DNA of 64,000 nucleotides from Blastocladiella emersonii ATCC 22665 (taxonomy: Eukaryota; Fungi; Blastocladiomycota), in NCBI GenBank assembly GCA_025594325.1, contig JANHCV010000008.1, positions 1,240,001 to 1,304,000 on the forward strand, read 5' to 3'. Under the pieces are notes generated by a model. It did not search any database and was not told the DNA's origin. It saw nothing but the letters and a program-made list of their open reading frames with translations. Both the position numbers and the translations under genes were made by a program. This document shows positions 1 to 64,000 of the stretch, one piece after another (the stretch's first letter is position 1; each line of letters starts with the position of its first letter).

Positions 1-1285
1 CCTGTACTCGGTCCAAAGAACATTTGCGATGCGGTTCCGAAGCGAGATACCGCGCTGACGAGCTCCGTCCAGGGAGGCCTCGAGGACAGCGGCCTCGTCG
101 TCCTCCTCGTTCTCGTCGTTCAGGGGCTCGCGCCCACGCACACGCGCCTCACGCGCCGCGTCCCGCGCGCGCCGGAGCTCCGTCTCGGCGTCGCGAAAGA
201 AGGCGTCGCCGCCTTGGTTCCACTTGTTGATCATGTTGTGCAGCGTGCAGAGCGCGTACACAAGCTTGACTTGAGTCTTGATTGGGTAGGCCGCGCCAAT
301 CGAGAGGACGCGGAACCGCTTCTTGAGCACGCCAAAGATATGCTCAATGGAGTTGCGGAGCGACGCGTGACGCAGATTGAAAAGCTCTTCGCGGTTCTTA
401 ACTCTACGTACGTTGGTGAAGCAGATGAGATGGCGCCAACGTGATGGTCATGGCAGTGAGAACGTACCCATCCTTGCCGCGGGCAAACTCGCGAAGATGA
501 TAGCGGGTGCCGCTGAAGGGCACGAAGATGGACGTGCGGTTTGCGTAGCCGCCGTCGGCGAGGTAGAAGCGGCCGGCGGGGATCTTGAACCCACGGGCGA
601 AGGCGTCCGAGAGCACGCGCGAGTCGTGCGCCTTGCCCTCCCACCCTGCGAGAACGTAGGTGAAGTTCAAGTCAAAGTCGCAGGCAGCGAGGACATTTGA
701 GGAGATGGTCCCCTTGCGGTTTCGGAACGAGTCGTGAAGCTTGGCGGGCACAACAAACGGGATGTGCGTTCCGTCAAGCGCGCCGACCGCGTTCTGGAAC
801 GGAGCGTATTTCGGGTCGTGGGCGATGCGCTCATGCACGGGCGTAGAATCGGACGGCTGGACAATGAACTCGGGCATCAGGCGGTACAGAGCGTCGAGCA
901 CCTGCTTCAGAACCCTGGACGCGGTCTCGCCAGAAATTTGGAACCGCTCCCTGAGGTTGCGGTTGGTGCTGCCCTCGCCGGCCATGACAAGAAAAACCAT
1001 GAAGCGCGCCTCGACGGACAGCTCGCGGCCGTCGGTGAGAAGGCCACGGTCGCGGAACAGGCGGCAGATGGCCTTGAAGGTCTCGCGGGGCATACGGGCG
1101 ATTTCCGAAAAACGCGTTTTGCTGTTGCACGTCAGCAGCTCTTGAACCCACGACTCGCCAGAAAGCGTGGACGTGCGGATAGGCTCCCACGAGCGGCGCT
1201 CGTTGCGCGCAGCGAGACGTCGCAGGAGAGCGAGGGCGGCCGTGAGCATGAGGCCGCGCAGCTTGCGGTTGTATCCCTTGCCCAT
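1..1285 (-). CDS. Harbinger (DDE_Tnp_4-type) transposase, 3' end runs off window; intron 404-467
   Basis: Motifs ALDGTHIP, KGTISSNVLAACDFD, GWEGKAHDSRV and YLADGGY. Removing the GTACGT...TAG intron (467-404) joins ELFNLRHASLRNSIEHIFGVLKKRF, completing the DDE triad. Start codon uncertain. Confidence 0.9.
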
Positions 1286-1504
1286 GTTGTTTGAGGGCTC
1301 GAGAACACGATGCGTGAGGTTAGGTGTTGATTCGTTGCAATAAGTGCGGCTGCAAAGAGGTGGGAAAGATTTTATTGCGGGGGGGGGGGGAGGGGCGTTC
1401 ATCCAGCGGGGCGTTTGGTTCGCACGGCCGCTGAGATGAACGGGGGTGAGGTGAAACGTGGCAACTTTTTCAGCTGATCCACCTGATCTGAACCAAACGG
1501 ACCC
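1..1504 (-). mobile_element. PIF/Harbinger DNA transposon, copy 1 (left end outside window)
   Basis: Near-identical to 52526-54026. Right terminus AACCAAACGGACCC (1491-1504) is followed by TTA, a typical Harbinger TWA target. Encodes a DDE transposase. Confidence 0.92.
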
Positions 1505-1516
1505 TTAGTTGGACTT

Positions 1517-1656
1517 CAGCGTCGCCTCGTTAAGTTGACGTTTAGTGTCGCCTCGTTAAGTTGATGGTCAGTGTCGCCTCGTTGCGTGGATGTCCAGCGT
1601 CGCCTCGTTGGGTGGATGTCCAACGTCGCCTCGTTGCGTTGATGTTCAGTGTCACA
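1517..1656. repeat. 26-bp minisatellite, 5 full units plus a partial sixth
   Basis: Core GTCGCCTCGTT starts at 1521, 1547, 1573, 1599 and 1625, with a degenerate copy at 1651 (26-nt period). Confidence 0.9.
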
Positions 1657-2631
1657 TTGTCCTCAAGGCCAAAGCCAGCATGAAGCGTGCCGCTGCTGAG
1701 AACAGAATTTGCAGCGTCCAAAGTCGCAAGAAACACTGTTAATAGGGACGCATCGGGCAGGACAAAGTCGACGTGCTCGTTGATGTTCAACGAGTGTTGA
1801 TATCAAGTAGAGGTCGCAATGCCGCGCAGCTGCTCGGCCAAGCATTAGCCCACCAACGCTGAATCTGTCGCTCTACGCTGGGCCGTAAAGCACAGGTAGT
1901 ACGCTATTCTTACTTGTCTACGTCACTGCACATCGCTTCGCGCCATATTGATGGGAGCTGAGATGAGGATCAAGTGCTGCTGCTTGAGAGTCAACTGTCA
2001 TATGAGGTAAGTTTGTCCAAGCCATGCTGAGATCGTTGTTGCAAACAAGCAGCGTTTCTGTCGCGCCATTAACAGTAGCAACATGTTGCGCTACTTCAGA
2101 GCTCCATGATCGAGCGGATGATCAGATGTCGCGACCCAGCATGGTCGCGCGACGCCATCTTTTTCCAGGCGATTGTTGCTACAGGTCATACCGTGCAGCA
2201 CGACAACGAAGGAATCAAGCAAGTATTTATCGAGTCAGTAGAAGCAGATCCATGTTACTTTCCGTTTGCAGGCAGGAGCGCAAAGTATGGTGCGGTAGCA
2301 GCCGCGGCGTGGGGACAGTTGAAGCCGGACGTTAGGAAGTGAGCGACACTTGCGTATCGCGCAGTAGCAACAAAGGACACACTTGTGGTGGGTCGACCTT
2401 CCGCACGGACCCGCAAGAAAGGGAGAAGCAGCGCGACGACGCGTTCAGCCACTCACGTGACGTGACAGAAGTGACAAGCGTCGGTTTGGCTAAAATCTCA
2501 GACGAGGGAGAGGGTGAGGACGCGACGCGGACAAGATGATGTTGGTGGTGCGGCGTCACTTCGTCGCCACGCACTCCCAAAAAAGTGACCCCCTACTCAG
2601 CGAATATGTAAAAATATATGCATTAAACATG

Positions 2632-5600
2632 TTATGAAGCACCAGCCGATCCATGGGACGCACTCGGTGGCGAACCGAGAAGATGAATCGCCGCGCAGAA
2701 CTGCTCCCAACACGGCGGGCCCTCCTTTGCACCGAGCCTGCGGATCGCGGCGGAGTACACCGTGCTGTTGACGGTGGCGGTGGCGCGGATCTGCTCGACC
2801 TCGCCGTCCTCAAGCTTGGCCTCGTGCTTCTTGACCGTGTCGGCCACCGCCGTCGCTGGCATGCCTCCGCCGTCAACCCGCGCTAGCCCGAGGCACTCGG
2901 ACCGACCCGCGCGGGTCATCGCATCCATGACGTGCTGGACGAGCTGAGTGCGGGTCGATGCTACGCGGTATCGACGTGGTCAGTGTCAGTCCTTTTTTGC
3001 AAGCAGCGCGTCTGAGCTGAGTGCGTACGGTCAGCGTTCATGATGATCACGTTCGACTTGGCTAACGTGGTGCCACGCGTGAGCTTGAGGTGCGCCGGCG
3101 AGATGCTGGCCATGAGCGCAATCTCGATGACCATCTTCAGGTGCGGGTACGGCACCTCGTCGACGACCTGGAGCACAAGCTCGGCCATCTTGCGCCGCGT
3201 CTCGGGCACGCGTAGGCCGAGCATCGGGATCGTGTACCCGAAGCTGGCGAAGATGGTCTGCGTGATGTCGACGAGTCGGCCGAGGAGGTCCGTGGGAGCG
3301 CAGGCCGACGCGGCGTCGAGCGCCCGCTGTACCACGCGGTAATGCTTGGTGGTGGTCGGGGTTGCCGCCCGCCACGTCACCGGATCGTGCAGGCGCATGA
3401 ACATGAGGAGCGGCGTCAGCTTGGCGTACGTGTGGAACCGTTCCCACGCCGGATCGCTGCTACCGTCGTCGTTGAGCCACGCCGGGCAGTTGACGTTCTC
3501 GTACACGTTGGTCCGATACCACGCCCGAGCGTTTTTGATCAGCACCGTGTTGATGGTGTTGATGAGCGCAGACACGACCTCAATCTTGGTCGCATCGGGG
3601 TGTACGAACACCTTGCCGCAGCCGAGCGCGGCCTTGAGGTTGTCGGCGACGCACGCGTAGAAGAGCGAGATCTCGGTGTGCACGTTGCCCTCGCGGACGA
3701 GTTCTGGTGCCGACTCGCGGCTCGACGACCCGCCGAATGCGCGCGCCCACGTGCGGTAGTTGATGAGGGTCGCGGGACCCTGCATGGCCGTCACTAGAAC
3801 GTCATTGTGCTGCGACACGGCCTGGCGGATACGGGCGAGCAGCAGGTCCTGCACCCAGTTGTTGAGGATGAGGTTCAGCAGGCGCCACAGCACGTACGCG
3901 CCGTACAGGTGCGCGAGGGGTTCGGGACCCCGCGCGTCCAGTACGCCGAGGAGAAACAGAACGTGGAAGCGCGCCAGCACGGGCATGATTGAGGACGGCG
4001 ACGACGCGGGCGGTGTCGGTGCTGGTGGTGTGGCGGCGACGACCTCGGTTCCCTCGTCGTCGCTCTGCTCAGCGGCGATCTCGTCCTCTTCGCCATTGCT
4101 CCGCTCAGCAGCGGCCTCGCCCTCCTCCTCGTCGCTCCGCTCGGCGGTGAGGGCCGCGCGTTCGTCCTCGGGCATGGGGACAAGCGCCATTGATCCAAAC
4201 GCGTGCGATGCCAATGCAGTTGTGGTCGTGTTCTCGTTCTCGTTCTCGTCCTCAAGGTCGCTCAACTCAGCAGCAAGCGCGTTCAAGTCAAGAGCGGCGA
4301 ACTCGGGAAGAGAAGGTTCCGCAATCGCAGCTGGAAGACTCGGTAAGCATTCTAGACTCCCTGGTAAAGGTTCGAGAAGAGCTGGCGATGGTGGCCGTGT
4401 GCTGAAGGAGCGGGTAGGTGACGTGGGCGCAGGCGAGGGCGTGGTCGGTCGAACCAAGCCGTTCGATGCTGGGTTCTGAACAAGTGGCGAAGTTGAATCG
4501 GAAGCGAGCTCACGCATAGGTGTGCATTCGAGAGCGGCAAGAGCTAGGTCCTCAGCCGTTGTGACGATCGCAAGCGTTTGGGAAGTAGCCGACTCGACAA
4601 GCTCGTTGGCGAAATCATCGCGATGCCCAGTAAGCAGGGGCGAGCCCACGGGTGATGAAGCACGCGGTTGAGTTGACATCGGCGGCGGCGCGTCAAATCG
4701 AGTAGAGAAAGGACTTGGGAAAGGGCGAGACTCGGCGTCGAGCGAGGCAACGGATACAAGAACACGGGGGCGCTTGATCAGCGGAGCGGAAGCTACTGCT
4801 ACCGCTGCCGCGGCCGCAGCAGCAACAGCTTCGTCGCATGTCCGTGAAGGGCTGCGGCTGCGCTGGCGTTTGCTTCCAAGCTCACAGGAGCCGCGGCTTG
4901 AGGAGCGATCACGGAATGCGCGAAGGGCATCGGCAACGCGATTGTTTGAAAGACCAGCATCGGACAGTGCAGTAAGCGAATCATCGATTTCGAGCTGGGC
5001 TGCTTGGTCAAGCGGGCCCGTAATCGCAAACTTGAACTCTGTGCCCTGAACAGGGCAGTCGGTCAAGGTTTCGCGCTCGGGTGATTTCAAGCGCTCGAGC
5101 GGGGCTCCCACGGTCGCGTCCGTCAAGCGAGTAGCGCAAGGCGGGGGCGCCGGCCGCTCGCCGTGGTTGGGCGAATGCGAAAGCGAGAGCTGACCACCTT
5201 CGGGGTTACTTGAAGCCGGAGCGAAGGCGGAAGCTGAAGAGGCGGCAGCGGCAGCAGCAGCTGCTGCGGCTTGCGTCGCTCGAGCTGCCGCGTCGTCGGC
5301 CCGCAGTTGCGCGCGAAGGAGGTTGAAGGAAGCTTCCACAAGCGGACCCGGGCGCAAGACTTCCCCAGGGAGAGTCCTCGGTCGCAGAGCAGTACGGACA
5401 AGCGAAAGCCGAGCGCCCAAGACGTCGAGTAGAGCGGCGCTCTCACCACCGTGGTGGCGTAGGTCCGTGGGAACCGCTCCTGCTGCCGAGTCCGCCGAGT
5501 GCGTCGAACATCGTCCAGTGATAGATAAGGTGCAATTGCAGCAAGTCTGCGAGTCGCGGCTCTCCATTTGCTTCCGTAGTGTGTCGTCGAGGGGGAGATC

Positions 5601-5669
5601 GAGCGATTCGGCGCCGCCTCGCTGAGCTGAGGTGAGCCTTGAAACGTCACACCCATCACGGTGGCGCAT
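2632..5669 (-). CDS. Large hypothetical protein (~989 aa; low-complexity middle, helical C-terminal domain); intron 2961-3028
   Basis: The 914-codon ORF 2961-5705 joins in frame to the 2632-2928 ORF by removing GTACGC...CTGAC...TAG (3028-2961). First ATG is at 5669. No family recognised. Confidence 0.65.
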
Positions 5670-6450
5670 CGCGCTGCGCTCCGAATCGTCAACGCTTGCG
5701 GGCACGTTCCACTGTAAGGATCGGAACTCTTAAGAGGTTTGTGGGGACTGTGCAAGTCCCACTCGCCTAAGGCGCAAACGTGTCCCAGCGCTCTGCCCCT
5801 CCCATTGGGCCGATCTTGAAACCCGACCGCGAACGAGCTAGGCTACGAGGCCGAAATTTTGACAGGCAGCCATTCGGTCAAACTGAGAGTGAGCATTACT
5901 CGTAAGTCAGCTGTACGCTTCGACGGCAACGCGTCAGGTGACTGACGCGCACCACGCACTGCACACGGCGCCACAGCGCGCTCCGAGCTTTGCGCTCTCC
6001 CGCTGGCGAAGTTGAGGGAGCCACAACACATGGTCTTAGAAGATGCAACCTGATGCAAACCCGCTTGCCTACGCAGCTGCCCATGGGGAGCTTACCATTT
6101 CACCAATTGAACATGTTTGCGCTTCAGCTCATGTCGCCACACAGTTCCCACGCGCTTGCATATGGCCCCTCGCCTTGACTTCGGCAAATTATTGAAAACG
6201 GATGTCCAAGTCGAATTGCTTTGTTGAACTTGAACGCAAACGCGATGCCAAGGCGCGGCGGCCAACTTAACGTCGCGGGCGACGTAGTACATAGGTCTGG
6301 ATCACCAGCCGCGCATTCTTTGCCGTTCCGCTCGACCCGTTCCTCCAGTCGCTTTGGTCGAACAAGTGTCTCGCACCATACCTCGCGCTCCGATCGATCG
6401 CCGTCGACCCGCGCGAGACGCAAAATGCGAGTCGCGCCGCGACCGCGGCC

Positions 6451-6948
6451 ATGCTCGCTGACTCGAGCTTCCGCGAGCGCGTGGTCAACGGCGTCGAGGC
6501 AATCGCGCGGACCGAAGGGATTGCGCCAGTCGCTCAAACGTACCTTGTCCTTGCATGCGCTTACATGTCGTGTGCTGCCAAGCTCGTCGCCTCGCCCGCT
6601 GATTCCGACGATGGAAGCTACGACTACGCTCTCGTTCTTGCCGACCAGACATTGCGGATTGCTGTGTCTGAATTCGAGCGCCAAGAGGTGGACGAGCCGC
6701 CCGCGTACAGGTCAAATGGCCGCTGGACAGTTGCAGCGACTGCTGCTGCTTCGGCTGCGAGCACAGATGATGAGTACCGGATCCGTGCAGCCCGGACGAT
6801 GCGATACTTCCATTCGTCCAATGACTCGGTCACCGTCGGGCTGCCTGGCTGGGACGAATTCAAGCGCAAGCACGCTGCGGCACTCGACACGATTTCCTGC
6901 GGCGAGAAGTCCAAGAGCAAAATTCGCCAAATGAGCGATTGGAAATAG
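6451..6948 (+). CDS. Hypothetical protein, 165 aa
   Basis: ATG-started ORF with protein-like composition upstream of the DUF4470 gene. No recognised motif. Confidence 0.3.
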   Translation: MLADSSFRERVVNGVEAIARTEGIAPVAQTYLVLACAYMSCAAKLVASPADSDDGSYDYALVLADQTLRIAVSEFERQEVDEPPAYRSNGRWTVAATAAASAASTDDEYRIRAARTMRYFHSSNDSVTVGLPGWDEFKRKHAAALDTISCGEKSKSKIRQMSDWK

Positions 6949-7152
6949 AATACATGGAAACCGACAAATCCTACACTGGAAGGATCTTTGCTTTTCAAAT
7001 GCCCGTCCTGCGGCATTCGCGTTGCAGATGCAGCGTGAGGTGAAACACAACGCGCGACGCATGGCGGTTTCAGGCGACCGCCAACCGCGTCTCTTCGCTC
7101 CAAGTCGGTGATACCAACCCCTCACGCTAAACTCATGGAATAACTTGGCGCA

Positions 7153-10100
7153 ATGCAACCTGCTTCACCATTCATGCCCACGCAGACGAGCGCGATGGTC
7201 CTCTACGCGGACCCGTCTGACCACTTCAACCCGTTTGGTGACACCTACGCGTCCGACGTCTTCCTGCTCCACGATGCCAGCAGCGCCGACCGCAAGCTCA
7301 GTGCGCTTCTCTGTGGCTTCAACGACCTCCGTTCAGTTGCTCAAACGCTGGTCGAAGCTGGGCGAAAGGGTTCGCGCGCCAGCATGTCGTTCACACTCAA
7401 CGACCTCCGTCCCGAGCCGATTGCTCGTTCGCTTCTCATCTTGCACGCGCTCATGAATTCGAAGCTGAAAGGCAAGACGCTCGACCGATTTATTGGCCAA
7501 CTCTGGTTTTCGGAGCACCTCGAGTGTCGCGCGCTTTCATTCTGGCAGGACCAGATTCGTGTGTGTCTGGGCGTCGACTGGGTTTCAGGTCTCCGCAGTG
7601 TTCGAGTCACGAATGATGTGACGTTTCAGGCCGTTCGAGAGTGCTGGCGCCGGTGGCTCAACCGGTGCGACTCTCTGCCAAAGTCGGTCAAGCAACTGGC
7701 TTCGCGCGCAGCTACTCTTCAGTCACTAGCTTCATTCGAACATCGATTTGCGAACGCTATTGATCCTCAAGACCCAAACCTCTGCCCGCTCAACTTCAGC
7801 ATTGCTTCTTGATCAATGCGACAAGCTTTCTCAGTCAGCCTTTTCGCGCGTTGCGTGCGAGTCGGAGCGATTGGTTGAGTGCGGAGCCTACTTTTGCGCG
7901 CGCGCCCCAGATGCCCCCGAGTCGCGAAGCAAGTGTTCTATTCCATCGCAGACGGACATGGTTGTGAACCCGACGTTTCTTTGTGCGAGCTCCAGGGATG
8001 CGACGACCTTGGCAGTACCGCACACTGTTTTTTTCTTCGACGTAAGCCGCACGCGAGTCGAGGCGGCTATGCTTGAGCAGCTGCATTTTTGGCTGCATGC
8101 CTTGTCGAGCGCCTTTGCAACCAATTTACCCGCGGCAAACAGCTCGGAAGCAGCTCCCCCTGGGTCCTGCCACAGCCTTGCATTTACACTCGGAGACGCT
8201 GTGCTCGCCATGGAGCAGCTTCAGGCCGACCCAGAGGTGCGCTTCGACGTCATTGACACGTCTACTCTCATGGATCGTTGCGGGGCTGTCAATCTGCTTC
8301 TGCACGGTTCATTTTTGCTCAGGCAGGTCGACCCCGCAGCGAATGACAGGCCTATGCTTCACCTCCACACTGCGAAGTACTCTGGGGGAGGCAGCTCATC
8401 CAAACTCTTGGATTCATTACTGCGAACCCCGGCCCACCTCCTCCCCATTTTACTTGGCGTCGCAATCGTCGAGAAGCAAGGAAACGAGCTCGACCATTGG
8501 CTGTCCCACGTGCGTCTGCTCTCACGCAACAAACGAGGACACTTGGGTGCCAAGAATTGCCGCAGCATCACGTTTTGCAAACTTGCGACTCCCGACGTAC
8601 CGGCTTCAATTGAATACTCACTGGAGCTGTCTGAGTCTATTCTCTCCGTGGTGGAATCCTTGCGCATGGACGTTGGCGAAACCGAGTACGAGCAAGGGGT
8701 GACATGTTGGTTTTGTACGGTTCAACGGCATTCACTCTATGTTCGAATGTAGGCGGCTCGTTTCCGACTGCAGCAACTACCGTCAAGCTGCTCGCGTACG
8801 CCATGGCTTTCGGTCGCCTGGTCTGGAACGGCGCGACACCTTACGATTCACTTCCATTTCGTTTGCATGACACCATCGGCTCAGATTGGCGGGAGTACTT
8901 CTTTGAGTCGGGTTGGAGCGAAAGCAACTCACGATCCGCCATTGGGACCAATTACGGGCTTTTCGGGGGCAAGGAGCGCTGTGAGTACTACGACACCTTG
9001 GTGCGGGCCACTGCTACCTTCTCGTTGATTGAGCCGTGGTCCCAGTCTCGTGCCTGCGTCAAAAGCGTTGCGGAAATGAGCAAGAATGCGACGGAGGTAT
9101 CTTAGTACTACCACGACCTGAAACTAATCCACAATCTCAATCGCGGTGAGGTCAAGGTGACTTGGCACCTCGACCCTTACACCTTGGAATTCGAAGACGT
9201 CGACACTGTCTTCATTCTCCATGCGATGCCAGCGTTTCTCCCATACGGCTCCGAAACCACGACTCAATCCGTGTGCATCAGCAACACCTTGCAACTTCAC
9301 GTCGACGGTCAGTTTGCGCCTGATCCAAACCTCAAGATCGAGGAGCTTCCGATTGATGTGGCTCGCGGCGCTATTAATGCCGTCATGGCAGAGTATGCGG
9401 CTGCTTCTGCATCGCGTTCTTCGCAGCGCTCCTCGTGGCGTCTTCTCGTTGCGCGGTTGGAGGACCGTGGGCCTGATTTTGCGCGCCTTGTTCTTAAAAT
9501 TCCGCGCGGTTGCAACAAACTCTCTGTCAAACCCGGGCCCGAGCGCGATCTCGCGCAGTACCACGGAGCCGTTGCCTTGATTGTTGACGGGATAGTGCAA
9601 ACGTTCCGGCTCCCGTACTCAGGATGCGCAGAGAGCGTCGAATTTGACCGCGCGCTTCGAACGGTAACCGTTTTGGTTCGAAAGGTCACCGACGCCGTTG
9701 CGCCCACGCTTGGGTTAGGTCCTCTTATCCCGCGGATCGCGCCCCTCCCGACCCTGGATGGTAACTTTCTGCCCCAGATCGCGCTCCAGACACTTGGCGA
9801 CATGTTCACCGCCGAGGAATGGCCTGTTGACGCGCCCGCTGCCACAATGCCAACCATTTTAGAGGGTCGCGCCAATCGAGCGGCGTGGAGCGCACTTTCG
9901 CTCAAGCTGCTCATCAAGAGCCTCTTCGAATACGCCTTCGAGGTCGAGGGCGCGTGTGTCATCAAGCTCGAGTCCATGGTTGTTGCTCGCGGCGTGATCG
10001 CCGTGATTTTCATCAACCGCACCGGCGCGATTCCGCCCAAGGGCAAAGCCGGATGGCTCACACCCGCGCTTGACGTGAGCTATCTTTACGTTCCGCCGCT

Positions 10101-10434
10101 TCCGCCCATGTCGACTGCAACTGCTGCTGCACGCGCCAACGTCCAACGTTTGCGTAAGCTCGCAGGAGCAGCTGAGAACACCTTCTTTCGGTTGAGCGGA
10201 CGGCAGCTTTTTCCAGTTCTTTATTGGAACGGCGAGCATGAGGACGCAGTCCGTGAGTACCTTGAGCTTTGTCACAAGACCATGGCCGAACACTCGGTGC
10301 CTGATATCGATCAGCTCGTCGTGTCCAAACCAGACGCCGAATCGCTTGCTGCCGCGACGGCAGAGTCGTTTACGAGCCTCAAGTCGGAACTCAAGCGTGC
10401 CTTGTTGCTGCCGCTGTATCCCATCTACGACTGA
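7153..10434 (+). pseudogene. DUF4470-domain protein, copy 1, frameshifted near 7800; probable introns 8715-8752 and 9097-9150/9156
   Basis: N-terminus FNPFGDTYASDV...LLCGFNDLRSVAQTL...FTLNDLRPEPIARSLLIL fits the DUF4470 pattern. ORFs 7153-7812, 7748-8752, 8704-9105 and 9157-10434 are collinear with the 12.5-16 kb paralog. No splice solution was found for the first break. Confidence 0.7.
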
Positions 10435-10701
10435 TGCGCCGTTTGATTTATGAATACAATCACGCGTGCTTTTGTAAGGGCAATAGCGAACTCCATGTAA
10501 AATAGGCTACGAATCGCGTGAATTTTGATGTGGCTGGGTCACCTGACCGCGTTGCGCCACACGGTCACGTGTGGACGCATTCGCGAAAATGCGCATGTCG
10601 GGCGCTCGAGTTCGTATGCGCCCTCGGCCTTGTTCACATCGGTTTTCTGCTCTCGTGCACCATAACCCTCTCTTCACGTCCCCACGAAAACTTCATGCAA
10701 A

Positions 10702-12347
10702 ATGCTCGGGGCGATGCATGTCCCCAAAATCCTCGAGCAGATTCTTGTTTATGCGACTCAGCAATACGACGGGCCGGACACCGCCAGACAGATCCTGCAG
10801 TATGCGCGTGTCATGCAGCGGGCCTTGACGCCTCGCATTGAATGCGTGCTTTTGCAGCACCTGCCGCACCTGTCCCTTGACAAGGCGACTGCCCGCGGCA
10901 GGGTTGACATCCTCAACCGATGGTTCGCACTTTGTCTACAGCTCTCCGTCTCCATGGATGTTCTTGGAGCAGCCATCAGCGCACGGCATCTTGAAACGAT
11001 TGAGTTGTGGCGAGCGACGGACACGCTCAACGCGGGCGAAATCAAGCGGTGGTTGTTGTAGCGTGGCCCAGAATTCTATCAGGTCGTCGCTCCCGGCCTC
11101 ATTGATAGCAATGGAGTCGTTCGACACTCGGCTCTCGACGAGGGCCTCACCGAGCTCCTGCAGCAGCATACAGATGGGACCACCAAGAAGCTATGCCTCG
11201 AACACCTGCCAATCTCGATGGCTGGCGTAGAAATGCTCAATGCTGCGTTGGCAAACCCGCTTCAGGGACTAAATTCTATCAGGTTTGACTGCTGCACCTT
11301 GGACTTTGCTCGGTTGCTTGCGTTACGGCTTCCCGCCTCGTTGTGCAAGGCCTCGTTCTCAGGCTACTGGCTTGGAAGTCGCTCGTACTAGCCGCTCCCC
11401 TTGAGCCGATCAATTGACCAGTCAACCTGCAAAGCCTTTCGTTTGCTTCGGCCGACTTGAGCGTCTCTGTCCGGTATCTACTGCAGACCCTTCCCTCACA
11501 CTTGAACACCCTCGGCCTGATTGACAGCTCGTTCAACGAGCACGCATTTCGCGACCTGGTTCATGCCCTCCTGGATTACCTCGTGCAGCTTGACTTGCGT
11601 CAAAACGAGCTTACCACCGCCACCTTCTTGTCGATGGCCCCGTTGCTGCAAGCAGGTCTGCAAAAGCTCTCAATGGGCCCCATTTCCGATGGCGAGGTGA
11701 GTCCATCTGCTGTTTTCATCGAGAGCTTGACGCCGTACGCGCTACGCGCTACATATCGCCCGAACCCACTTCCCTGAAAGTTGACAGACCTTGAAATTTA
11801 TGGGAAGGTGTTGAAAGTCTCACTGCTGAGTGCATTGGGCACCTCTCCGAGCCGTTTTCTTTGTCGTTTGACATTGGACTTTGGAGATATTCATGCTAGT
11901 GTGGCTACCTCGCTTGCTCAATTGACGCCTCCTTGCTTGCTTCACTTCAGCTGCCACGGCTGCAACGTATCGTGCCAAAGTGCTATGACGCTTGTCTCGC
12001 AACTGCCACGGTCGCTACTAAACCTGGAGATCTCCTCGGCCGACCTAGGCGCGGACGGTGCAGAAGCGCTCTCGCTAAGCATGACTCCCGGCCTCAAGTC
12101 GTTGAACCTGAGCTCAACGAACCTTTGCGACGCGGCCATCACAGCGCTCGCGCCGTCACTCCCTCCTAGCCTCCACTGCATCTTTCTCGACTTGAACAAG
12201 ATTAAGGACTTGGGAGCAACGGTTTTGTCCGAGCACCTGACTGCCTCGCTCATGGTCCTCAGTTTACTACAGAATCGCGTCACGCAGGCGATGGACGCGA
12301 CGATCCGAGCTGCCGCTCCAAGTTTAGTCAGTCTAATTATTGTCTGA
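10702..12347 (+). pseudogene. RNI-like leucine-rich-repeat protein with ankyrin-like N-terminal segment, disrupted
   Basis: LRR units such as LPRSLLNLEISSADLGADGAEAL, LKSLNLSSTNLCDAAITAL and LDLNKIKDLGATVL. In-frame stops at 11059 and 11775 plus a frameshift near 11.4 kb. Confidence 0.75.
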
Positions 12348-12511
12348 CCCAAGGTGCTTGTGCGAGGCGAATAAGACCTGTCGAATGATCAGAGAAGCTC
12401 CTGTGAAGTCTTACGCTGGAGGCGCACATCGATCCGAAGGCAAAGTACCCGCCATGCTGTGGTGAGGAGCAATCGAGAACTTCAAGCGTTGAGCAAAACC
12501 TGTTTAATCAA

Positions 12512-15500
12512 TCAATCAATCTCTACAATCCGATCGTCCTCGTCGATCCGTTGGTCCCCATCACGCGTCGCGTCACTCGAGGTCACAGCGAGCGGCACGC
12601 GATACTGAGTCCCATGCGCGGGAAAAGCGGGTAGTAGCACGGCGCGATACAGGTGCTGATGAGCGCGGGCAAAAAAGTGCGCGTCAAACACGCCGTCGCA
12701 ATTGTTCACGAACTTGCCCGACGCCGAAAGGTTTGCAAGCTCAAACCAACCAAAGACCGTCATTGCGTAGTTATACGGGACCTTGATGCGCATCCTGTGC
12801 GCACCGCCGGTGGGTTCGCGCGGACGGTACTCGTCCGCAAGCGCCTTGAGGAACGGTGCGTTCGATTTGCGCGGCGGAGGAACCAGCGCACCGCGACAGC
12901 CAAGGTACGGGTGCGGGATGTAGAAGAAGTCGAGGATGGGCGTGTGCCCACGCGATGCGTCATGGGGCGGGATCACTGGCATGCGGCGCAGAACGAGGAC
13001 AGCCATGTTCGGGCCCGCGTCAAAGCGGTCGTCAAGGCCCTCGGTGAACAGCTCGATGACGCGCATGCCGCGGCTGAACGCGCCAAAGAGATGCTGCGAA
13101 AGCACGCGAAGGAACATGGCGCAATCCACACTTGAGGGACTCTCCCGCGAGTCGAAGTCAGCAGCGGAGCCCGAGTCCATCCAGCCTTGGACAAGCGCGG
13201 CCTCGTCAGCAGTCGCGGCAAAACGCAGCGTGCGGAGCGCTGCTTGTTGATCCGCGCGGTCCGCCACGCCCACCGGGTACAAATCGTGGTAGTCGGCGAT
13301 GCAATAAAAGTGGGGACCAAGACCGATTGCACGCATGACTGGGTTGAGCCCGCGCAAGAGATCAAGCTTCAAGGATGATTTCCGGACGGTTTGAAGCGAC
13401 TCGGCAACGACACCGCACGGCAGTTGGTAAGACTGCGCGATGTCGTTCACAAAGACAAGAATTGCACCCTCGTGCCTGGCACCGTCCATGGAGCAGGAGA
13501 ACTGGGCGTTTGCATGAGAGCGCGGGATCGAGAGCGTAAGCTGAATCCGCTTGTCGTCCTCGATGGCGAGAATGGGCGTCAGAAGCGGATTCTGGGCTGG
13601 CGGCATCGTGCCTTCGTTGTTGAAGCTGAGGTAGCGGGTGGCCGCGGCGAATGTAGCGATACACGAGGGACCAGAGAAAAGCCAGCCCACGGGTACTCGA
13701 CTCAACGAAACCGAGGTGAGCGGCACAAGGACCTCGCCGTCAATACCACAGGGTCCGCGAGCAAATCGGACCGAAACGTCGTGAAGGTTCGCGGGTCCGT
13801 TGATTGCATACTGCGAAACGTAAGAAACAACGCGCAACTGTTGTCTGTCGAGGCCACTGGGCGTCACGATGAGACTTCCAAACTGGTGCCCGCCGCCTAT
13901 CCCAAGACGCATGGTAGAGAGCGGAAGCTTGACGCTGGCCGATGTAAATGCAGCTTGGTCAAGCGTGCCCTCAATGCGATGCACAAATTTGGCACCAGAC
14001 ATGCCCTCGACGCGGATCGGGAAGCCATAGAGCTGCGCCTGGGCAAAGATTTCCGCCACGCACGAAGTCAAGGACGGAGTGTCGCGAATCGCGGACCAGA
14101 GTCGGTGCATGTCGGGCCACGGTGGGGCTACGAGTTGCTTAGCGCCCGTCCAAGTTAGACGGCCCGAGGCGAAAGCAAAGGCCATCATTTTGGGCAGCAG
14201 GGCGCCCGTAGCACGAGGTCCGGCTGTGTGCGCGAGTTCCAGGTTAGCGAAGCGTCGATCATGTGTAGCGCGGCGAGCGTACCTAGTTTGCCAGCAAGCG
14301 CCGTAGCACCGGAACCAAGCAGCTCCACAATCCACTGCATGAGCGCGTCGAAGAGGTAGCCAGACTGGCTCAGCGAGACGGGTACGGTCGGCGCGTTGAG
14401 CTTGAAGAAAGTTAACTCTTCGCGGCAACGACCAGCGCGACGCATGACCTGGTCGGTGCTCCAAGCAAAGCGCGAGAGGTGCGTCGGCCAGGAATCCGCG
14501 ACTGGGCGCTGCAGAAGATTGACGCCAAGAAAAGAGGGTATCGCCTCAAGCGGGAAACCAGTCACACGCTCGAGGAACTCGATGCGCGAGGGGGCGATCG
14601 AGTAGACGTGGTCGTGGTCGATCCAAGTGTTGATCAGCGAGCGGCCGTGAACCCAGTGCGTTGAGAGAAGCGGCGACGCGTGTAAAAGCAAGTTGAGTAG
14701 CCCGGACGTGTCCATCAAGTTGCCCGTCTCGATGACGTTGAACCGAAGCAGCTTCTGCTCAATTTGAAGCTGTTGCTGAGGGAAAAGCTTTGGCTTGGGC
14801 TCGGCCGGGTGGCAGATCTGGGGCTCCGACAAGAGCCGCTCCATGACAGCGATAGGATGCCCGACCGTGAAAACAAGCTTGCACATGAACGCAGCGTTTG
14901 GCGGCTTGCCCACCCAGTCAGAAGCAGGTGTGATTTCCCTGATGCGCGCAGGACGATCGCCCCGTATACCAAAAACGTGGAGCGCTTGAACATATTGGTC
15001 CAGCGCGCACTCCATGCTCCCGCGTACATCGTTTGGGTCGACATCAAACACATCAAGCGGCGAAACGTCGATTGGGGCGGAGAACTAAAGCTTGCCTTCG
15101 CCGCCAACAAGAAGCATGGTCGGGTTCACAGAAAGGGAGGCAGGGGATTCAGCGACAGCCGGGCCAACAAAAAACGCTCCGTGGCTGAGAAGCGGACGAA
15201 TTTGGCTTTCCAAGACTGCAGCATCGGGGCAGTCTTCACCGTGCACGTTACGTGCGTTCTCAACGAATCGGTTGATGGCGGATTGCACGTAATCGCGAGC
15301 TCCAGAACATTGCTGAGACTTGGCAAAGTAGTCGCCGCGCTCCGTGACCAGCCGCTCGGGTGACCAGTCGCAGTTGAGCCACGACTGCCAACAGCACACA
15401 ACGGCGTACACCGTCTCCTTGTCGAGCAGTCGAACCGCAAAGTCCTCGTAAGTCCAGAGGGGAACGGGATAACCAAGGCAGACACGAAGCTGCTCCGTCC

Positions 15501-15969
15501 AAAACTCGCGAGCCGCTGGCTCGAGAAAGAGCGAGTAAGTTAGCTGACCAATGTAACGAGTGACTCGGTCCCGGGTGGCAACGTCAGTGAAACTCTGTTG
15601 AGTAAGGGTGCGATGAACGAGCAAGTTGCGAGCAATCACCTCCGGGCGCGTGTCGCTAAGGACAAAGAGGAAGTCGGCGCCACGCGCATACTTGCGCTTG
15701 GCTTCCTGAAACGTGCGTGCAACGTCGCGCAAGTCACCGCACTGAAACACGAGCGCATCGAGGCGGTTGAAAGCGCGCGGGTTGTGGTGGATAAACAGAT
15801 CGCGCGCATACGACCGGCCGTAGGGGTAGTACGGGTCCGTGTCCTCGTTGAGAGCGAGCGTTGTGCAAGTCAAGGACGGGGTTGGCGTTTGGGGGGCGAC
15901 CTTAACGGCAGGGGTATTTCCCTGACCTTTGGGGCCGCCGTTGCGGCCAGTCTTTTTCTTATTCTTCAT
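12512..15969 (-). pseudogene. DUF4470-domain protein, copy 2; in-frame TAG at 15085-15087; intron 14224-14282
   Basis: YYPYGRSYARDLF...VFQCGDLRDVARTF...FVLSDTRPEVIARNLLV. ORFs 15085-16041 and 14185-15051 share a frame across one TAG. A GTACGC...GCTAAC...CAG intron joins the 12512-14464 frame. Confidence 0.75.
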
Positions 15970-16601
15970 CGGTTTACATGTGCAGGGGAGTGAGAAGCGG
16001 CACGAGGGCGCGCCGGCGAACTCGATCGACCAACCCGCCACGTCACTTGACCGGCGCCTGGGTCACATGATATCGGAACGCGTCTTTGTCTCCCAGCCTC
16101 AACGCGCGCGTCAGTGTCGATACGACGAAGGGCAATTAAACAAGTACGTAACTCCTCGAGTGTTTTGAGATGCGGAACAAAGCTGAGCTCGAGTGGTGGA
16201 GGAAGCAACCGAAGGGCGGGGTTGTGAAAGCGCAGCGTTGCGGGGCTCGTCCAGGTGTTTCAAACAAATCGTGTTCTTGTCCAGCGGTTGACTCTTGGGT
16301 CAAATTTGCCTATGTGTGTCATACATGCAGGCCTCACTACTTGGCCAAGGTTGGTCATGTGTATTCCGCAGGCGCGTGGGAGTTTGTGGGAAAAACAGTC
16401 GGTAGACGAAGACAACTTTGGTTCGGTTCTCAGCGACCGTTCAGTTCAGTGATGCGTTGTCTTCGACGAGAGCTAAGTACTCACGGCACCAAAATATCGC
16501 GCTATCCACTAGGCGTGTGTGCTGCGCACACACTTGGGTCTCAGCTGTAGCTTTACTTGGCTTCTTGAGACTGTTTCAGTTGGTGAAAGTGAAGTAGTTT
16601 A

Positions 16602-16820
16602 TCAATTCTCAATCCTGCTCAGCAGGGACAGTCGCTCCATGTCCTTCGCCACGTGCTGTAATGCCTTCTGCACGAGAACCCAACTGTTGAACCGGATGAT
16701 GAGGATGTCCTCGGTCCTGCGCGCTCGAGAGAGGACCATGTACGGGTACCGGGCAGGAAAACGATGCGGGAGCTTGGGGTCGCCGAAGTCGGCAATGACC
16801 TTGTTCAGGGTCATCGTTGT
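16602..16820 (-). pseudogene. Fragment resembling the C-terminus of a PIF1/RecD-like SF1B helicase (possible Helitron-type remnant)
   Basis: MTLNKVIADFG...YPYMVLSRARRTEDILIIRF resembles helicase motifs V-VI (QGxTLxKVxxD...YVALSRxR). The upstream helicase motifs are absent. Confidence 0.45.
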
Positions 16821-17028
16821 GAGAACACGAACGCGAGCGCCGACGCGACGCGTCACGCAACGCGTCTTTGAAACGCGTTCTCAGAGTTCAGGGGTGAACT
16901 CTTTGAGCTCGCCAGTCGACGGGCACCTCACAAATTCGAGTAGTAACCAGTTGGAAGAAAAAGAGTTTGGAATATATCAGACAGCGGAAGTATTTTTGAA
17001 AGAAACGAAGGAAGGAACAGGATCAGGA

Positions 17029-17520
17029 TCAGGCCGAGCGGTCCTTGCCCTTGCCCTTGGCGGGACCGCGACGCGCGCGCTTGGTCGGCGAGGCTGGCGG
17101 GGTCTTGACCGTCTTGTTCTTGTCGCGGCCCTTGGCCTTGGTGGCCGGCCATCTTGCGCGCGCGGCTTGACGACGACGACGGGCCTGACTCGCACTCGCT
17201 CTCCTCCTCGTCAGCGTTGACCTCCTCATTGGCCTCCGAGTCGACAACGATCTTGGTGATGTTCTTGTTCTTGGTCACGGCGGACGACGACGCGGGAACC
17301 ACGGTCATGTCGGACTCGCTGCCGACGTCGTCCCACTCCTGCAGGTTGATGTCGAGCTCCTGGACGACGGCCGACGCCGCGGGTCCCGACGGCGTCGTGG
17401 CGCTGCCGGACGTGGTGCTGCCCGACGTGGTGCCGCCCGACGGCGCGTTGACGGACGCCGAGGTGGAAGTCGGCGAGCGGGTGGTCTCAAAGAGCGTCGA
17501 CGAGCAGCGGCAAGCGCGAG
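17029..17520 (-). pseudogene. Low-complexity Ser/Thr-, acidic- and Lys-rich ORF remnant, frameshifted
   Basis: GC3-rich open frames (TTSG repeats, EEESECES, KTPPASPTKRARRGPAKGKGK) split between two frames near 17150. No in-frame ATG found upstream. Confidence 0.3.
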
Positions 17521-18975
17521 CGAGCGGGCGTGGAGTGGGAGAGCTTCCGAGGGCGCGAAAATGCAGCCAGACAGGATTGATGTCAGGTCACGTGATGCTG
17601 AACAGTCAGTTTCGAGCGAGGTCCGTCTCGTCGCGCCTGCGCACGGGAACCGCTGCACAGGACCTCGCTCCCCTCGAAGTGAACAGCCTCGAACTGTTGG
17701 GGACTAGGCAAAGCACAGTCCAGATTTACGTTGCAGGGGTCGGAATGAAGTGAAAGCGAAAAACAACGGAACTCGTCGCGCGACGAAAATCGAAAACGGT
17801 CACTGAGCCACTCATGTGACCACAAGAGCAAGGTTGATGTGCCTGATAGGTTTCAATTGCTCCCACAGAAACTCAGCTTCGCTAAAGCTACAGCTGAGAA
17901 TATTTTCTTATGAACGCCGTTCCTTTTTTCTACCAAAACACTCTGCATACGTCGCCATTTCTCACTTTCTCAGGCAACGACAAGAATCTTTAGTCTCGTC
18001 CTTGCTGCTTGCTCCGATTTCAGCTGCAAGGTGCAACCCGTGTGGTGTTCGCTTCCCAGTCGACGGGTTCCAGCGCCACCGCAAGTTGGTGATCCACCGC
18101 AGCAACGTTGTTCAGTTTGTGCAGTGGGCTATTAGGAAATCGAAGGCCACTGGGCGTTGCGATGATCCCCGCACAAAACAGTCGGTAAATTGAGTTACTT
18201 TCAACTACTTCTCCGGCGAGGCGCGCGAGGCGCGATTGGACGGGCTTCACGCCTTCTGCACCTTCAAGTTTGATCGCGACGACGTGTTTGCCACGCTAAG
18301 GCTCGACACCGCCAGCGGACACGGCCGTTCCTTTGTTCGCGAGTATAACGCGTGGGCCGACACGCTCTCCATCTCGTCGCTCGTGAAGCAAAGCTGGGCG
18401 TGGCTCCCTCGCACCACCGCTATCGACGGCCTCAGCATCTCGCCCGCCCTCGTCAAGAATGTCGACATTCACCGGTTTGGCACAGTCAAGCCCGCGACTT
18501 TGAACGCTGCACCGCGCGACTCTAGCCCGTTGCGGGCCTTGAAGGCCGAGACGCCTTTGGCTGGGTCTAACGCGTCTCGACATGCTTCCCGCCGCCGCGG
18601 ACACAAATAGGTTTGAAAGCTCACGAATGAAATCATCAACCACGCGTTTTTGATCGAACTACTTGCATTGGGGGACAGTTACTTCACCGCGAGAGGATGC
18701 CTGAAAGCTTGACGAGTCCCTAGGTCACGTGCGGGTGACCAACGCGAGACCGCTGCAGGTTTTCAGCTCCCTTGGCAATGAATCGCTGCGATTTGTTTCA
18801 GTGTCCAGGTTTGACGGGAATCTGCCTGCATCAAGCTAGGCCGAGACATGCAGTGTACCCCGTTCGCTCACGCGGATGGACACGAGCTGGACAGCAAACG
18901 TTGCCCGCTTGAAGCTCAACGAGTTGTTGGGCATATTTCTCCCTTCTGATTTAAATCAATCGACTGTAACTTGCC

Positions 18976-20743
18976 ATGGAACAAAAAACGTGTAAAACTG
19001 ATTCAGCTCGCTCTGGGACAGGCGGTGCTTGGCGTCCGCGGTGGTCCCACGGTGGAGTGGACGCGGAGACGGCTTTCCCTTCGACCCCGGCGTGGGTACC
19101 CAATGCAGCGCGCACGGAGCTTCCACAGTGGAAACCCAGATCAGGGCGCGCGCAGAGAGACGCCGCTTCGATCCATGCTTCCGTACCGGCCCAGACGGAG
19201 CATGGGCCCGAATCTTGTTGGACTTCGGCACCGTTTCCTGGCCCACGGATTGATGCCGCGCTTCAGGAGAGCCTCCTTGCTTTGACGGACGTGACTTGCG
19301 TGATCAATCCAGTCGATGGATTCCAGCTCGCGGTTGCCGATCGCAAGTGTTCGTATGTCATTTGCGTGAAAACCTTTCACCATCATTCGATTCCGCAGAT
19401 TCTCAAAGCTCGGCGTCTCATCGAGCAGTTTCTCGGCCAGATCCAGCTCAAGTTCAGTTGTCCGCTTCTCTCCCTTCTTGCGCTCCCGAGAATCGACTCC
19501 GAAATCGAATGGTCTGCTCTACCAGACGGTGCGCTCAGCGCGGGCATTCTTGACGCTCCACCGCCATATTTCCGACTTGTACGCGCGCACGAGGAGACCC
19601 TTCCCATCTCTGCGCTGCATGGGTCTGGTCTTGCAGAACTTGACAACGAATATGATCCCTGGGGCATCGCTTTCAACAATATGCGACCGCGCAAGCATCA
19701 ACAGACGCTGCAGCTTCTTCCACCTTCTTCGCACGACAAGCTTGTCTCGATCTTTGTTCAACGTCGCCGGCAAGTCTTTGACTGGGCAGAAAAGATTGAT
19801 CCATCGCGTCGACCCGTGGTCAAGCTCAAGGGAAGTCTTGGCGACTTGATTTTCTCCGCCCGTCGCATCGCGGGTCCACTCGCCGAGGCGCTTCCAGACG
19901 AGGACGAGCCTTTCCGATACAAGTTTACCGCTGGCAATCTCATGGCTTCACTTGGCTCTTCCGAGGTCAAGTCGTCGTTTTGCCTTTGGCTTCCGCAACT
20001 GGATATCGCCTGTGCGACGTCGCAACTGTTGCTGCTTGGATTCACGCCTTCCACCGAGCTTCGCTCCAAGGTCACGGTTCTCTTCCGTCTTAGCAACAGT
20101 AACCTTGTTTGCGGCGGCAAGCGGGCCGACGAGTACCGCGCCATTTTCCGCTTCGTGCCTGCGGCCGGTGGTATTCCTGCGCACTTCCATCTCGACAAGC
20201 TTATCATGCAGGCCGTACCTGTGCACAAGGTCTCGGTCATCACCCCCGGCTCGCTCGGGTACCGCATTCGCCAAACATACCAACAGTTTGATCGCACGAC
20301 GGCCGACCGCACCGTCCACCCTGACGCGCACGCCGTGCTGCCCTTGATCGTGGATTACCTGCATGACAATCTCGCCACCATCGAGGCCGTCTTGACCTGG
20401 TCCAAGCTTGACGACTCTTTGACCTTTCCTGTCACCTCCCCGTCGCGTGGACTGGCGTCCGAGCCTTCTGCTCAACGTGTTCGCCAAGCGCGTGATGCGG
20501 TTCGAAAACGGCGACACGAGCGTCTCGGTCTGCCGCTGGACAAAAGTGTTCCAAAAGGGCAGACGCGATGCTTCGGATCTCAAGACGAGTCAGACGGTGA
20601 CCACCGTCACAGTGCACCATGCGCGGTACCACGAGCTTGCTGCCGCCGGAGATGCGAAGGCGGCCGACGCGTGCGTGGGCGAGTTTGTTGCGACCATGGC
20701 CACGCTGGCGCGGGTTCTGAACCGAACGGGTTCGGCGGAGTAG
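18976..20743 (+). pseudogene. Unknown-family protein, tandem paralog 1; frameshift near 20480
   Basis: Shares WTSxPFPGPxID, KARRxxEQFLGQIQL, AGILDAPPPYFRL and VVKLKGxxGDLIFSAxRIAGPLA with 20960-22601. The shared C-terminus (RFENGDT...HARYHELAA) lies in the 20447-20743 frame. Confidence 0.7.
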
Positions 20744-20959
20744 AGTGCGGGTGGAGAATGCCAGTGTGATGTTTTGATATACGCAGTTAGTCACATCTCA
20801 TGTGCACTGAGGAGGAGAGCGGGGTAATCTCGCGTTGCGCCACAAGACAGAAGTGGCAGGCGTGTCATGAGATGAGTGAGCCCGGCGTTTCAAACGCGAA
20901 AGCGCGGAGAAGCTTCGAGTGGCGTCCTTTCCCTCGCAACAACTACCCCCGATCCTGCA

Positions 20960-22601
20960 ATGAAACGAAACTCACGGAAACAGATGTATGGGCGCTCTCG
21001 GCCTGCCGCGCGCCCGGCTCCCCCTGTGGACCTTGGCCCCGACGGGTCTTGGACGTCGCCGCCGTTCCCCGGTCCGAACATCGACTCGATGCTTGTAAGC
21101 GAGCTTTCTGCCTTACCTGGAGTGCGGTACTCGATTGACCAGGAATATCACGCGGAGCTTGGCCCCGCGGACGGTGATCGCAAGTGCACGCACGTCGTCC
21201 GCGTGCGCGCCGTGGACCGACTTGGGATTCCCGACGTTGCCAAAGCTCGCCGCTCTGTCGAGCAGTTTCTCGGCCAAATCCAGCTCGAGTTCATGTGCCC
21301 GCTTCTCTCTTTCCTTGTTCTCCCATCTGCGCACGCCGAGCTCGAGTGGGCGGTGCTGCCCAACGGCGGACTCGTCGCGGGCATCCTTGACGCGCCGCCC
21401 CCGTACTTTCGCCTCTCGTGTGCAAGTGCGGACAGCGCCAGCTTCGCCGCCGTTTTTTCGGCCCAAGACCTTCACCTGGCCGCACTCGAAGCGGACCTGC
21501 GCGCGACGGAACTTGAGGCTTCGAAGCCGTCCAGCTTCAAACACAATCAGTCGCTGCAACTTCTTTCGCCTGCGGAGCGAGCGGAGCTCGAGCTTTTGCT
21601 TGCCGCCCGGCACCAGCAGGTCTTTGACTGGGCCAAGAAAGCCGACCCTTCGCATCAGCCCGTCGTCAAGCTCAAGGGTAATTTCGGCGATCTCATTTTC
21701 TCCGCCCATCGCATCGCAGGCCCGCTCGCCCAAGCGCTTCCCCGCAACGACGCACCCGAGGCTCAACGTATCAAGTTTGCCGCCGCCGATCTCACGGGCG
21801 CGCTTGACCGCAGCGAGGTCAAGTCGTCGTTTTGCGTGGCGCTTCCCCATTTTGACGCGGACTTGATGACTTTGCGGCTCGCTCCACTCGGGTTCAAACG
21901 TGTTCCCGACTCGCGGTACAAGATTGTCGTCATTTTCCGGCCTGCTGGGAAAAATCGGCCGAAACATTGCGTGCAGCGGTACGCGACCGGACGAGTACCG
22001 CGCGACCTTCTACTTCACGCCGGCGGACGGCGACTTGCCCGCTCGATTTGAGCTGTACCGGCTGCGCATGGACAATGTCGCGTTGCAAAAGCTCTCAGTC
22101 ATCTCGCCCGGCTCGCTCGGGTACCGCCTGCGCCAGACGTATCAGCAGCGGGAGCTTACGACGCCCGACGGCTCCGTGGATCTAAGCGCGCAGGCTACAA
22201 TTTCTTTGCTCATCGATTACCTGTCTACCAATCTCGAGACTATCGAGTCAATCTCCGAGGGCTCCAATCTCTGCACCGCGTCGACTTTCCCAGTCGCCCC
22301 GCAGCCGGCCGAGCTCGCTTCGAAGTGCACCATTGTCCTGATCTACGCGAAGCGGGTCGTGCGGTTCGAGAACGGCGACACGAACGTCTCGCTGAGCCAC
22401 TGGACCAGCGTGTACGACAAGAGCCGTCCTACGAAACGCCGCTTCGAGACGTGTCCGACCGTGGCCATGGTCACCGCGCGCCACGCTCGGTACCACGAAC
22501 TGGCCGCGGATGACGACATGAAAGCGGCCGACGCGTGTGCGCGCGAGTTTGTCGCGACCATGGGCTCGCTCGCGAGCGCGCTGAATGTCAGTGAGGAGTG
22601 A
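20960..22601 (+). pseudogene. Unknown-family protein, tandem paralog 2; frameshift near 21950
   Basis: ORFs 20876-22051 and 21900-22601 together align end to end with paralog 1. The break falls at the GGGAAAAAT run. Confidence 0.7.
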
Positions 22602-22674
22602 GCATGTTGGTTCAGGGTATACGATGTCGCTGGAGTACAAAATTTTGTATATCTATTGACTCCACGACTCAAAA

Positions 22675-23370
22675 TCAGACGCCGCGATGCACCATCGCTG
22701 CGAGCGCCGTATGTAGCGGCCCTGCTGGAGCAGCCCCGCGAACTACGTCGGGACTCTTGCGCGAGTACCGCCAAAACGGCTTGACGCGCCTGGCGCGAAT
22801 ATTGGCCATGAACTCAGGCACTGTATCCTTGGCGGCGAGGTTCCGGAGCTCCATAGCCTCGTCGATCCACATGTCGGGCGGCGCGTCGGCGCGGAGTAAA
22901 TAGGATGTGCCTGATTGCCCAGTCGACGACGCGCGGGACAAACGCTTCGCGCGCGGCGTCCTGGATCTCCGGGTGCTGGATGCTCGCGTTGAATGTGGCA
23001 AGTCGTGCCGCAATCTCGGGCCCGTGGTGGAACTGGCACGTGTACATGGCGCACTCGAACTTGTCATACAAGCTGGGCATGGTCGGCGCGAACTGCAGTG
23101 CAGGAACACGATAGCGCCGAACTTGACGTCGTTCGCGGTCCACGACCGCGTCGCGTCGAGGGCGTGCGTCTGCATGAGGCCCTTCTCCTCGAAAACGCCG
23201 GTGGGGTGCGCGAACAGCTGCGTGCAACATGTGCACTGGGCGATGATGCGCATACCGAGCATCAGTGCGAAGACCATGGCGGGCGTATCGCTGCTGTCGA
23301 CCCACGCGGCGCGCGCGTAGTGCAAGCCAAGGGGGATGGCGTAGAGCTCGATGAAGAGAAGCTGTTGCAA
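22675..23370 (-). pseudogene. Degenerate tandem duplicate of the C-terminal domain of the 23623-26387 gene
   Basis: ARAAWVDSSDT vs ARAVWVDYADT; CQFHHGPEIAARLA vs CKFHNGPKMAADLA; LRADAPPDMWIDEAMELRNL vs FRADALPGTWIDEDVEIRNL. The homology switches between frames 22675-23370 and 22814-23305. Confidence 0.75.
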
Positions 23371-23622
23371 CAGCTGACTTTCACCTGACTGCTGCGAGAC
23401 GCGTTTGGGGACACGCTTCGAGGCGAGCGCGCGAGTTCATCGAAAAGGCTTATCAACAAGTTGTATGAACCTCAGCGAGTTGCAAACCAGTTGCTTTTGA
23501 GGTATCCAACGTCTCCGCGGCCAACATAAACCGGTCCTGCTCTCCCCTTGATGTTCCTCAAGCTGCTCCAACCACGTACACAAAAAAAAACAATCAAATT
23601 CAGCCCGATCGGAACTTGTAGC

Positions 23623-26387
23623 TCAGCTAAGGTGATGCTCCACTATCCTCATAAACATTTCAACAAGCTTCAACTTTTCAGGCTTGTCGCGAAGGTACCG
23701 CCAAACCGACGCGGGTGCGCGCGCCTCGCGGATCTCAAGCACAAGCTCGGTAAACGTGTGCTTGGCCTTTAGGTTGCGGATCTCCACGTCCTCGTCGATC
23801 CACGTGCCGGGCAGCGCGTCAGCGCGGAACAGGATGCGGCGGAGCGCCCAGGTCAGCGCGCGCAGGGCGAAAACGATCCGTACTGCGCGCCAGATATTTG
23901 GCTGCAACTCGCTCGGGTGGAGGCGCGCAAGATCCGCCGCCATTTTGGGTCCGTTGTGAAACTTGCACGCGTGCATGGCGTGCTCGAAAACGTCAAAGAC
24001 GTCGGGAGCCATGGGCGGGGAGAACCGGAACACGATGATGGCGCCAAACTGGACGCCGTTTGCGCGCCACGACTGCGCCATGTCGAGTCTGCGCGGCTCA
24101 TGCGAGCTTCGCTCCTCGAAGACTCCGCCGCAGGGTCCAAACAGCTTTGGAAAGCACGAGCACTCGGCACAGGCGCGCGGGCCAATTATGGCGGCGAATA
24201 TCGTGGTGAGCGTGTCTGCGTAGTCCACCCACACGGCGCGCGCGAGGTTCAGGCCAATCGGACGAGCGTGGATCATGACAAAGACAAGCAGGCGGGAAGA
24301 GACAAGCGACGTAAGTTTGCTCGGTCGAAGGCCGGAAATCCCTGGCGCGCTGGCGATGTGCGATGGCATCTGCATGCACAAAATATGCAGGGTAAGTGGT
24401 GACTCCGGACCATTGCTGCGAGCGCTGCCGCGGCGAGGAGAAGCAGTCTTGGTGCAGAGATCGCGCAGCTTGACGCTCGGTTTCGCAATGAAGCCGTCTG
24501 CCGTAACGCGCACCAAATCAGATTGCATGCCCGTAGTTCGCAGAGCCCAGAACGAGAGCATCTCGACGGGCTCGACATGGCGCACCGATTCGACGTACGA
24601 GCGCGCCTCGGCCCACGTCACGTCGGCGGCCATTTCAAAGTGGGTGAGTGCTGGGCGGCTCTCGTCGTCAAAGTCCCACAGCCCAAGCCCGCTATAGTGC
24701 CGCGAGATGGCGTGCTCCCAGTGAACGTGAACGTGGACGGCGGCGACGCCAGGCCGAATCGCGGCCGGCGCGCGCGTTGAAGCGGGTGGAAGCACAGCAA
24801 CGAGTTCCGCCGGGGAGTTGGCAGCAGAAACGGCACAAGTTCTATCGCGTGTGTCCGAATACAGGCGTTCGAATCCATCAACGAGCATGGTACAAGTGAA
24901 TTGCCGGCTCGCTTCGGGGTCGTGCCTGATCCGCCGAACCGCCTCGGCGAATTGGTCAATCTGGTCCTCGGGAATGTTTGATTTCGCGAGTATGTCCAAC
25001 AAGTCTTTACCTAGTACAGCGCGGCCACTCATTGAGGTGCGGACGTCAACTGAAAGCGTAGTGGTCACGCCCTGCTGCGAGCCGGTCGGCGATGGGTTCG
25101 CAAGATACTGTTCATGAGCGGACGATGACGCGTCGATGGGTCCGGACTCAAGCGGCGGGACGGTTTCTGTGACCGAAGCATCGCCCCCAAAAAGGCTCGA
25201 GTCCACCGCATTCGTTTCCAGAAGCGGATCGATGGGCTTAGACTCAAGCGTGGCGTCAGTTTTCGCGACCAAGTCATCGCCGCCAAGAAAGCTCGGCTCC
25301 ACCGCGGACGTCTCCAAGAGCGGCTCAGCGCCAATCCGCTCAAGCAAAGCAGTAGCAGCATCAATCGAGTTGGCAAATGGCGGAGGTGGGTCGGCAAAAG
25401 TTTCCATCGGGGACGGCTCGACGGCGGGAGACTCGGTTGAATCGTGGTTGTCGAACGAGCCAGTCGAGCTCTCAAGTCGTCGGTCAGATCATCATCCATC
25501 TCGTCAGCGGGCGGCTCTGAGCTGAGAGAAAGAAGTGCCGACGAAGTTTCGCTGAGTAAATCGAACTCAGCTTGGTCGGCAGCGGGACCGGGTACGGCCG
25601 CGGCTTCGAAAAGGTCGGGACAGGGTGCTACCGCAGCTTCGAGAAGGTCGGGGCCAAAGGGAGGAGTCGAAGAGCGCGAATCGGTATCATCGCTCGAGAT
25701 GGAGTCGTTGTCAACCGCCTCAAATGACTCGCTCAAGTATGGCTCCGCGGGCACAGGTCCAACACTCGGCAAGCAGCCAAGATCGTCTGCGAACGTAGCG
25801 GTATCCAAGGGCGAATGAGGAGGCGATGACGTGGGTGAAGTTATTGGAACAGGCTCGAGGTCGTCAAAAGGAGAGCTAGCGCGCGACGAAAGAGCACGCA
25901 AGACGTCAACGAGTGCAGGCCGAAGTCCAACCGTCCACACGCTATGACCGGGCCGCGCGCGTGAGAGCTCGTGTGCACGAAGTCGAAGCTGGCGAGCAAG
26001 TCTTGGTTCAACGTGATGCAGCGCAGCGAGGTGAAGCAGGCGGAGAGGAAGGCCGAGTTCCGAACAATCGTTTTCGATAATTTGGGCCCACGTCTCGGGG
26101 TCGACGGTCAGGGCCGAGTTGCCAAGAATCGGGACGATCAGCGAGCGCGCCTCGCGGAGCGCGTCCAAGTCTGCAGCACAAGGGCGGTCGGGGGAAGCAA
26201 GAATAGGAGGAGCCGGTTCAGGCACTGCAAGGTGCGGCATAGGCGCTGAGAAGCCGGGCGGCGGCGAAGGTGCATGCTGAGCAGGGCCGTGCGAGGGCTG
26301 CGGTGCTGAAAACGGCGCAAACGCCGGGGTCGGGTCGGTCCATGCCGTCCATGCATAATGCAAGGGGTCCCATCCATACGATGCCAT
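23623..26387 (-). pseudogene. Large hypothetical protein (~920 aa if repaired); apparent 1-nt deletion near 25476
   Basis: ORF 25065-26606 (ATG MASYGWDP at 26387) and ORF 23623-25407 overlap and join at GACGAC/TTGAG. Internal 32-aa duplication PLLETSAVEPSFLGGD.../PLLETNAVDSSLFGGD... Confidence 0.6.
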
Positions 26388-26807
26388 TGCGGAATGTGTG
26401 CGTGGTCGAGAGGGCAAGAGCGGAAGCGAGTGAAACCGAAAGCGTTCGGCGCCGTAACAACCGCTCACATGACCTTCAAGAGCGCGAGACGCGTCGCGAG
26501 ACATGCGACTTCGTGCAATATCCCTCGCACGCTCGTTTGTCCATGGAAACCTAAGCGCACGAGCCGCTACTACCTGCAATGCATCCAATGAACCCCGCAA
26601 AAGCACCCAACCCGCGCGCGCCGCCGTTTGCGCAGACGGAAGGCGGCCGCGCGCGTCCGGCGGTATGCATTCGCACCTTCGCGCGAGCCGTCGATATCAT
26701 GTAGATGCTCACTGCTTGCAGTCGCTGTCTAGGGCACCGGCGCGTGCGACGCGCAGTCTTCGCGTGACAACTCGCGCGCGGTCGCGGAAGGGTCTCGCCG
26801 TGGCGGG

Positions 26808-27393
26808 ATGACGAGTCATGACGACGACGACGACGACGAGCAGTCCGAGGACGGCTACGACACCGACGACAACGCCTCTGACTCGTACGCCGCCGGCTAC
26901 AGCCGCCCCACATACACCAACCGCCGCGGCTACGGCTCGGACGACAGCGACGCGTCGTACCCGTCGTGCGCGCAGTCGTCCGACGATGACGACGACTCGG
27001 ATTCCGAGCCGACGTGGGATCTTCTCGGTACGCGCTTTCCCTGTTTTCGCGCGGCGCTCGCCGCTCACTCGGCTCGCGCACCTAGGTTCGTCCGTCCCTG
27101 GAACCGATTGCCCTGTCGCCGGCCCGCTTCCAGTCCCGCCGGCCTGGATCTCGCATCCCCACCTGGCCCGCGCGCAAACGCACCACGCCCCTGCTGGCGC
27201 TGCTGCGCAACCCGCGCCGCAGTCTCGCACTCGCACTCGTGCGCCGTCGCCACCCGCGCACCGACCCGCGCCGCCCAGCGACGAGGCGCGTCCTGCTCAG
27301 CCGCCCCGGCGGCGGCAGCGCGCGGACGACGCGGACGCGGGCGCAAGCGGAGAACCGGCGGTGAAGCGGCAGCGAGTTCGCGGTGGCAAGTAG
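26808..27393 (+). CDS. Small (175 aa) acidic/Pro-rich protein with basic C-terminal NLS-like tail; intron 27028-27085
   Basis: An intron GTACGC...GCTCAC...CTAG joins the Asp/Ser-rich exon (26808-27027) in phase to exon 27086-27393, which ends PAVKRQRVRGGK*. Confidence 0.6.
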
Positions 27394-27456
27394 GTGGAGG
27401 ATGATGAGGAGAAATAGAATGGAATCGTTCGATGCACACAAACACTCGCAGCTACG

Positions 27457-27936
27457 CCTAGGTCCGTCCGTCCCGGGCACCAACTACCCCGTCGCGGGCC
27501 TGCTCCCGGTCCCGTCGGGCTGGGTCCCGCACCCACCGCCGCCCGCTGGTTCCGGCCTGCGCGCAACCACATCACGCTCTCGCTGGCGCTGCAGCGCTGA
27601 GCGCGCCGCATTATCCTACTTGCGCGCTCGCAACCCTCACAACCCTCCGCGACCGCTGCGCCATTCCGCCCAACGGCCATCCCGCACCGCGATCCTCCGC
27701 CGCCGATCCGGGTGCCCGCTTCGTTTCGCGTGCGGCGGCTCGAGAATCAGCTGTGCGAGCTCGTGGGCGACGGGGAGCCGGACGCGGCGAGGTGCGACGA
27801 GCTGGAGCGCGAACTTGCAGCGGCGCGCGCCAAGGCGGCCGTCGAGGTGCCGCAGATCATCGAGCTCGGCGACTTGACGCCCGAGGCGTGGTCGGCGATC
27901 AATAACCCCTTCTACAGCGGGCCGAAGCTGAGGTAG
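27457..27936 (+). pseudogene. Partial tandem duplicate of exon 2 of the 26808-27393 gene
   Basis: LGPSVPGTNYPVAGLLPVPSGWVPHP vs LGSSVPGTDCPVAGPLPVPPAWISHP. The CCTAG acceptor is retained, exon 1 is missing and the downstream frame is shifted. Confidence 0.6.
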
Positions 27937-28647
27937 TTGGCCTCGAGTCGGTCGCGAGGTAGCAAGAAGTAATACATGATGGATTCGATGATGTACGCCT
28001 GTCCAAACAGAGCGTGCTTGGGTCCGCCGATGTTTCAGCAGCGCTCGCTCGCCCGCTTTGACGCGGCCAGTGCCGCACATGTTCAAGACGTGTTTTCGCT
28101 TGGTCACGCGATTTTGCAACGCGTCGACTCGTCTCCCGCGCACGCGCTTTTCTCGCGTGCGCCAATGGACACGCACGCAAGAAAGAAAATCGAGCAAACC
28201 AAAAAGCCAATGATGGTCATTGCCATGCGGGAGGTATGAGTGTTGCTGTCAACATGCCATCTGCCGGGCAACACGCAAGGGACCGAACCTGATGATGATT
28301 GTCGGCGAAGTTACAGGCGCGCCTTCGTTCAAGTAAGCCGAGGGACTCGAACCCCTAATCGCTCGCCGCGTCTCCAGCGCGGTTGGTCAGATCAGTGCGG
28401 GAGCGGTTCAGTGATGGCGCGTGTCCTGAGCCGACACGCAAAAGCGAGCGCGTGGCGTTTCCAGCGTCCTCCGTCGAACGGAGTGCATCATCGATTACTC
28501 ACCACATGTTCCATTCAAGGCAAGAGCGACTTTGGGGAAGTGAGCCACACCACTTGAGCAAATCTGGTCTCAATGATCGACGCGTAGTTTCGCGCATTCG
28601 AACACCGGCTACCCGTCCACCCAGCCACTCGCGCGGATACCGGTCAT

Positions 28648-30280
28648 TTACAAGTCGCACTCGGGCCACCGCTGTTCGAACGTGGCGGTAGCAGCGGGGT
28701 ATCCGTTCCGTATCCACGGCACCTTGACGCACTTGATCTCCGAGAAGTCGTTGTCGTCGTCGAGGAGCGCCTCGGGCACCTTTCCCGAGACCGCGGTCCC
28801 CGCCAAATCGATCCGCTCCACGACCCGCCGCGGCAGCGCCCCGATGAGCGGAACCACGCCTGCGTCAGTGACCTTCTTGTTGCCCGCGATCTCGATCTCA
28901 CGCAAAGCGGGCGGGACGCCCGCCTCGACCAAAATGAAGACCGCGGCGTCGTCGAGAAAGCACCGTCCGAGTCTAAGCACCTGCAGCGTCAGCGGCAAAA
29001 CGAGCGCGATCGCCGCGAGCCCGGCGGGCCAGATCGCGCACTCGAGCAGGTCCAGGACCTCGAGCCCGGGTGGCATTGTGCTGGCGAGCTCACGGATCGC
29101 GTCGGTGCGGATCGGGTTCGGCCGGCAACTCAGCACCTTGAGCCCGCGCGGGAGCCGGGATACGAGAAGTGGGGGGATGGACCGGGTCGATAACGCGCCG
29201 CTGCCGAACACGAGCTCGCGCAGCGATGCGGGGAGGCGGGTGGCGAGCACGAAGGCCGCGGGAAGAGTCGAATTCCGCGCCCGCCAGGTGCAGCGACTCG
29301 AGAGCGGGCGGGAGACCGCGCGCCAGGTGCTGGATCGCTGTCGAGTCGAGGCCGCAGGTGTGCGCGATGGAGGTGATGCGCAGGTGGCGCAGCGAGGCGG
29401 GGAGGTGGCGGAGGTAACCTGAGTGAGAGCGCGGGCGAAAGTGCGTGTCCGAGAGATCGAGCGATTGGATCGAGTCGGGCAGCCACTTGCCCGAAGCGGG
29501 CGCCGCTTCTGGTGAGAGAAAGTTGCGGCTGAGATCGAGCGAGATGAGGGTTTCGGGGAGGTGCATGCGCGCGATGAGAGCGGCCGAGGCGGCCTTGTTG
29601 GTAAGCGAGGGCGGCGGATGGCCTGGTGCGGACTGACAAAGGCGGCAGCAAGGCAGTCGGCGCTACGCTCCGAAAGGCGGGCGCCCGAGATGGTCACGGT
29701 GGAGACGCGGCCGGATGCGATTTCGGGTGCTAGCGACGCTGCAATCCGGTCCCCCGCAAGTCGGTGGTCCTAAGCACGCGTCGATCATCAGCTGTCGAGG
29801 GTGTAATCGATCGAAGGACCCCGGGGTTACGAACCACATCCGAATCATGCTCCCGCGTTCGATCCATGTCGAGCAGCGCGCACGGGTCCCTGGACATCCA
29901 GCCCCATGAAAACTTGAGCCCGAACTCGTCGCGCCACCGCAGCGGGACGCGGACGAAGCCATAGGTCAAGGCCTCCCTGGCTGCACACCGAACCGCTTCA
30001 ACATCGGCGAGCGACTGGCCCGAGAGCCGCCAGAGGCGAAGCGTGCGCACAAGCCCTCGTTTGGACGCGTAGGCGGGCGAGATGTTGCGGCCGACGTGAT
30101 CGACGATGGCCGCAATGACACGCGGGGCGCGGGCGCGCGGGAGCACGGGAGCACGGGCGAGTAGCGCGACTGGGCCAGCGCATCGTAGGGGTCGGTCGCG
30201 CGGACCGCGAAGACAAGCGCGGATTCGAGGACCACGTCGACGGCGAGCCGCACGCGCGGGGTCTCGGTCAAGTGTTGCAT
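28648..30280 (-). pseudogene. RNI-like LRR protein, multiply frameshifted
   Basis: LPETLISLDLSRNFL, LPDSIQSLDLSDTHF, LPPALESLHLAG, MPPGLEVLDLLEC and LPLTLQVLRLGRCFLDD are spread over ORFs 29090-29566, 28648-29697, 29730-30671 and 29966-30373. Confidence 0.75.
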
Positions 30281-30790
30281 CGAGTGTCCATCCATGGTTC
30301 TCTGCATCGGACGCGTGCGGAGGGAAAGCGGTTGCGTCGACCCGCGGCGCGACGAGGAAACGCGTTGCGCCACACGTCACGTGGGGTCGTTTATCGGCGC
30401 CGGGGTCAGGTGAGCGGCGGTTTTGGGGGTTTTCGCGTGGCGCACGCACTTCGCGGCAAACTTCGCCACCGCTCCGCCTTCCCCTCGGCCAGCCGCCGAC
30501 CCGCTCTCCTCTCCCCGCTCTCGCAACGATCGAGCATCGCACGCCACGCTGCCTGCAACGTATCAAACGCATTCGGTCGCGCCACGCCACCCTCCCGAGC
30601 GTCTCGCCGCCATCACCCCGCCACGTCTTGTCAAGACGTGCTCTCTCCCTCATCCTCTGCTGTTGATCCACTGCTGATCAACCGACCAACGTCGCCGTCA
30701 ACCCTACCACGACGTACGTGCGCCGCCGCTGCCCGCTGCTCGCGACCCGCGCGCGCGCGCTCACCTTCCCCACCACCGCCGTCCAGAACC

Positions 30791-32221
30791 ATGAACGCCC
30801 CGTCCGGCGCCAAGTCGCCCGTGCTGCCGACGACCAACGCCGAGAAGACGTACAGCGAGGTGCTGGCGTCGCTGCAGGTGCCGCGCGACAAGCTGCGCGG
30901 GATCGCGACGCATCTGTACAACGAGCTGGTCAAGGGCCTGCACGCCGACGGCGCCGCCCTCAAGATGATCCCGAGCCACGTGCACACGCTGCCGACCGGC
31001 CGCGAGATGGGCACCTACCTCGCGCTCGATCTCGGCGGCACCAACTTCCGCGTGTGCGCCGTCAACCTGCGCGGCGAGGGCAAGCTCGACGTGGTCGCCG
31101 ACAAGTACACGATCCCCGACGACGCCAAGGTCGGGTCGGGCGACGCCCTGTTCGATTTCGTCGCGGGCGCCGTGCACCAGTTCCTCGTCGCCCACGAGAC
31201 CGACTTCACGTTCCCCGCGGACGGCAGCGGCGAGCTCGAGCTCGGGTTCACCTTCTCGTTCCCCGTCATGCAGACGTCGGTGGCCGCCGGCTCGCTCATG
31301 CACTGGGCCAAGGGGTTCGACTGCCCCGACCTCGTTGGCCAGGACGTGGTCGAGGCCCTGCAACGCGCGCTGCGCCGCCGCGGCGTGCGCGTCCACGTCG
31401 CCGCCCTCGTCAACGACACGGTCGGCACCCTCGTCGCCCACGCGTACCAGTCGCCCAACACGGTCATGGGCGTGATTTTTGGCACCGGCACCAACGCCGC
31501 GTACGTCGAGCACACGTCGCAGATCCCCAAGTACATTCCGTCGCCCACCGAGAAGCACCACCACCACCCGCAGATGCTCATCAACACCGAGTGGGGCGCC
31601 TTCGATAACGAAAAGAAGGTGCTCCCGCTCACGGCCATTGACCACGCGCTCGACGCGGCGTCGTCGAACCCGGGCCAGCAGCTGTTCGAGAAGCTCATCT
31701 CGGGCATGTACCTCGGCGAGGTGACGCGCCTCGCGCTGCTGCACCTCATCGACGCCGGCGCCCTGTTCGGCGGCAAGCTCACCGACGAGCTCACCACGCC
31801 CTACGCGTTCCACACCGCCTACATGTCGGCGATCGAGGCCGACGTGACCCCGGCGCTCTCGGGCGTCGCCCAAATCCTCACGGACCACTTCGCCCTCGCC
31901 GCCGCGACCCTCACGGACCGCCAGCTCGTCAAGTCGCTCGTCCAGCAGATCGGCACCCGCGCCGCGCGCCTTTCCGCGGTCGCCGTGTTCGCTCTGCTCG
32001 AGAAGATGTCGGTCCCGCGCGACAACGAGCCCGTGGTCGTCGCCATGGACGGGTCCGTCTGGCTCAAGTACCCCGGGTTCCAGGAGCGCCTCCGCGCCGC
32101 CCTGCGCGAGCTCATGGGGCCCGAAAAGGCCGCCCTCGTCAATATCGAGACCGCGTCCGACGGGTCGGGCGCCGGCGCCGGGCTGATTGCCGCGCTCGTG
32201 GTCGCGCACAAGGAGGATTAG
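30791..32221 (+). CDS. HXK: Hexokinase (476 aa, intronless)
   Basis: All hallmark motifs present: LALDLGGTNFRV, LGFTFSFP, WAKGF, LVNDTVGTL, IFGTGTNAAY, INTEWGAF, FEKLISGMYLGE, DGSV, DGSGAGA. Strong C/G third-position bias. Confidence 0.97.
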   Translation: MNAPSGAKSPVLPTTNAEKTYSEVLASLQVPRDKLRGIATHLYNELVKGLHADGAALKMIPSHVHTLPTGREMGTYLALDLGGTNFRVCAVNLRGEGKLDVVADKYTIPDDAKVGSGDALFDFVAGAVHQFLVAHETDFTFPADGSGELELGFTFSFPVMQTSVAAGSLMHWAKGFDCPDLVGQDVVEALQRALRRRGVRVHVAALVNDTVGTLVAHAYQSPNTVMGVIFGTGTNAAYVEHTSQIPKYIPSPTEKHHHHPQMLINTEWGAFDNEKKVLPLTAIDHALDAASSNPGQQLFEKLISGMYLGEVTRLALLHLIDAGALFGGKLTDELTTPYAFHTAYMSAIEADVTPALSGVAQILTDHFALAAATLTDRQLVKSLVQQIGTRAARLSAVAVFALLEKMSVPRDNEPVVVAMDGSVWLKYPGFQERLRAALRELMGPEKAALVNIETASDGSGAGAGLIAALVVAHKED

Positions 32222-32771
32222 GGTTGTTGTGGTGGATGGCCAGAAGTAGGAGGAGCCATGAGTGTGTGTGTGCATCGAATCGATTCCATTCTATTCCTCC
32301 TCCACCGCCTACTCGCTCGCCTGAGCAGTCCACGACCCGTCGTCACGGCCGCCCGCCTCGCCCCCGCCCGCTCCCGCTCCCGCCGCAATCTCCGCGCGCG
32401 CCTCCGCGATCCACGCGCCGCGCAGCCGCGTCCGCTGCGGTACCGGAGCGAGGCCAACCCGTTCTCGCCCATGCGGACGCGCAGGCGTGGCGACACGGGT
32501 ACGCGCTGCGTCGTGCGTGGGTTGAACGGTCGCGCGCGCGGTCTCGTAGCTGGTGCTCAGCGAGCCAATGCCCACGTCGCCGTCCGTCACGGCGCGGAAG
32601 CAAGGCAGGGACTCGCGCGCAGCGACCGCGGTCGCTTGTCAACCGCGCGCGGAGTCGGCTGCGGCTTCCGCTGTCGCGATGCGGTTGGTCTACGCGTGGT
32701 GAGGCGAGTGAGAGAGCACTGGCGACGTCGCCTCGAGCGGGTCACCAAGGACCGCGCGCTGCAGGTTCGTC

Positions 32772-33330
32772 TTGGCGGGGTTCCGGAGCATGGCGAGCCA
32801 CTTGCGGTACATGTTCGTGTTCGCGTTCTTGTGGTGTGGCGTCGAACCGCCCGCCCTCGAGTCGCTGGACCTGACGGGCGTGGAATTCGACTCGTTGGCG
32901 GTGTTCGTGCTCGCGGCCCGGCTCCCTGATTTGTTGCCCGAGCTCGCGCTCGGCTGCTCAACAAAGTCCATCCCCACGTGTGATGCCGCCCAAGCTTGAC
33001 GCTCGAAGCGCTCGTGCCCGCCGTGCCACCGACGCTGCACGTGCTTCGCCTCGTCCAGTGCTTTCTCGACGAAGCCACGGTGCTCGTCTTGGTGGCTGCT
33101 GGCGTCATCGCGCCCGCCCTGCGCGGATCGAGTTGGCGAGCAACGAGACACGAGCGCGGTCCCGCCCATCAAAGCACTTTTGCAGCTGGTCGTTGGGCGG
33201 ATCGATTTGGCGAGGACCGCTAGCGCAACGTGGTTGAGGCGCCCCTCGACAACGGCTTCTTGGCGCTCATGTGCGTCAAGGTGCAGTGGATCCGGAACGG
33301 ACACTTCGCTCCTGTCGCGTTCGCCGAGCA
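32772..33330 (+). pseudogene. Degenerate paralog of the 3' part of the 28648-30280 LRR gene (opposite orientation)
   Basis: PPALESLDLTGVEFDSLAVFVLAARLP vs PPALESLHLAGAEFDS...AFVLATRLP; TLHVLRLVQCFLDEATV vs TLQVLRLGRCFLDDAAV; VGRIDLA vs VERIDLA; WIRNGH vs WIRNGY. The 3' flanks are also similar. Confidence 0.75.
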
Positions 33331-33727
33331 ATGACCCGACTGTGACTTGCAGATTATCCGGGCGAGAGGCTGGTTGGACGGCTTCCAGCTGATCGGAAGT
33401 TTCGTTCGAAAGCGCGTTGTTCAGCGGCCGGCCATCAATTTGCTCAAGCGGCCAGCTCTCCAAAAGGCCAAGTGGCCCAATGCTTACACGTGAGGCGAGC
33501 CCGCCGACGAAGGTTGCCGCGCCCAAACGTATGCGGCGCTGCGTTGGCGTGCGAGCCGAGCGACCGGGGCTGTCTCACGGCGGAGGACGCGTCGGGAAAT
33601 CACGTTGAGCGCCACCTGATGCGCCACACGCGGTTCGCTCGAAGTGGCGACGCCACGACGCCCACACATTTCCTCACCTCCCCTCCTCTAGTCACTCTGT
33701 GCACGTCTAAACCTTGAGGATAACACC

Positions 33728-34660
33728 ATGAAACACACCACAATAACTTCCTGCAATGAATTGGCCGCAGTGCCGACCGGCTCGGGGCTACCAATTCCAC
33801 GGCAAGAGGGGACCCTGCTCTGTGCCATGAACTTGCGGCTGCAGGAGGTTCACCAAGCGCTTCGGACCCGCTTGCTCATCGCTCATCCGGGGCACATCCG
33901 ACCCGGTTTGCTTGCTTGCCCTATTGCCGATTCGCCAAGCGAGGCTCCAGCAGTCGAGCAGCAACCCGCCGTATCGCTCCCGCCCAAACTGCACCCGTCG
34001 TCGCGCCCGCCTCCGCCGACTGAGCTCTCCTCACCCGCACCCTGCGTCCAATCGGTGGTCTTCTCTGGACAGCTCAACGCCAACGAGCTTTTCTGCTGCA
34101 TCAGGCACCACGCGCCCAACTTCCGCACCCCGCGCGACTCGCGCGCCGGGCTCAAAAACCCGAGCGAGTTCCTCTCCGCATTACGCGCGCTTTTGCCCGA
34201 CGTGCCGCTCGCCCACCTCCTCATCGCCGCGCGGGCCCGGGTCTCGCCCATTTTCTACTGCACCTACGCTCCCCTGCTGCACGAAAGCACGCCCGATGAC
34301 GAGGCCGCGCGCGTCTTCGTTGGCATCGCGCACAACAAGTGGATGCCCGGCTGGATTCAGCGGTGGCAGGCGCTGCGGCCACGGTCCGATCGCCGTGCGG
34401 ACATGGCCGCGTACTTTGACGCCTTCTGCGGGCTTCTTGGCGAGGTCGTCGACCTGACGCCAGACTTGATGTACCAGCAGCATGTCAAGCACGTGTACAA
34501 CATCCGCGTCTACCAAGACCTCAAGTGGAGTCCGTTGCTTGCCCGTGAGCTCATTTCGAACCCAAACGCGTCGCTCTCTGACCTCGCCGACGTCTATGTG
34601 CGCTTGGGCACTGCGAGTGGCCAGGACCTAACACATCAAGTCAAGACCCCGTACGCGTAA
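33728..34660 (+). CDS. Gag-like family member A (subgroup I), 310 aa, ends after the capsid-like core with no knuckle
   Basis: Header TLLCAMNLRLQEVHQAL; core EFLSALRALLPDVPLAHLLIAARARV...YFDAFCGLL...QHVKHVYN...SLSDLADVY. Collinear with H and N. Confidence 0.7.
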   Translation: MKHTTITSCNELAAVPTGSGLPIPRQEGTLLCAMNLRLQEVHQALRTRLLIAHPGHIRPGLLACPIADSPSEAPAVEQQPAVSLPPKLHPSSRPPPPTELSSPAPCVQSVVFSGQLNANELFCCIRHHAPNFRTPRDSRAGLKNPSEFLSALRALLPDVPLAHLLIAARARVSPIFYCTYAPLLHESTPDDEAARVFVGIAHNKWMPGWIQRWQALRPRSDRRADMAAYFDAFCGLLGEVVDLTPDLMYQQHVKHVYNIRVYQDLKWSPLLARELISNPNASLSDLADVYVRLGTASGQDLTHQVKTPYA

Positions 34661-35046
34661 ACTCGCCGAGAACGTCTCCGCATAGCTTGAGACGCAATCG
34701 CGACGCGGGGCCAGTGAGCAACATGGGTGTACTCAAAGTGGCAGTCGCGTTTCCAGCGAACTATGGGTGAGTTCACCAGTTGAGCAGCCATCGACCATGG
34801 TCGGCTTGAGGATATCGGCACAGTCGGACGCAATAGTAAATTGACAATACTACTTCCAAATGCTCCTAATGTGCGATCGCTGTGAAGAGCGAGAGCGGAC
34901 GCGAGCGACACGTCCGCGTGACGTGCGAGTCATGACGATCGGGACGTGGCGCCGCTGCCTCCACCTCGCCGCCTAGCCACCTTGGCACGCTCCCTCTCCG
35001 AAATGACGCGATATTGCGGCTGTACTGACATGTAACTCGATGCAAC

Positions 35047-36519
35047 ATGGATGAATCAACACGTGAACACCAGCAACTATTAAAACGCCGCGAAGCAGCG
35101 CTTTTCAGCGCGCTCAGTTTGCGGGCGGAGCTGTGCCACACCACCCTCGTCATGCGCAGCGCTACTCTCGACGACATTCAACTAAAAGTCCTGCGGGATC
35201 GTGCCCGTGTCACTGCGGAGTCTCTTGACGAAGTTGAGAAGGCGGGCGCTGTTATGGAGGAGCAGCCCGCCGCTTCGTTGAATGAATCATCGAGCCCGCC
35301 TACTCCGACTGCTGACTCCTCGCCTACTCCGACCACGACTCTCACTTCTACCCCAGGCAAGACTCTCACTCCTACCTCGGACCTTACTATCCCGCTCGTT
35401 CCGAATGATGCTCCCGCGCCCACTTCGGTCACTTCGCCCACGTCTCCCTTGGCCACCGTTACTATGCCTATTCCGACCACTTCTCGGGCGACTCCTTCGG
35501 ACACCACTCTTAAACCCTCGATACCGGCCTCTCCGCTTTCTCCGCCATCACCATCGCCGCAATCCGGCAAAGCTCCAGCACCGGACCTCACCATGCTGGT
35601 GAAAAAACGGATGCCGTACTTGAACGTGGACCGTGCAAACATCCCGGCCAACATGAATATCAAGAGTCCGGTCCTTTTTCTCACTAAGCTTCGCGCCGTG
35701 GACCCACAAGCCAGCTTGGCATCGCTCCTACTCGCCGCGCGCTCGAGGGTTCGGCCCAGCTTCTACGCTGTGTACTCGGCATTGCTTTCTCAGTCGATGA
35801 CCGACGAGGACGCTGAAACCGCGTTCTGCCGCGCCGCCGATCCTCAATGGAACCCTGTTTGGGTCAGCAACTGGCTTAGGTTGTCGCCGGCATCACTTGA
35901 CAGGCTCAACAAGTTTTACACCACCTTTTGCAGCCTGCTTGCCGAAGTGGTCGCAGTGACGCCCGCTTTGAAAAAGGAGCGGCATATCAAGCTTCTGTTT
36001 GTGCTCAAGATCGAGGGTAGGCTTGGACCCGTCCCTGAATCGATCTGGCGAATTGTGGAGAACGACGACCAGTCGCTCGACGATATCGTTGCCGAAAACG
36101 ACCGGCTCCCTTTGCCACAAATGCCCTCACCAGCTGGCCGCGGGCTGGGGACTTGTGAGCTGTGCGACATTTTGGTTTCACAGACCAGACATGTCGCGAT
36201 GGCCGGTCATGGCACCAGGGCCTGCCCGCTGCTCAAGCAACCTGAAAGGATCGCAGAGTCGTTTGTTGCTGCCACACGCGCACTTGGCTTCACAGATCCC
36301 GTGCTGCCCTCGAAAGACGATGACGTTGCTCTCGTAACTGAGGAGTGGTGGCACCGTTTACAGCGGCATATTCCGCCCGGGACGAAGCACGCCCCTGGCC
36401 TCAACATCAAGCGGTGCCGTGTATTGCTGGTGGAATTGCTTCACCTCCCGGGTTCCCGGCGGACCGGCATTCTCTGGAAGATGTGGGCGCACGTCGCGAG
36501 GCTGACTGGGGCCGGCTGA
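35047..36519 (+). CDS. Gag-like family member B (subgroup II), 490 aa, intact
   Basis: Core FLTKLRAVDPQASLASLLLAARSRV...FYTTFCSLL...RHIKLLF; knuckle CELC-x14-H-x4-C; C-terminal IPPGT...KRCR...W domain. Confidence 0.8.
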   Translation: MDESTREHQQLLKRREAALFSALSLRAELCHTTLVMRSATLDDIQLKVLRDRARVTAESLDEVEKAGAVMEEQPAASLNESSSPPTPTADSSPTPTTTLTSTPGKTLTPTSDLTIPLVPNDAPAPTSVTSPTSPLATVTMPIPTTSRATPSDTTLKPSIPASPLSPPSPSPQSGKAPAPDLTMLVKKRMPYLNVDRANIPANMNIKSPVLFLTKLRAVDPQASLASLLLAARSRVRPSFYAVYSALLSQSMTDEDAETAFCRAADPQWNPVWVSNWLRLSPASLDRLNKFYTTFCSLLAEVVAVTPALKKERHIKLLFVLKIEGRLGPVPESIWRIVENDDQSLDDIVAENDRLPLPQMPSPAGRGLGTCELCDILVSQTRHVAMAGHGTRACPLLKQPERIAESFVAATRALGFTDPVLPSKDDDVALVTEEWWHRLQRHIPPGTKHAPGLNIKRCRVLLVELLHLPGSRRTGILWKMWAHVARLTGAG

Positions 36520-37299
36520 GTTGCGTTGCTCGTGTGCTCGGAGGTTTATAAAAACTGCCTTTTTTAAAAACTTTGGCCAGTCTCTAACAATTGAAGGACT
36601 GTGATGGTTTGCCTGGATGACTACGTGTGAAGTCGACATCTCTTGAGCCGGGTGCAGGATGTGCGTGGCCGCAATTCACGCGTCGCTCATTACGTGCAAG
36701 CCGCGCGTGACATGGCGTCCATCCCGCGCGAATCGGGCACCTCCCTGACGCGACATTCGTGTACTCTCGCTCGTTGATAGCGACACCTGATAATCACAGA
36801 GCTAAACGTCTCCAGCGAAAATTGTGCGACCGCTCGCTCTCCTCAACTCGAGGGCCCAAACGTGACCACCTTCGGCCGCAACGGAGAGCGGAAACTTCCG
36901 GGAAACATGGTCGGCGATGACAGGAACCAAGCGCGGGGCCTCGGCGCGGGGCAGGACCCGGGCGTACTGCGCGAGCCCGTCGCGGTCCGCCTGGTCATGG
37001 AGACTGACGGCTCTGATATGTCCTCAAGCACAAGCGTTACATCCCTCTTGTATGAGGATCAGCCGACCCTCGCACAGGGCTTCGCTGATATTCACACGAG
37101 ACAGCTGGCGCGCGACCGACCCTTGCGCAAGCGACGTTGCACGGGGCCTTCGCAGCGGTGGTCGTTCTGGCGATATTGGACGGTGTAGGATGTGGTACGC
37201 GATCGCGTCGCGCAGTGCCGGTGAGCAATTAGAGTGTATTCAAAGCGGTAGGCAGTCAGGTTTCCGGCGAACATGAGGTGAAACGAAAGATTCTACGTC

Positions 37300-38730
37300 T
37301 TAGTCCTGCTTCCCTTTGCGAATCTCGCCGACCAGCGCCCACATACGCTGCAGCGTGGCCGACTCAACAAACTCGGCGGCGCGAAGGCACTTGATTGCCG
37401 GTTTGATGTGCGCGTGCTGCTCGCCCGTCGCCTCAAAGCGGGCAAGATACCCGCGCAGAAGCTCGCGCAGCGCGTCATCAGCGAGCGACTCACCGTAGGG
37501 CGCCGTAATTCGCTCGATGCGAAGGGCATGCTCGAGCGCCAATGCGAACTGACGAGCGTCGCGGCGACGGAAGCAATCGGGGAGAGGGTGCTGGCAGAGC
37601 GACTCGGGCTTGATGTCGAGCGTGGTGCAGAGAGGGCAAAGTTGCAGCGTCGATCGCGGAGGGGTCAAACAAAGGGAACATGTCTCGGCAAGACTTGTAA
37701 CGGCAAGACTTGAACGAACCGTTGACTGGGTAAGCTCCTTGACCAGGTCAGAAAGGTTCATGGTTTGGGCCCACAGGTCTTTTGCTTTGTGTTGTGTACT
37801 GCGATTGAGCCCTAGGTCGTTGCAATCGATTCCAAGCCCTTCGAGAAATAGGGTCTTGAGGTGCAATGTGCGGTCGACTTCAGCGCGAGAAATCTCGGGC
37901 GAAAGGAGCGCTAAGAACCGCTCCGCGAACCGCTCAACGGACTCGTGCTTGTTCCGCTCAAGCGTGCACCAGTCGGCCATCCAATCAGGCCGCCGGGCTG
38001 GATTGAAGGCATCGAGAAACACCTGGCGAGCTTGCGCGTCGGTCATGTCCGGACGTAGGAGTACCGCACAGCAGCGATAAACCGGAGTTGTGAGTAGCTG
38101 TCGCGAACAAAGCAGGGCACGAGCGAGTTCGCCTGGAGGACAGACGACCGCGGCTTTTTCAACAAATACGCGAAGTTTATGACGGATGGCTGTAGATGTA
38201 AGCTCGGTAACACCAGAATCAAATGAAGGCAAAGCTTGGCAGTCAGTCATGCGGGACCGAAACTCCTTGCCTGTGAGAGATCCGGTACTATGACGATCTG
38301 GAGGTTTACCATTATTCCGCTGAACATTAGTTGTCGGTGTCGGTAACTGTTGTGAATTCGAATGGGCCGAGACCGAGCTCAGGCGCGACGAAGCAGGGGA
38401 GCGAGAGCGCGAACGTGAACGCGAGTGAGAGAGGATCGACAAGCGCCCCAAGGTAGGCGGAGACCGCGACCGACGCCGGCCCTGCGTGTCAGACTGCGAG
38501 AGAGCCGGGGCGCGCTGCGGAAGCATGGCCACAGCGCTCGCGGACACGACGATGGAAGCTGCGGAGTGCAGCAGCGGGGGCACGCTCTCCGGAACCTGTT
38601 CGATTGTTGGCTGGATCCGCTGAGACATAATAGTTTTGAAATAGCGCGAGCGAACGTCCATGGCGCTGAGCAGGGTCTGCTGCTCGAGCGCCGACTTTGC
38701 CTGAATATTCATGGAGGGTGATTGATTCAT
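37300..38730 (-). CDS. Gag-like family member C (subgroup III), 476 aa, intact
   Basis: MHR-like LERNKHESVERFAERFLALL followed by HLKTLFLEGL and NLSDLVKEL; knuckle CPLC-x12-H-x4-C. Confidence 0.8.
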   Translation of the reverse strand: MNQSPSMNIQAKSALEQQTLLSAMDVRSRYFKTIMSQRIQPTIEQVPESVPPLLHSAASIVVSASAVAMLPQRAPALSQSDTQGRRRSRSPPTLGRLSILSHSRSRSRSRSPASSRLSSVSAHSNSQQLPTPTTNVQRNNGKPPDRHSTGSLTGKEFRSRMTDCQALPSFDSGVTELTSTAIRHKLRVFVEKAAVVCPPGELARALLCSRQLLTTPVYRCCAVLLRPDMTDAQARQVFLDAFNPARRPDWMADWCTLERNKHESVERFAERFLALLSPEISRAEVDRTLHLKTLFLEGLGIDCNDLGLNRSTQHKAKDLWAQTMNLSDLVKELTQSTVRSSLAVTSLAETCSLCLTPPRSTLQLCPLCTTLDIKPESLCQHPLPDCFRRRDARQFALALEHALRIERITAPYGESLADDALRELLRGYLARFEATGEQHAHIKPAIKCLRAAEFVESATLQRMWALVGEIRKGKQD

Positions 38731-38750
38731 GATTGCCGAATCCCTGCAGC

Positions 38751-38856
38751 AAGTTGCGTCAAGTTACATATACTCTATGCCGGGATAGCATCTGGATCGA
38801 GAGAAGTTGCGTCAAGTTACATCTACTCTATGCCGGGATAGCATCTGGATCGAGAG
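38751..38856. repeat. 53-bp tandem duplication just upstream of member C
   Basis: AAGTTGCGTCAAGTTACAT(A/C)TACTCTATGCCGGGATAGCATCTGGATCGAGAG at 38751-38803 and 38804-38856, one mismatch. Confidence 0.92.
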
Positions 38857-39063
38857 GAGAAAGAATCATGTCACGAGGCGACGCGTCACGAAGCGCGTCC
38901 CACTGCTCACGTGATTGTTTGACGCGTCTCGCACCCAAGCTCTCGCTTGACAGGAACCAGTGTCTTCTCACTGTGAGGGTAGCCGAAGGGAAGCGACGGT
39001 CAGTATAGTTCATTTGTCATTTAGCAAACAATTAGCAGAGAAACAATAACAAAAGTCGCCGTG

Positions 39064-40431
39064 TTACCGCCGCGTGCCTTGTAGCTGCGCGACGAGATCC
39101 CACACGCGGCGCAGTTCCGGCGGGTCGAGGTGCTCCGTCAGCTGGAGGTACTTGACTGCAGCGCCAATGTGTCCGAGACTTTCGCCATTTGCCTCGAAGC
39201 TCGTGAGATACTCGCGCATGAGCACACGCAGGGCCTCGTCTGACAGCCGCTCGAGGCGCGGCACGCGGATCCGCTCCACGCACAACGCGTGCTCGATGGT
39301 CTTTGCGAAGGGGTGGGGGTTGCGGCGGCGCTTGCACCGTTCGAGCGAGTGCCGGCACAGCTTGTCGGGCCGGCTGTCGAACGAGGAGCAGATCGGGCAA
39401 AGTGGTAGTTTCGATCGGAGAGACGGCGGGCGCGGGTGTGATGCATCTTCGCGTAGCAGAAATGCGCGGAGCGAAAAAGCGGGCCGCATGCTCGCAATTT
39501 TGTTGACCAGCGCGAAGAATGTCATGGGTTGGTTGAACCACAAAACCCGGAGTTCTCGATGCTTTTCAGCGCTCAGGCCAAGATTGCTGCAGCCGTGGCC
39601 CAGCTTAGCAAGGTAAATGAGCCGAAGGTGCGGGACGTTTTCGACCTCGTGGCGTGGAACGGCCGGCGCGACGAGGTGTAAGAACCGCTCCGTGAACCGC
39701 TCCGCTGACTCGCCCTGGTGCCGCTTAAGCGCACACCAGTCATCGAGCCACGGCGGCCGCCGATCCCGATCAAAGGCGTCAAGGAACACGCGGTGAGCTT
39801 TGCGCGCCTGTCATGTCGGCCCGTAGGAAGATCGCATAGCAAGTGAACGCGGATGTCTTGAACATGTTCCGAGCAAGCAATGTTGCACGAGTGAGATTGC
39901 CCGGGAGACATTCGGCTATAATCGTGTCCACGAACGCGCGCAGCGCGTCACGAAGGGACTGCGAGCCGAGTTCGTCGGCCTTGCACGGATTACACGCCGC
40001 CGAAGCTCCGTGTTGGTCAATGATGCAGCGGATGGATCGGGGTTTTTCGTATGAGATGAGCGCGTGAGCAGGCGTGACTGGTCACCCATACCCGGCAAGC
40101 CGTGTGCTTCGCGGCCGTGCGAGGGTGAGTGAGAGCGGGAGCGAGAGCGCGTGGGCGGGTGGAGATCACGATGCGAGTTCGTCGAAGCCAGTGATGATCT
40201 TGACCGCACGAGGGCTGCGGGTTGGGCTCGTGGGCGACCCTCAACGGACCCGATACTGAGCGTCGCCGAAGACCCGTCATATACGTAAGCCAAGCCCCAG
40301 GAGAACGTAATTCTTGGCTTGAGCCGCCACATAAGAGCAGTGCTGATAGATTGCAGCCGCAGATTCATGGATTGGAGCAAGAAAGTTGTGTCGTCTGGGC
40401 GTCGCTCCGAGGCGAAGCAGGCATCGTGCAT
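39064..40431 (-). pseudogene. Gag-like family member D (subgroup III), at least two frameshifts
   Basis: Header FLLQSMNLRLQSISTAL; a +1 insertion near 39800 (CAA A GCT); MHR-like LKRHQGESAERFTERFLHLV; knuckle CPIC-x12-H-x4-C. Confidence 0.8.
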
Positions 40432-40650
40432 GGTTGATACTATGAAGCGCGTTGCATGGAGTATTGCATGGTAGTCTACTGTCGGGTGCGTACTAGTGCG
40501 AGCGGGAGAGAGCGCTAAGGCGCGCTCCGTGGCACCGCGTGTGTCGCTCAAACACCCCACTAGAACCCCTGGTCGGGTTCGCCCTCGCGCCCGCGACGCG
40601 TTGCTCGCTCTCATTCACGCGTGCGCTCCTCGAAAGAGTAGACTATTTCA

Positions 40651-42183
40651 ATGAAGACTCCATGCAGCGCGACTCTCAACAGCACTTCGACGGGCTCGAG
40701 TGTAAATGAACTCAGCGCCGCACTCTCGCCGGCCACCGTCCAAAGTAACAACACGGCCACTGCCGCCGCGACTCTTTCGGCTATGAACTTGCGCCTCCAA
40801 TTTATCCACGCAGCATTTGAGTACCGCCGGCATCAGCCCGCGACAGTCGAACAGCTGGCCGTGGCTATCGCCAAGCATGAACTCTTCTCATCCCAACTGG
40901 CAGAGTTGGAAGTGTCCGTGGGTAGCACTGTTCGACCTCCAAATGAGCTTGCTGCTATGTCTGAGCCGCCGAGATGTTCCGAAAATGGCGATTCTGCGCT
41001 GCCCGCGCCGTCCGACTGCAGCCCCAAGCCGCACGAAAATTCGGGTCTTGCGCCTTACGCATCACCCAAACGGCCCGATCTGGATGCGAAGCTCGAGACA
41101 ACTTCTCGTGCCGCGTCACCGCGGGCTCTGACTTTGCGCGCCCAAGCCCACATCCCTCGGTCAACTCCCGCCGACCTCGCGCACCGAATCCGAACGACGG
41201 TGCCACAGTTTCCCGAGGTTTCTTCTAGCGATCCCACCGTCGCAACCCGCAGCGCCCGAGTCTTCCTCGCCGACTTGCACAGCCTGGTACCCGACGTCTC
41301 GCTTGCAACGGCGATGCTCAATGCGTACCCGATCCTTCCGCGCAAGCTGTACCCCTCGTTTGCAGTGACTTTGCGCGCGACGGCGCCGGACGAGGACGCG
41401 GAACGCGTCTTCCTCGCCGCTGTCAAACCCAACAAGTGGGGCTCCGAGAGACTCGAGCAGTGGCTTGCTTTGAAGCCGAGACCGGGGCAAACGGTGGCTG
41501 ACTTCTTTGCCGTTTACCGCAGGCAGCTCAAGAAGGTGATCACCCTTGATGACGCCGCGGAGCGAGAGTGGCACGTGAAAAAGCTGTTTCTCGATCGATT
41601 GTTCCTTGCGTTCGGCTACAATCCCGGCGACTCCCTTGCCATGACGCGAAACAGTTCCATTTCACTTACCGAGATGGCGGATTTGCTGGGGCACCTCGTC
41701 ATTCCTTTGTCGCGCCTGTCTGCGGAACCAGCCGATCTCGATGGCGGTGAGGGCGATCCGCCGAACTCGTCGGAACCGTTCTCGAATCAATTTCGAATCT
41801 CAGCCAGCGACCAACGCAGCTGCAGCTACTGCGAGCGACTTGGAGGCGAAGCAAGCACGTTCGAGTCGCACATCACAAAGGATTGCCTCGACCTTCAAGA
41901 CCTGCAATCGATTGCAATCTGCGTTGGATTCGCGGCTCGCTACGTGCACGCCCCAAGCCCGCCTCGATCAGGCCACATGAAGAACCATATCCAGGTGTAC
42001 AACGAGTTTGTGCAATGGCTAGCGTTCGTTCATAAGATACCTATACCGAAAGGGACAGCCGGGTCCAAGCGGTCCACAATCAAGGCCGCGCGGAGGAAGT
42101 CGTTTGCGCTGTGCGGCCTTCCAGCGGAGATCTTGAATGACCTGCTCCCGCTTGTGCTGGAACATATCCTTGACCTGTGGTGA
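40651..42183 (+). CDS. Gag-like family member E (subgroup IV), 510 aa, intact
   Basis: Header ATLSAMNLRLQFIHAA; LKPRPGQTVADFFAVYRRQL; WHVKKLFLDRL; knuckle CSYC-x12-H-x4-C; IPKGT domain. Confidence 0.8.
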   Translation: MKTPCSATLNSTSTGSSVNELSAALSPATVQSNNTATAAATLSAMNLRLQFIHAAFEYRRHQPATVEQLAVAIAKHELFSSQLAELEVSVGSTVRPPNELAAMSEPPRCSENGDSALPAPSDCSPKPHENSGLAPYASPKRPDLDAKLETTSRAASPRALTLRAQAHIPRSTPADLAHRIRTTVPQFPEVSSSDPTVATRSARVFLADLHSLVPDVSLATAMLNAYPILPRKLYPSFAVTLRATAPDEDAERVFLAAVKPNKWGSERLEQWLALKPRPGQTVADFFAVYRRQLKKVITLDDAAEREWHVKKLFLDRLFLAFGYNPGDSLAMTRNSSISLTEMADLLGHLVIPLSRLSAEPADLDGGEGDPPNSSEPFSNQFRISASDQRSCSYCERLGGEASTFESHITKDCLDLQDLQSIAICVGFAARYVHAPSPPRSGHMKNHIQVYNEFVQWLAFVHKIPIPKGTAGSKRSTIKAARRKSFALCGLPAEILNDLLPLVLEHILDLW

Positions 42184-42645
42184 CGCTATCGCTTGATAGT
42201 TTTGTTTCAATAGACTGAAGTTGACAGCTGATCTCGAGGGATCGCGGAAGAAGCGGCGGCGGTCTTCAATGCTCCCGCCGCGTAGAGAAAAACACGTACT
42301 GATCCCACGTTTCGCAGGACGGGTAGCCTTCGCCACATGGGCGAGCGACGCTGCGGCCGCCTATCGTCTCGAACACCGTCGTGTCGATCATGTCCCCAGT
42401 CCTCGGGTCGTACCGTGTGATGAATCATGAGACACGGCTGTTTACACGTGCGCTTTATTGGTGAACCCTGCGGGAAATGAGTGGAACGCGGGAGACATGT
42501 GCGCGTGACACGCACGCCACGGCTGTCAGGAGGTGGCGCCGCTTCCATTTCCTCGCCTCTCTCGTCTGCGCAGCGCCTGCCCGAGCGCTCCCTCTCCCAC
42601 CGAACCTTGTTACAACACTTCCACTGACATGTAACTTGATGCATC

Positions 42646-43982
42646 ATGGGCGAATCAACGCCCGAACACCAAAGACTTGTTGAGCGCCGTAAAGCGACGC
42701 TCGTCACTGCACTCAATCTGCGAGCAGAGCTATGGCAGACCACTCTTGCTTTACGCAGCGCCTCGCTTGGCAGTGCTCAACATAAGATTCTGGAGGCGAG
42801 TGCGCGTGCCACGGCCGAGTCACTGAGCGAGGTCGAGGCGGCAAGTCTTCTGATTGAGGCGCAGCTCGCCGCGCCGCTGCTCGAGCCATCGCACTTGCCT
42901 ACCAGGGCCATCACTCTTGCGCTTACTCCGGCCCCCGCCCGCACACTTACTCTGACCTCCGCTTCCACGCCTTCTCCGGTCCCCGCTGTCATGCATTCTC
43001 CATTCCCCGTTTCCACGGCTTCTCCAGCAAGCACTTGCAAGCTTCTTTCGGCGACCGCTCTCGCGACTCCGCTACCAACCCCACAGCTTCCTCTGCCCTT
43101 GCCACCGCCGCAAGTCGACATCTCCCCCAAGCCAGACCTTGCCACCCTGGTCATGCAACGCTGCCCGTACTTCAACGTGGAGCGAGCAAACGTCCCGGCC
43201 GAGAAGAATATCAACAGTCCGGTCCTTTTTCTCAGTAAGCTTCGCGCGGTGGCCCCGCAAGCCGGCTTGGCATCGCTGCTAATCGCGGCACGCTCGCGGG
43301 TTCGGCCAAGCTTTTACACTGTGTACTCGGCAATGCTATATCCGTCAATGCCCGACGAAGAGGCCGAACTCGCTTTCTGCCGCGCAGCCGATCCCGAATG
43401 GAAAACGTCTTGGGTTAGCGATTGGCTTGCGCTGGCGCCGAGGTCCCTCAGCAGGATCGACGCTTTTTACGCAACGTTTTGCCAGCTGCTCTCAGGGGTT
43501 GTCAAGGTGACACCCGAGTTCAAACAGCAGCGTCATATCAAATTGCTCTTAGTAATCAAGATTGAGGGTGAGCTTGGTACACTTGAACTCCCGCCGGCCG
43601 CACGCTCCCCGACAGTTCGAAAATTTGCGTGCTATGCAATAATGACGATCAAGTCGCAATGGCTGGGCATCACACCGAGGCTTGTCCGCTGCTTGATCAG
43701 CCTGAAGTCCTCGCCGAGTCGTTTGTGTCCGCTGCACGCGCACTTGGTTTTGCGGACCCCGTGAAGCCCTCGCAGGACGACAACATTGCCGAGATAACCG
43801 AGGATTGGCGGCGGCGCATTCAGAAGGGACAGATTCCGCCCGGCACGACGAAACCCGCTGCACTCAATATTAAACGGTGCCGTTTCATGCTGGCGGCGTT
43901 ACTCGGCCTCCCGCGGTCGCGACAGATCGGCACACTGTGGGACATGTGGGAGCGGGTGGCGAAGCTGACCGGGAACGGCTGA
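42646..43982 (+). pseudogene. Gag-like family member F (subgroup II), deletion and frameshift near 43580
   Basis: Close paralog of B, missing the segment after KIEGELG. The knuckle CVLC-x10-H-x4-C and C-terminal domain are in the 43629-43982 frame. Confidence 0.8.
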
Positions 43983-44922
43983 GTCGTGTTGTTCGAGCAG
44001 TAAGGGAGCTGTTGTAAACTTTGGTTCAATTTATGGCCAGTCTCTCGCTGTAAAGTGATTCAGACTATCCAACATTAAGCGGAAATCTTCTTGATAGAGG
44101 TCCATAGATCGAACTCTACCTTGTCAATGCGAGCCGGTCACCTTCGCGCCTCAACCTTCGCGCGCTCCAGCTCTCGCCTTGGCTCATAAAGTACATGTAT
44201 CCCACGAACACTCTATGCAACTTACCCCTCGGAGTGCCCGGAACGGATCTGGACCGTGCCCGCGCTCCGATTGCACAGTACATGCTAGCGCCCGACACGT
44301 CTGGAGTTGAGAACGGCACGCGCTTGAGCCATGCCTCGACGCTCCTGGCGGCTACGGGTGAGACCTCGACGTAGCTTGAGACTCAACTACTTCAATCCAT
44401 GAAATCGCACTTGCAGAATATCCGGGAATCGGTAAAGAGCCGCCTGGCTGCTGCTGCTGCTGCAAGTACGCGATCGCTGCAGCTTTTGGGTGTTGACGTC
44501 TCCGCCAATTTGACGTTTAATCCGGCAAGAGATTGCACCCTTATGGAATTTTCGCCGGATTGCGACTTCCGATTTAAGGCGATTGTACCGCCAGCAGGGC
44601 TTTTTTCAATGCCGCCAACTTCGGCTCCGGCTGTGGAGTTACACTCGCGCAGCCCATCTCCCACGTTTCCCAATACGTTCTCATCGCGGCCAAGAAGTCC
44701 CCGCTCTGCACGAGTTGTGCAACGCCGTCAAGGGCGAGATGTCACAGGACGAATGATATACAGAATGTTCACATGCGGCAGCGCTTCAGCGAACGCTCGC
44801 GTTGCTCATCGGCGCGTGGTTCACACGCGATGTGGCGCAGCTGAAGCAAACCTTGGAGTCGGCGATCTCGCCGCCGCGCCCCGTCCCGCTCCAAACACCA
44901 TATGATTAACGACGATAAACAA

Positions 44923-46485
44923 ATGGAGACTTCATGCAACGTGACTGGTGAGGATCGGGGTATCAGCTTGGATCGGGCCCGCGCTCGCGTCGCGCCGTTC
45001 CTGGCGGGTCGATCTGCGGGAGTTCCTCGGGACTCCACTGAGACGCGGGAACTTGCCGAGGCCGCAACGCTTTGCGCGATGGACGTGCGTCTCCAGCTGA
45101 TCCGGGCTTCTCTTGCTTCGCGACTCGTCCAGTCACCAACCGCGGGACAGTTCGCTGCCTATTCACGAACCGCGCGTGATCTCGCGCAGCAAATACACGA
45201 ATTGGAACGGCTTCGCGCTCGTTTGCTCTCTAGTTTATCCGCTCCGCGTCCTTGCCACGCTTTGTCCAGCGTCCCCGCCGATGGTACATCATCAGCGCAC
45301 CGTGCGTCGCCGACTCGTCCCGATCACGATCATCGGCATGTGGCAGTGTCCGAGCAACCGCGGCAGATGCAGCAGCCGCCCACGCAGGTTGCTCGCGCTT
45401 CGTTCCCGAGTCCAGTTCCGTCAGTCTCGCCTGCATCGAGTCCGCTCGCTGCGACTCGTAATTCTGATCCATCGTCTGTTTTGGCCTTTCGTCGCTCCCT
45501 CGCTGCAAACCGCGGCCATGTGTTCTCCATGCTCAAGGCGAGCGGCCCACGCTTTCCCGCTGAGCTCATGCATCCCGCCAAAGCGGTCCGCGAAGCCGAA
45601 TCGTTCCTCGCTGCCCTTCGACGCCTTGTGCCAGATGTGCCACTTGCCGAGGCGTTACTCCAGTCCTACACCAACTTGCCGCGTCAACTATACCGCTCGT
45701 TTGCTATCCGCTTGCGCGAAACTTCATCTGATGAGGAAGCCGAGCGCGTGTTCCTTGCTGCCGCTGACCCGCGCATTCCGGTCCCGCGTGCTGTCAATCA
45801 ATGGCTTTCAACTATGCCTCAACCCGAGGACACCGTGGCGCAGTATTTTGTTCAATATCGTGCGCGGCTCGAAGCCATTGCCCCGCTCTCGCCCGAGCTC
45901 GAGACTTCCTGGCACATGAAGAAGTTGTTTGCTGACAAGCTCTTCATCGCATTCGGGTATAACCCGGGCGACACGTTGGCCGTGGTCCGAGACCCGCACG
46001 TCTCGCTTTCCGACATGGCCGCCTTGCTGGGCAGTCTCCAGTTCCCCGCGCATGGACCAAGCGTGGTGCGGTCGAGGCCGTCCGACGCTGGGAGGTCGGG
46101 GTCGTACAGCGGCGCGGGCACGACTTGCGTCTACTGCATCCGAGCCCAGCAGTGCGGTGCCAATCTGTCGCACGAAACCGCTGCGTGCCCAATCCTACGC
46201 GTCCCTCGGTCCATTGCTTTGACAATCGTGAACGCGGCGCGTGCGCTCGACCTCCCCCGCCCGCCTCGCGCTGAATCCTCAGACCCAGGTGACAAGGTTG
46301 GCGCTGCGGCGCTCAAGTACCTCAGCCTCGTGCGAGAACGCAATATTCCGAAGAGTACCCCGCCGACCAAGGCCCTTGTCATCAAGGCGGGGCGGGCCAG
46401 CGTCACTGGGCTCCAAAGTCTCCCAGGTTCCATGTTTATTCGGGTCGCGGCGGATGTCTGGAAAGCGATTCTTGAAATCTCTTGA
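44923..46485 (+). CDS. Gag-like family member G (subgroup V), 520 aa, intact
   Basis: METSCN start; TMPQPEDTVAQYFVQYRARL; WHMKKLFADKL; SLSDMAALL; knuckle CVYC-x11-H-x4-C. Confidence 0.8.
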   Translation: METSCNVTGEDRGISLDRARARVAPFLAGRSAGVPRDSTETRELAEAATLCAMDVRLQLIRASLASRLVQSPTAGQFAAYSRTARDLAQQIHELERLRARLLSSLSAPRPCHALSSVPADGTSSAHRASPTRPDHDHRHVAVSEQPRQMQQPPTQVARASFPSPVPSVSPASSPLAATRNSDPSSVLAFRRSLAANRGHVFSMLKASGPRFPAELMHPAKAVREAESFLAALRRLVPDVPLAEALLQSYTNLPRQLYRSFAIRLRETSSDEEAERVFLAAADPRIPVPRAVNQWLSTMPQPEDTVAQYFVQYRARLEAIAPLSPELETSWHMKKLFADKLFIAFGYNPGDTLAVVRDPHVSLSDMAALLGSLQFPAHGPSVVRSRPSDAGRSGSYSGAGTTCVYCIRAQQCGANLSHETAACPILRVPRSIALTIVNAARALDLPRPPRAESSDPGDKVGAAALKYLSLVRERNIPKSTPPTKALVIKAGRASVTGLQSLPGSMFIRVAADVWKAILEIS

Positions 46486-46652
46486 CAATATACGTACTCT
46501 TTGCTCAGTCTCGGCTCGCGAAAATTAACGGTAAAGTATCACGCGTCGCGATATCACGTGACGCGAAACACGCGTCCTGCCCGGCCGTTCACGCGGCGGC
46601 GGCTAGTGTCTCAGCAGCCTCATCCCCTCGTCCGAACAACATCCCAGACTCC

Positions 46653-48440
46653 ATGCATCAGACTATGTTAGCATCATGCAATGCGCTTATCGTGGCTCCG
46701 CGGACCTTGGCCCCGCTCGGACCGTCGGCCGTGGTTCCGACCCGCGACCTTCCCGCGGAGCCGGCAAGTCCGAGCGAGTCGCAGCTCGTCGCTTCAATGA
46801 ACTCGCGGTTGATTCTGGTTCACGAAGCTTTGCGCGATCGTTTGCCGCGCATCTCAGAGTCGAAGCTGGGACGGCGTGACCGCTTGAAGCCAGCTCACGA
46901 GTGCGCTCCTCCGCCAGCGTCACGCGACGGTCGATCTACTTCACTTCCCGTGTCTACTCGCTCGCTCCCGCCCAGACCGCCCGCTCCGCCGGCACCTCGC
47001 AAACCACCAGCCCCACTCGTTCAAAAATCTGTCAATGCCATGTCGCTCGCAGCGCTCAAGGCGTACGAGGCCCTCGGCGACTGCGGCGCACCGGAAACGT
47101 TTCTCTTTCGCCGAGTCAACGAGTTGGTGCCAAAGTTCCGACCCAATCGCACCCGCTCCAAGCCGGACATTGAGGAGCCGCGCGAATTCTTTGACGCGCT
47201 GCGCGCTGCCGTGCCCAACGTGCCGCTCGCGTCGCTGCTCATTGCCGCGCGGTCCAAGGTCTCGTCGCTTCTCTACTGCACCTATGCCGTGGTGCTGTCC
47301 GACACGATGCCCGACTCGGACGTCGAGCGCATTTTCATCGACATCGTCAACGGCACGTGGAGGCCCCTATGGGTCGAGCGGTGGGAGGAGCTCAAACCGC
47401 GCTCGACTTCAAGCAGGGGCATCGCCGTCTACTTTGAGATCTTCTGTCGCCACCTCAGTAAGGTAATCGACCTCACGCGGGCGGTCCTGTACAAGGAGCA
47501 AATCAAGCACGTCTTCAATATCCGCGTCTTCAAGCGGTTCGGATGGAGCCCCGAATCCGTGCGCTGCAAGATCATGGACCCGAACTCGTCGCTCGCGGAC
47601 ATGGTCGACGAGTACGGGCGGCTGCGCGAGCCGAGCCGCGAGCGGAGGCCGAGGTCTAGCTCAAGATCACGTCGTTCCCGGTCGCGCTCGTTCTCTCGAT
47701 CACGGTCTCGCTCGAGGTCACCACGCTCTCGCCCGCGCTCCTTCTCTCGATCACGGTCTCGCTCGAGGGCACCTCGCTCCCGCCCGCGCTCCTACTCTCG
47801 ATCACGGTCTTGCTCTCGTCATCGTTCGCGCTCGTTGTCATTGGCTCGCTTCAGGGCGCATTCTCGCTCCAGTTCGCGTTCTTGCTCCAGATCGTACTCG
47901 CGCTCGAGACCACGCCCGTCCTCACTCGCACACCAGCTTCCCTGCCCTCCCCCGCCTCTCGTACGCGTCTCCATGTGGCCGACGCAACCACCGCTTTCTC
48001 GAGCTACGGTTCCGAACCCGAGCGCTTCGAAATCGGTGTCTTCAAAACGAGCGGGGTGCCCTCTCTGCTTCCACAACGCGGGCGAATCTTCAGATTCTCC
48101 GCCTGTGGAGCATGCGCCAGCTGCGTGTCCGAGTCTACTTCAGCTGGCTCACAACGCGCGGCTGCTCGTTGCGACGGCCCGCGCCCCCGGGGTTGACCTT
48201 ACCGCTTCCGCCGTCGAGCCAGACGATGACGCTGGGATCCAACGGGCGATGACCCGGTGGATGAAAGAGCTCGGAGCGGCCAAGTTGCCGCAAGACGCGG
48301 ATCCCGACCAAGTGGATCAAGTCAAGCGCGCGCGCAGCTTCCTGAGCGCGCTGTTGTGGTTGCCGGCGACGCTTCGAGTACCGGCTCAACGCGCCCTCTG
48401 GAAGTCGGTTGTCAAAGAGCCTTCACTCTCGAGTGAATAG
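46653..48440 (+). CDS. Gag-like family member H (subgroup I), 595 aa, intact, long RS-repeat linker
   Basis: Core collinear with A and N; RS tract about 47640-47930; knuckle CPLC-x14-H-x4-C; C-terminal helical domain ending ...ALWKSVV. Confidence 0.8.
   Translation: MHQTMLASCNALIVAPRTLAPLGPSAVVPTRDLPAEPASPSESQLVASMNSRLILVHEALRDRLPRISESKLGRRDRLKPAHECAPPPASRDGRSTSLPVSTRSLPPRPPAPPAPRKPPAPLVQKSVNAMSLAALKAYEALGDCGAPETFLFRRVNELVPKFRPNRTRSKPDIEEPREFFDALRAAVPNVPLASLLIAARSKVSSLLYCTYAVVLSDTMPDSDVERIFIDIVNGTWRPLWVERWEELKPRSTSSRGIAVYFEIFCRHLSKVIDLTRAVLYKEQIKHVFNIRVFKRFGWSPESVRCKIMDPNSSLADMVDEYGRLREPSRERRPRSSSRSRRSRSRSFSRSRSRSRSPRSRPRSFSRSRSRSRAPRSRPRSYSRSRSCSRHRSRSLSLARFRAHSRSSSRSCSRSYSRSRPRPSSLAHQLPCPPPPLVRVSMWPTQPPLSRATVPNPSASKSVSSKRAGCPLCFHNAGESSDSPPVEHAPAACPSLLQLAHNARLLVATARAPGVDLTASAVEPDDDAGIQRAMTRWMKELGAAKLPQDADPDQVDQVKRARSFLSALLWLPATLRVPAQRALWKSVVKEPSLSSE
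47691..47815. repeat. 51-bp coding tandem repeat (about 2.4 units) building the RS tract of member H
   Basis: T(T/A)CTCTCGATCACGGTCT starts at 47691, 47742 and 47793 and encodes FSRSRSRSRSPRSRPRS-like 17-aa units. Confidence 0.85.
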
Positions 48441-48696
48441 AAGTTTTGAACCGAGTGAGCCCGGCTGCACCTGTCGCACGTCCCGAGTGCGAGGCCAAGC
48501 GTGAGACGTCATCGCGACGGCAACCAGCTCTCGATGTGCCTCGGGCCAGGGGAGAAACGGGGGTGTTCGCGCACATACGCGTCTTTCATTCCACACGTGT
48601 GTGGCGCCACGTTGACTCCGTGTTTGCTTGATCCGCGACGCGTCTCGGCCCTCCGCCCTCCGCCCTGCACCACGCAGCAAATGAAGCACACTACCC

Positions 48697-50391
48697 ATGG
48701 CAACTACATGCAACTTGCTCACTGGGAAACCTGAAACGGAACTGGACCATGCGCGCGCACTTGTCGCGACTTTCATGACGACACCAACCGCGGTCAGCGA
48801 CACGCGCGCTGTCGCCGCCGCGGCCACGCTCTGCTCCATTGATCTGCGCCTCCAGCTGGTTCGCACGGCTCTCGACAGCCAATACATTGATTCTACGGCG
48901 CGGGATCACCAGGATCAAAGCACTGCATTACGTGCGGACCTCGTGGCTCGGCTGGCCGAGTTGGAGCAGCTCCAGGCGCGCCTAAGTTCTCCGGCGACTA
49001 TCGAAACGAAACCGAGCTGTGCTGATGCCACCCTATCGCCAACGCTTTCCTCGCACCAGTTGTCGCGCGAGCGGGACTCTCATCGCGCTTCGTCCTCGGA
49101 TCGAGCGTCGCGGAACAAACCTGGATCGCAATCAAGAAGCGCGTCGCCCCGCGTAGCTTCTCCTGAACCTCGAGCGTCTTCTGATCGCGCATCGCGGAGC
49201 TCGTCTGACTCGCAATCAAGTAACAAACGGGTTCGAGTCGCGTCGCCTGACGATCGAGCACTAGCTGGGCCCGGACTATATCAAAATATGTATGCTCTTC
49301 GCGCGGCGCCGCCCAGCACTGTTCCGCTGGCCCTGACCGCGCCACGCAATCAACTCTCACTCCGCGCCGACCTCTTCACGCAACTCCGATCGCACGGTCC
49401 GCGCCTTAGTGTGCCTTCGAAGCATCCCGACACCGCGCTTCGCAGCGCCCGCGTGTTTCTCGCCGACGTGCGCCGCATGTTCCGCGACGCTCCGCTCTCG
49501 GCCGTCCTGCTCCAAGCTTACACCAACATGCCGCCCAAGCTGTACTCGTCGTTCGCCGTGTTCCTGCGCGAGAACGCGTCCGACGAGGAGGCCGAGTGGG
49601 TCTTTCTCAATGCCGTCCAACCGAGCAGAAGCGTCTTGCAACGCTTGGAGCCGTAGCTTGCCCTGACGCCTACCCCGGGCCAAAGTGTGGCTCAGTTCTT
49701 TGCCGAATACCGCGCGCGCCTTGACGACGTGGTCCCGCTCACGCTTGTCATTGAATACGAGTGGCACATGAAGAAGCTTCTGCTTGATCGACTGTACTTT
49801 GCGTTCGGCAGGAGCCCCGGCGACTCGCTCGAAATGACGCGGTCGTCGCGCATCTCGCTGTCCGCCATGGGCGCGAAACTCGGCTCGCTTGTCCTTCCCA
49901 CGGACAAGCTCAATCCGTCTCAGTCGAAACGCGCGACAACGGCAGCACCGCCCAAGCCCGCACCGCAACGGGATCGCGAAGTCTCTGCCACCTTCGCCAA
50001 AGCAAACCGTCCCCCGAGCAAGCGTAAGCGCTGCTGTTACTGCAAACGGGTGAAGCACGCGAACAATGTTGCTGAATCGCACGAGACCTCGGCGTGTCCT
50101 GACCTGCAGGACCATCGATCGATTGCTCGGATCCTTGTTGGCATCGGCCACGATCTGTGGGCGCCAAGTCCTGTTCGGCCAAAACCTTTTGAGCCCAAGG
50201 CCGATATCCGTGGCAAAGCGCTGCAATGGATCGCGTCGGCTCCCCAGATGCAGATTCCAAGGGGCACGGCGGTCGGCAAGGCTGAGGAGATCAAAGCTGG
50301 ACGGAGGGTGGCTGCAGCGCTGCTTTCCTTGCCCAAGCACCTCGCGGATCGCATTGTCCTTGGAGTTTGGGACGAGATCCTTGCGCTGTGA
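48697..50391 (+). pseudogene. Gag-like family member I (subgroup IV), single in-frame TAG at 49654-49656
   Basis: RLEP*LALTP aligns with RLEQWLALKP (E) and VLELWLAIVP (L). The downstream frame is intact, with knuckle CCYC-x12-H-x4-C and IPRGT. Confidence 0.8.
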
Positions 50392-50792
50392 TGAGTGAAT
50401 ACAGGATTTTTTCTACGCGCATCCACGACAGAGTAAGCTGTACACGTTGCGCATGTGCGGTACGCCCACGTTCGGTGGTTGTCGCTGCTTTGCTGGATTA
50501 TGAGCGCGGGTCGCTGCGTGTGGACAGTTCCCCTCGATGCGCCCACGTGGTGGTCTTTGAGATGAGACGGACGGCAGCGCGGCCTGAGCGGGACGCGTCG
50601 AGAAAACACGTGTTCTGTTCCCACGTGTTTCAAAGTCTCGCCCGCCTTCCTTGTCGCGCCGCCGTATCTTCACGCTCGCTCCTCCCATCTACCACCACCA
50701 CTATACTTGAGGCACCTAGACGCTTCGCGTCTGGTTTTCAATCGAGGGCTAAAGCCCGCGCCACGTTGGGCGCTTGCGCCGTTTCGCGCGTG

Positions 50793-50837
50793 GCAGCTTC
50801 GCGCGTCGCAGCTTTGCGCGTCGCAGCTTTGCGCGTT
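50793..50837. repeat. 15-bp tandem repeat, 3 units
   Basis: GCAGCTT(C/T)GCGCGT(C/T) at 50793, 50808 and 50823. Confidence 0.85.
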
Positions 50838-51098
50838 CCCCTGCTGCGCGATGCGCGCGCTTCAACAAAGGATGGTGCGGTTGGTCGCTCGCGTTGAGTG
50901 GCGGCAGGGCACCGTCATGTGTCACCGGCGCGGCATCAGCAATCGCGCTGCAGCGAGGGCGCCAAGCAAGCTCCTGCATGGCGCTCGAGGCGATGGCCGT
51001 CGCGGCAGGAGCGCGAGGCGTGGATCGATGAGTTCGTCTCAGTAAAGCTGTTTGAACCACGCGACGAGTGGTGCGTCCACGATGGCGGCCACGGTGCT

Positions 51099-51581
51099 TC
51101 ATGTGTTTTGGGTTGAGAAGGCGCTCGGCGAGCGATCCGGTGACGCTGGTGCGGAGCCCGCCCCCCGATCTAGCCCTTGTCGACCGCCGCGAGGGCGTTT
51201 ACGATGCGGATGTCGTCCAGTGCCGCGGAGACGATTGCGCGCGAAGAGTGTGCACTCAAACGCGTACGCTTGAGTGTCGGCGACCTTGCCGCCAGTTTTT
51301 GGGCATTCGGCGCAGTTGGGGGACTCGTAGCGGTGCGGCCAGAGCTGGTGCAAACAGCCGCGGGTCGGCAGCTGGCCTGCGAGCGCGCGGAGCTGGAAGC
51401 ACGGGAGCGAGTTCGCGGTGAGGGACTCGCTCGGGTGGATGCGGCGCGTGCTGCCCCGAAGCGCAGTGACAAGGGCTGGGACATTGATGGGGGAGGACGT
51501 GATGCCAGCGGACGCGGTCAGAGCGAGCAGCGTGTTGTGTCGCGCGTCGTGCAGGCGGCGGAGAGCGCGTCGCGGGACTGA
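51099..51581 (-). pseudogene. Possible divergent 3' fragment of a Gag-like member (J), cut by the Harbinger left end
   Basis: An open frame begins at the transposon boundary and runs to CAECPKTGGKVADTQAYAFEC (CxxC-x12 spacing, His replaced). Similarity is weak. Confidence 0.3.
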
Positions 51582-51715
51582 GGGCCCGTTTGGTTCCGGG
51601 GTGAATCAGGTGGATCAATCGATTTTACACGGTCCGGTGTTCACCCAGCTGAAACGTGGCATTTTCACCCCGTCGCGTTCATCGCGGCGTTTGGTTCAAC
51701 CCCCGGGTGAGCTGA

Positions 51716-52180
51716 ATGGAACCCTCGTCGCTGAATCGCCCGTCTGCTCGCCCCCGAAACCTTCAGGCTGTGCTCCCCGGCCTATATAAACGCCGTTTTC
51801 CTTCGTGGGGCAGCTCGACCACCACCGGCGAGTACTCGCACCTCAAGCAGGACGGCAAGGAGTCTGGTGACGTGGAAGGTGTCGATGGTCAAGACGACGC
51901 GGCCCCCGCCAGCAAGCGCAGCCGCACTTCGGACAGCAGCTCGCGTCGCCTCTCGGACTCGGAATTCCTCATGGGCATCAAGGAGGTGTTCCAGAACGTC
52001 TCGACCGCCGACTCCAAGCCCGTTCTGACCGCCGCACTTGAATGGGTCCAGGACGCGTACAATGACAATGAAGAGTACCAGATCGACGTCGCCACCCGCC
52101 TGACCGAGGATCAAGCGCTTCGCGTCATGGCCGTGTCCGAATCGAAGCGCAAGCGCGTCCTCGAGTTTTTCATTCAGTAG
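51716..52180 (+). pseudogene. C-terminal remnant of the Harbinger second (Myb/SANT-type) ORF
   Basis: Convergent with the transposase and inside the TIRs. The tail IDVATRLTEDQALRVMAVSESKRKRVLEFFIQ resembles such partner proteins. No Trp-spaced Myb domain. TATATAAA at about 51783 lies within the nominal ORF. Confidence 0.55.
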
Positions 52181-52492
52181 CTCTCTCGCACATGTCCCCC
52201 TCCCCTCGCGTTGCTTCCTGGCCTTGTTCTCGCCCATTTGTGTCCAATACATCTGGCTTTGTGTCCATCGTATCTTCAATCGTTACCCTTGGCTCGAAAA
52301 TGACGCGACTCGTTGAGAAACGCGTGGTTCGCAAAGTGTCTCACACGTCACGTGATTGATCGACGCGTCTCCACCGATGCGTTCTGACCTCAGCGACGCG
52401 TCAAATCATCTGGAATCGCTTATCTAACGTTATAGTACTTGACAATCAGTATATTACAGCATGCATGCGGGTACAACAATTATTTCGCGCCT

Positions 52493-53810
52493 TCAAAGAC
52501 GGGTCCCACGAGCGGCCATGACGCGCCTGTACTCGGTCCAAAGAACATTTGCGATGCGGTTCCGAAGCGAGATACCGCGCTGACGAGCTCCGTCCAGGGA
52601 GGCCTCGAGGACAGCGGCCTCGTCGTCCTCCTCGTTCTCGTCGTTCAGGGGCTCGCGCCCACGCACACGCGCCTCACGCGCCGCGTCCCGCGCGCGCCGG
52701 AGCTCCGTCTCGGCGTCGCGAAAGAAGGCGTCGCCGCCTTGGTTCCACTTGTTGATCATGTTGTGCAGCGTGCAGAGCGCGTACACAAGCTTGACTTGAG
52801 TCTTGATTGGGTAGGCCGCGCCAATCGAGAGGACGCGGAACCGCTTCTTGAGCACGCCAAAGATATGCTCAATGGAGTTGCGGAGCGACGCGTGACGCAG
52901 ATTGAAAAGCTCTTCGCGGTTCTTAACTCTACGTACGTTGGTGAAGCAGATGAGATGGCGCCAACGTGATGGTCATGGCAGTGAGAACGTACCCATCCTT
53001 GCCGCGGGCAAACTCGCGAAGATGATAGCGGGTGCCGCTGAAGGGCACGAAGATGGACGTGCGGTTTGCGTAGCCGCCGTCGGCGAGGTAGAAGCGGCCG
53101 GCGGGGATCTTGAACCCACGGGCGAAGGCGTCCGAGAGCACGCGCGAGTCGTGCGCCTTGCCCTCCCACCCTGCGAGAACGTAGGTGAAGTTCAAGTCAA
53201 AGTCGCAGGCAGCGAGGACATTTGAGGAGATGGTCCCCTTGCGGTTTCGGAACGAGTCGTGAAGCTTGGCGGGCACAACAAACGGGATGTGCGTTCCGTC
53301 AAGCGCGCCGACCGCGTTCTGGAACGGAGCGTATTTCGGGTCGTGGGCGATGCGCTCATGCACGGGCGTAGAGTCGGACGGCTGGACAATGAACTCGGGC
53401 ATCAGGCAGTACAGAGCGTCGAGCACCTGCTTCAGAACCCTGGACGCGGTCTCGCCAGAGATTTGGAACCGCTCCCTGAGGTTGCGGTTGGTGCTGCCCT
53501 CGCCGGCCATGACAAGAAAAACCATGAAGCGCGCCTCGACGGACAGCTCGCGGCCGTCGGCGAGAAGGCCACGGTCGCGGAACAGGCGGCAGATGGCCTT
53601 GAAGGTCTCGCGGGGCATACGGGCGATTTCCGAAAAACGCGTTTCGCTGTTGCACGTCAGCAGCTCTTGAACCCACGACTCGCCGGAAAGCGTGGACGTG
53701 CGGATAGGCTCCCACGAGCGGCGCTCGTTGCGAGCAGCGAGACGTCGCAGGAGAGCGAGGGCGGCTGTGAGCATTAGGCCGCGCAGCTTGCGGTTGTATC
53801 CCTTGCCCAT
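52493..53810 (-). CDS. Harbinger transposase, copy 2 (~417 aa), intron 52929-52992, frame intact
   Basis: Same DDE motifs as copy 1. Exon 2 continues KKRFRVL...LCTLHNMI to the stop at 52493. Confidence 0.9.
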
Positions 53811-54026
53811 GTTGTTTGAGGGCTCGAGAACACGATGCGTGAGGTTAGGTGTTGATTCGTTGCAATAAGCGCGGCTGCAAAGAGGTGGGAAAGATTTTAT
53901 TGCGGGGGGGGGGGGGGCGTTCATCCAGCGGGGCGTTTGGTTCGCACGGCCGCTGAGATGAACAGGGGTGAGGTGAAACGTGGCAACTTTTTCAGCTGAT
54001 CCACCTGATCTAAACCAAACGGGCCC

Positions 54027-55111
54027 TAATTCACCGGTCCATGTCCGACTTGGAGGCCGAGAACGCGTTTTGCCGCGCGGCCGACATCGAGTGGAACAGC
54101 AGATGGGTCGGCGTGTGGCTTTCGCTGGCCCCGTGGTCCCGCAGCGAGCTTGGTGCATTCTATCGCTTGTTTTGCGCGCGGCTGCGTGAGGTGGTCGCAG
54201 TCACATCCAAGCTCGAGCGGGAGCGGAACATCAAACTTCTTTTCGTCGAAAAAATCGAGAGCAAGTTCGGTCCAGCCCCAGAATCTGTGCACGCAATGGT
54301 GGAAAATGACGAAAGATCGCTTGCCCAACTCGTTGCCGAATACGACCGTGCCTTGCGCAATGACTCGCATCTGGCGAGTGCAACTGTAGCTCTCACTCCT
54401 TTCTCGATCTCAAAACGACCAGACTCGCGCTTACCGCTCGTCGCGCCGGCGCCTGCTCACTCTCGATCAGCCTCACGATCTCGGAAGCGACCAAGGTCGC
54501 CTTCTCGCTCGCGTTCCAAAATTCTTATCTGCCCTGCACCGGTTCCGCGAGCTCCTGTTCGGTCGCGCTCAAGATCTCTCTCAAGCTCGCGCCCACGGCC
54601 TCGCTCGCTCTCGCGGGATCACTCCCAATCACAATTGCAATCTAAGTCGAAACTTGCGCGATCCTCAACTCATCGCCGTGACCTGTCGCCCCGGAGCCGT
54701 TCTCGCCAACGATTCCAATCGCCCGCGCGTTCTGAAGCCGCAGCAAACTGCCACCTGTGCTTTTATCCAACCGCCCGGTCTGACCACGACTCGATCCCAA
54801 TTCATTGCACTGAGGCTTGTCCGCGCTTAGAAGAGCCGGGGAAGCTCGCCCGCACGTTTGTGTCGGCAGTACGCGCCTTTCGGCTCGAAAGTCCGGCGGT
54901 ATCGCAGCCTGAAGCCGACTTGGCCAAATTGACGGGAGCGTGGCTGGATCAGCTCCGCGCGGCGCGGATCCCGCCCAGAACCTCTCGCGAAACTTCGCGC
55001 GACATGAAGTGGTGCCGCGGCATGCTCGGGGTATTGCTCAAGCTCTCCTCCGCGCGGCAGGATCGTGTTTTGCGCGACATGTGGGATGAGGTTGCGAAGC
55101 TGGTCGAGTAG
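54027..55111 (+). pseudogene. Gag-like family member K (subgroup II), 5' half removed at the Harbinger right end
   Basis: IHRSMSDLEAENAFCRAADIEW begins immediately after the TIR and aligns to LRPSMSNYEAKNAFRRAVDPAW (O). RS tract; knuckle CHLC-x14-H-x4-C; DMKWCRGML. Confidence 0.85.
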
Positions 55112-55705
55112 CTGTGCTGCCGCGCGATCGTTCGTTCGATCTCCAGCCGCGAGTTGTGGAACGTCGTCAAAGGTGAGATGCTGGGGGAAAAAAAAAACTG
55201 ATTATTTAATTTGCACACGCAGGAGTAGTTCAGCGAGCCGACTTGCGACGCATGATCCCCGACGTCCCGCGCCAGTGCTGCTGAATGCGTACTCTAACCG
55301 TGCGGTTCACTGAGCCCACGACGGGGAATGGCGCCGAACTCACGCGCGCCATGGGGGCAGCGGCCCAATCAGCTTGAAAATTCAAGGTCCCGCGAGGGCT
55401 TGCGTACATCGCAGAAAACAGCGATAAACGCGTGGGGATTGTTGAACGCGCTGCTACGGCTCCCGGCTTGTGTGCCTATCCGCCCTGCATCACCTGTTGA
55501 AGTCGAACGAGGATAAGATGCCGCATGATAGATACATGAGCTATCTTGTAAATGTAGTGGCGGCGCGGTCGAACGCTCGCGTGGCTCACCGTCGAGTGGG
55601 TAGCACGTAATGTGGCGCAGCTCGAGCAAGCCGTTGAAAAGCCGCCAACCTCGTCGCCACGGCATGCCCCGCTCCCAAATGCTGCTGCACCATCGCGATA
55701 AACAA

Positions 55706-57277
55706 ATGGAGACTTCATGCAACGTGGCCGGTGACTATCGGGATATCAGCTTGGACCGTGCTCACGCACTCGTCGCGCCGTTCCTGGCGGTTCGATCTAC
55801 CAGCCCTCCTCGCGACTTGGCCGAGGCGCGGGAACTCTCTTTTGCCGCAACGCTTTGCACTATGGACCTGCGTATTCGGTTGATGAGGGCTATTCTCGCT
55901 CCGCAACTTGCTCAGCCAAAGCCGCCCACCGTCGATTTGGCGACCCAGAGCGCTCTTTCACAGCAGCTGCGGGACTTGGAACTGCTCCAAGAGCGCTTGA
56001 GCTCGTCTTCATGTGCCAAGCGTACGACCCTCGCTTTGTCCAGCATCGCTTGCGGCGCCACCTCAGCCATTTCTAATCCGTCACAACCTTTACTCCAAAC
56101 ACACCATCGACGTTTAACGGTGTCCGAGCAACCGAATCAAACGCAAGAGCTTTCCATGCCAACTTCTCGTACATACATCTCAAGCCCGGCTCCGTCGACC
56201 TTACCCGTTCCGAGTCCGCCCGCTGTGACTCGTACGGCTTCGGGCACCTCAGATTCCTCGTCTGCTTCTATTACGGCCTTTTGTCGCTCTCTCGCTCAAA
56301 ACCGCAATCAAGTCTTTTTCACGATCAAGGCAAGCGGCCCGCGCTATCCCACTGCACTCCTGCCTCCCGCCGAAGCGGTTGCCCAGGCCCAGTCCTTTCT
56401 TGACGACCTTCGACGCCTTGTACCAACGACGCCGCTTGCGGAGGCACTTCTCCAGTCGTACATTAATTTGCCGCGCCGGCTGTACCGTTCGGTTGCCGTC
56501 CGCCTGCGCGAGACTTCGTCCGATGAGGAGGCCCAGCGCGTGTTCCTTGCTGCTGCCAACCCGCGCACCCCAGTTCCGCGTGTTCTCGAGCTGTGGCTCG
56601 CGATCGTCCCACAACCAAACAAAACCGTGGCCGAGTTCTTTGCCCGATACCGCACGCTGCTTCGTGGTCTCGTCACGCTCTCGCCCGAACTCGAGTCTTC
56701 TTGGCACATGAAAAAGCTGTTTGCCGACAAGCTCTTTATCGCGTTCGGGTACAACCCTGGCGACACGTTGGCCGTGGTCCGTGCGCCAGAAGTCTCGCTC
56801 TCGGACATGGCCGCCTCGCTGGGCGAGCTCCGGATTCCCGCTCACGGACCTCCGGCGGATCGGTCAACCCGATCTGTGGCAGTCAATTTAAGCTCGCGCG
56901 GCACCGCCGGCACTACTTGCGTCTACTGCGTTCGAGCCCAGCCGCGCAACGTCGACCCGTCGCACGACACTGCCGCGTGTCCGATCTTGAGCAATCCCCG
57001 GTCTATCGCCTTGACGGTCGTGACTGCAGCGCGTGCGCTCGACCTCCCTCGCCCGCCTCGCGCTGAGCGCTCGGCTCCTGGCGAGCAGGTTCGCACGGCA
57101 GCACTCAAGTACCTCAGCCTCGTGCGAGACCGCGACATTCCCAGGGGCACGGCGTCCGTCAAGGCGGCGGCTATCAAGGCGGGGCGAGCCAGCGTGGCCG
57201 CGCTCCATGGGCTCACGGATTCCATGTTTGAGCGGGTCACGGCGGATGTCTGGAAGGCGGTCCTCGCTATCTCTTAG
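55706..57277 (+). CDS. Gag-like family member L (subgroup V), 523 aa, intact; closest paralog of G
   Basis: Identical start context CGATAAACAAATGGAGACTTCATGCAACGTG; SWHMKKLFADKLFIAFGYNPGDTLAVVR identical to G; knuckle CVYC-x11-H-x4-C. Confidence 0.8.
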   Translation: METSCNVAGDYRDISLDRAHALVAPFLAVRSTSPPRDLAEARELSFAATLCTMDLRIRLMRAILAPQLAQPKPPTVDLATQSALSQQLRDLELLQERLSSSSCAKRTTLALSSIACGATSAISNPSQPLLQTHHRRLTVSEQPNQTQELSMPTSRTYISSPAPSTLPVPSPPAVTRTASGTSDSSSASITAFCRSLAQNRNQVFFTIKASGPRYPTALLPPAEAVAQAQSFLDDLRRLVPTTPLAEALLQSYINLPRRLYRSVAVRLRETSSDEEAQRVFLAAANPRTPVPRVLELWLAIVPQPNKTVAEFFARYRTLLRGLVTLSPELESSWHMKKLFADKLFIAFGYNPGDTLAVVRAPEVSLSDMAASLGELRIPAHGPPADRSTRSVAVNLSSRGTAGTTCVYCVRAQPRNVDPSHDTAACPILSNPRSIALTVVTAARALDLPRPPRAERSAPGEQVRTAALKYLSLVRDRDIPRGTASVKAAAIKAGRASVAALHGLTDSMFERVTADVWKAVLAIS

Positions 57278-57439
57278 AATACATGCTATCGTACCTGTGC
57301 TTCTCTCCGTTTCGGGTTCCTCGTCCTGGCTTGTGTTTCCGTCGCGCGGACCAGCCGCCGAGTTCCCCTGCTCGCGCCGCAGCATTAGGGGCAACACAGC
57401 GGTCGTCGACCTGCGTCCGTTGGGTTTTCGCAACGGCGG

Positions 57440-57790
57440 TCTTAGGTTTTGCCGGCAGCTCGTGGTGGGTGGCAATCCTTCCCCGCCACACGCATTAGCA
57501 GACTGCCCTGACCTTCGAGACCCTCGGCCGATGGCTGCCACGATTGTCACGGTAGCGCGAGGCGTTCACGCGCCAAGTCCTCCCCGTCTTTGGAGACCGT
57601 TCGAACGCAACAACCGCTCCGTTACACCGCTTTGTCCGGGACGCAAAGCGGTGGCTCGAATTCGCTCACGACTTGCGTATCCCCAAAGGCACCCCGCTTC
57701 ATGATGCAAGGGCGATCATGTCGGCTCGGGATCAGAAATTGCTGCGTCTCGCACGCAACGGTCTTAAATCTGTTGCGCGGCGGATGCGGC
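57440..57790 (+). pseudogene. Gag-like family remnant M (subgroup IV knuckle and C-terminal domain only)
   Basis: HALADCPDLRDPRPMAATIVTVARGVHAPSPPR...PFE vs HETSACPDLQDHRSIARILVGIGHDLWAPSPVRPKPFE (I). IPKGT lies in a shifted frame. Confidence 0.7.
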
Positions 57791-57914
57791 GCGACGCGCC
57801 TCAGTCTCCGGCTCACGTGTTGGGCGAAGGAGGTCGTTCCCTGGTGCTCGCCCGACGCGCTTTCCCGCTTCTCTCGTGTCGATCTCCCCGCTGCTCATGC
57901 GCACACTCAACTCT

Positions 57915-58955
57915 ATGCATTCAATCATGTTAGCATCGGATCATGGATATATGAACTCGGCACGAGATGCGGCCCACCTTGCATCTTTTGGCGTTTGTCC
58001 GACCAGCGGCCTTTCCGTGTTGGAGGTCGCGTTGAGCGAGCAGCAACTGCGTTTGTCGTTGAACCGCCGACTACACACTGTTCGAACGTCGCTCGACGGT
58101 CGCTTGATGAACGCTTCCGAACTGCCGCGGGAGCAAAGCATGCGTCGCGACGCCCCGCGCGATGACGTTGACGCCAGCAAGTTCGAGTCTCCTTCAGTTT
58201 CACGCGATCAGTTACACTCGGTAGCACCCGACCTTTTGCCATTGCGGGAAGTAGCTTATTGTCATACTACGCGCAAACATGACGCGCCTCCAATGTCCGC
58301 TTCGGTTCCGAAGGTGTCCGGCGGAGTATCGACTGCCACGCGGAAAGCAAACAAGGCACAGCGTAACTATGGCGTACTGGAACCGTCTCTCGTTCATCGA
58401 ATCAAGGCATCGGTTCCAATTTTTTGGATCACCCGCTCTCGCACTGACTGGGAACCGTCGACCGACAATCCGCACGCGTTCCTCGACGCTTTGCGGACCG
58501 CCGCACGAGATGGACCGCTGGCGTCGCTCTTGATTGCAGCGCGGTCCAGGGTAACGCCGAGCCTCTACTGTACCTACGCCGTTGCGATCTTTCGAGCCAC
58601 TCCCGACTCCGAAGCCAAACCCATCTTTCTCGGGATTGTCAACGGGACGTGGGAACCTGAATGGGTTGCACGCTGGGCGGATATCCGCGTTTGCTCAAAG
58701 TCTGGACAGGACATAGTCCGCTATTTCACAGCCTTCCGCAACCTTTTATCCGAGGTCATTGACTTGCAGCCAAGTGCTCTTCACAATGAGCAGATCAAGC
58801 ACGTCTTCAACAATCGCATCTACTACACCCTCCACTGGAGCCCCAAGTCTGTCCGGCAACTCGTCGTGGACCCGCGTGCTTCGCTCAGCGACGTGGTTAA
58901 CGAGTACGTCCGGCTCGCTGACCTCCCGCGTCCAAGCCAAAGCGCGGAATTTTGA
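57915..58955 (+). CDS. Gag-like family member N (subgroup I), 346 aa, ends after the capsid-like core
   Basis: PLASLLIAARSRVTPSLYCTYAV...EQIKHVFNNRIY...SLSDVVNEYVRL is collinear with H. The stop comes before the RS tract and knuckle. Confidence 0.7.
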   Translation: MHSIMLASDHGYMNSARDAAHLASFGVCPTSGLSVLEVALSEQQLRLSLNRRLHTVRTSLDGRLMNASELPREQSMRRDAPRDDVDASKFESPSVSRDQLHSVAPDLLPLREVAYCHTTRKHDAPPMSASVPKVSGGVSTATRKANKAQRNYGVLEPSLVHRIKASVPIFWITRSRTDWEPSTDNPHAFLDALRTAARDGPLASLLIAARSRVTPSLYCTYAVAIFRATPDSEAKPIFLGIVNGTWEPEWVARWADIRVCSKSGQDIVRYFTAFRNLLSEVIDLQPSALHNEQIKHVFNNRIYYTLHWSPKSVRQLVVDPRASLSDVVNEYVRLADLPRPSQSAEF

Positions 58956-59428
58956 TCAACCGCGCTCAACGACGCTCACTCGATCGCCACGTCAGCGGGC
59001 ACTGTCGCTCTCACGTCTCCAAGCCTAGTCTCTGTCAAGCTTTTCTTCGCGCCTATTTCACGTTTCCGCACACGCTTGCGTTCCGCCTCTCCATCGCTAG
59101 ACCGCTTTCAGCCGAACACTCCCTCTCGATGCCGCTCGCGCTCGTGGTTGTGCTCATCGCTACGGCCACCTTCATCGCACGAACAGTTTCGATCCCAGTT
59201 TTTCACGAATATACCTGCCCACTCATACTACTTGATATCGAGACGGCGCGATGCCATTACAGGGAGGTAGGACGGGACGCGGCGAATACATCCTTGTGAA
59301 ACGCAAGCCACACCTGTCGCTGACAGGCGCAGCCACAGTCGCTTCACGCCACTCCGTCGCCTCCCCGAAGGCTCCCTCCTCTGCATGACGCACCTAACTA
59401 GACAGAAATCAATGTAACTCTATGCAAT

Positions 59429-60970
59429 ATGAGCGGCGATGCATCTTATCCACGCGAGCTCGTCGAACGCCGCAAACAAACCCTATTTACCGCGCTGGAC
59501 CTCCGAGCGCATCTGTTTCGGGACGCTCTCGCCCTGCGCTGCAATCCACCGGGCGAACCGCGGCATCTAGAGGCCCTGCAAACGCGCACTGTTGCAACTA
59601 CGAAGGCGTTGTTCGAGGTCGAAGAGAAGGGCGCGGAGCTTGAAGCCCAGCTTGCTGCTTCGCAACGTAATCGACCACGCTTACCAGGGGCTGTGTGCGA
59701 AAGCCTCTCCGAGATTGCTTCACATCCTTGTTTGCCGCCACCCGCCGCTTGCGCCGACTTGGACCTCGTCGCATTGGTGGATCGCGACGCACCCTACTTT
59801 CGTTCCAAACGCGCAGACGTCCCGGTTAACGAAAACTGTCGCCATCCAGCCCAGTTCCTCCCCCGACTTCAGGCCGTGGCCCCACGCACGAGCCTGGCGT
59901 CGCTGCTTCTTGCGGCGCGCTCGCGCGTTCCCTCAAACATTTACACGGTCTACTCGGCCCTCCTGCGGCCATCCATGTCCAACTACGAGGCAAAGAACGC
60001 ATTCCGCCGTGCGGTCGATCCTGCGTGGAACAGCGGCTGGGCACGACTTTGGATCGCGCTTGCACCGCGATCCGATTGTGGAGTTGTCGCTTTTTACGAG
60101 GAGTTTCGTCACAAACTCGACGAGGTGGTCCAAGTGACTTCCGAGTTGGAGCGAGAGCGGCACATCAAGCTGCTGTTCGTTGAGCGGATTGAAAGTAAGC
60201 TTGGACCTGCCTCACAGTCCGTCTGGCAGGCCGTGGAAGATGGAAGCCGGTCGCTTACTGATATCGTTGCCGAGTATGACCAGAGCCTCCCCTCCACGCA
60301 AAGCGCCTCTCGTGCAAGGTCCAATTTTCGCGAAACTGGAAGACGCCGCGCCCGCTCGCGCTCGCGCTCGCCACCTGACTTCTCATCTTCGAGTGGATCG
60401 CGTAAACGCTTATTTTCTCGAACGCGATCCAGATCACGTCCGCGTCAACGCTCATTTTCTCGGACACGTATCAGATCGCCCTCGCGGCGACGCTCACCGT
60501 CACGCCGCTCGAGGGATCCGGCCTCGTCATCTGCGTATATTGCTCAGCAGCGACGTTTTAACCTCAGCGGCGGTCTCCTCCACCGCATGGAGACGTGCGT
60601 GCTTTGCAGCGACCCATGCTTTCCTGACGTTCGGATGTCACAGGCTTCTCACCACACCGAAGCCTGCCACCTCCTTGACCAGCCGCGCGTGCTCGCGCGC
60701 TCGTTCTTGAATGCTCGTGATGGATTTCAGCTCGCGGACATCGCGTTGCCGCTGCCACTGCCGCTTAATGCTGCTGATCTGGTCGAGCTGACGGCCGAGT
60801 GGGTGCACCGGCTTCGTGAGGCGCGGATCCCTCCTGGAACTCGCGCCTCCGTCGTCCGCGAGATGAAATGGTGTCGCGGGATGACCAAGGCGATGCTCGG
60901 GCTCTCGCGACCGCGGCGGTATGAAGTGTTACGCAGCATGTGGGAGGAGGTGGTCAAGCTGGCCGGATAA
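59429..60970 (+). CDS. Gag-like family member O (subgroup II), 513 aa, intact, RS tract
   Basis: Header QTLFTALDLRAHLF; FYEEFRHKLDEVV; RHIKLLFVERIE; knuckle CVLC-x14-H-x4-C; IPPGT...EMKWCRGM. Confidence 0.8.
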   Translation: MSGDASYPRELVERRKQTLFTALDLRAHLFRDALALRCNPPGEPRHLEALQTRTVATTKALFEVEEKGAELEAQLAASQRNRPRLPGAVCESLSEIASHPCLPPPAACADLDLVALVDRDAPYFRSKRADVPVNENCRHPAQFLPRLQAVAPRTSLASLLLAARSRVPSNIYTVYSALLRPSMSNYEAKNAFRRAVDPAWNSGWARLWIALAPRSDCGVVAFYEEFRHKLDEVVQVTSELERERHIKLLFVERIESKLGPASQSVWQAVEDGSRSLTDIVAEYDQSLPSTQSASRARSNFRETGRRRARSRSRSPPDFSSSSGSRKRLFSRTRSRSRPRQRSFSRTRIRSPSRRRSPSRRSRDPASSSAYIAQQRRFNLSGGLLHRMETCVLCSDPCFPDVRMSQASHHTEACHLLDQPRVLARSFLNARDGFQLADIALPLPLPLNAADLVELTAEWVHRLREARIPPGTRASVVREMKWCRGMTKAMLGLSRPRRYEVLRSMWEEVVKLAG

Positions 60971-61335
60971 ACGACGCGTCGTAACAGTTGAAAGTGTGCA
61001 CACGGCCGAGAAGCGGCCTACCATTCATGAATTACAATGCTCTTCGATTACCTCCATTGAAGATGGTGCTAGTTGCATTGTGATTGCGGACTTCCGTCAC
61101 CAGTGCGGCCCCAATGAGTGATTGAGCTTGAGTCGCATGAACCGGGAGAGGTTCCTCGTGATCGCTAGTACTGGTTGATGAGCAAATTTAAACTGTGTTG
61201 AGTCTGAAATGGATGATACGTGTGCTCGCAGGGCTTCTGCGCTATGCAAGCGCGGCAGTGGCGGCGAGGCACGGGCGATGTGGGCGTGAAAGCGCGAAGG
61301 GAGGGAGCCGAGCCAGTGAGCTTTCAATCAAGCCT

Positions 61336-62303
61336 CTATGATCGGCGAGAGCGCGTGCGATACAACCGACCACCGTTCGCAGGAGCACCAGACGCCCGCA
61401 TCGTCTCTCGCACCAGCGAATCAAACGACACGCCGTCCACGCAGCGGTCCTGCAGCAGCTTGTACGCGCGCTGGCCGATCCCAATGTCGCCGCAACCGAG
61501 GTCCCTGCGATTCCGTCCGAGCTTGTCCAGATACATGGCTTTGATGTGCGCGATCGAGTCGATGCGGTCGCGAGGGATATTGTTCGCAACGACAGCCAAG
61601 TATCGGTCTGCAAAGAGATCGGCCGGCTCGTGCGGATGGCGGATCAGCGTGCACCAGTCCGCGAGCCAGGCGGGCCGATGGACGGGATCAAACGCGTCCA
61701 AGAACGCACGGCGGGCAGTTCAAAAATGGCGCGAGCGAGCACAAGCCCACGGGCGAGTTCGCCGGGCGGGCAGACCGCGGCGAGTTTGTCAAGGAATTGG
61801 CGCAAGCTAAGCTGAAGGGCGGGCGAGGAGAGCTCGGTACCGCACGGGTCGAATCGCGGACCGGGTTTGCAGGTCAGGACGCGCTCCCGGAGATGCCGAT
61901 TTGCCAATGGAGCAGGGTCGAGCGGACACGAAACGTCCCTCTGCGGAGGTAATGGGGAGCGCGGGTAGGGCGGAGGCGGCGAGTGAGAGCGAGGCGAAGG
62001 ACGGGCCGGATCGACTGTCACATAAATTCCAGGCGAAAACTGACCATTCGGGAACATAATCGTATTCGATTGGCTGACAGTAAAGCCGGGATGGCCCATC
62101 GCGACAAGCCCCGCAGACGTCGGCAGCGGCTGACTTTGCAAAGTTGCCCGATCTGTCACTTGAATGCGCCACGACAAACCCGCGCGAATGTGCTGCAGCA
62201 TCGCATTGAGGGAGTTCAGCAAGAGCGGCTCCGTGTAACTCTGGTCCACTGCCGCGCCTTCGGGGATGACAGAGTACACCATGAGGCCGAGAGTATGTTG
62301 CAT
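61336..62303 (-). pseudogene. Gag-like family member P (subgroup III), frameshifted, knuckle lost
   Basis: Header LLLNSLNAMLQHIRAGL; AAVCPPGELARGL matches C; LIRHPHEPADLFADRYLAVV (MHR-like) is in a second frame. Confidence 0.75.
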
Positions 62304-62491
62304 AGAGTTACATCAACGTCCATTCCCCAGCATAACCGACGGGAGCAGAAAACTTGCGTTGCGTGCGGCGAGCGCGTCAAAGTCGCGCCAACTGGCGGTC
62401 ACCTGACGCGTTGCCCCCCGCGTTTCCCTTCGTGAGCGCGATTTGTTCGCCCTCTCACTCCCCGCCTCCCTCACAAGCTCATGCAAAACAA

Positions 62492-63443
62492 ATGGATACC
62501 CGAACAGACTTGCCGCAACGGTCTCACGGGCTCGACGCCCTCCCCGAGTTCCTGCTTGCTGCGATTCTCCGATTCGCGAGGCCGCGACGTGTCGTTTGCA
62601 CGACGGCTTCCGCGCTTCTCAATGCTGCCCGCGATTTGCCCACACAATCGGCGTGGATGGCCCGGTACTTACGCTCCAGATTGCCAATTCAGATCGTGCA
62701 ACGGTATTCATTCAATTTTCGGATCATTGGTACCGACCTCGGTGCCTACTTTGAGCGGCGCTTTATCGCCTCCACAATAAAAACACCGCCCAAAACCGTC
62801 GGTAATCCAGCCCTCGACGAGCCACTGTTCTTCGCTTCCGCGTTCAAATGGCTTGCACAGCGGACTCGCCGCGTTCTGTTCCGCCCAGGTGAAGCTGTTG
62901 CTTCGCTTGGCTCGGCCCTTTTGCAAATCCGAGACATTCAAACGATGCTCCGGCCGCCATTTACTTCGACCAAACGGCACCGCGGCCACTTGTGAGTGCT
63001 GCGATCTTGCAACTCAAATCGCGTGGTTTTCCGCGATCGAATCTATTGTTCAGCTTCAGTCCTGTACCCGGTGGACGCAGCTACTGCCTTCGCTTTTCAA
63101 ATCCGTCGTTGCAACTTTCTCGAAACCCGGCGGACTGGCTTCACACACTGGGTACGAGAACACAAGCACATGCGCTTTCGCGGAGCGGTACCCGCTGCTC
63201 CGCCTGCTCGCGATGCTCGTTGCCGCGGGCGTTGATGGTTTCTTCCCCTTTGACGAGAGCAAGCGTCGCAGGGTTCCGTTAGACGTCTGGCAGCTGGTCC
63301 CGAACGGCGCGCTCGACCGCACTCGCGATCTTGATTGGGTCCGCGCGACCAAGCGCGTCGTGTCGGGCAACCAGGCTGTCCTCTTGGAGCTTCGCCGGTG
63401 CGCACCCGTGCTCATGTCTCAGCTGGAGCAGCCGGGCGAGTGA
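62492..63443 (+). pseudogene. F-box-like protein, frameshifted near 62990
   Basis: The N-terminal LDALPEFLLAAILRFA fits the F-box signature LxxLPxE(I/L)LxxIL. Coding-like sequence continues in the 62853-63443 frame. The GTGAGT donor tested does not give a phase-compatible splice. Confidence 0.45.
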
Positions 63444-63686
63444 GTATGTGTTTCTGTGTTTTCGCGACATATTATTTCATCTGCATGCATAGCGGCTGGC
63501 GCAAACGCTTCGCTTCCCGGCACTGTAAGAGTGACAAGCGAACGCGATGGTCACCTCCGCGTGACATTTCCGTCAGCGCTGTCGGCTGTGGCGTAGCGTC
63601 CGCCGATCGGCCGTCGACGCTAAGATGAATCCCTCACTCAGAGCAAAGCGCCCCACCACCCGCGCTGCTATGTAACTTGAAGCATT

Positions 63687-64000
63687 ATGGACAGCGCATC
63701 ATATGAAACTCATAGGCCTATTGAGCGCCGCGTGGAGACGCTATTTACATCGCTCCACCTGAGAGCGCAGTTGACCCGTGAATCGCGAGCCGTGATGCCC
63801 TGTTCTTGCGCCTCAGTCTGCTCCCTGGTGAGCAGCTAGCGAGGCTTCAAGCTCGCATGATTGATACGACCAAGGTTTTGAGCGACGCCGACGAAACGGG
63901 CGCTGTAGCACAAGCAGAGCTTGCAGCTGTCTCGCGTGAGTCGGTGCCAGTGCCCGTTCCCATAGTCGAGCGGGATCGCACTTCAACCCCCTCGTCCCAA
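63687..64000 (+). pseudogene. Gag-like family member Q (subgroup II) N-terminus; 14-nt insertion; runs off window
   Basis: RRVETLFTSLHLRAQL then, after the frameshift, RDALFLRLSLLPGEQLARLQARMIDTTKVL aligns with O (RRKQTLFTALDLRAHLFRDALALRCNPPGE...TTKAL). Confidence 0.7.

Follow-up and report, generated by a model that had tools for sequence, protein, structure and literature searches.

Stand-alone Gag-derived genes in tandem arrays of the zoosporic fungus Blastocladiella emersonii

Stand-alone gag genes that derive from a Ty3/gypsy-type element appear to have been amplified in tandem and kept under selection in Blastocladiella emersonii ATCC 22665, a zoosporic, water mould-like fungus of the Blastocladiomycota, and their products may interfere with retroelement capsids. 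We hold this explanation as a whole with moderate confidence. The descent of the family from Gag and its gag-only state are well supported, and domestication and a defence role are what we infer. The window studied is a stretch of 64,000 nucleotides of contig JANHCV010000008.1 of assembly GCA_025594325.1 (PMC9730499), to which its hexokinase ORF is an exact match.

Using tblastn and profile searches of the window, 15 gag-like copies were located on both strands at 33,722-64,000 and none 5' of 33.7 kb (Table 1). The tandem array described in the initial annotation was therefore recovered, with its 16-17 copies reduced to 15 plus one possible C-terminal remnant situated between copies N and O. 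Seven copies are full-length ORFs of 476-595 aa, the same lengths as given before, two are short ORFs (A and O) that terminate past the core, and six are broken or truncated. Four to five subgroups could be discerned where five had been named, namely A/H/O, B/F/M/P/R, E/G/I/N and C/D/Q, the last being on the minus strand in every case. The order of subgroups repeats along the array, G-H being mirrored by N-O. Both peptide strings quoted in the initial annotation were found, at 39670-39729 and 37834-37863 of the minus strand. In the NCBI annotation, the gene models across the array region are fragmentary, mis-spliced and presented as spliced 'hypothetical proteins'.

Table 1. Family copies and neighbouring features in the window (positions counted from its first nucleotide)
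Feature	Position	Strand	Description
Orphan ORF	2961..5705	-	914 aa, outside the array; N-terminus resembles the family N-terminal module (hhalign E=3e-4), remainder unrelated to the family
Copy A	33728..34660	+	310 aa; N-terminal part and core, lacking zinc/C-terminal domain; A/H/O subgroup; profile E=3e-57
Copy B	35047..36519	+	Full-length, intact, 490 aa
Copy C	37300..38730	-	Full-length, intact, 476 aa; minus-strand subgroup
Copy D	39067..40614	-	C-type, broken, 2 frameshifts; contains the first quoted string
Copy E	40651..42183	+	Full-length, intact, 510 aa
Copy F	42646..43979	+	B-type, broken, 1 frameshift
Copy G	44902..46485	+	Full-length, intact, 527 aa; core at 45505-46050 modelled (pLDDT 95.8)
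Copy H	46653..48440	+	Full-length, intact, 595 aa from first ATG (open frame begins 46482); long Arg/Ser-rich linker includes a 51-nt tandem repeat
Copy I	48697..50388	+	G-type, broken, 1 in-frame stop
Harbinger/PIF DNA transposon	52526..54027	-	DDE_Tnp_4 transposase; 98.9% identity to window 1-1505; right end directly adjoins copy M
Copy M	54023..55111	+	B-type, 5'-truncated, lacking first ~245 residues; open 356-aa frame with Arg/Ser-rich linker, zinc motif and C-terminal helices
Copy N	55610..57277	+	Full-length, intact, 555 aa; nearest paralogue G (dN 0.25, dS 0.69)
Copy O	57876..58955	+	359 aa; N-terminal part and core, stops past core as in A
Copy P	59429..60970	+	Full-length, intact, 513 aa; Arg/Ser-rich linker
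Copy Q	61339..62312	-	C-type fragment, 1 frameshift, lacking both ends
Copy R	63720..64000	+	B-type N-terminal piece cut by the window end; 1 frame change in visible part

Multiple alignment of the seven full-length proteins revealed a common domain order in all of them, as had been claimed. From the N-terminus, a short helix, a Pro/Ser-rich linker and a helical core of ~180 aa are followed by a second linker, which copies H, M and P have in an Arg/Ser-rich form, and then by a Cys-Cys-His-Cys motif and ~90-100 helical residues. The zinc motif reads C-X2-C-X10-14-H-X4-C in 24 of 27 full ORFs, with all four ligands invariant in 23 of 23 sequences, and the classical C-X2-C-X4-H-X4-C knuckle occurs in none of the 27. 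The initial annotation had compared the core with the major homology region of retrotransposon capsids followed by a CCHC knuckle. The motif does lie on a predicted strand-turn-helix and a Cys-Cys-His-Cys module does follow the core, but the module is a long-loop variant without the classical spacing, and an extra helical domain stands downstream of it.

The origin of the family is revealed by a Ty3/gypsy-type element that is still resident in B. emersonii. Its Gag-Pol ORF (L010:17338-22572, minus strand, 1744 aa) lies beside another family array and encodes RVP, RVT_1, RT_RNaseH, Integrase_H2C2 and rve domains, and the element ends in LTR-like repeats (98%, 6.3 kb apart). When family profiles A3 and A6 were compared with residues 1-655 of this ORF using hhalign, Gag residues 119-270 and the family core could be superimposed across 151-152 columns with a probability of 93.8-96.6% (E=1.7e-7, 6e-9 and 6.6e-10), while reversed and shuffled controls gave E>=0.14. 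Among 58 other non-family ORFs, comparable matches were obtained for two split family pieces in L008/L009 alone, the rest reaching E=2.7e-4 at best. The zinc module and C-terminal helices could also be aligned (E=8.7e-5), and the element carries the same long-loop type of motif (C-X2-C-X14-H-X4-C). Family and element therefore share a homologous core of ~150 residues and the order core, linker, Cys-Cys-His-Cys module, helices, in support of the Gag-like core proposed at the outset. They differ in that the family consists of stand-alone head-to-tail genes devoid of protease, RT, RNase H, integrase and LTRs, with an N-terminal module of its own and, in some members, Arg/Ser-rich linkers. Core identity is only ~17%, which makes co-assembly of family proteins with this element doubtful.

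General domain searches were less telling. At the curated threshold, Pfam returned no significant Gag-family match for the array family. The match to Retrotrans_gag (PF03732) stayed below the cut-off in its best member (14.5 bits against 24.1, E=0.044), and another member gave a sub-threshold match to PNMA (E=0.19, or E=0.025 when the core alone was scanned), both coinciding on one core segment. Sequence searches against the PDB retrieved no significant match to solved capsids. The predicted core contains 11 helices and one strand-turn-helix; in Foldseek searches with it, 49 of the top 50 PDB matches were HIV-1, HTLV-1, BLV or dArc1 capsids, all weak (E>=0.3, TM<=0.36), and the top BFVD matches, also weak, were retroviral Gag and caulimovirid coat proteins. 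These scores, each short of significance, are what an unrelated all-helical orphan with a coincidental likeness to Gag would give, a possibility that we regard as extremely improbable in view of the hhalign homology with its clean controls, the rare zinc spacing common to both proteins and the collinear downstream domain. Furthermore, the Gag of the resident element itself has no Pfam match, so that the failure of the family in Pfam is uninformative.

The gag-only state could be followed within and beyond the window. In agreement with the initial annotation, protease, RT, RNase H and integrase domains were absent from the non-family ORFs of the window and LTR-like direct repeats from 30-64 kb. 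Spacers between copies measure 36-922 bp and are thus too small for pol, and nucleotide similarity among copies is restricted to coding regions. Outside the window, pol domains adjoined none of 41 sampled copies, save for the independent element described above. It could be argued that selfish, gag-only retroelements of the non-autonomous kind, whole or in pieces, inserted side by side and lost all recognisable termini by erosion, and that the host does not maintain them as genes. The copies are intronless, compared with an average of about two introns per gene in the B. emersonii genome (PMC9730499). Besides, their codon usage is not host-like, a solitary copy (L007) is flanked by conserved host genes on a different contig, the genome contains an autonomous relative, and LTR pairs would be hard to recognise at dS>=0.5. 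Nevertheless, insertions would hardly produce head-to-tail arrays with spacers down to 36 bp and a recurring subgroup order, and neither repeats nor poly(A) tails or target duplications were found at the window copies. Genuine mobile DNA in this genome exists as copies 98.9-99.4% identical, yet no family pair is younger than dS 0.5, and most ORFs are still open at such an age, which is unexpected of dead insertions. We therefore consider side-by-side insertion improbable.

Selection analysis points to old genes that have been maintained. The 12 closest pairs show dN/dS of 0.30-0.44 at dS of 0.50-1.36, and no younger pair exists among 50 family ORFs, indicating that the duplicates are old and selected. 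In the G-N pair, dN/dS is lowest in the core (0.25) and the zinc/C-terminal part (0.29) and rises to 0.44-0.63 in the linkers. The family thus displays the combination by which co-opted gag genes are recognised, that is, a gag-derived ORF on which purifying selection acts (dN/dS 0.25-0.44) in the absence of pol and LTRs. Were the copies functionless decaying relics with open frames surviving by chance, a neutral 1.5-kb frame should have gathered many stops at dS>=0.5, and neither the low dN/dS of all 12 closest pairs and of the folded domains nor the invariant zinc ligands would be expected. The broken or truncated state of six of the 15 window copies, a third-position GC near that of the spacers and the fragmentary NCBI models speak for such decay, which we nonetheless judge highly improbable.

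Base composition sets the family apart from conserved host genes. Third-position GC is 0.63-0.69 in the family, 0.89-0.97 in conserved host genes and 0.88 in the ORF of the resident element. The family values are close to the spacer GC of 0.57 and far from those of host genes, suggesting low expression or non-host-like status; by this measure, codon usage would argue against high expression. In 298 kb of sampled genome, the family ORFs with 300 aa or more numbered 50, nearly all on contig JANHCV010000008.1, where several arrays of paralogues with 15-70% identity are dispersed across about 1 Mb. Elsewhere, an exhaustive HMMER profile search of 1.84e9 representative proteins gave 24 matches, 23 of them from B. 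emersonii. The 24th, an ENA repeat protein, looks unrelated to the family. No convincing orthologue from another organism was thus retrieved, in a search that unannotated genes of relatives would escape, and IMG/VR and JGI metagenomes yielded no family relatives. Long-term domestication across species accordingly lacks support. The initial annotation had called the copies host genes that arose by local duplication and not by insertion: the duplication part stands, as the copies look like old local duplicates under purifying selection and not like decayed insertions, but their 'host' or 'domesticated' status is not established, given the missing orthologues and the third-position GC.

The same evidence of Gag homology and selection would fit a cellular job apart from retroelement control, such as the binding of RNA or its packaging in zoospores (Arc/PEG10-like), a regulatory function or a role in chromatin. 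For instance, the Arg/Ser-rich linkers of H, P and M recall RNA-processing proteins, and a split member in L008/L009 runs on into an HMG-box ORF. In addition, ACGCGT is enriched within 200 bp upstream of starts (10 observed versus 2.3 expected, in 6 of 11 regions), suggesting host-type promoters. We regard such a job as unlikely, since a housekeeping co-option with 50 or more diverged paralogues and recurrent gene loss would be unusual, codon usage departs from that of conserved host genes, orthologues were not found outside the species, and the known fungal co-opted gag genes, Crtg12-14, all in Dikarya, are each single copy (Wang and Han, 2021; PMC8321522).

In the explanation that we prefer, a Ty3/gypsy-type LTR lineage still resident in B. 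emersonii supplied the Gag, with its capsid and zinc module, from which the family descends, and the family has lost protease, RT, RNase H and integrase as well as the LTRs. Old tandem and small-block duplications then spread the genes as arrays along about 1 Mb of a single contig, with purifying selection preserving the structured domains. Of the working parts of Gag, the proteins seem to have retained an all-helical, two-lobed core resembling capsid, then a linker that is flexible and in many cases Arg/Ser-rich, a zinc module with four ligands and, last, a tail of helices, so that self-association and nucleic-acid binding would be their most likely activities. The role that we prefer for them would be to interfere with the assembly of related retroelement capsids, a conflict that could drive diversification. 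The initial annotation had likewise proposed a defence role (Fv1 or Ty1 p22-like) or an Arc/PEG10-like one, both of them conjectural. The setting for restriction is circumstantial, comprising a related autonomous element resident in the genome and diversified paralogues. More tentatively, over 50 diversified Gag-derived proteins encoded largely on one chromosome might form a combinatorial defence against retroelements or viruses or else serve as capsid-like RNA carriers, a possibility that we hold to be rather doubtful.

Mouse Fv1, sheep enJS56A1 and yeast Ty1 p22 are Gag-derived restriction factors for which interference has been demonstrated, and each is encoded by a single gene or is the element's own product in truncated form. 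Like them, the family consists of Gag-derived proteins without pol in a genome that still hosts a related autonomous element, and interference of the Fv1/Ty1 p22 type would be our favoured functional model. It differs in that its interference is putative and its resemblance to the only resident element encountered is low. Arc/dArc, PNMA, RTL/SIRH and Crtg12-14 are likewise gag-only ORFs that lack pol and LTRs and evolve under purifying selection, and PNMA additionally weakly matches one family member on the homologous segment. However, conservation of those genes extends over whole families of species (PMC8321522), whereas this family comprises at least 50 ORFs of one species with no detectable orthologues elsewhere and with non-host-like codon usage. 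Tandem amplification of a co-opted gag gene is also known for plant Crtg9 (PMC8321522), but the scale here is different, with tens of paralogues in several arrays of a zoosporic fungus.

This case is set apart by a gag-only family that has expanded into tandem arrays with dozens of paralogues, intact and under selection, an unusually large amplification for a stand-alone capsid-derived gene. Stand-alone gag genes are known mainly from animals (Arc, PNMA, RTL, Fv1), and we know of no comparable gag-only family in Blastocladiomycota. Being invisible to Pfam and mis-modelled in public annotation, the family illustrates that screening for transposon co-option by domains can overlook entire families. 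Its diverged capsid-like proteins also form a natural series in which the evolution of Gag after release from pol can be studied. If the defence or RNA-carrier role is true, fungi would have invented large-scale capsid co-option independently, and the family would parallel animal Arc, PNMA and Fv1 as a separate case, on a much larger scale, in an early-diverging zoosporic fungus.

A single protein family, traced by ORF listing and by tblastn with the seven long ORFs, fills the window from 33.7 to 64 kb on both strands, and neither approach found a family copy upstream of 33.7 kb. The initial annotation counted 16 to 17 Gag-like genes in this array; the number is corrected here to 15 copies, lettered between A and R, plus a possible weak C-terminal remnant between N and O. 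The two sequence strings that it quoted were both located in the window, and its seven intact genes with a common domain order are borne out by the ORFs and by alignment of their products (alignment A1). Spacers between the copies measure 36–922 bp. The absent 5' half of copy M was searched for to the left of the adjoining Harbinger element and was not found.

Copies of the Gag-like family in the window, with the coordinates of associated features in the window and at other loci (L002–L010) of the same genome
Feature	Position	Strand	State or content
Copies B, C, E, G, H, N, P			full-length uninterrupted genes, 476–595 aa from the first ATG
Copies A, O			short ORFs ending just past the core; no downstream room for the missing part
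Copy D			damaged, two frameshifts
Copy F			damaged, one frameshift
Copy I			damaged, one in-frame stop
Copy M			damaged, 5'-truncated
Copy Q			damaged, one frameshift, both ends missing
Copy R			damaged, cut by the window end, one frame change
Harbinger/PIF copy	window 1–1505		cut by the window start
Harbinger/PIF copy	window 52526–54027		inside the array, abuts copy M
914-aa ORF	window 2961–5705	minus	no Pfam domain
Orphan tandem families	window 7153–8752; 14380–16041; 18976–22474; 22738–25407; 28648–29697 with 33056–33349		upstream of the array
Hexokinase ORF	window 30791–32221		intronless, identified by Pfam
P0001	window 46482–50388		annotated 'protein' fusing copies H and I
P0002	L002:10001–13458		annotated 'protein' fusing three adjacent cores
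Herpes_ori_bp helicase genes	L003:19559–22111; L008:3410–6499		near arrays
Repeated 10.4-kb segment	L008:6855–17226; L009:6855–17267		on contigs 9 and 8
IML1/DEPDC5 inverted duplication	L007:1–2636; L007:12065–14700		2.6 kb
Ty3/gypsy-type element	L010:16350–22699		apparently intact LTR retrotransposon
Gag-Pol ORF of this element	L010:17338–22572	minus	1744 aa

According to alignment A1, the intact proteins share one architecture. It starts with a short N-terminal helix and a linker rich in Pro and Ser, which lead into a helical core of about 180 residues; beyond a second linker come a Cys-Cys-His-Cys motif and some 90–100 further helical residues. In H, P and M this second linker is rich in Arg and Ser, and that of H contains a 51-nt tandem repeat. 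The CCHC knuckle proposed earlier holds for the ligands but not for their spacing, since 24 of 27 full family ORFs carry the long-loop variant C-X2-C-X10-14-H-X4-C and none of the 27 has the classical zinc-knuckle arrangement. Across 23 of 23 sequences the four ligands never vary; the helical tail is conserved, and the linkers are flexible.

Domain searches alone gave little indication of Gag ancestry. No Pfam family reached threshold with the seven intact proteins or with 27–30 members scanned singly, so that the proposed match to Retrotrans_gag (PF03732) failed, its best value being E=0.044 in one member. Another member matched PNMA weakly (E=0.19, or E=0.025 when the core alone was scanned), and the two weak matches coincide on one segment of the core. 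Comparison of PDB sequences with four family profiles (A1, A3, A6 and A7) returned only chance-level matches, such as a Nanos zinc finger (E=0.89) and designed helical proteins. AlphaFold modelled the core with high confidence (pLDDT 95.8, pTM 0.89); the model contains eleven helices, with a strand-turn-helix at the segment previously likened to the major homology region. In Foldseek, 49 of the 50 leading PDB neighbours were capsids of HIV-1, HTLV-1 and BLV or the Drosophila Arc1 capsid domain, and the top BFVD neighbours were retroviral Gag and caulimovirid coat proteins. Capsids thus rank first, as had been anticipated, but the best E values are 0.3–0.5 and TM does not exceed 0.36; therefore, the ranking of this predicted fold would by itself be only a lead. 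A two-domain model gave noisy Foldseek output.

Decisive evidence came from a pol-linked relative of the kind that the initial annotation suggested looking for. At locus L010, 2.4 kb from another array of seven genes, an ORF encodes retroviral protease, reverse transcriptase, RNase H, an integrase zinc domain and an integrase core in Ty3/gypsy order. A 40-nt direct repeat (98% identical, copies 6.3 kb apart) lies at the edges of the element, consistent with LTR ends. The 655 residues preceding the protease we take to be Gag, from their position in the polyprotein. In hhalign, family profiles aligned with this Gag over 151–152 columns (probability 93.8–96.6%; E = 1.7e-7, 6e-9 and 6.6e-10), its residues 119–270 matching core positions 27–180 of copy G, while reversed and shuffled controls never fell below E=0.14. 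When 58 further non-family ORFs were compared, similar matches came only from the halves of a family member split in two at L008/L009, and the rest were no better than E=2.7e-4. The zinc module and following helices also align (E = 8.7e-5), and the motif of the resident Gag, C-X2-C-X14-H-X4-C, has the unusual spacing common to the family.

With weak Pfam and PDB scores on one side and this separation from the controls on the other, a resemblance to Gag by chance is scarcely credible. The resident Gag itself lacks any Pfam or PDB sequence match and returned nothing as query of a word-seeded protein search; because it too is invisible to Pfam, the failure of the family there is no argument against Gag ancestry. 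The Gag-like nature of the core is accordingly upheld by the profile comparison, and the family is very probably a homologue of the gag carried by the resident Ty3/gypsy-type lineage, from which it is most simply derived.

The copies themselves are not LTR retrotransposons. No pol domain was present in the non-family ORFs of the window, and neither LTR-like repeats nor poly(A) tails were detected at its copies, in agreement with the earlier description of genes free of pol and LTRs. Nucleotide similarity between copies is confined to the coding sequence and, in the youngest pair, about 110 bp upstream. In addition, the subgroup order recurs (N-O mirrors G-H), C-type copies always lie on the opposite strand in both the window and L002, and some arrays form their own local clades. 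Such an arrangement agrees with duplication in tandem and in small blocks rather than with independent insertion, as was proposed from the first reading. It is improbable that the copies are eroded non-autonomous elements.

True mobile DNA at these loci, in contrast to the family duplicates, exists in near-identical copies. The window carries a Harbinger/PIF DNA transposon (DDE_Tnp_4 transposase) twice; the copies are 98.9% identical, so the element looks recently active, and the 10.4-kb segment shared by L008 and L009 is 99.4% identical. The latter contains the split family member, whose zinc and C-terminal part runs on into an ORF with an HMG box at its end. Near arrays, two large genes for Herpes_ori_bp (origin-binding protein) helicases share 80.8% DNA identity; at L008 the helicase adjoins an integrase-core (rve) ORF, and together they may form an undescribed mobile element. 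The recurrence of these helicase genes near arrays raised the idea of an endogenous large DNA virus as the source of the family; it was rejected because conserved host genes lie in between and because the family has its relative in a retrotransposon Gag.

The 12 closest pairs among 50 ORFs have dS of 0.50–1.36 and dN/dS of 0.30–0.44. For the pair G-N, dN/dS is 0.25 in the core and 0.29 in the zinc/C-terminal domain, compared with 0.44–0.63 in the linkers. By these values the duplications are old, and purifying selection acts on the folded parts, the outcome for which the dN/dS check had been recommended. Open frames of 1.5 kb would not be expected to survive that much neutral divergence, and despite the damaged copies it is very improbable that the family consists of neutral relics.

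Codon usage is less host-like. GC3 of the family is 0.63–0.69, near the spacer GC of 0.57, whereas conserved genes (hexokinase 0.96, IML1, chitin synthase, P450 and others) reach 0.89–0.97 and the Ty3/gypsy-type ORF 0.88. Over the window, L005, L007 and L009, the Harbinger transposase and other orphans fall together with the Gag-like family at 0.6–0.75. A regional effect was rejected, because the solitary copy at L007 on contig 1 has a GC3 of 0.70 among neighbours at 0.91–0.97, indicating a property of the genes. The low GC3 suggests low or conditional expression.

The family also appears to be restricted to this fungus. The assembly of B. emersonii ATCC 22665 (Blastocladiomycota) comprises 34.27 Mb in 21 contigs (PMC9730499), of which JANHCV010000008.1 (GCA_025594325.1) accounts for 1.80 Mb. 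The hexokinase ORF is an exact match to a gene on that contig and sets the window at about positions 1,240,001–1,304,000. An exhaustive HMMER search of 1.84 billion representative proteins gave only 24 matches: 23 belong to B. emersonii, where they are named 'hypothetical proteins' and with few exceptions are encoded on this contig, and the remaining one, a repeat protein (ENA), looks unrelated. Two of the best matches are mis-spliced public gene models fusing adjacent copies; public annotation gives the family spurious introns and leaves most copies unannotated. Word-seeded protein searches with A1 and with residues 205–527 of G returned nothing, family ORFs being largely uncalled as genes there, and the E/G/N sub-alignment found no relatives in IMG/VR and JGI metagenomes. 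Among eleven other genome places examined, further arrays occur on the same contig at about 333, 554, 727, 851, 876, 948, 983 and 1153 kb, and the 298 kb sampled contain 50 ORFs of the family with a length of 300 aa or more. The solitary copy stands among conserved genes and is the only one seen on contig 1; its block is bracketed by an inverted duplication of part of the IML1/DEPDC5 gene (99.96% identical), which may reflect either a genuine rearrangement or an error of assembly. Given the non-host-like GC3 and the absence of orthologues elsewhere, the term 'domesticated' in the initial annotation is not demonstrated.

Other orphan families precede the array. Their members share 27–51% aa identity, one family has a DUF4470 domain, and three of their ORFs have GC3 of 0.61–0.70. 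This region and the array together have the look of a nursery in which lineage-specific genes are duplicated. The N-terminus of the 914-aa ORF resembles the N-terminal module of the family (hhalign E=3e-4) and its remainder is unrelated; such a module may be common to different orphan families. With 66 sites against 35 expected, the window is enriched in the palindrome ACGCGT, which is 4.4-fold denser within 200 bp upstream of family starts (10 against 2.3 expected, P ~1e-4). Sites precede copies A, C, E, H, I and N, and the palindrome may be a shared promoter element.

By its sequence, the family is best regarded as a distant member of the Ty3/gypsy Gag superfamily that would work like it, resembling the co-opted gag genes Arc, PNMA, RTL and fungal Crtg12-14. 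Those genes are conserved across species, the fungal ones being single copy (PMC8321522). Blastocladiomycota lie outside the tree of a Pfam-based fungal screen for transposon co-option (PMC10799480), whose approach would have missed this family anyway. A cellular role unrelated to retroelements would suit the purifying selection; such a role is rather unlikely. Somewhat ahead of it, though tentative because the core shares 17% identity with that of the one element seen, stands possible interference with the capsid assembly of related retroelements, favoured on account of the resident autonomous relative and the strong diversification of the paralogues. At the molecular level, the proteins would associate with one another by way of the capsid-like core and contact nucleic acid with the zinc module and basic linkers.
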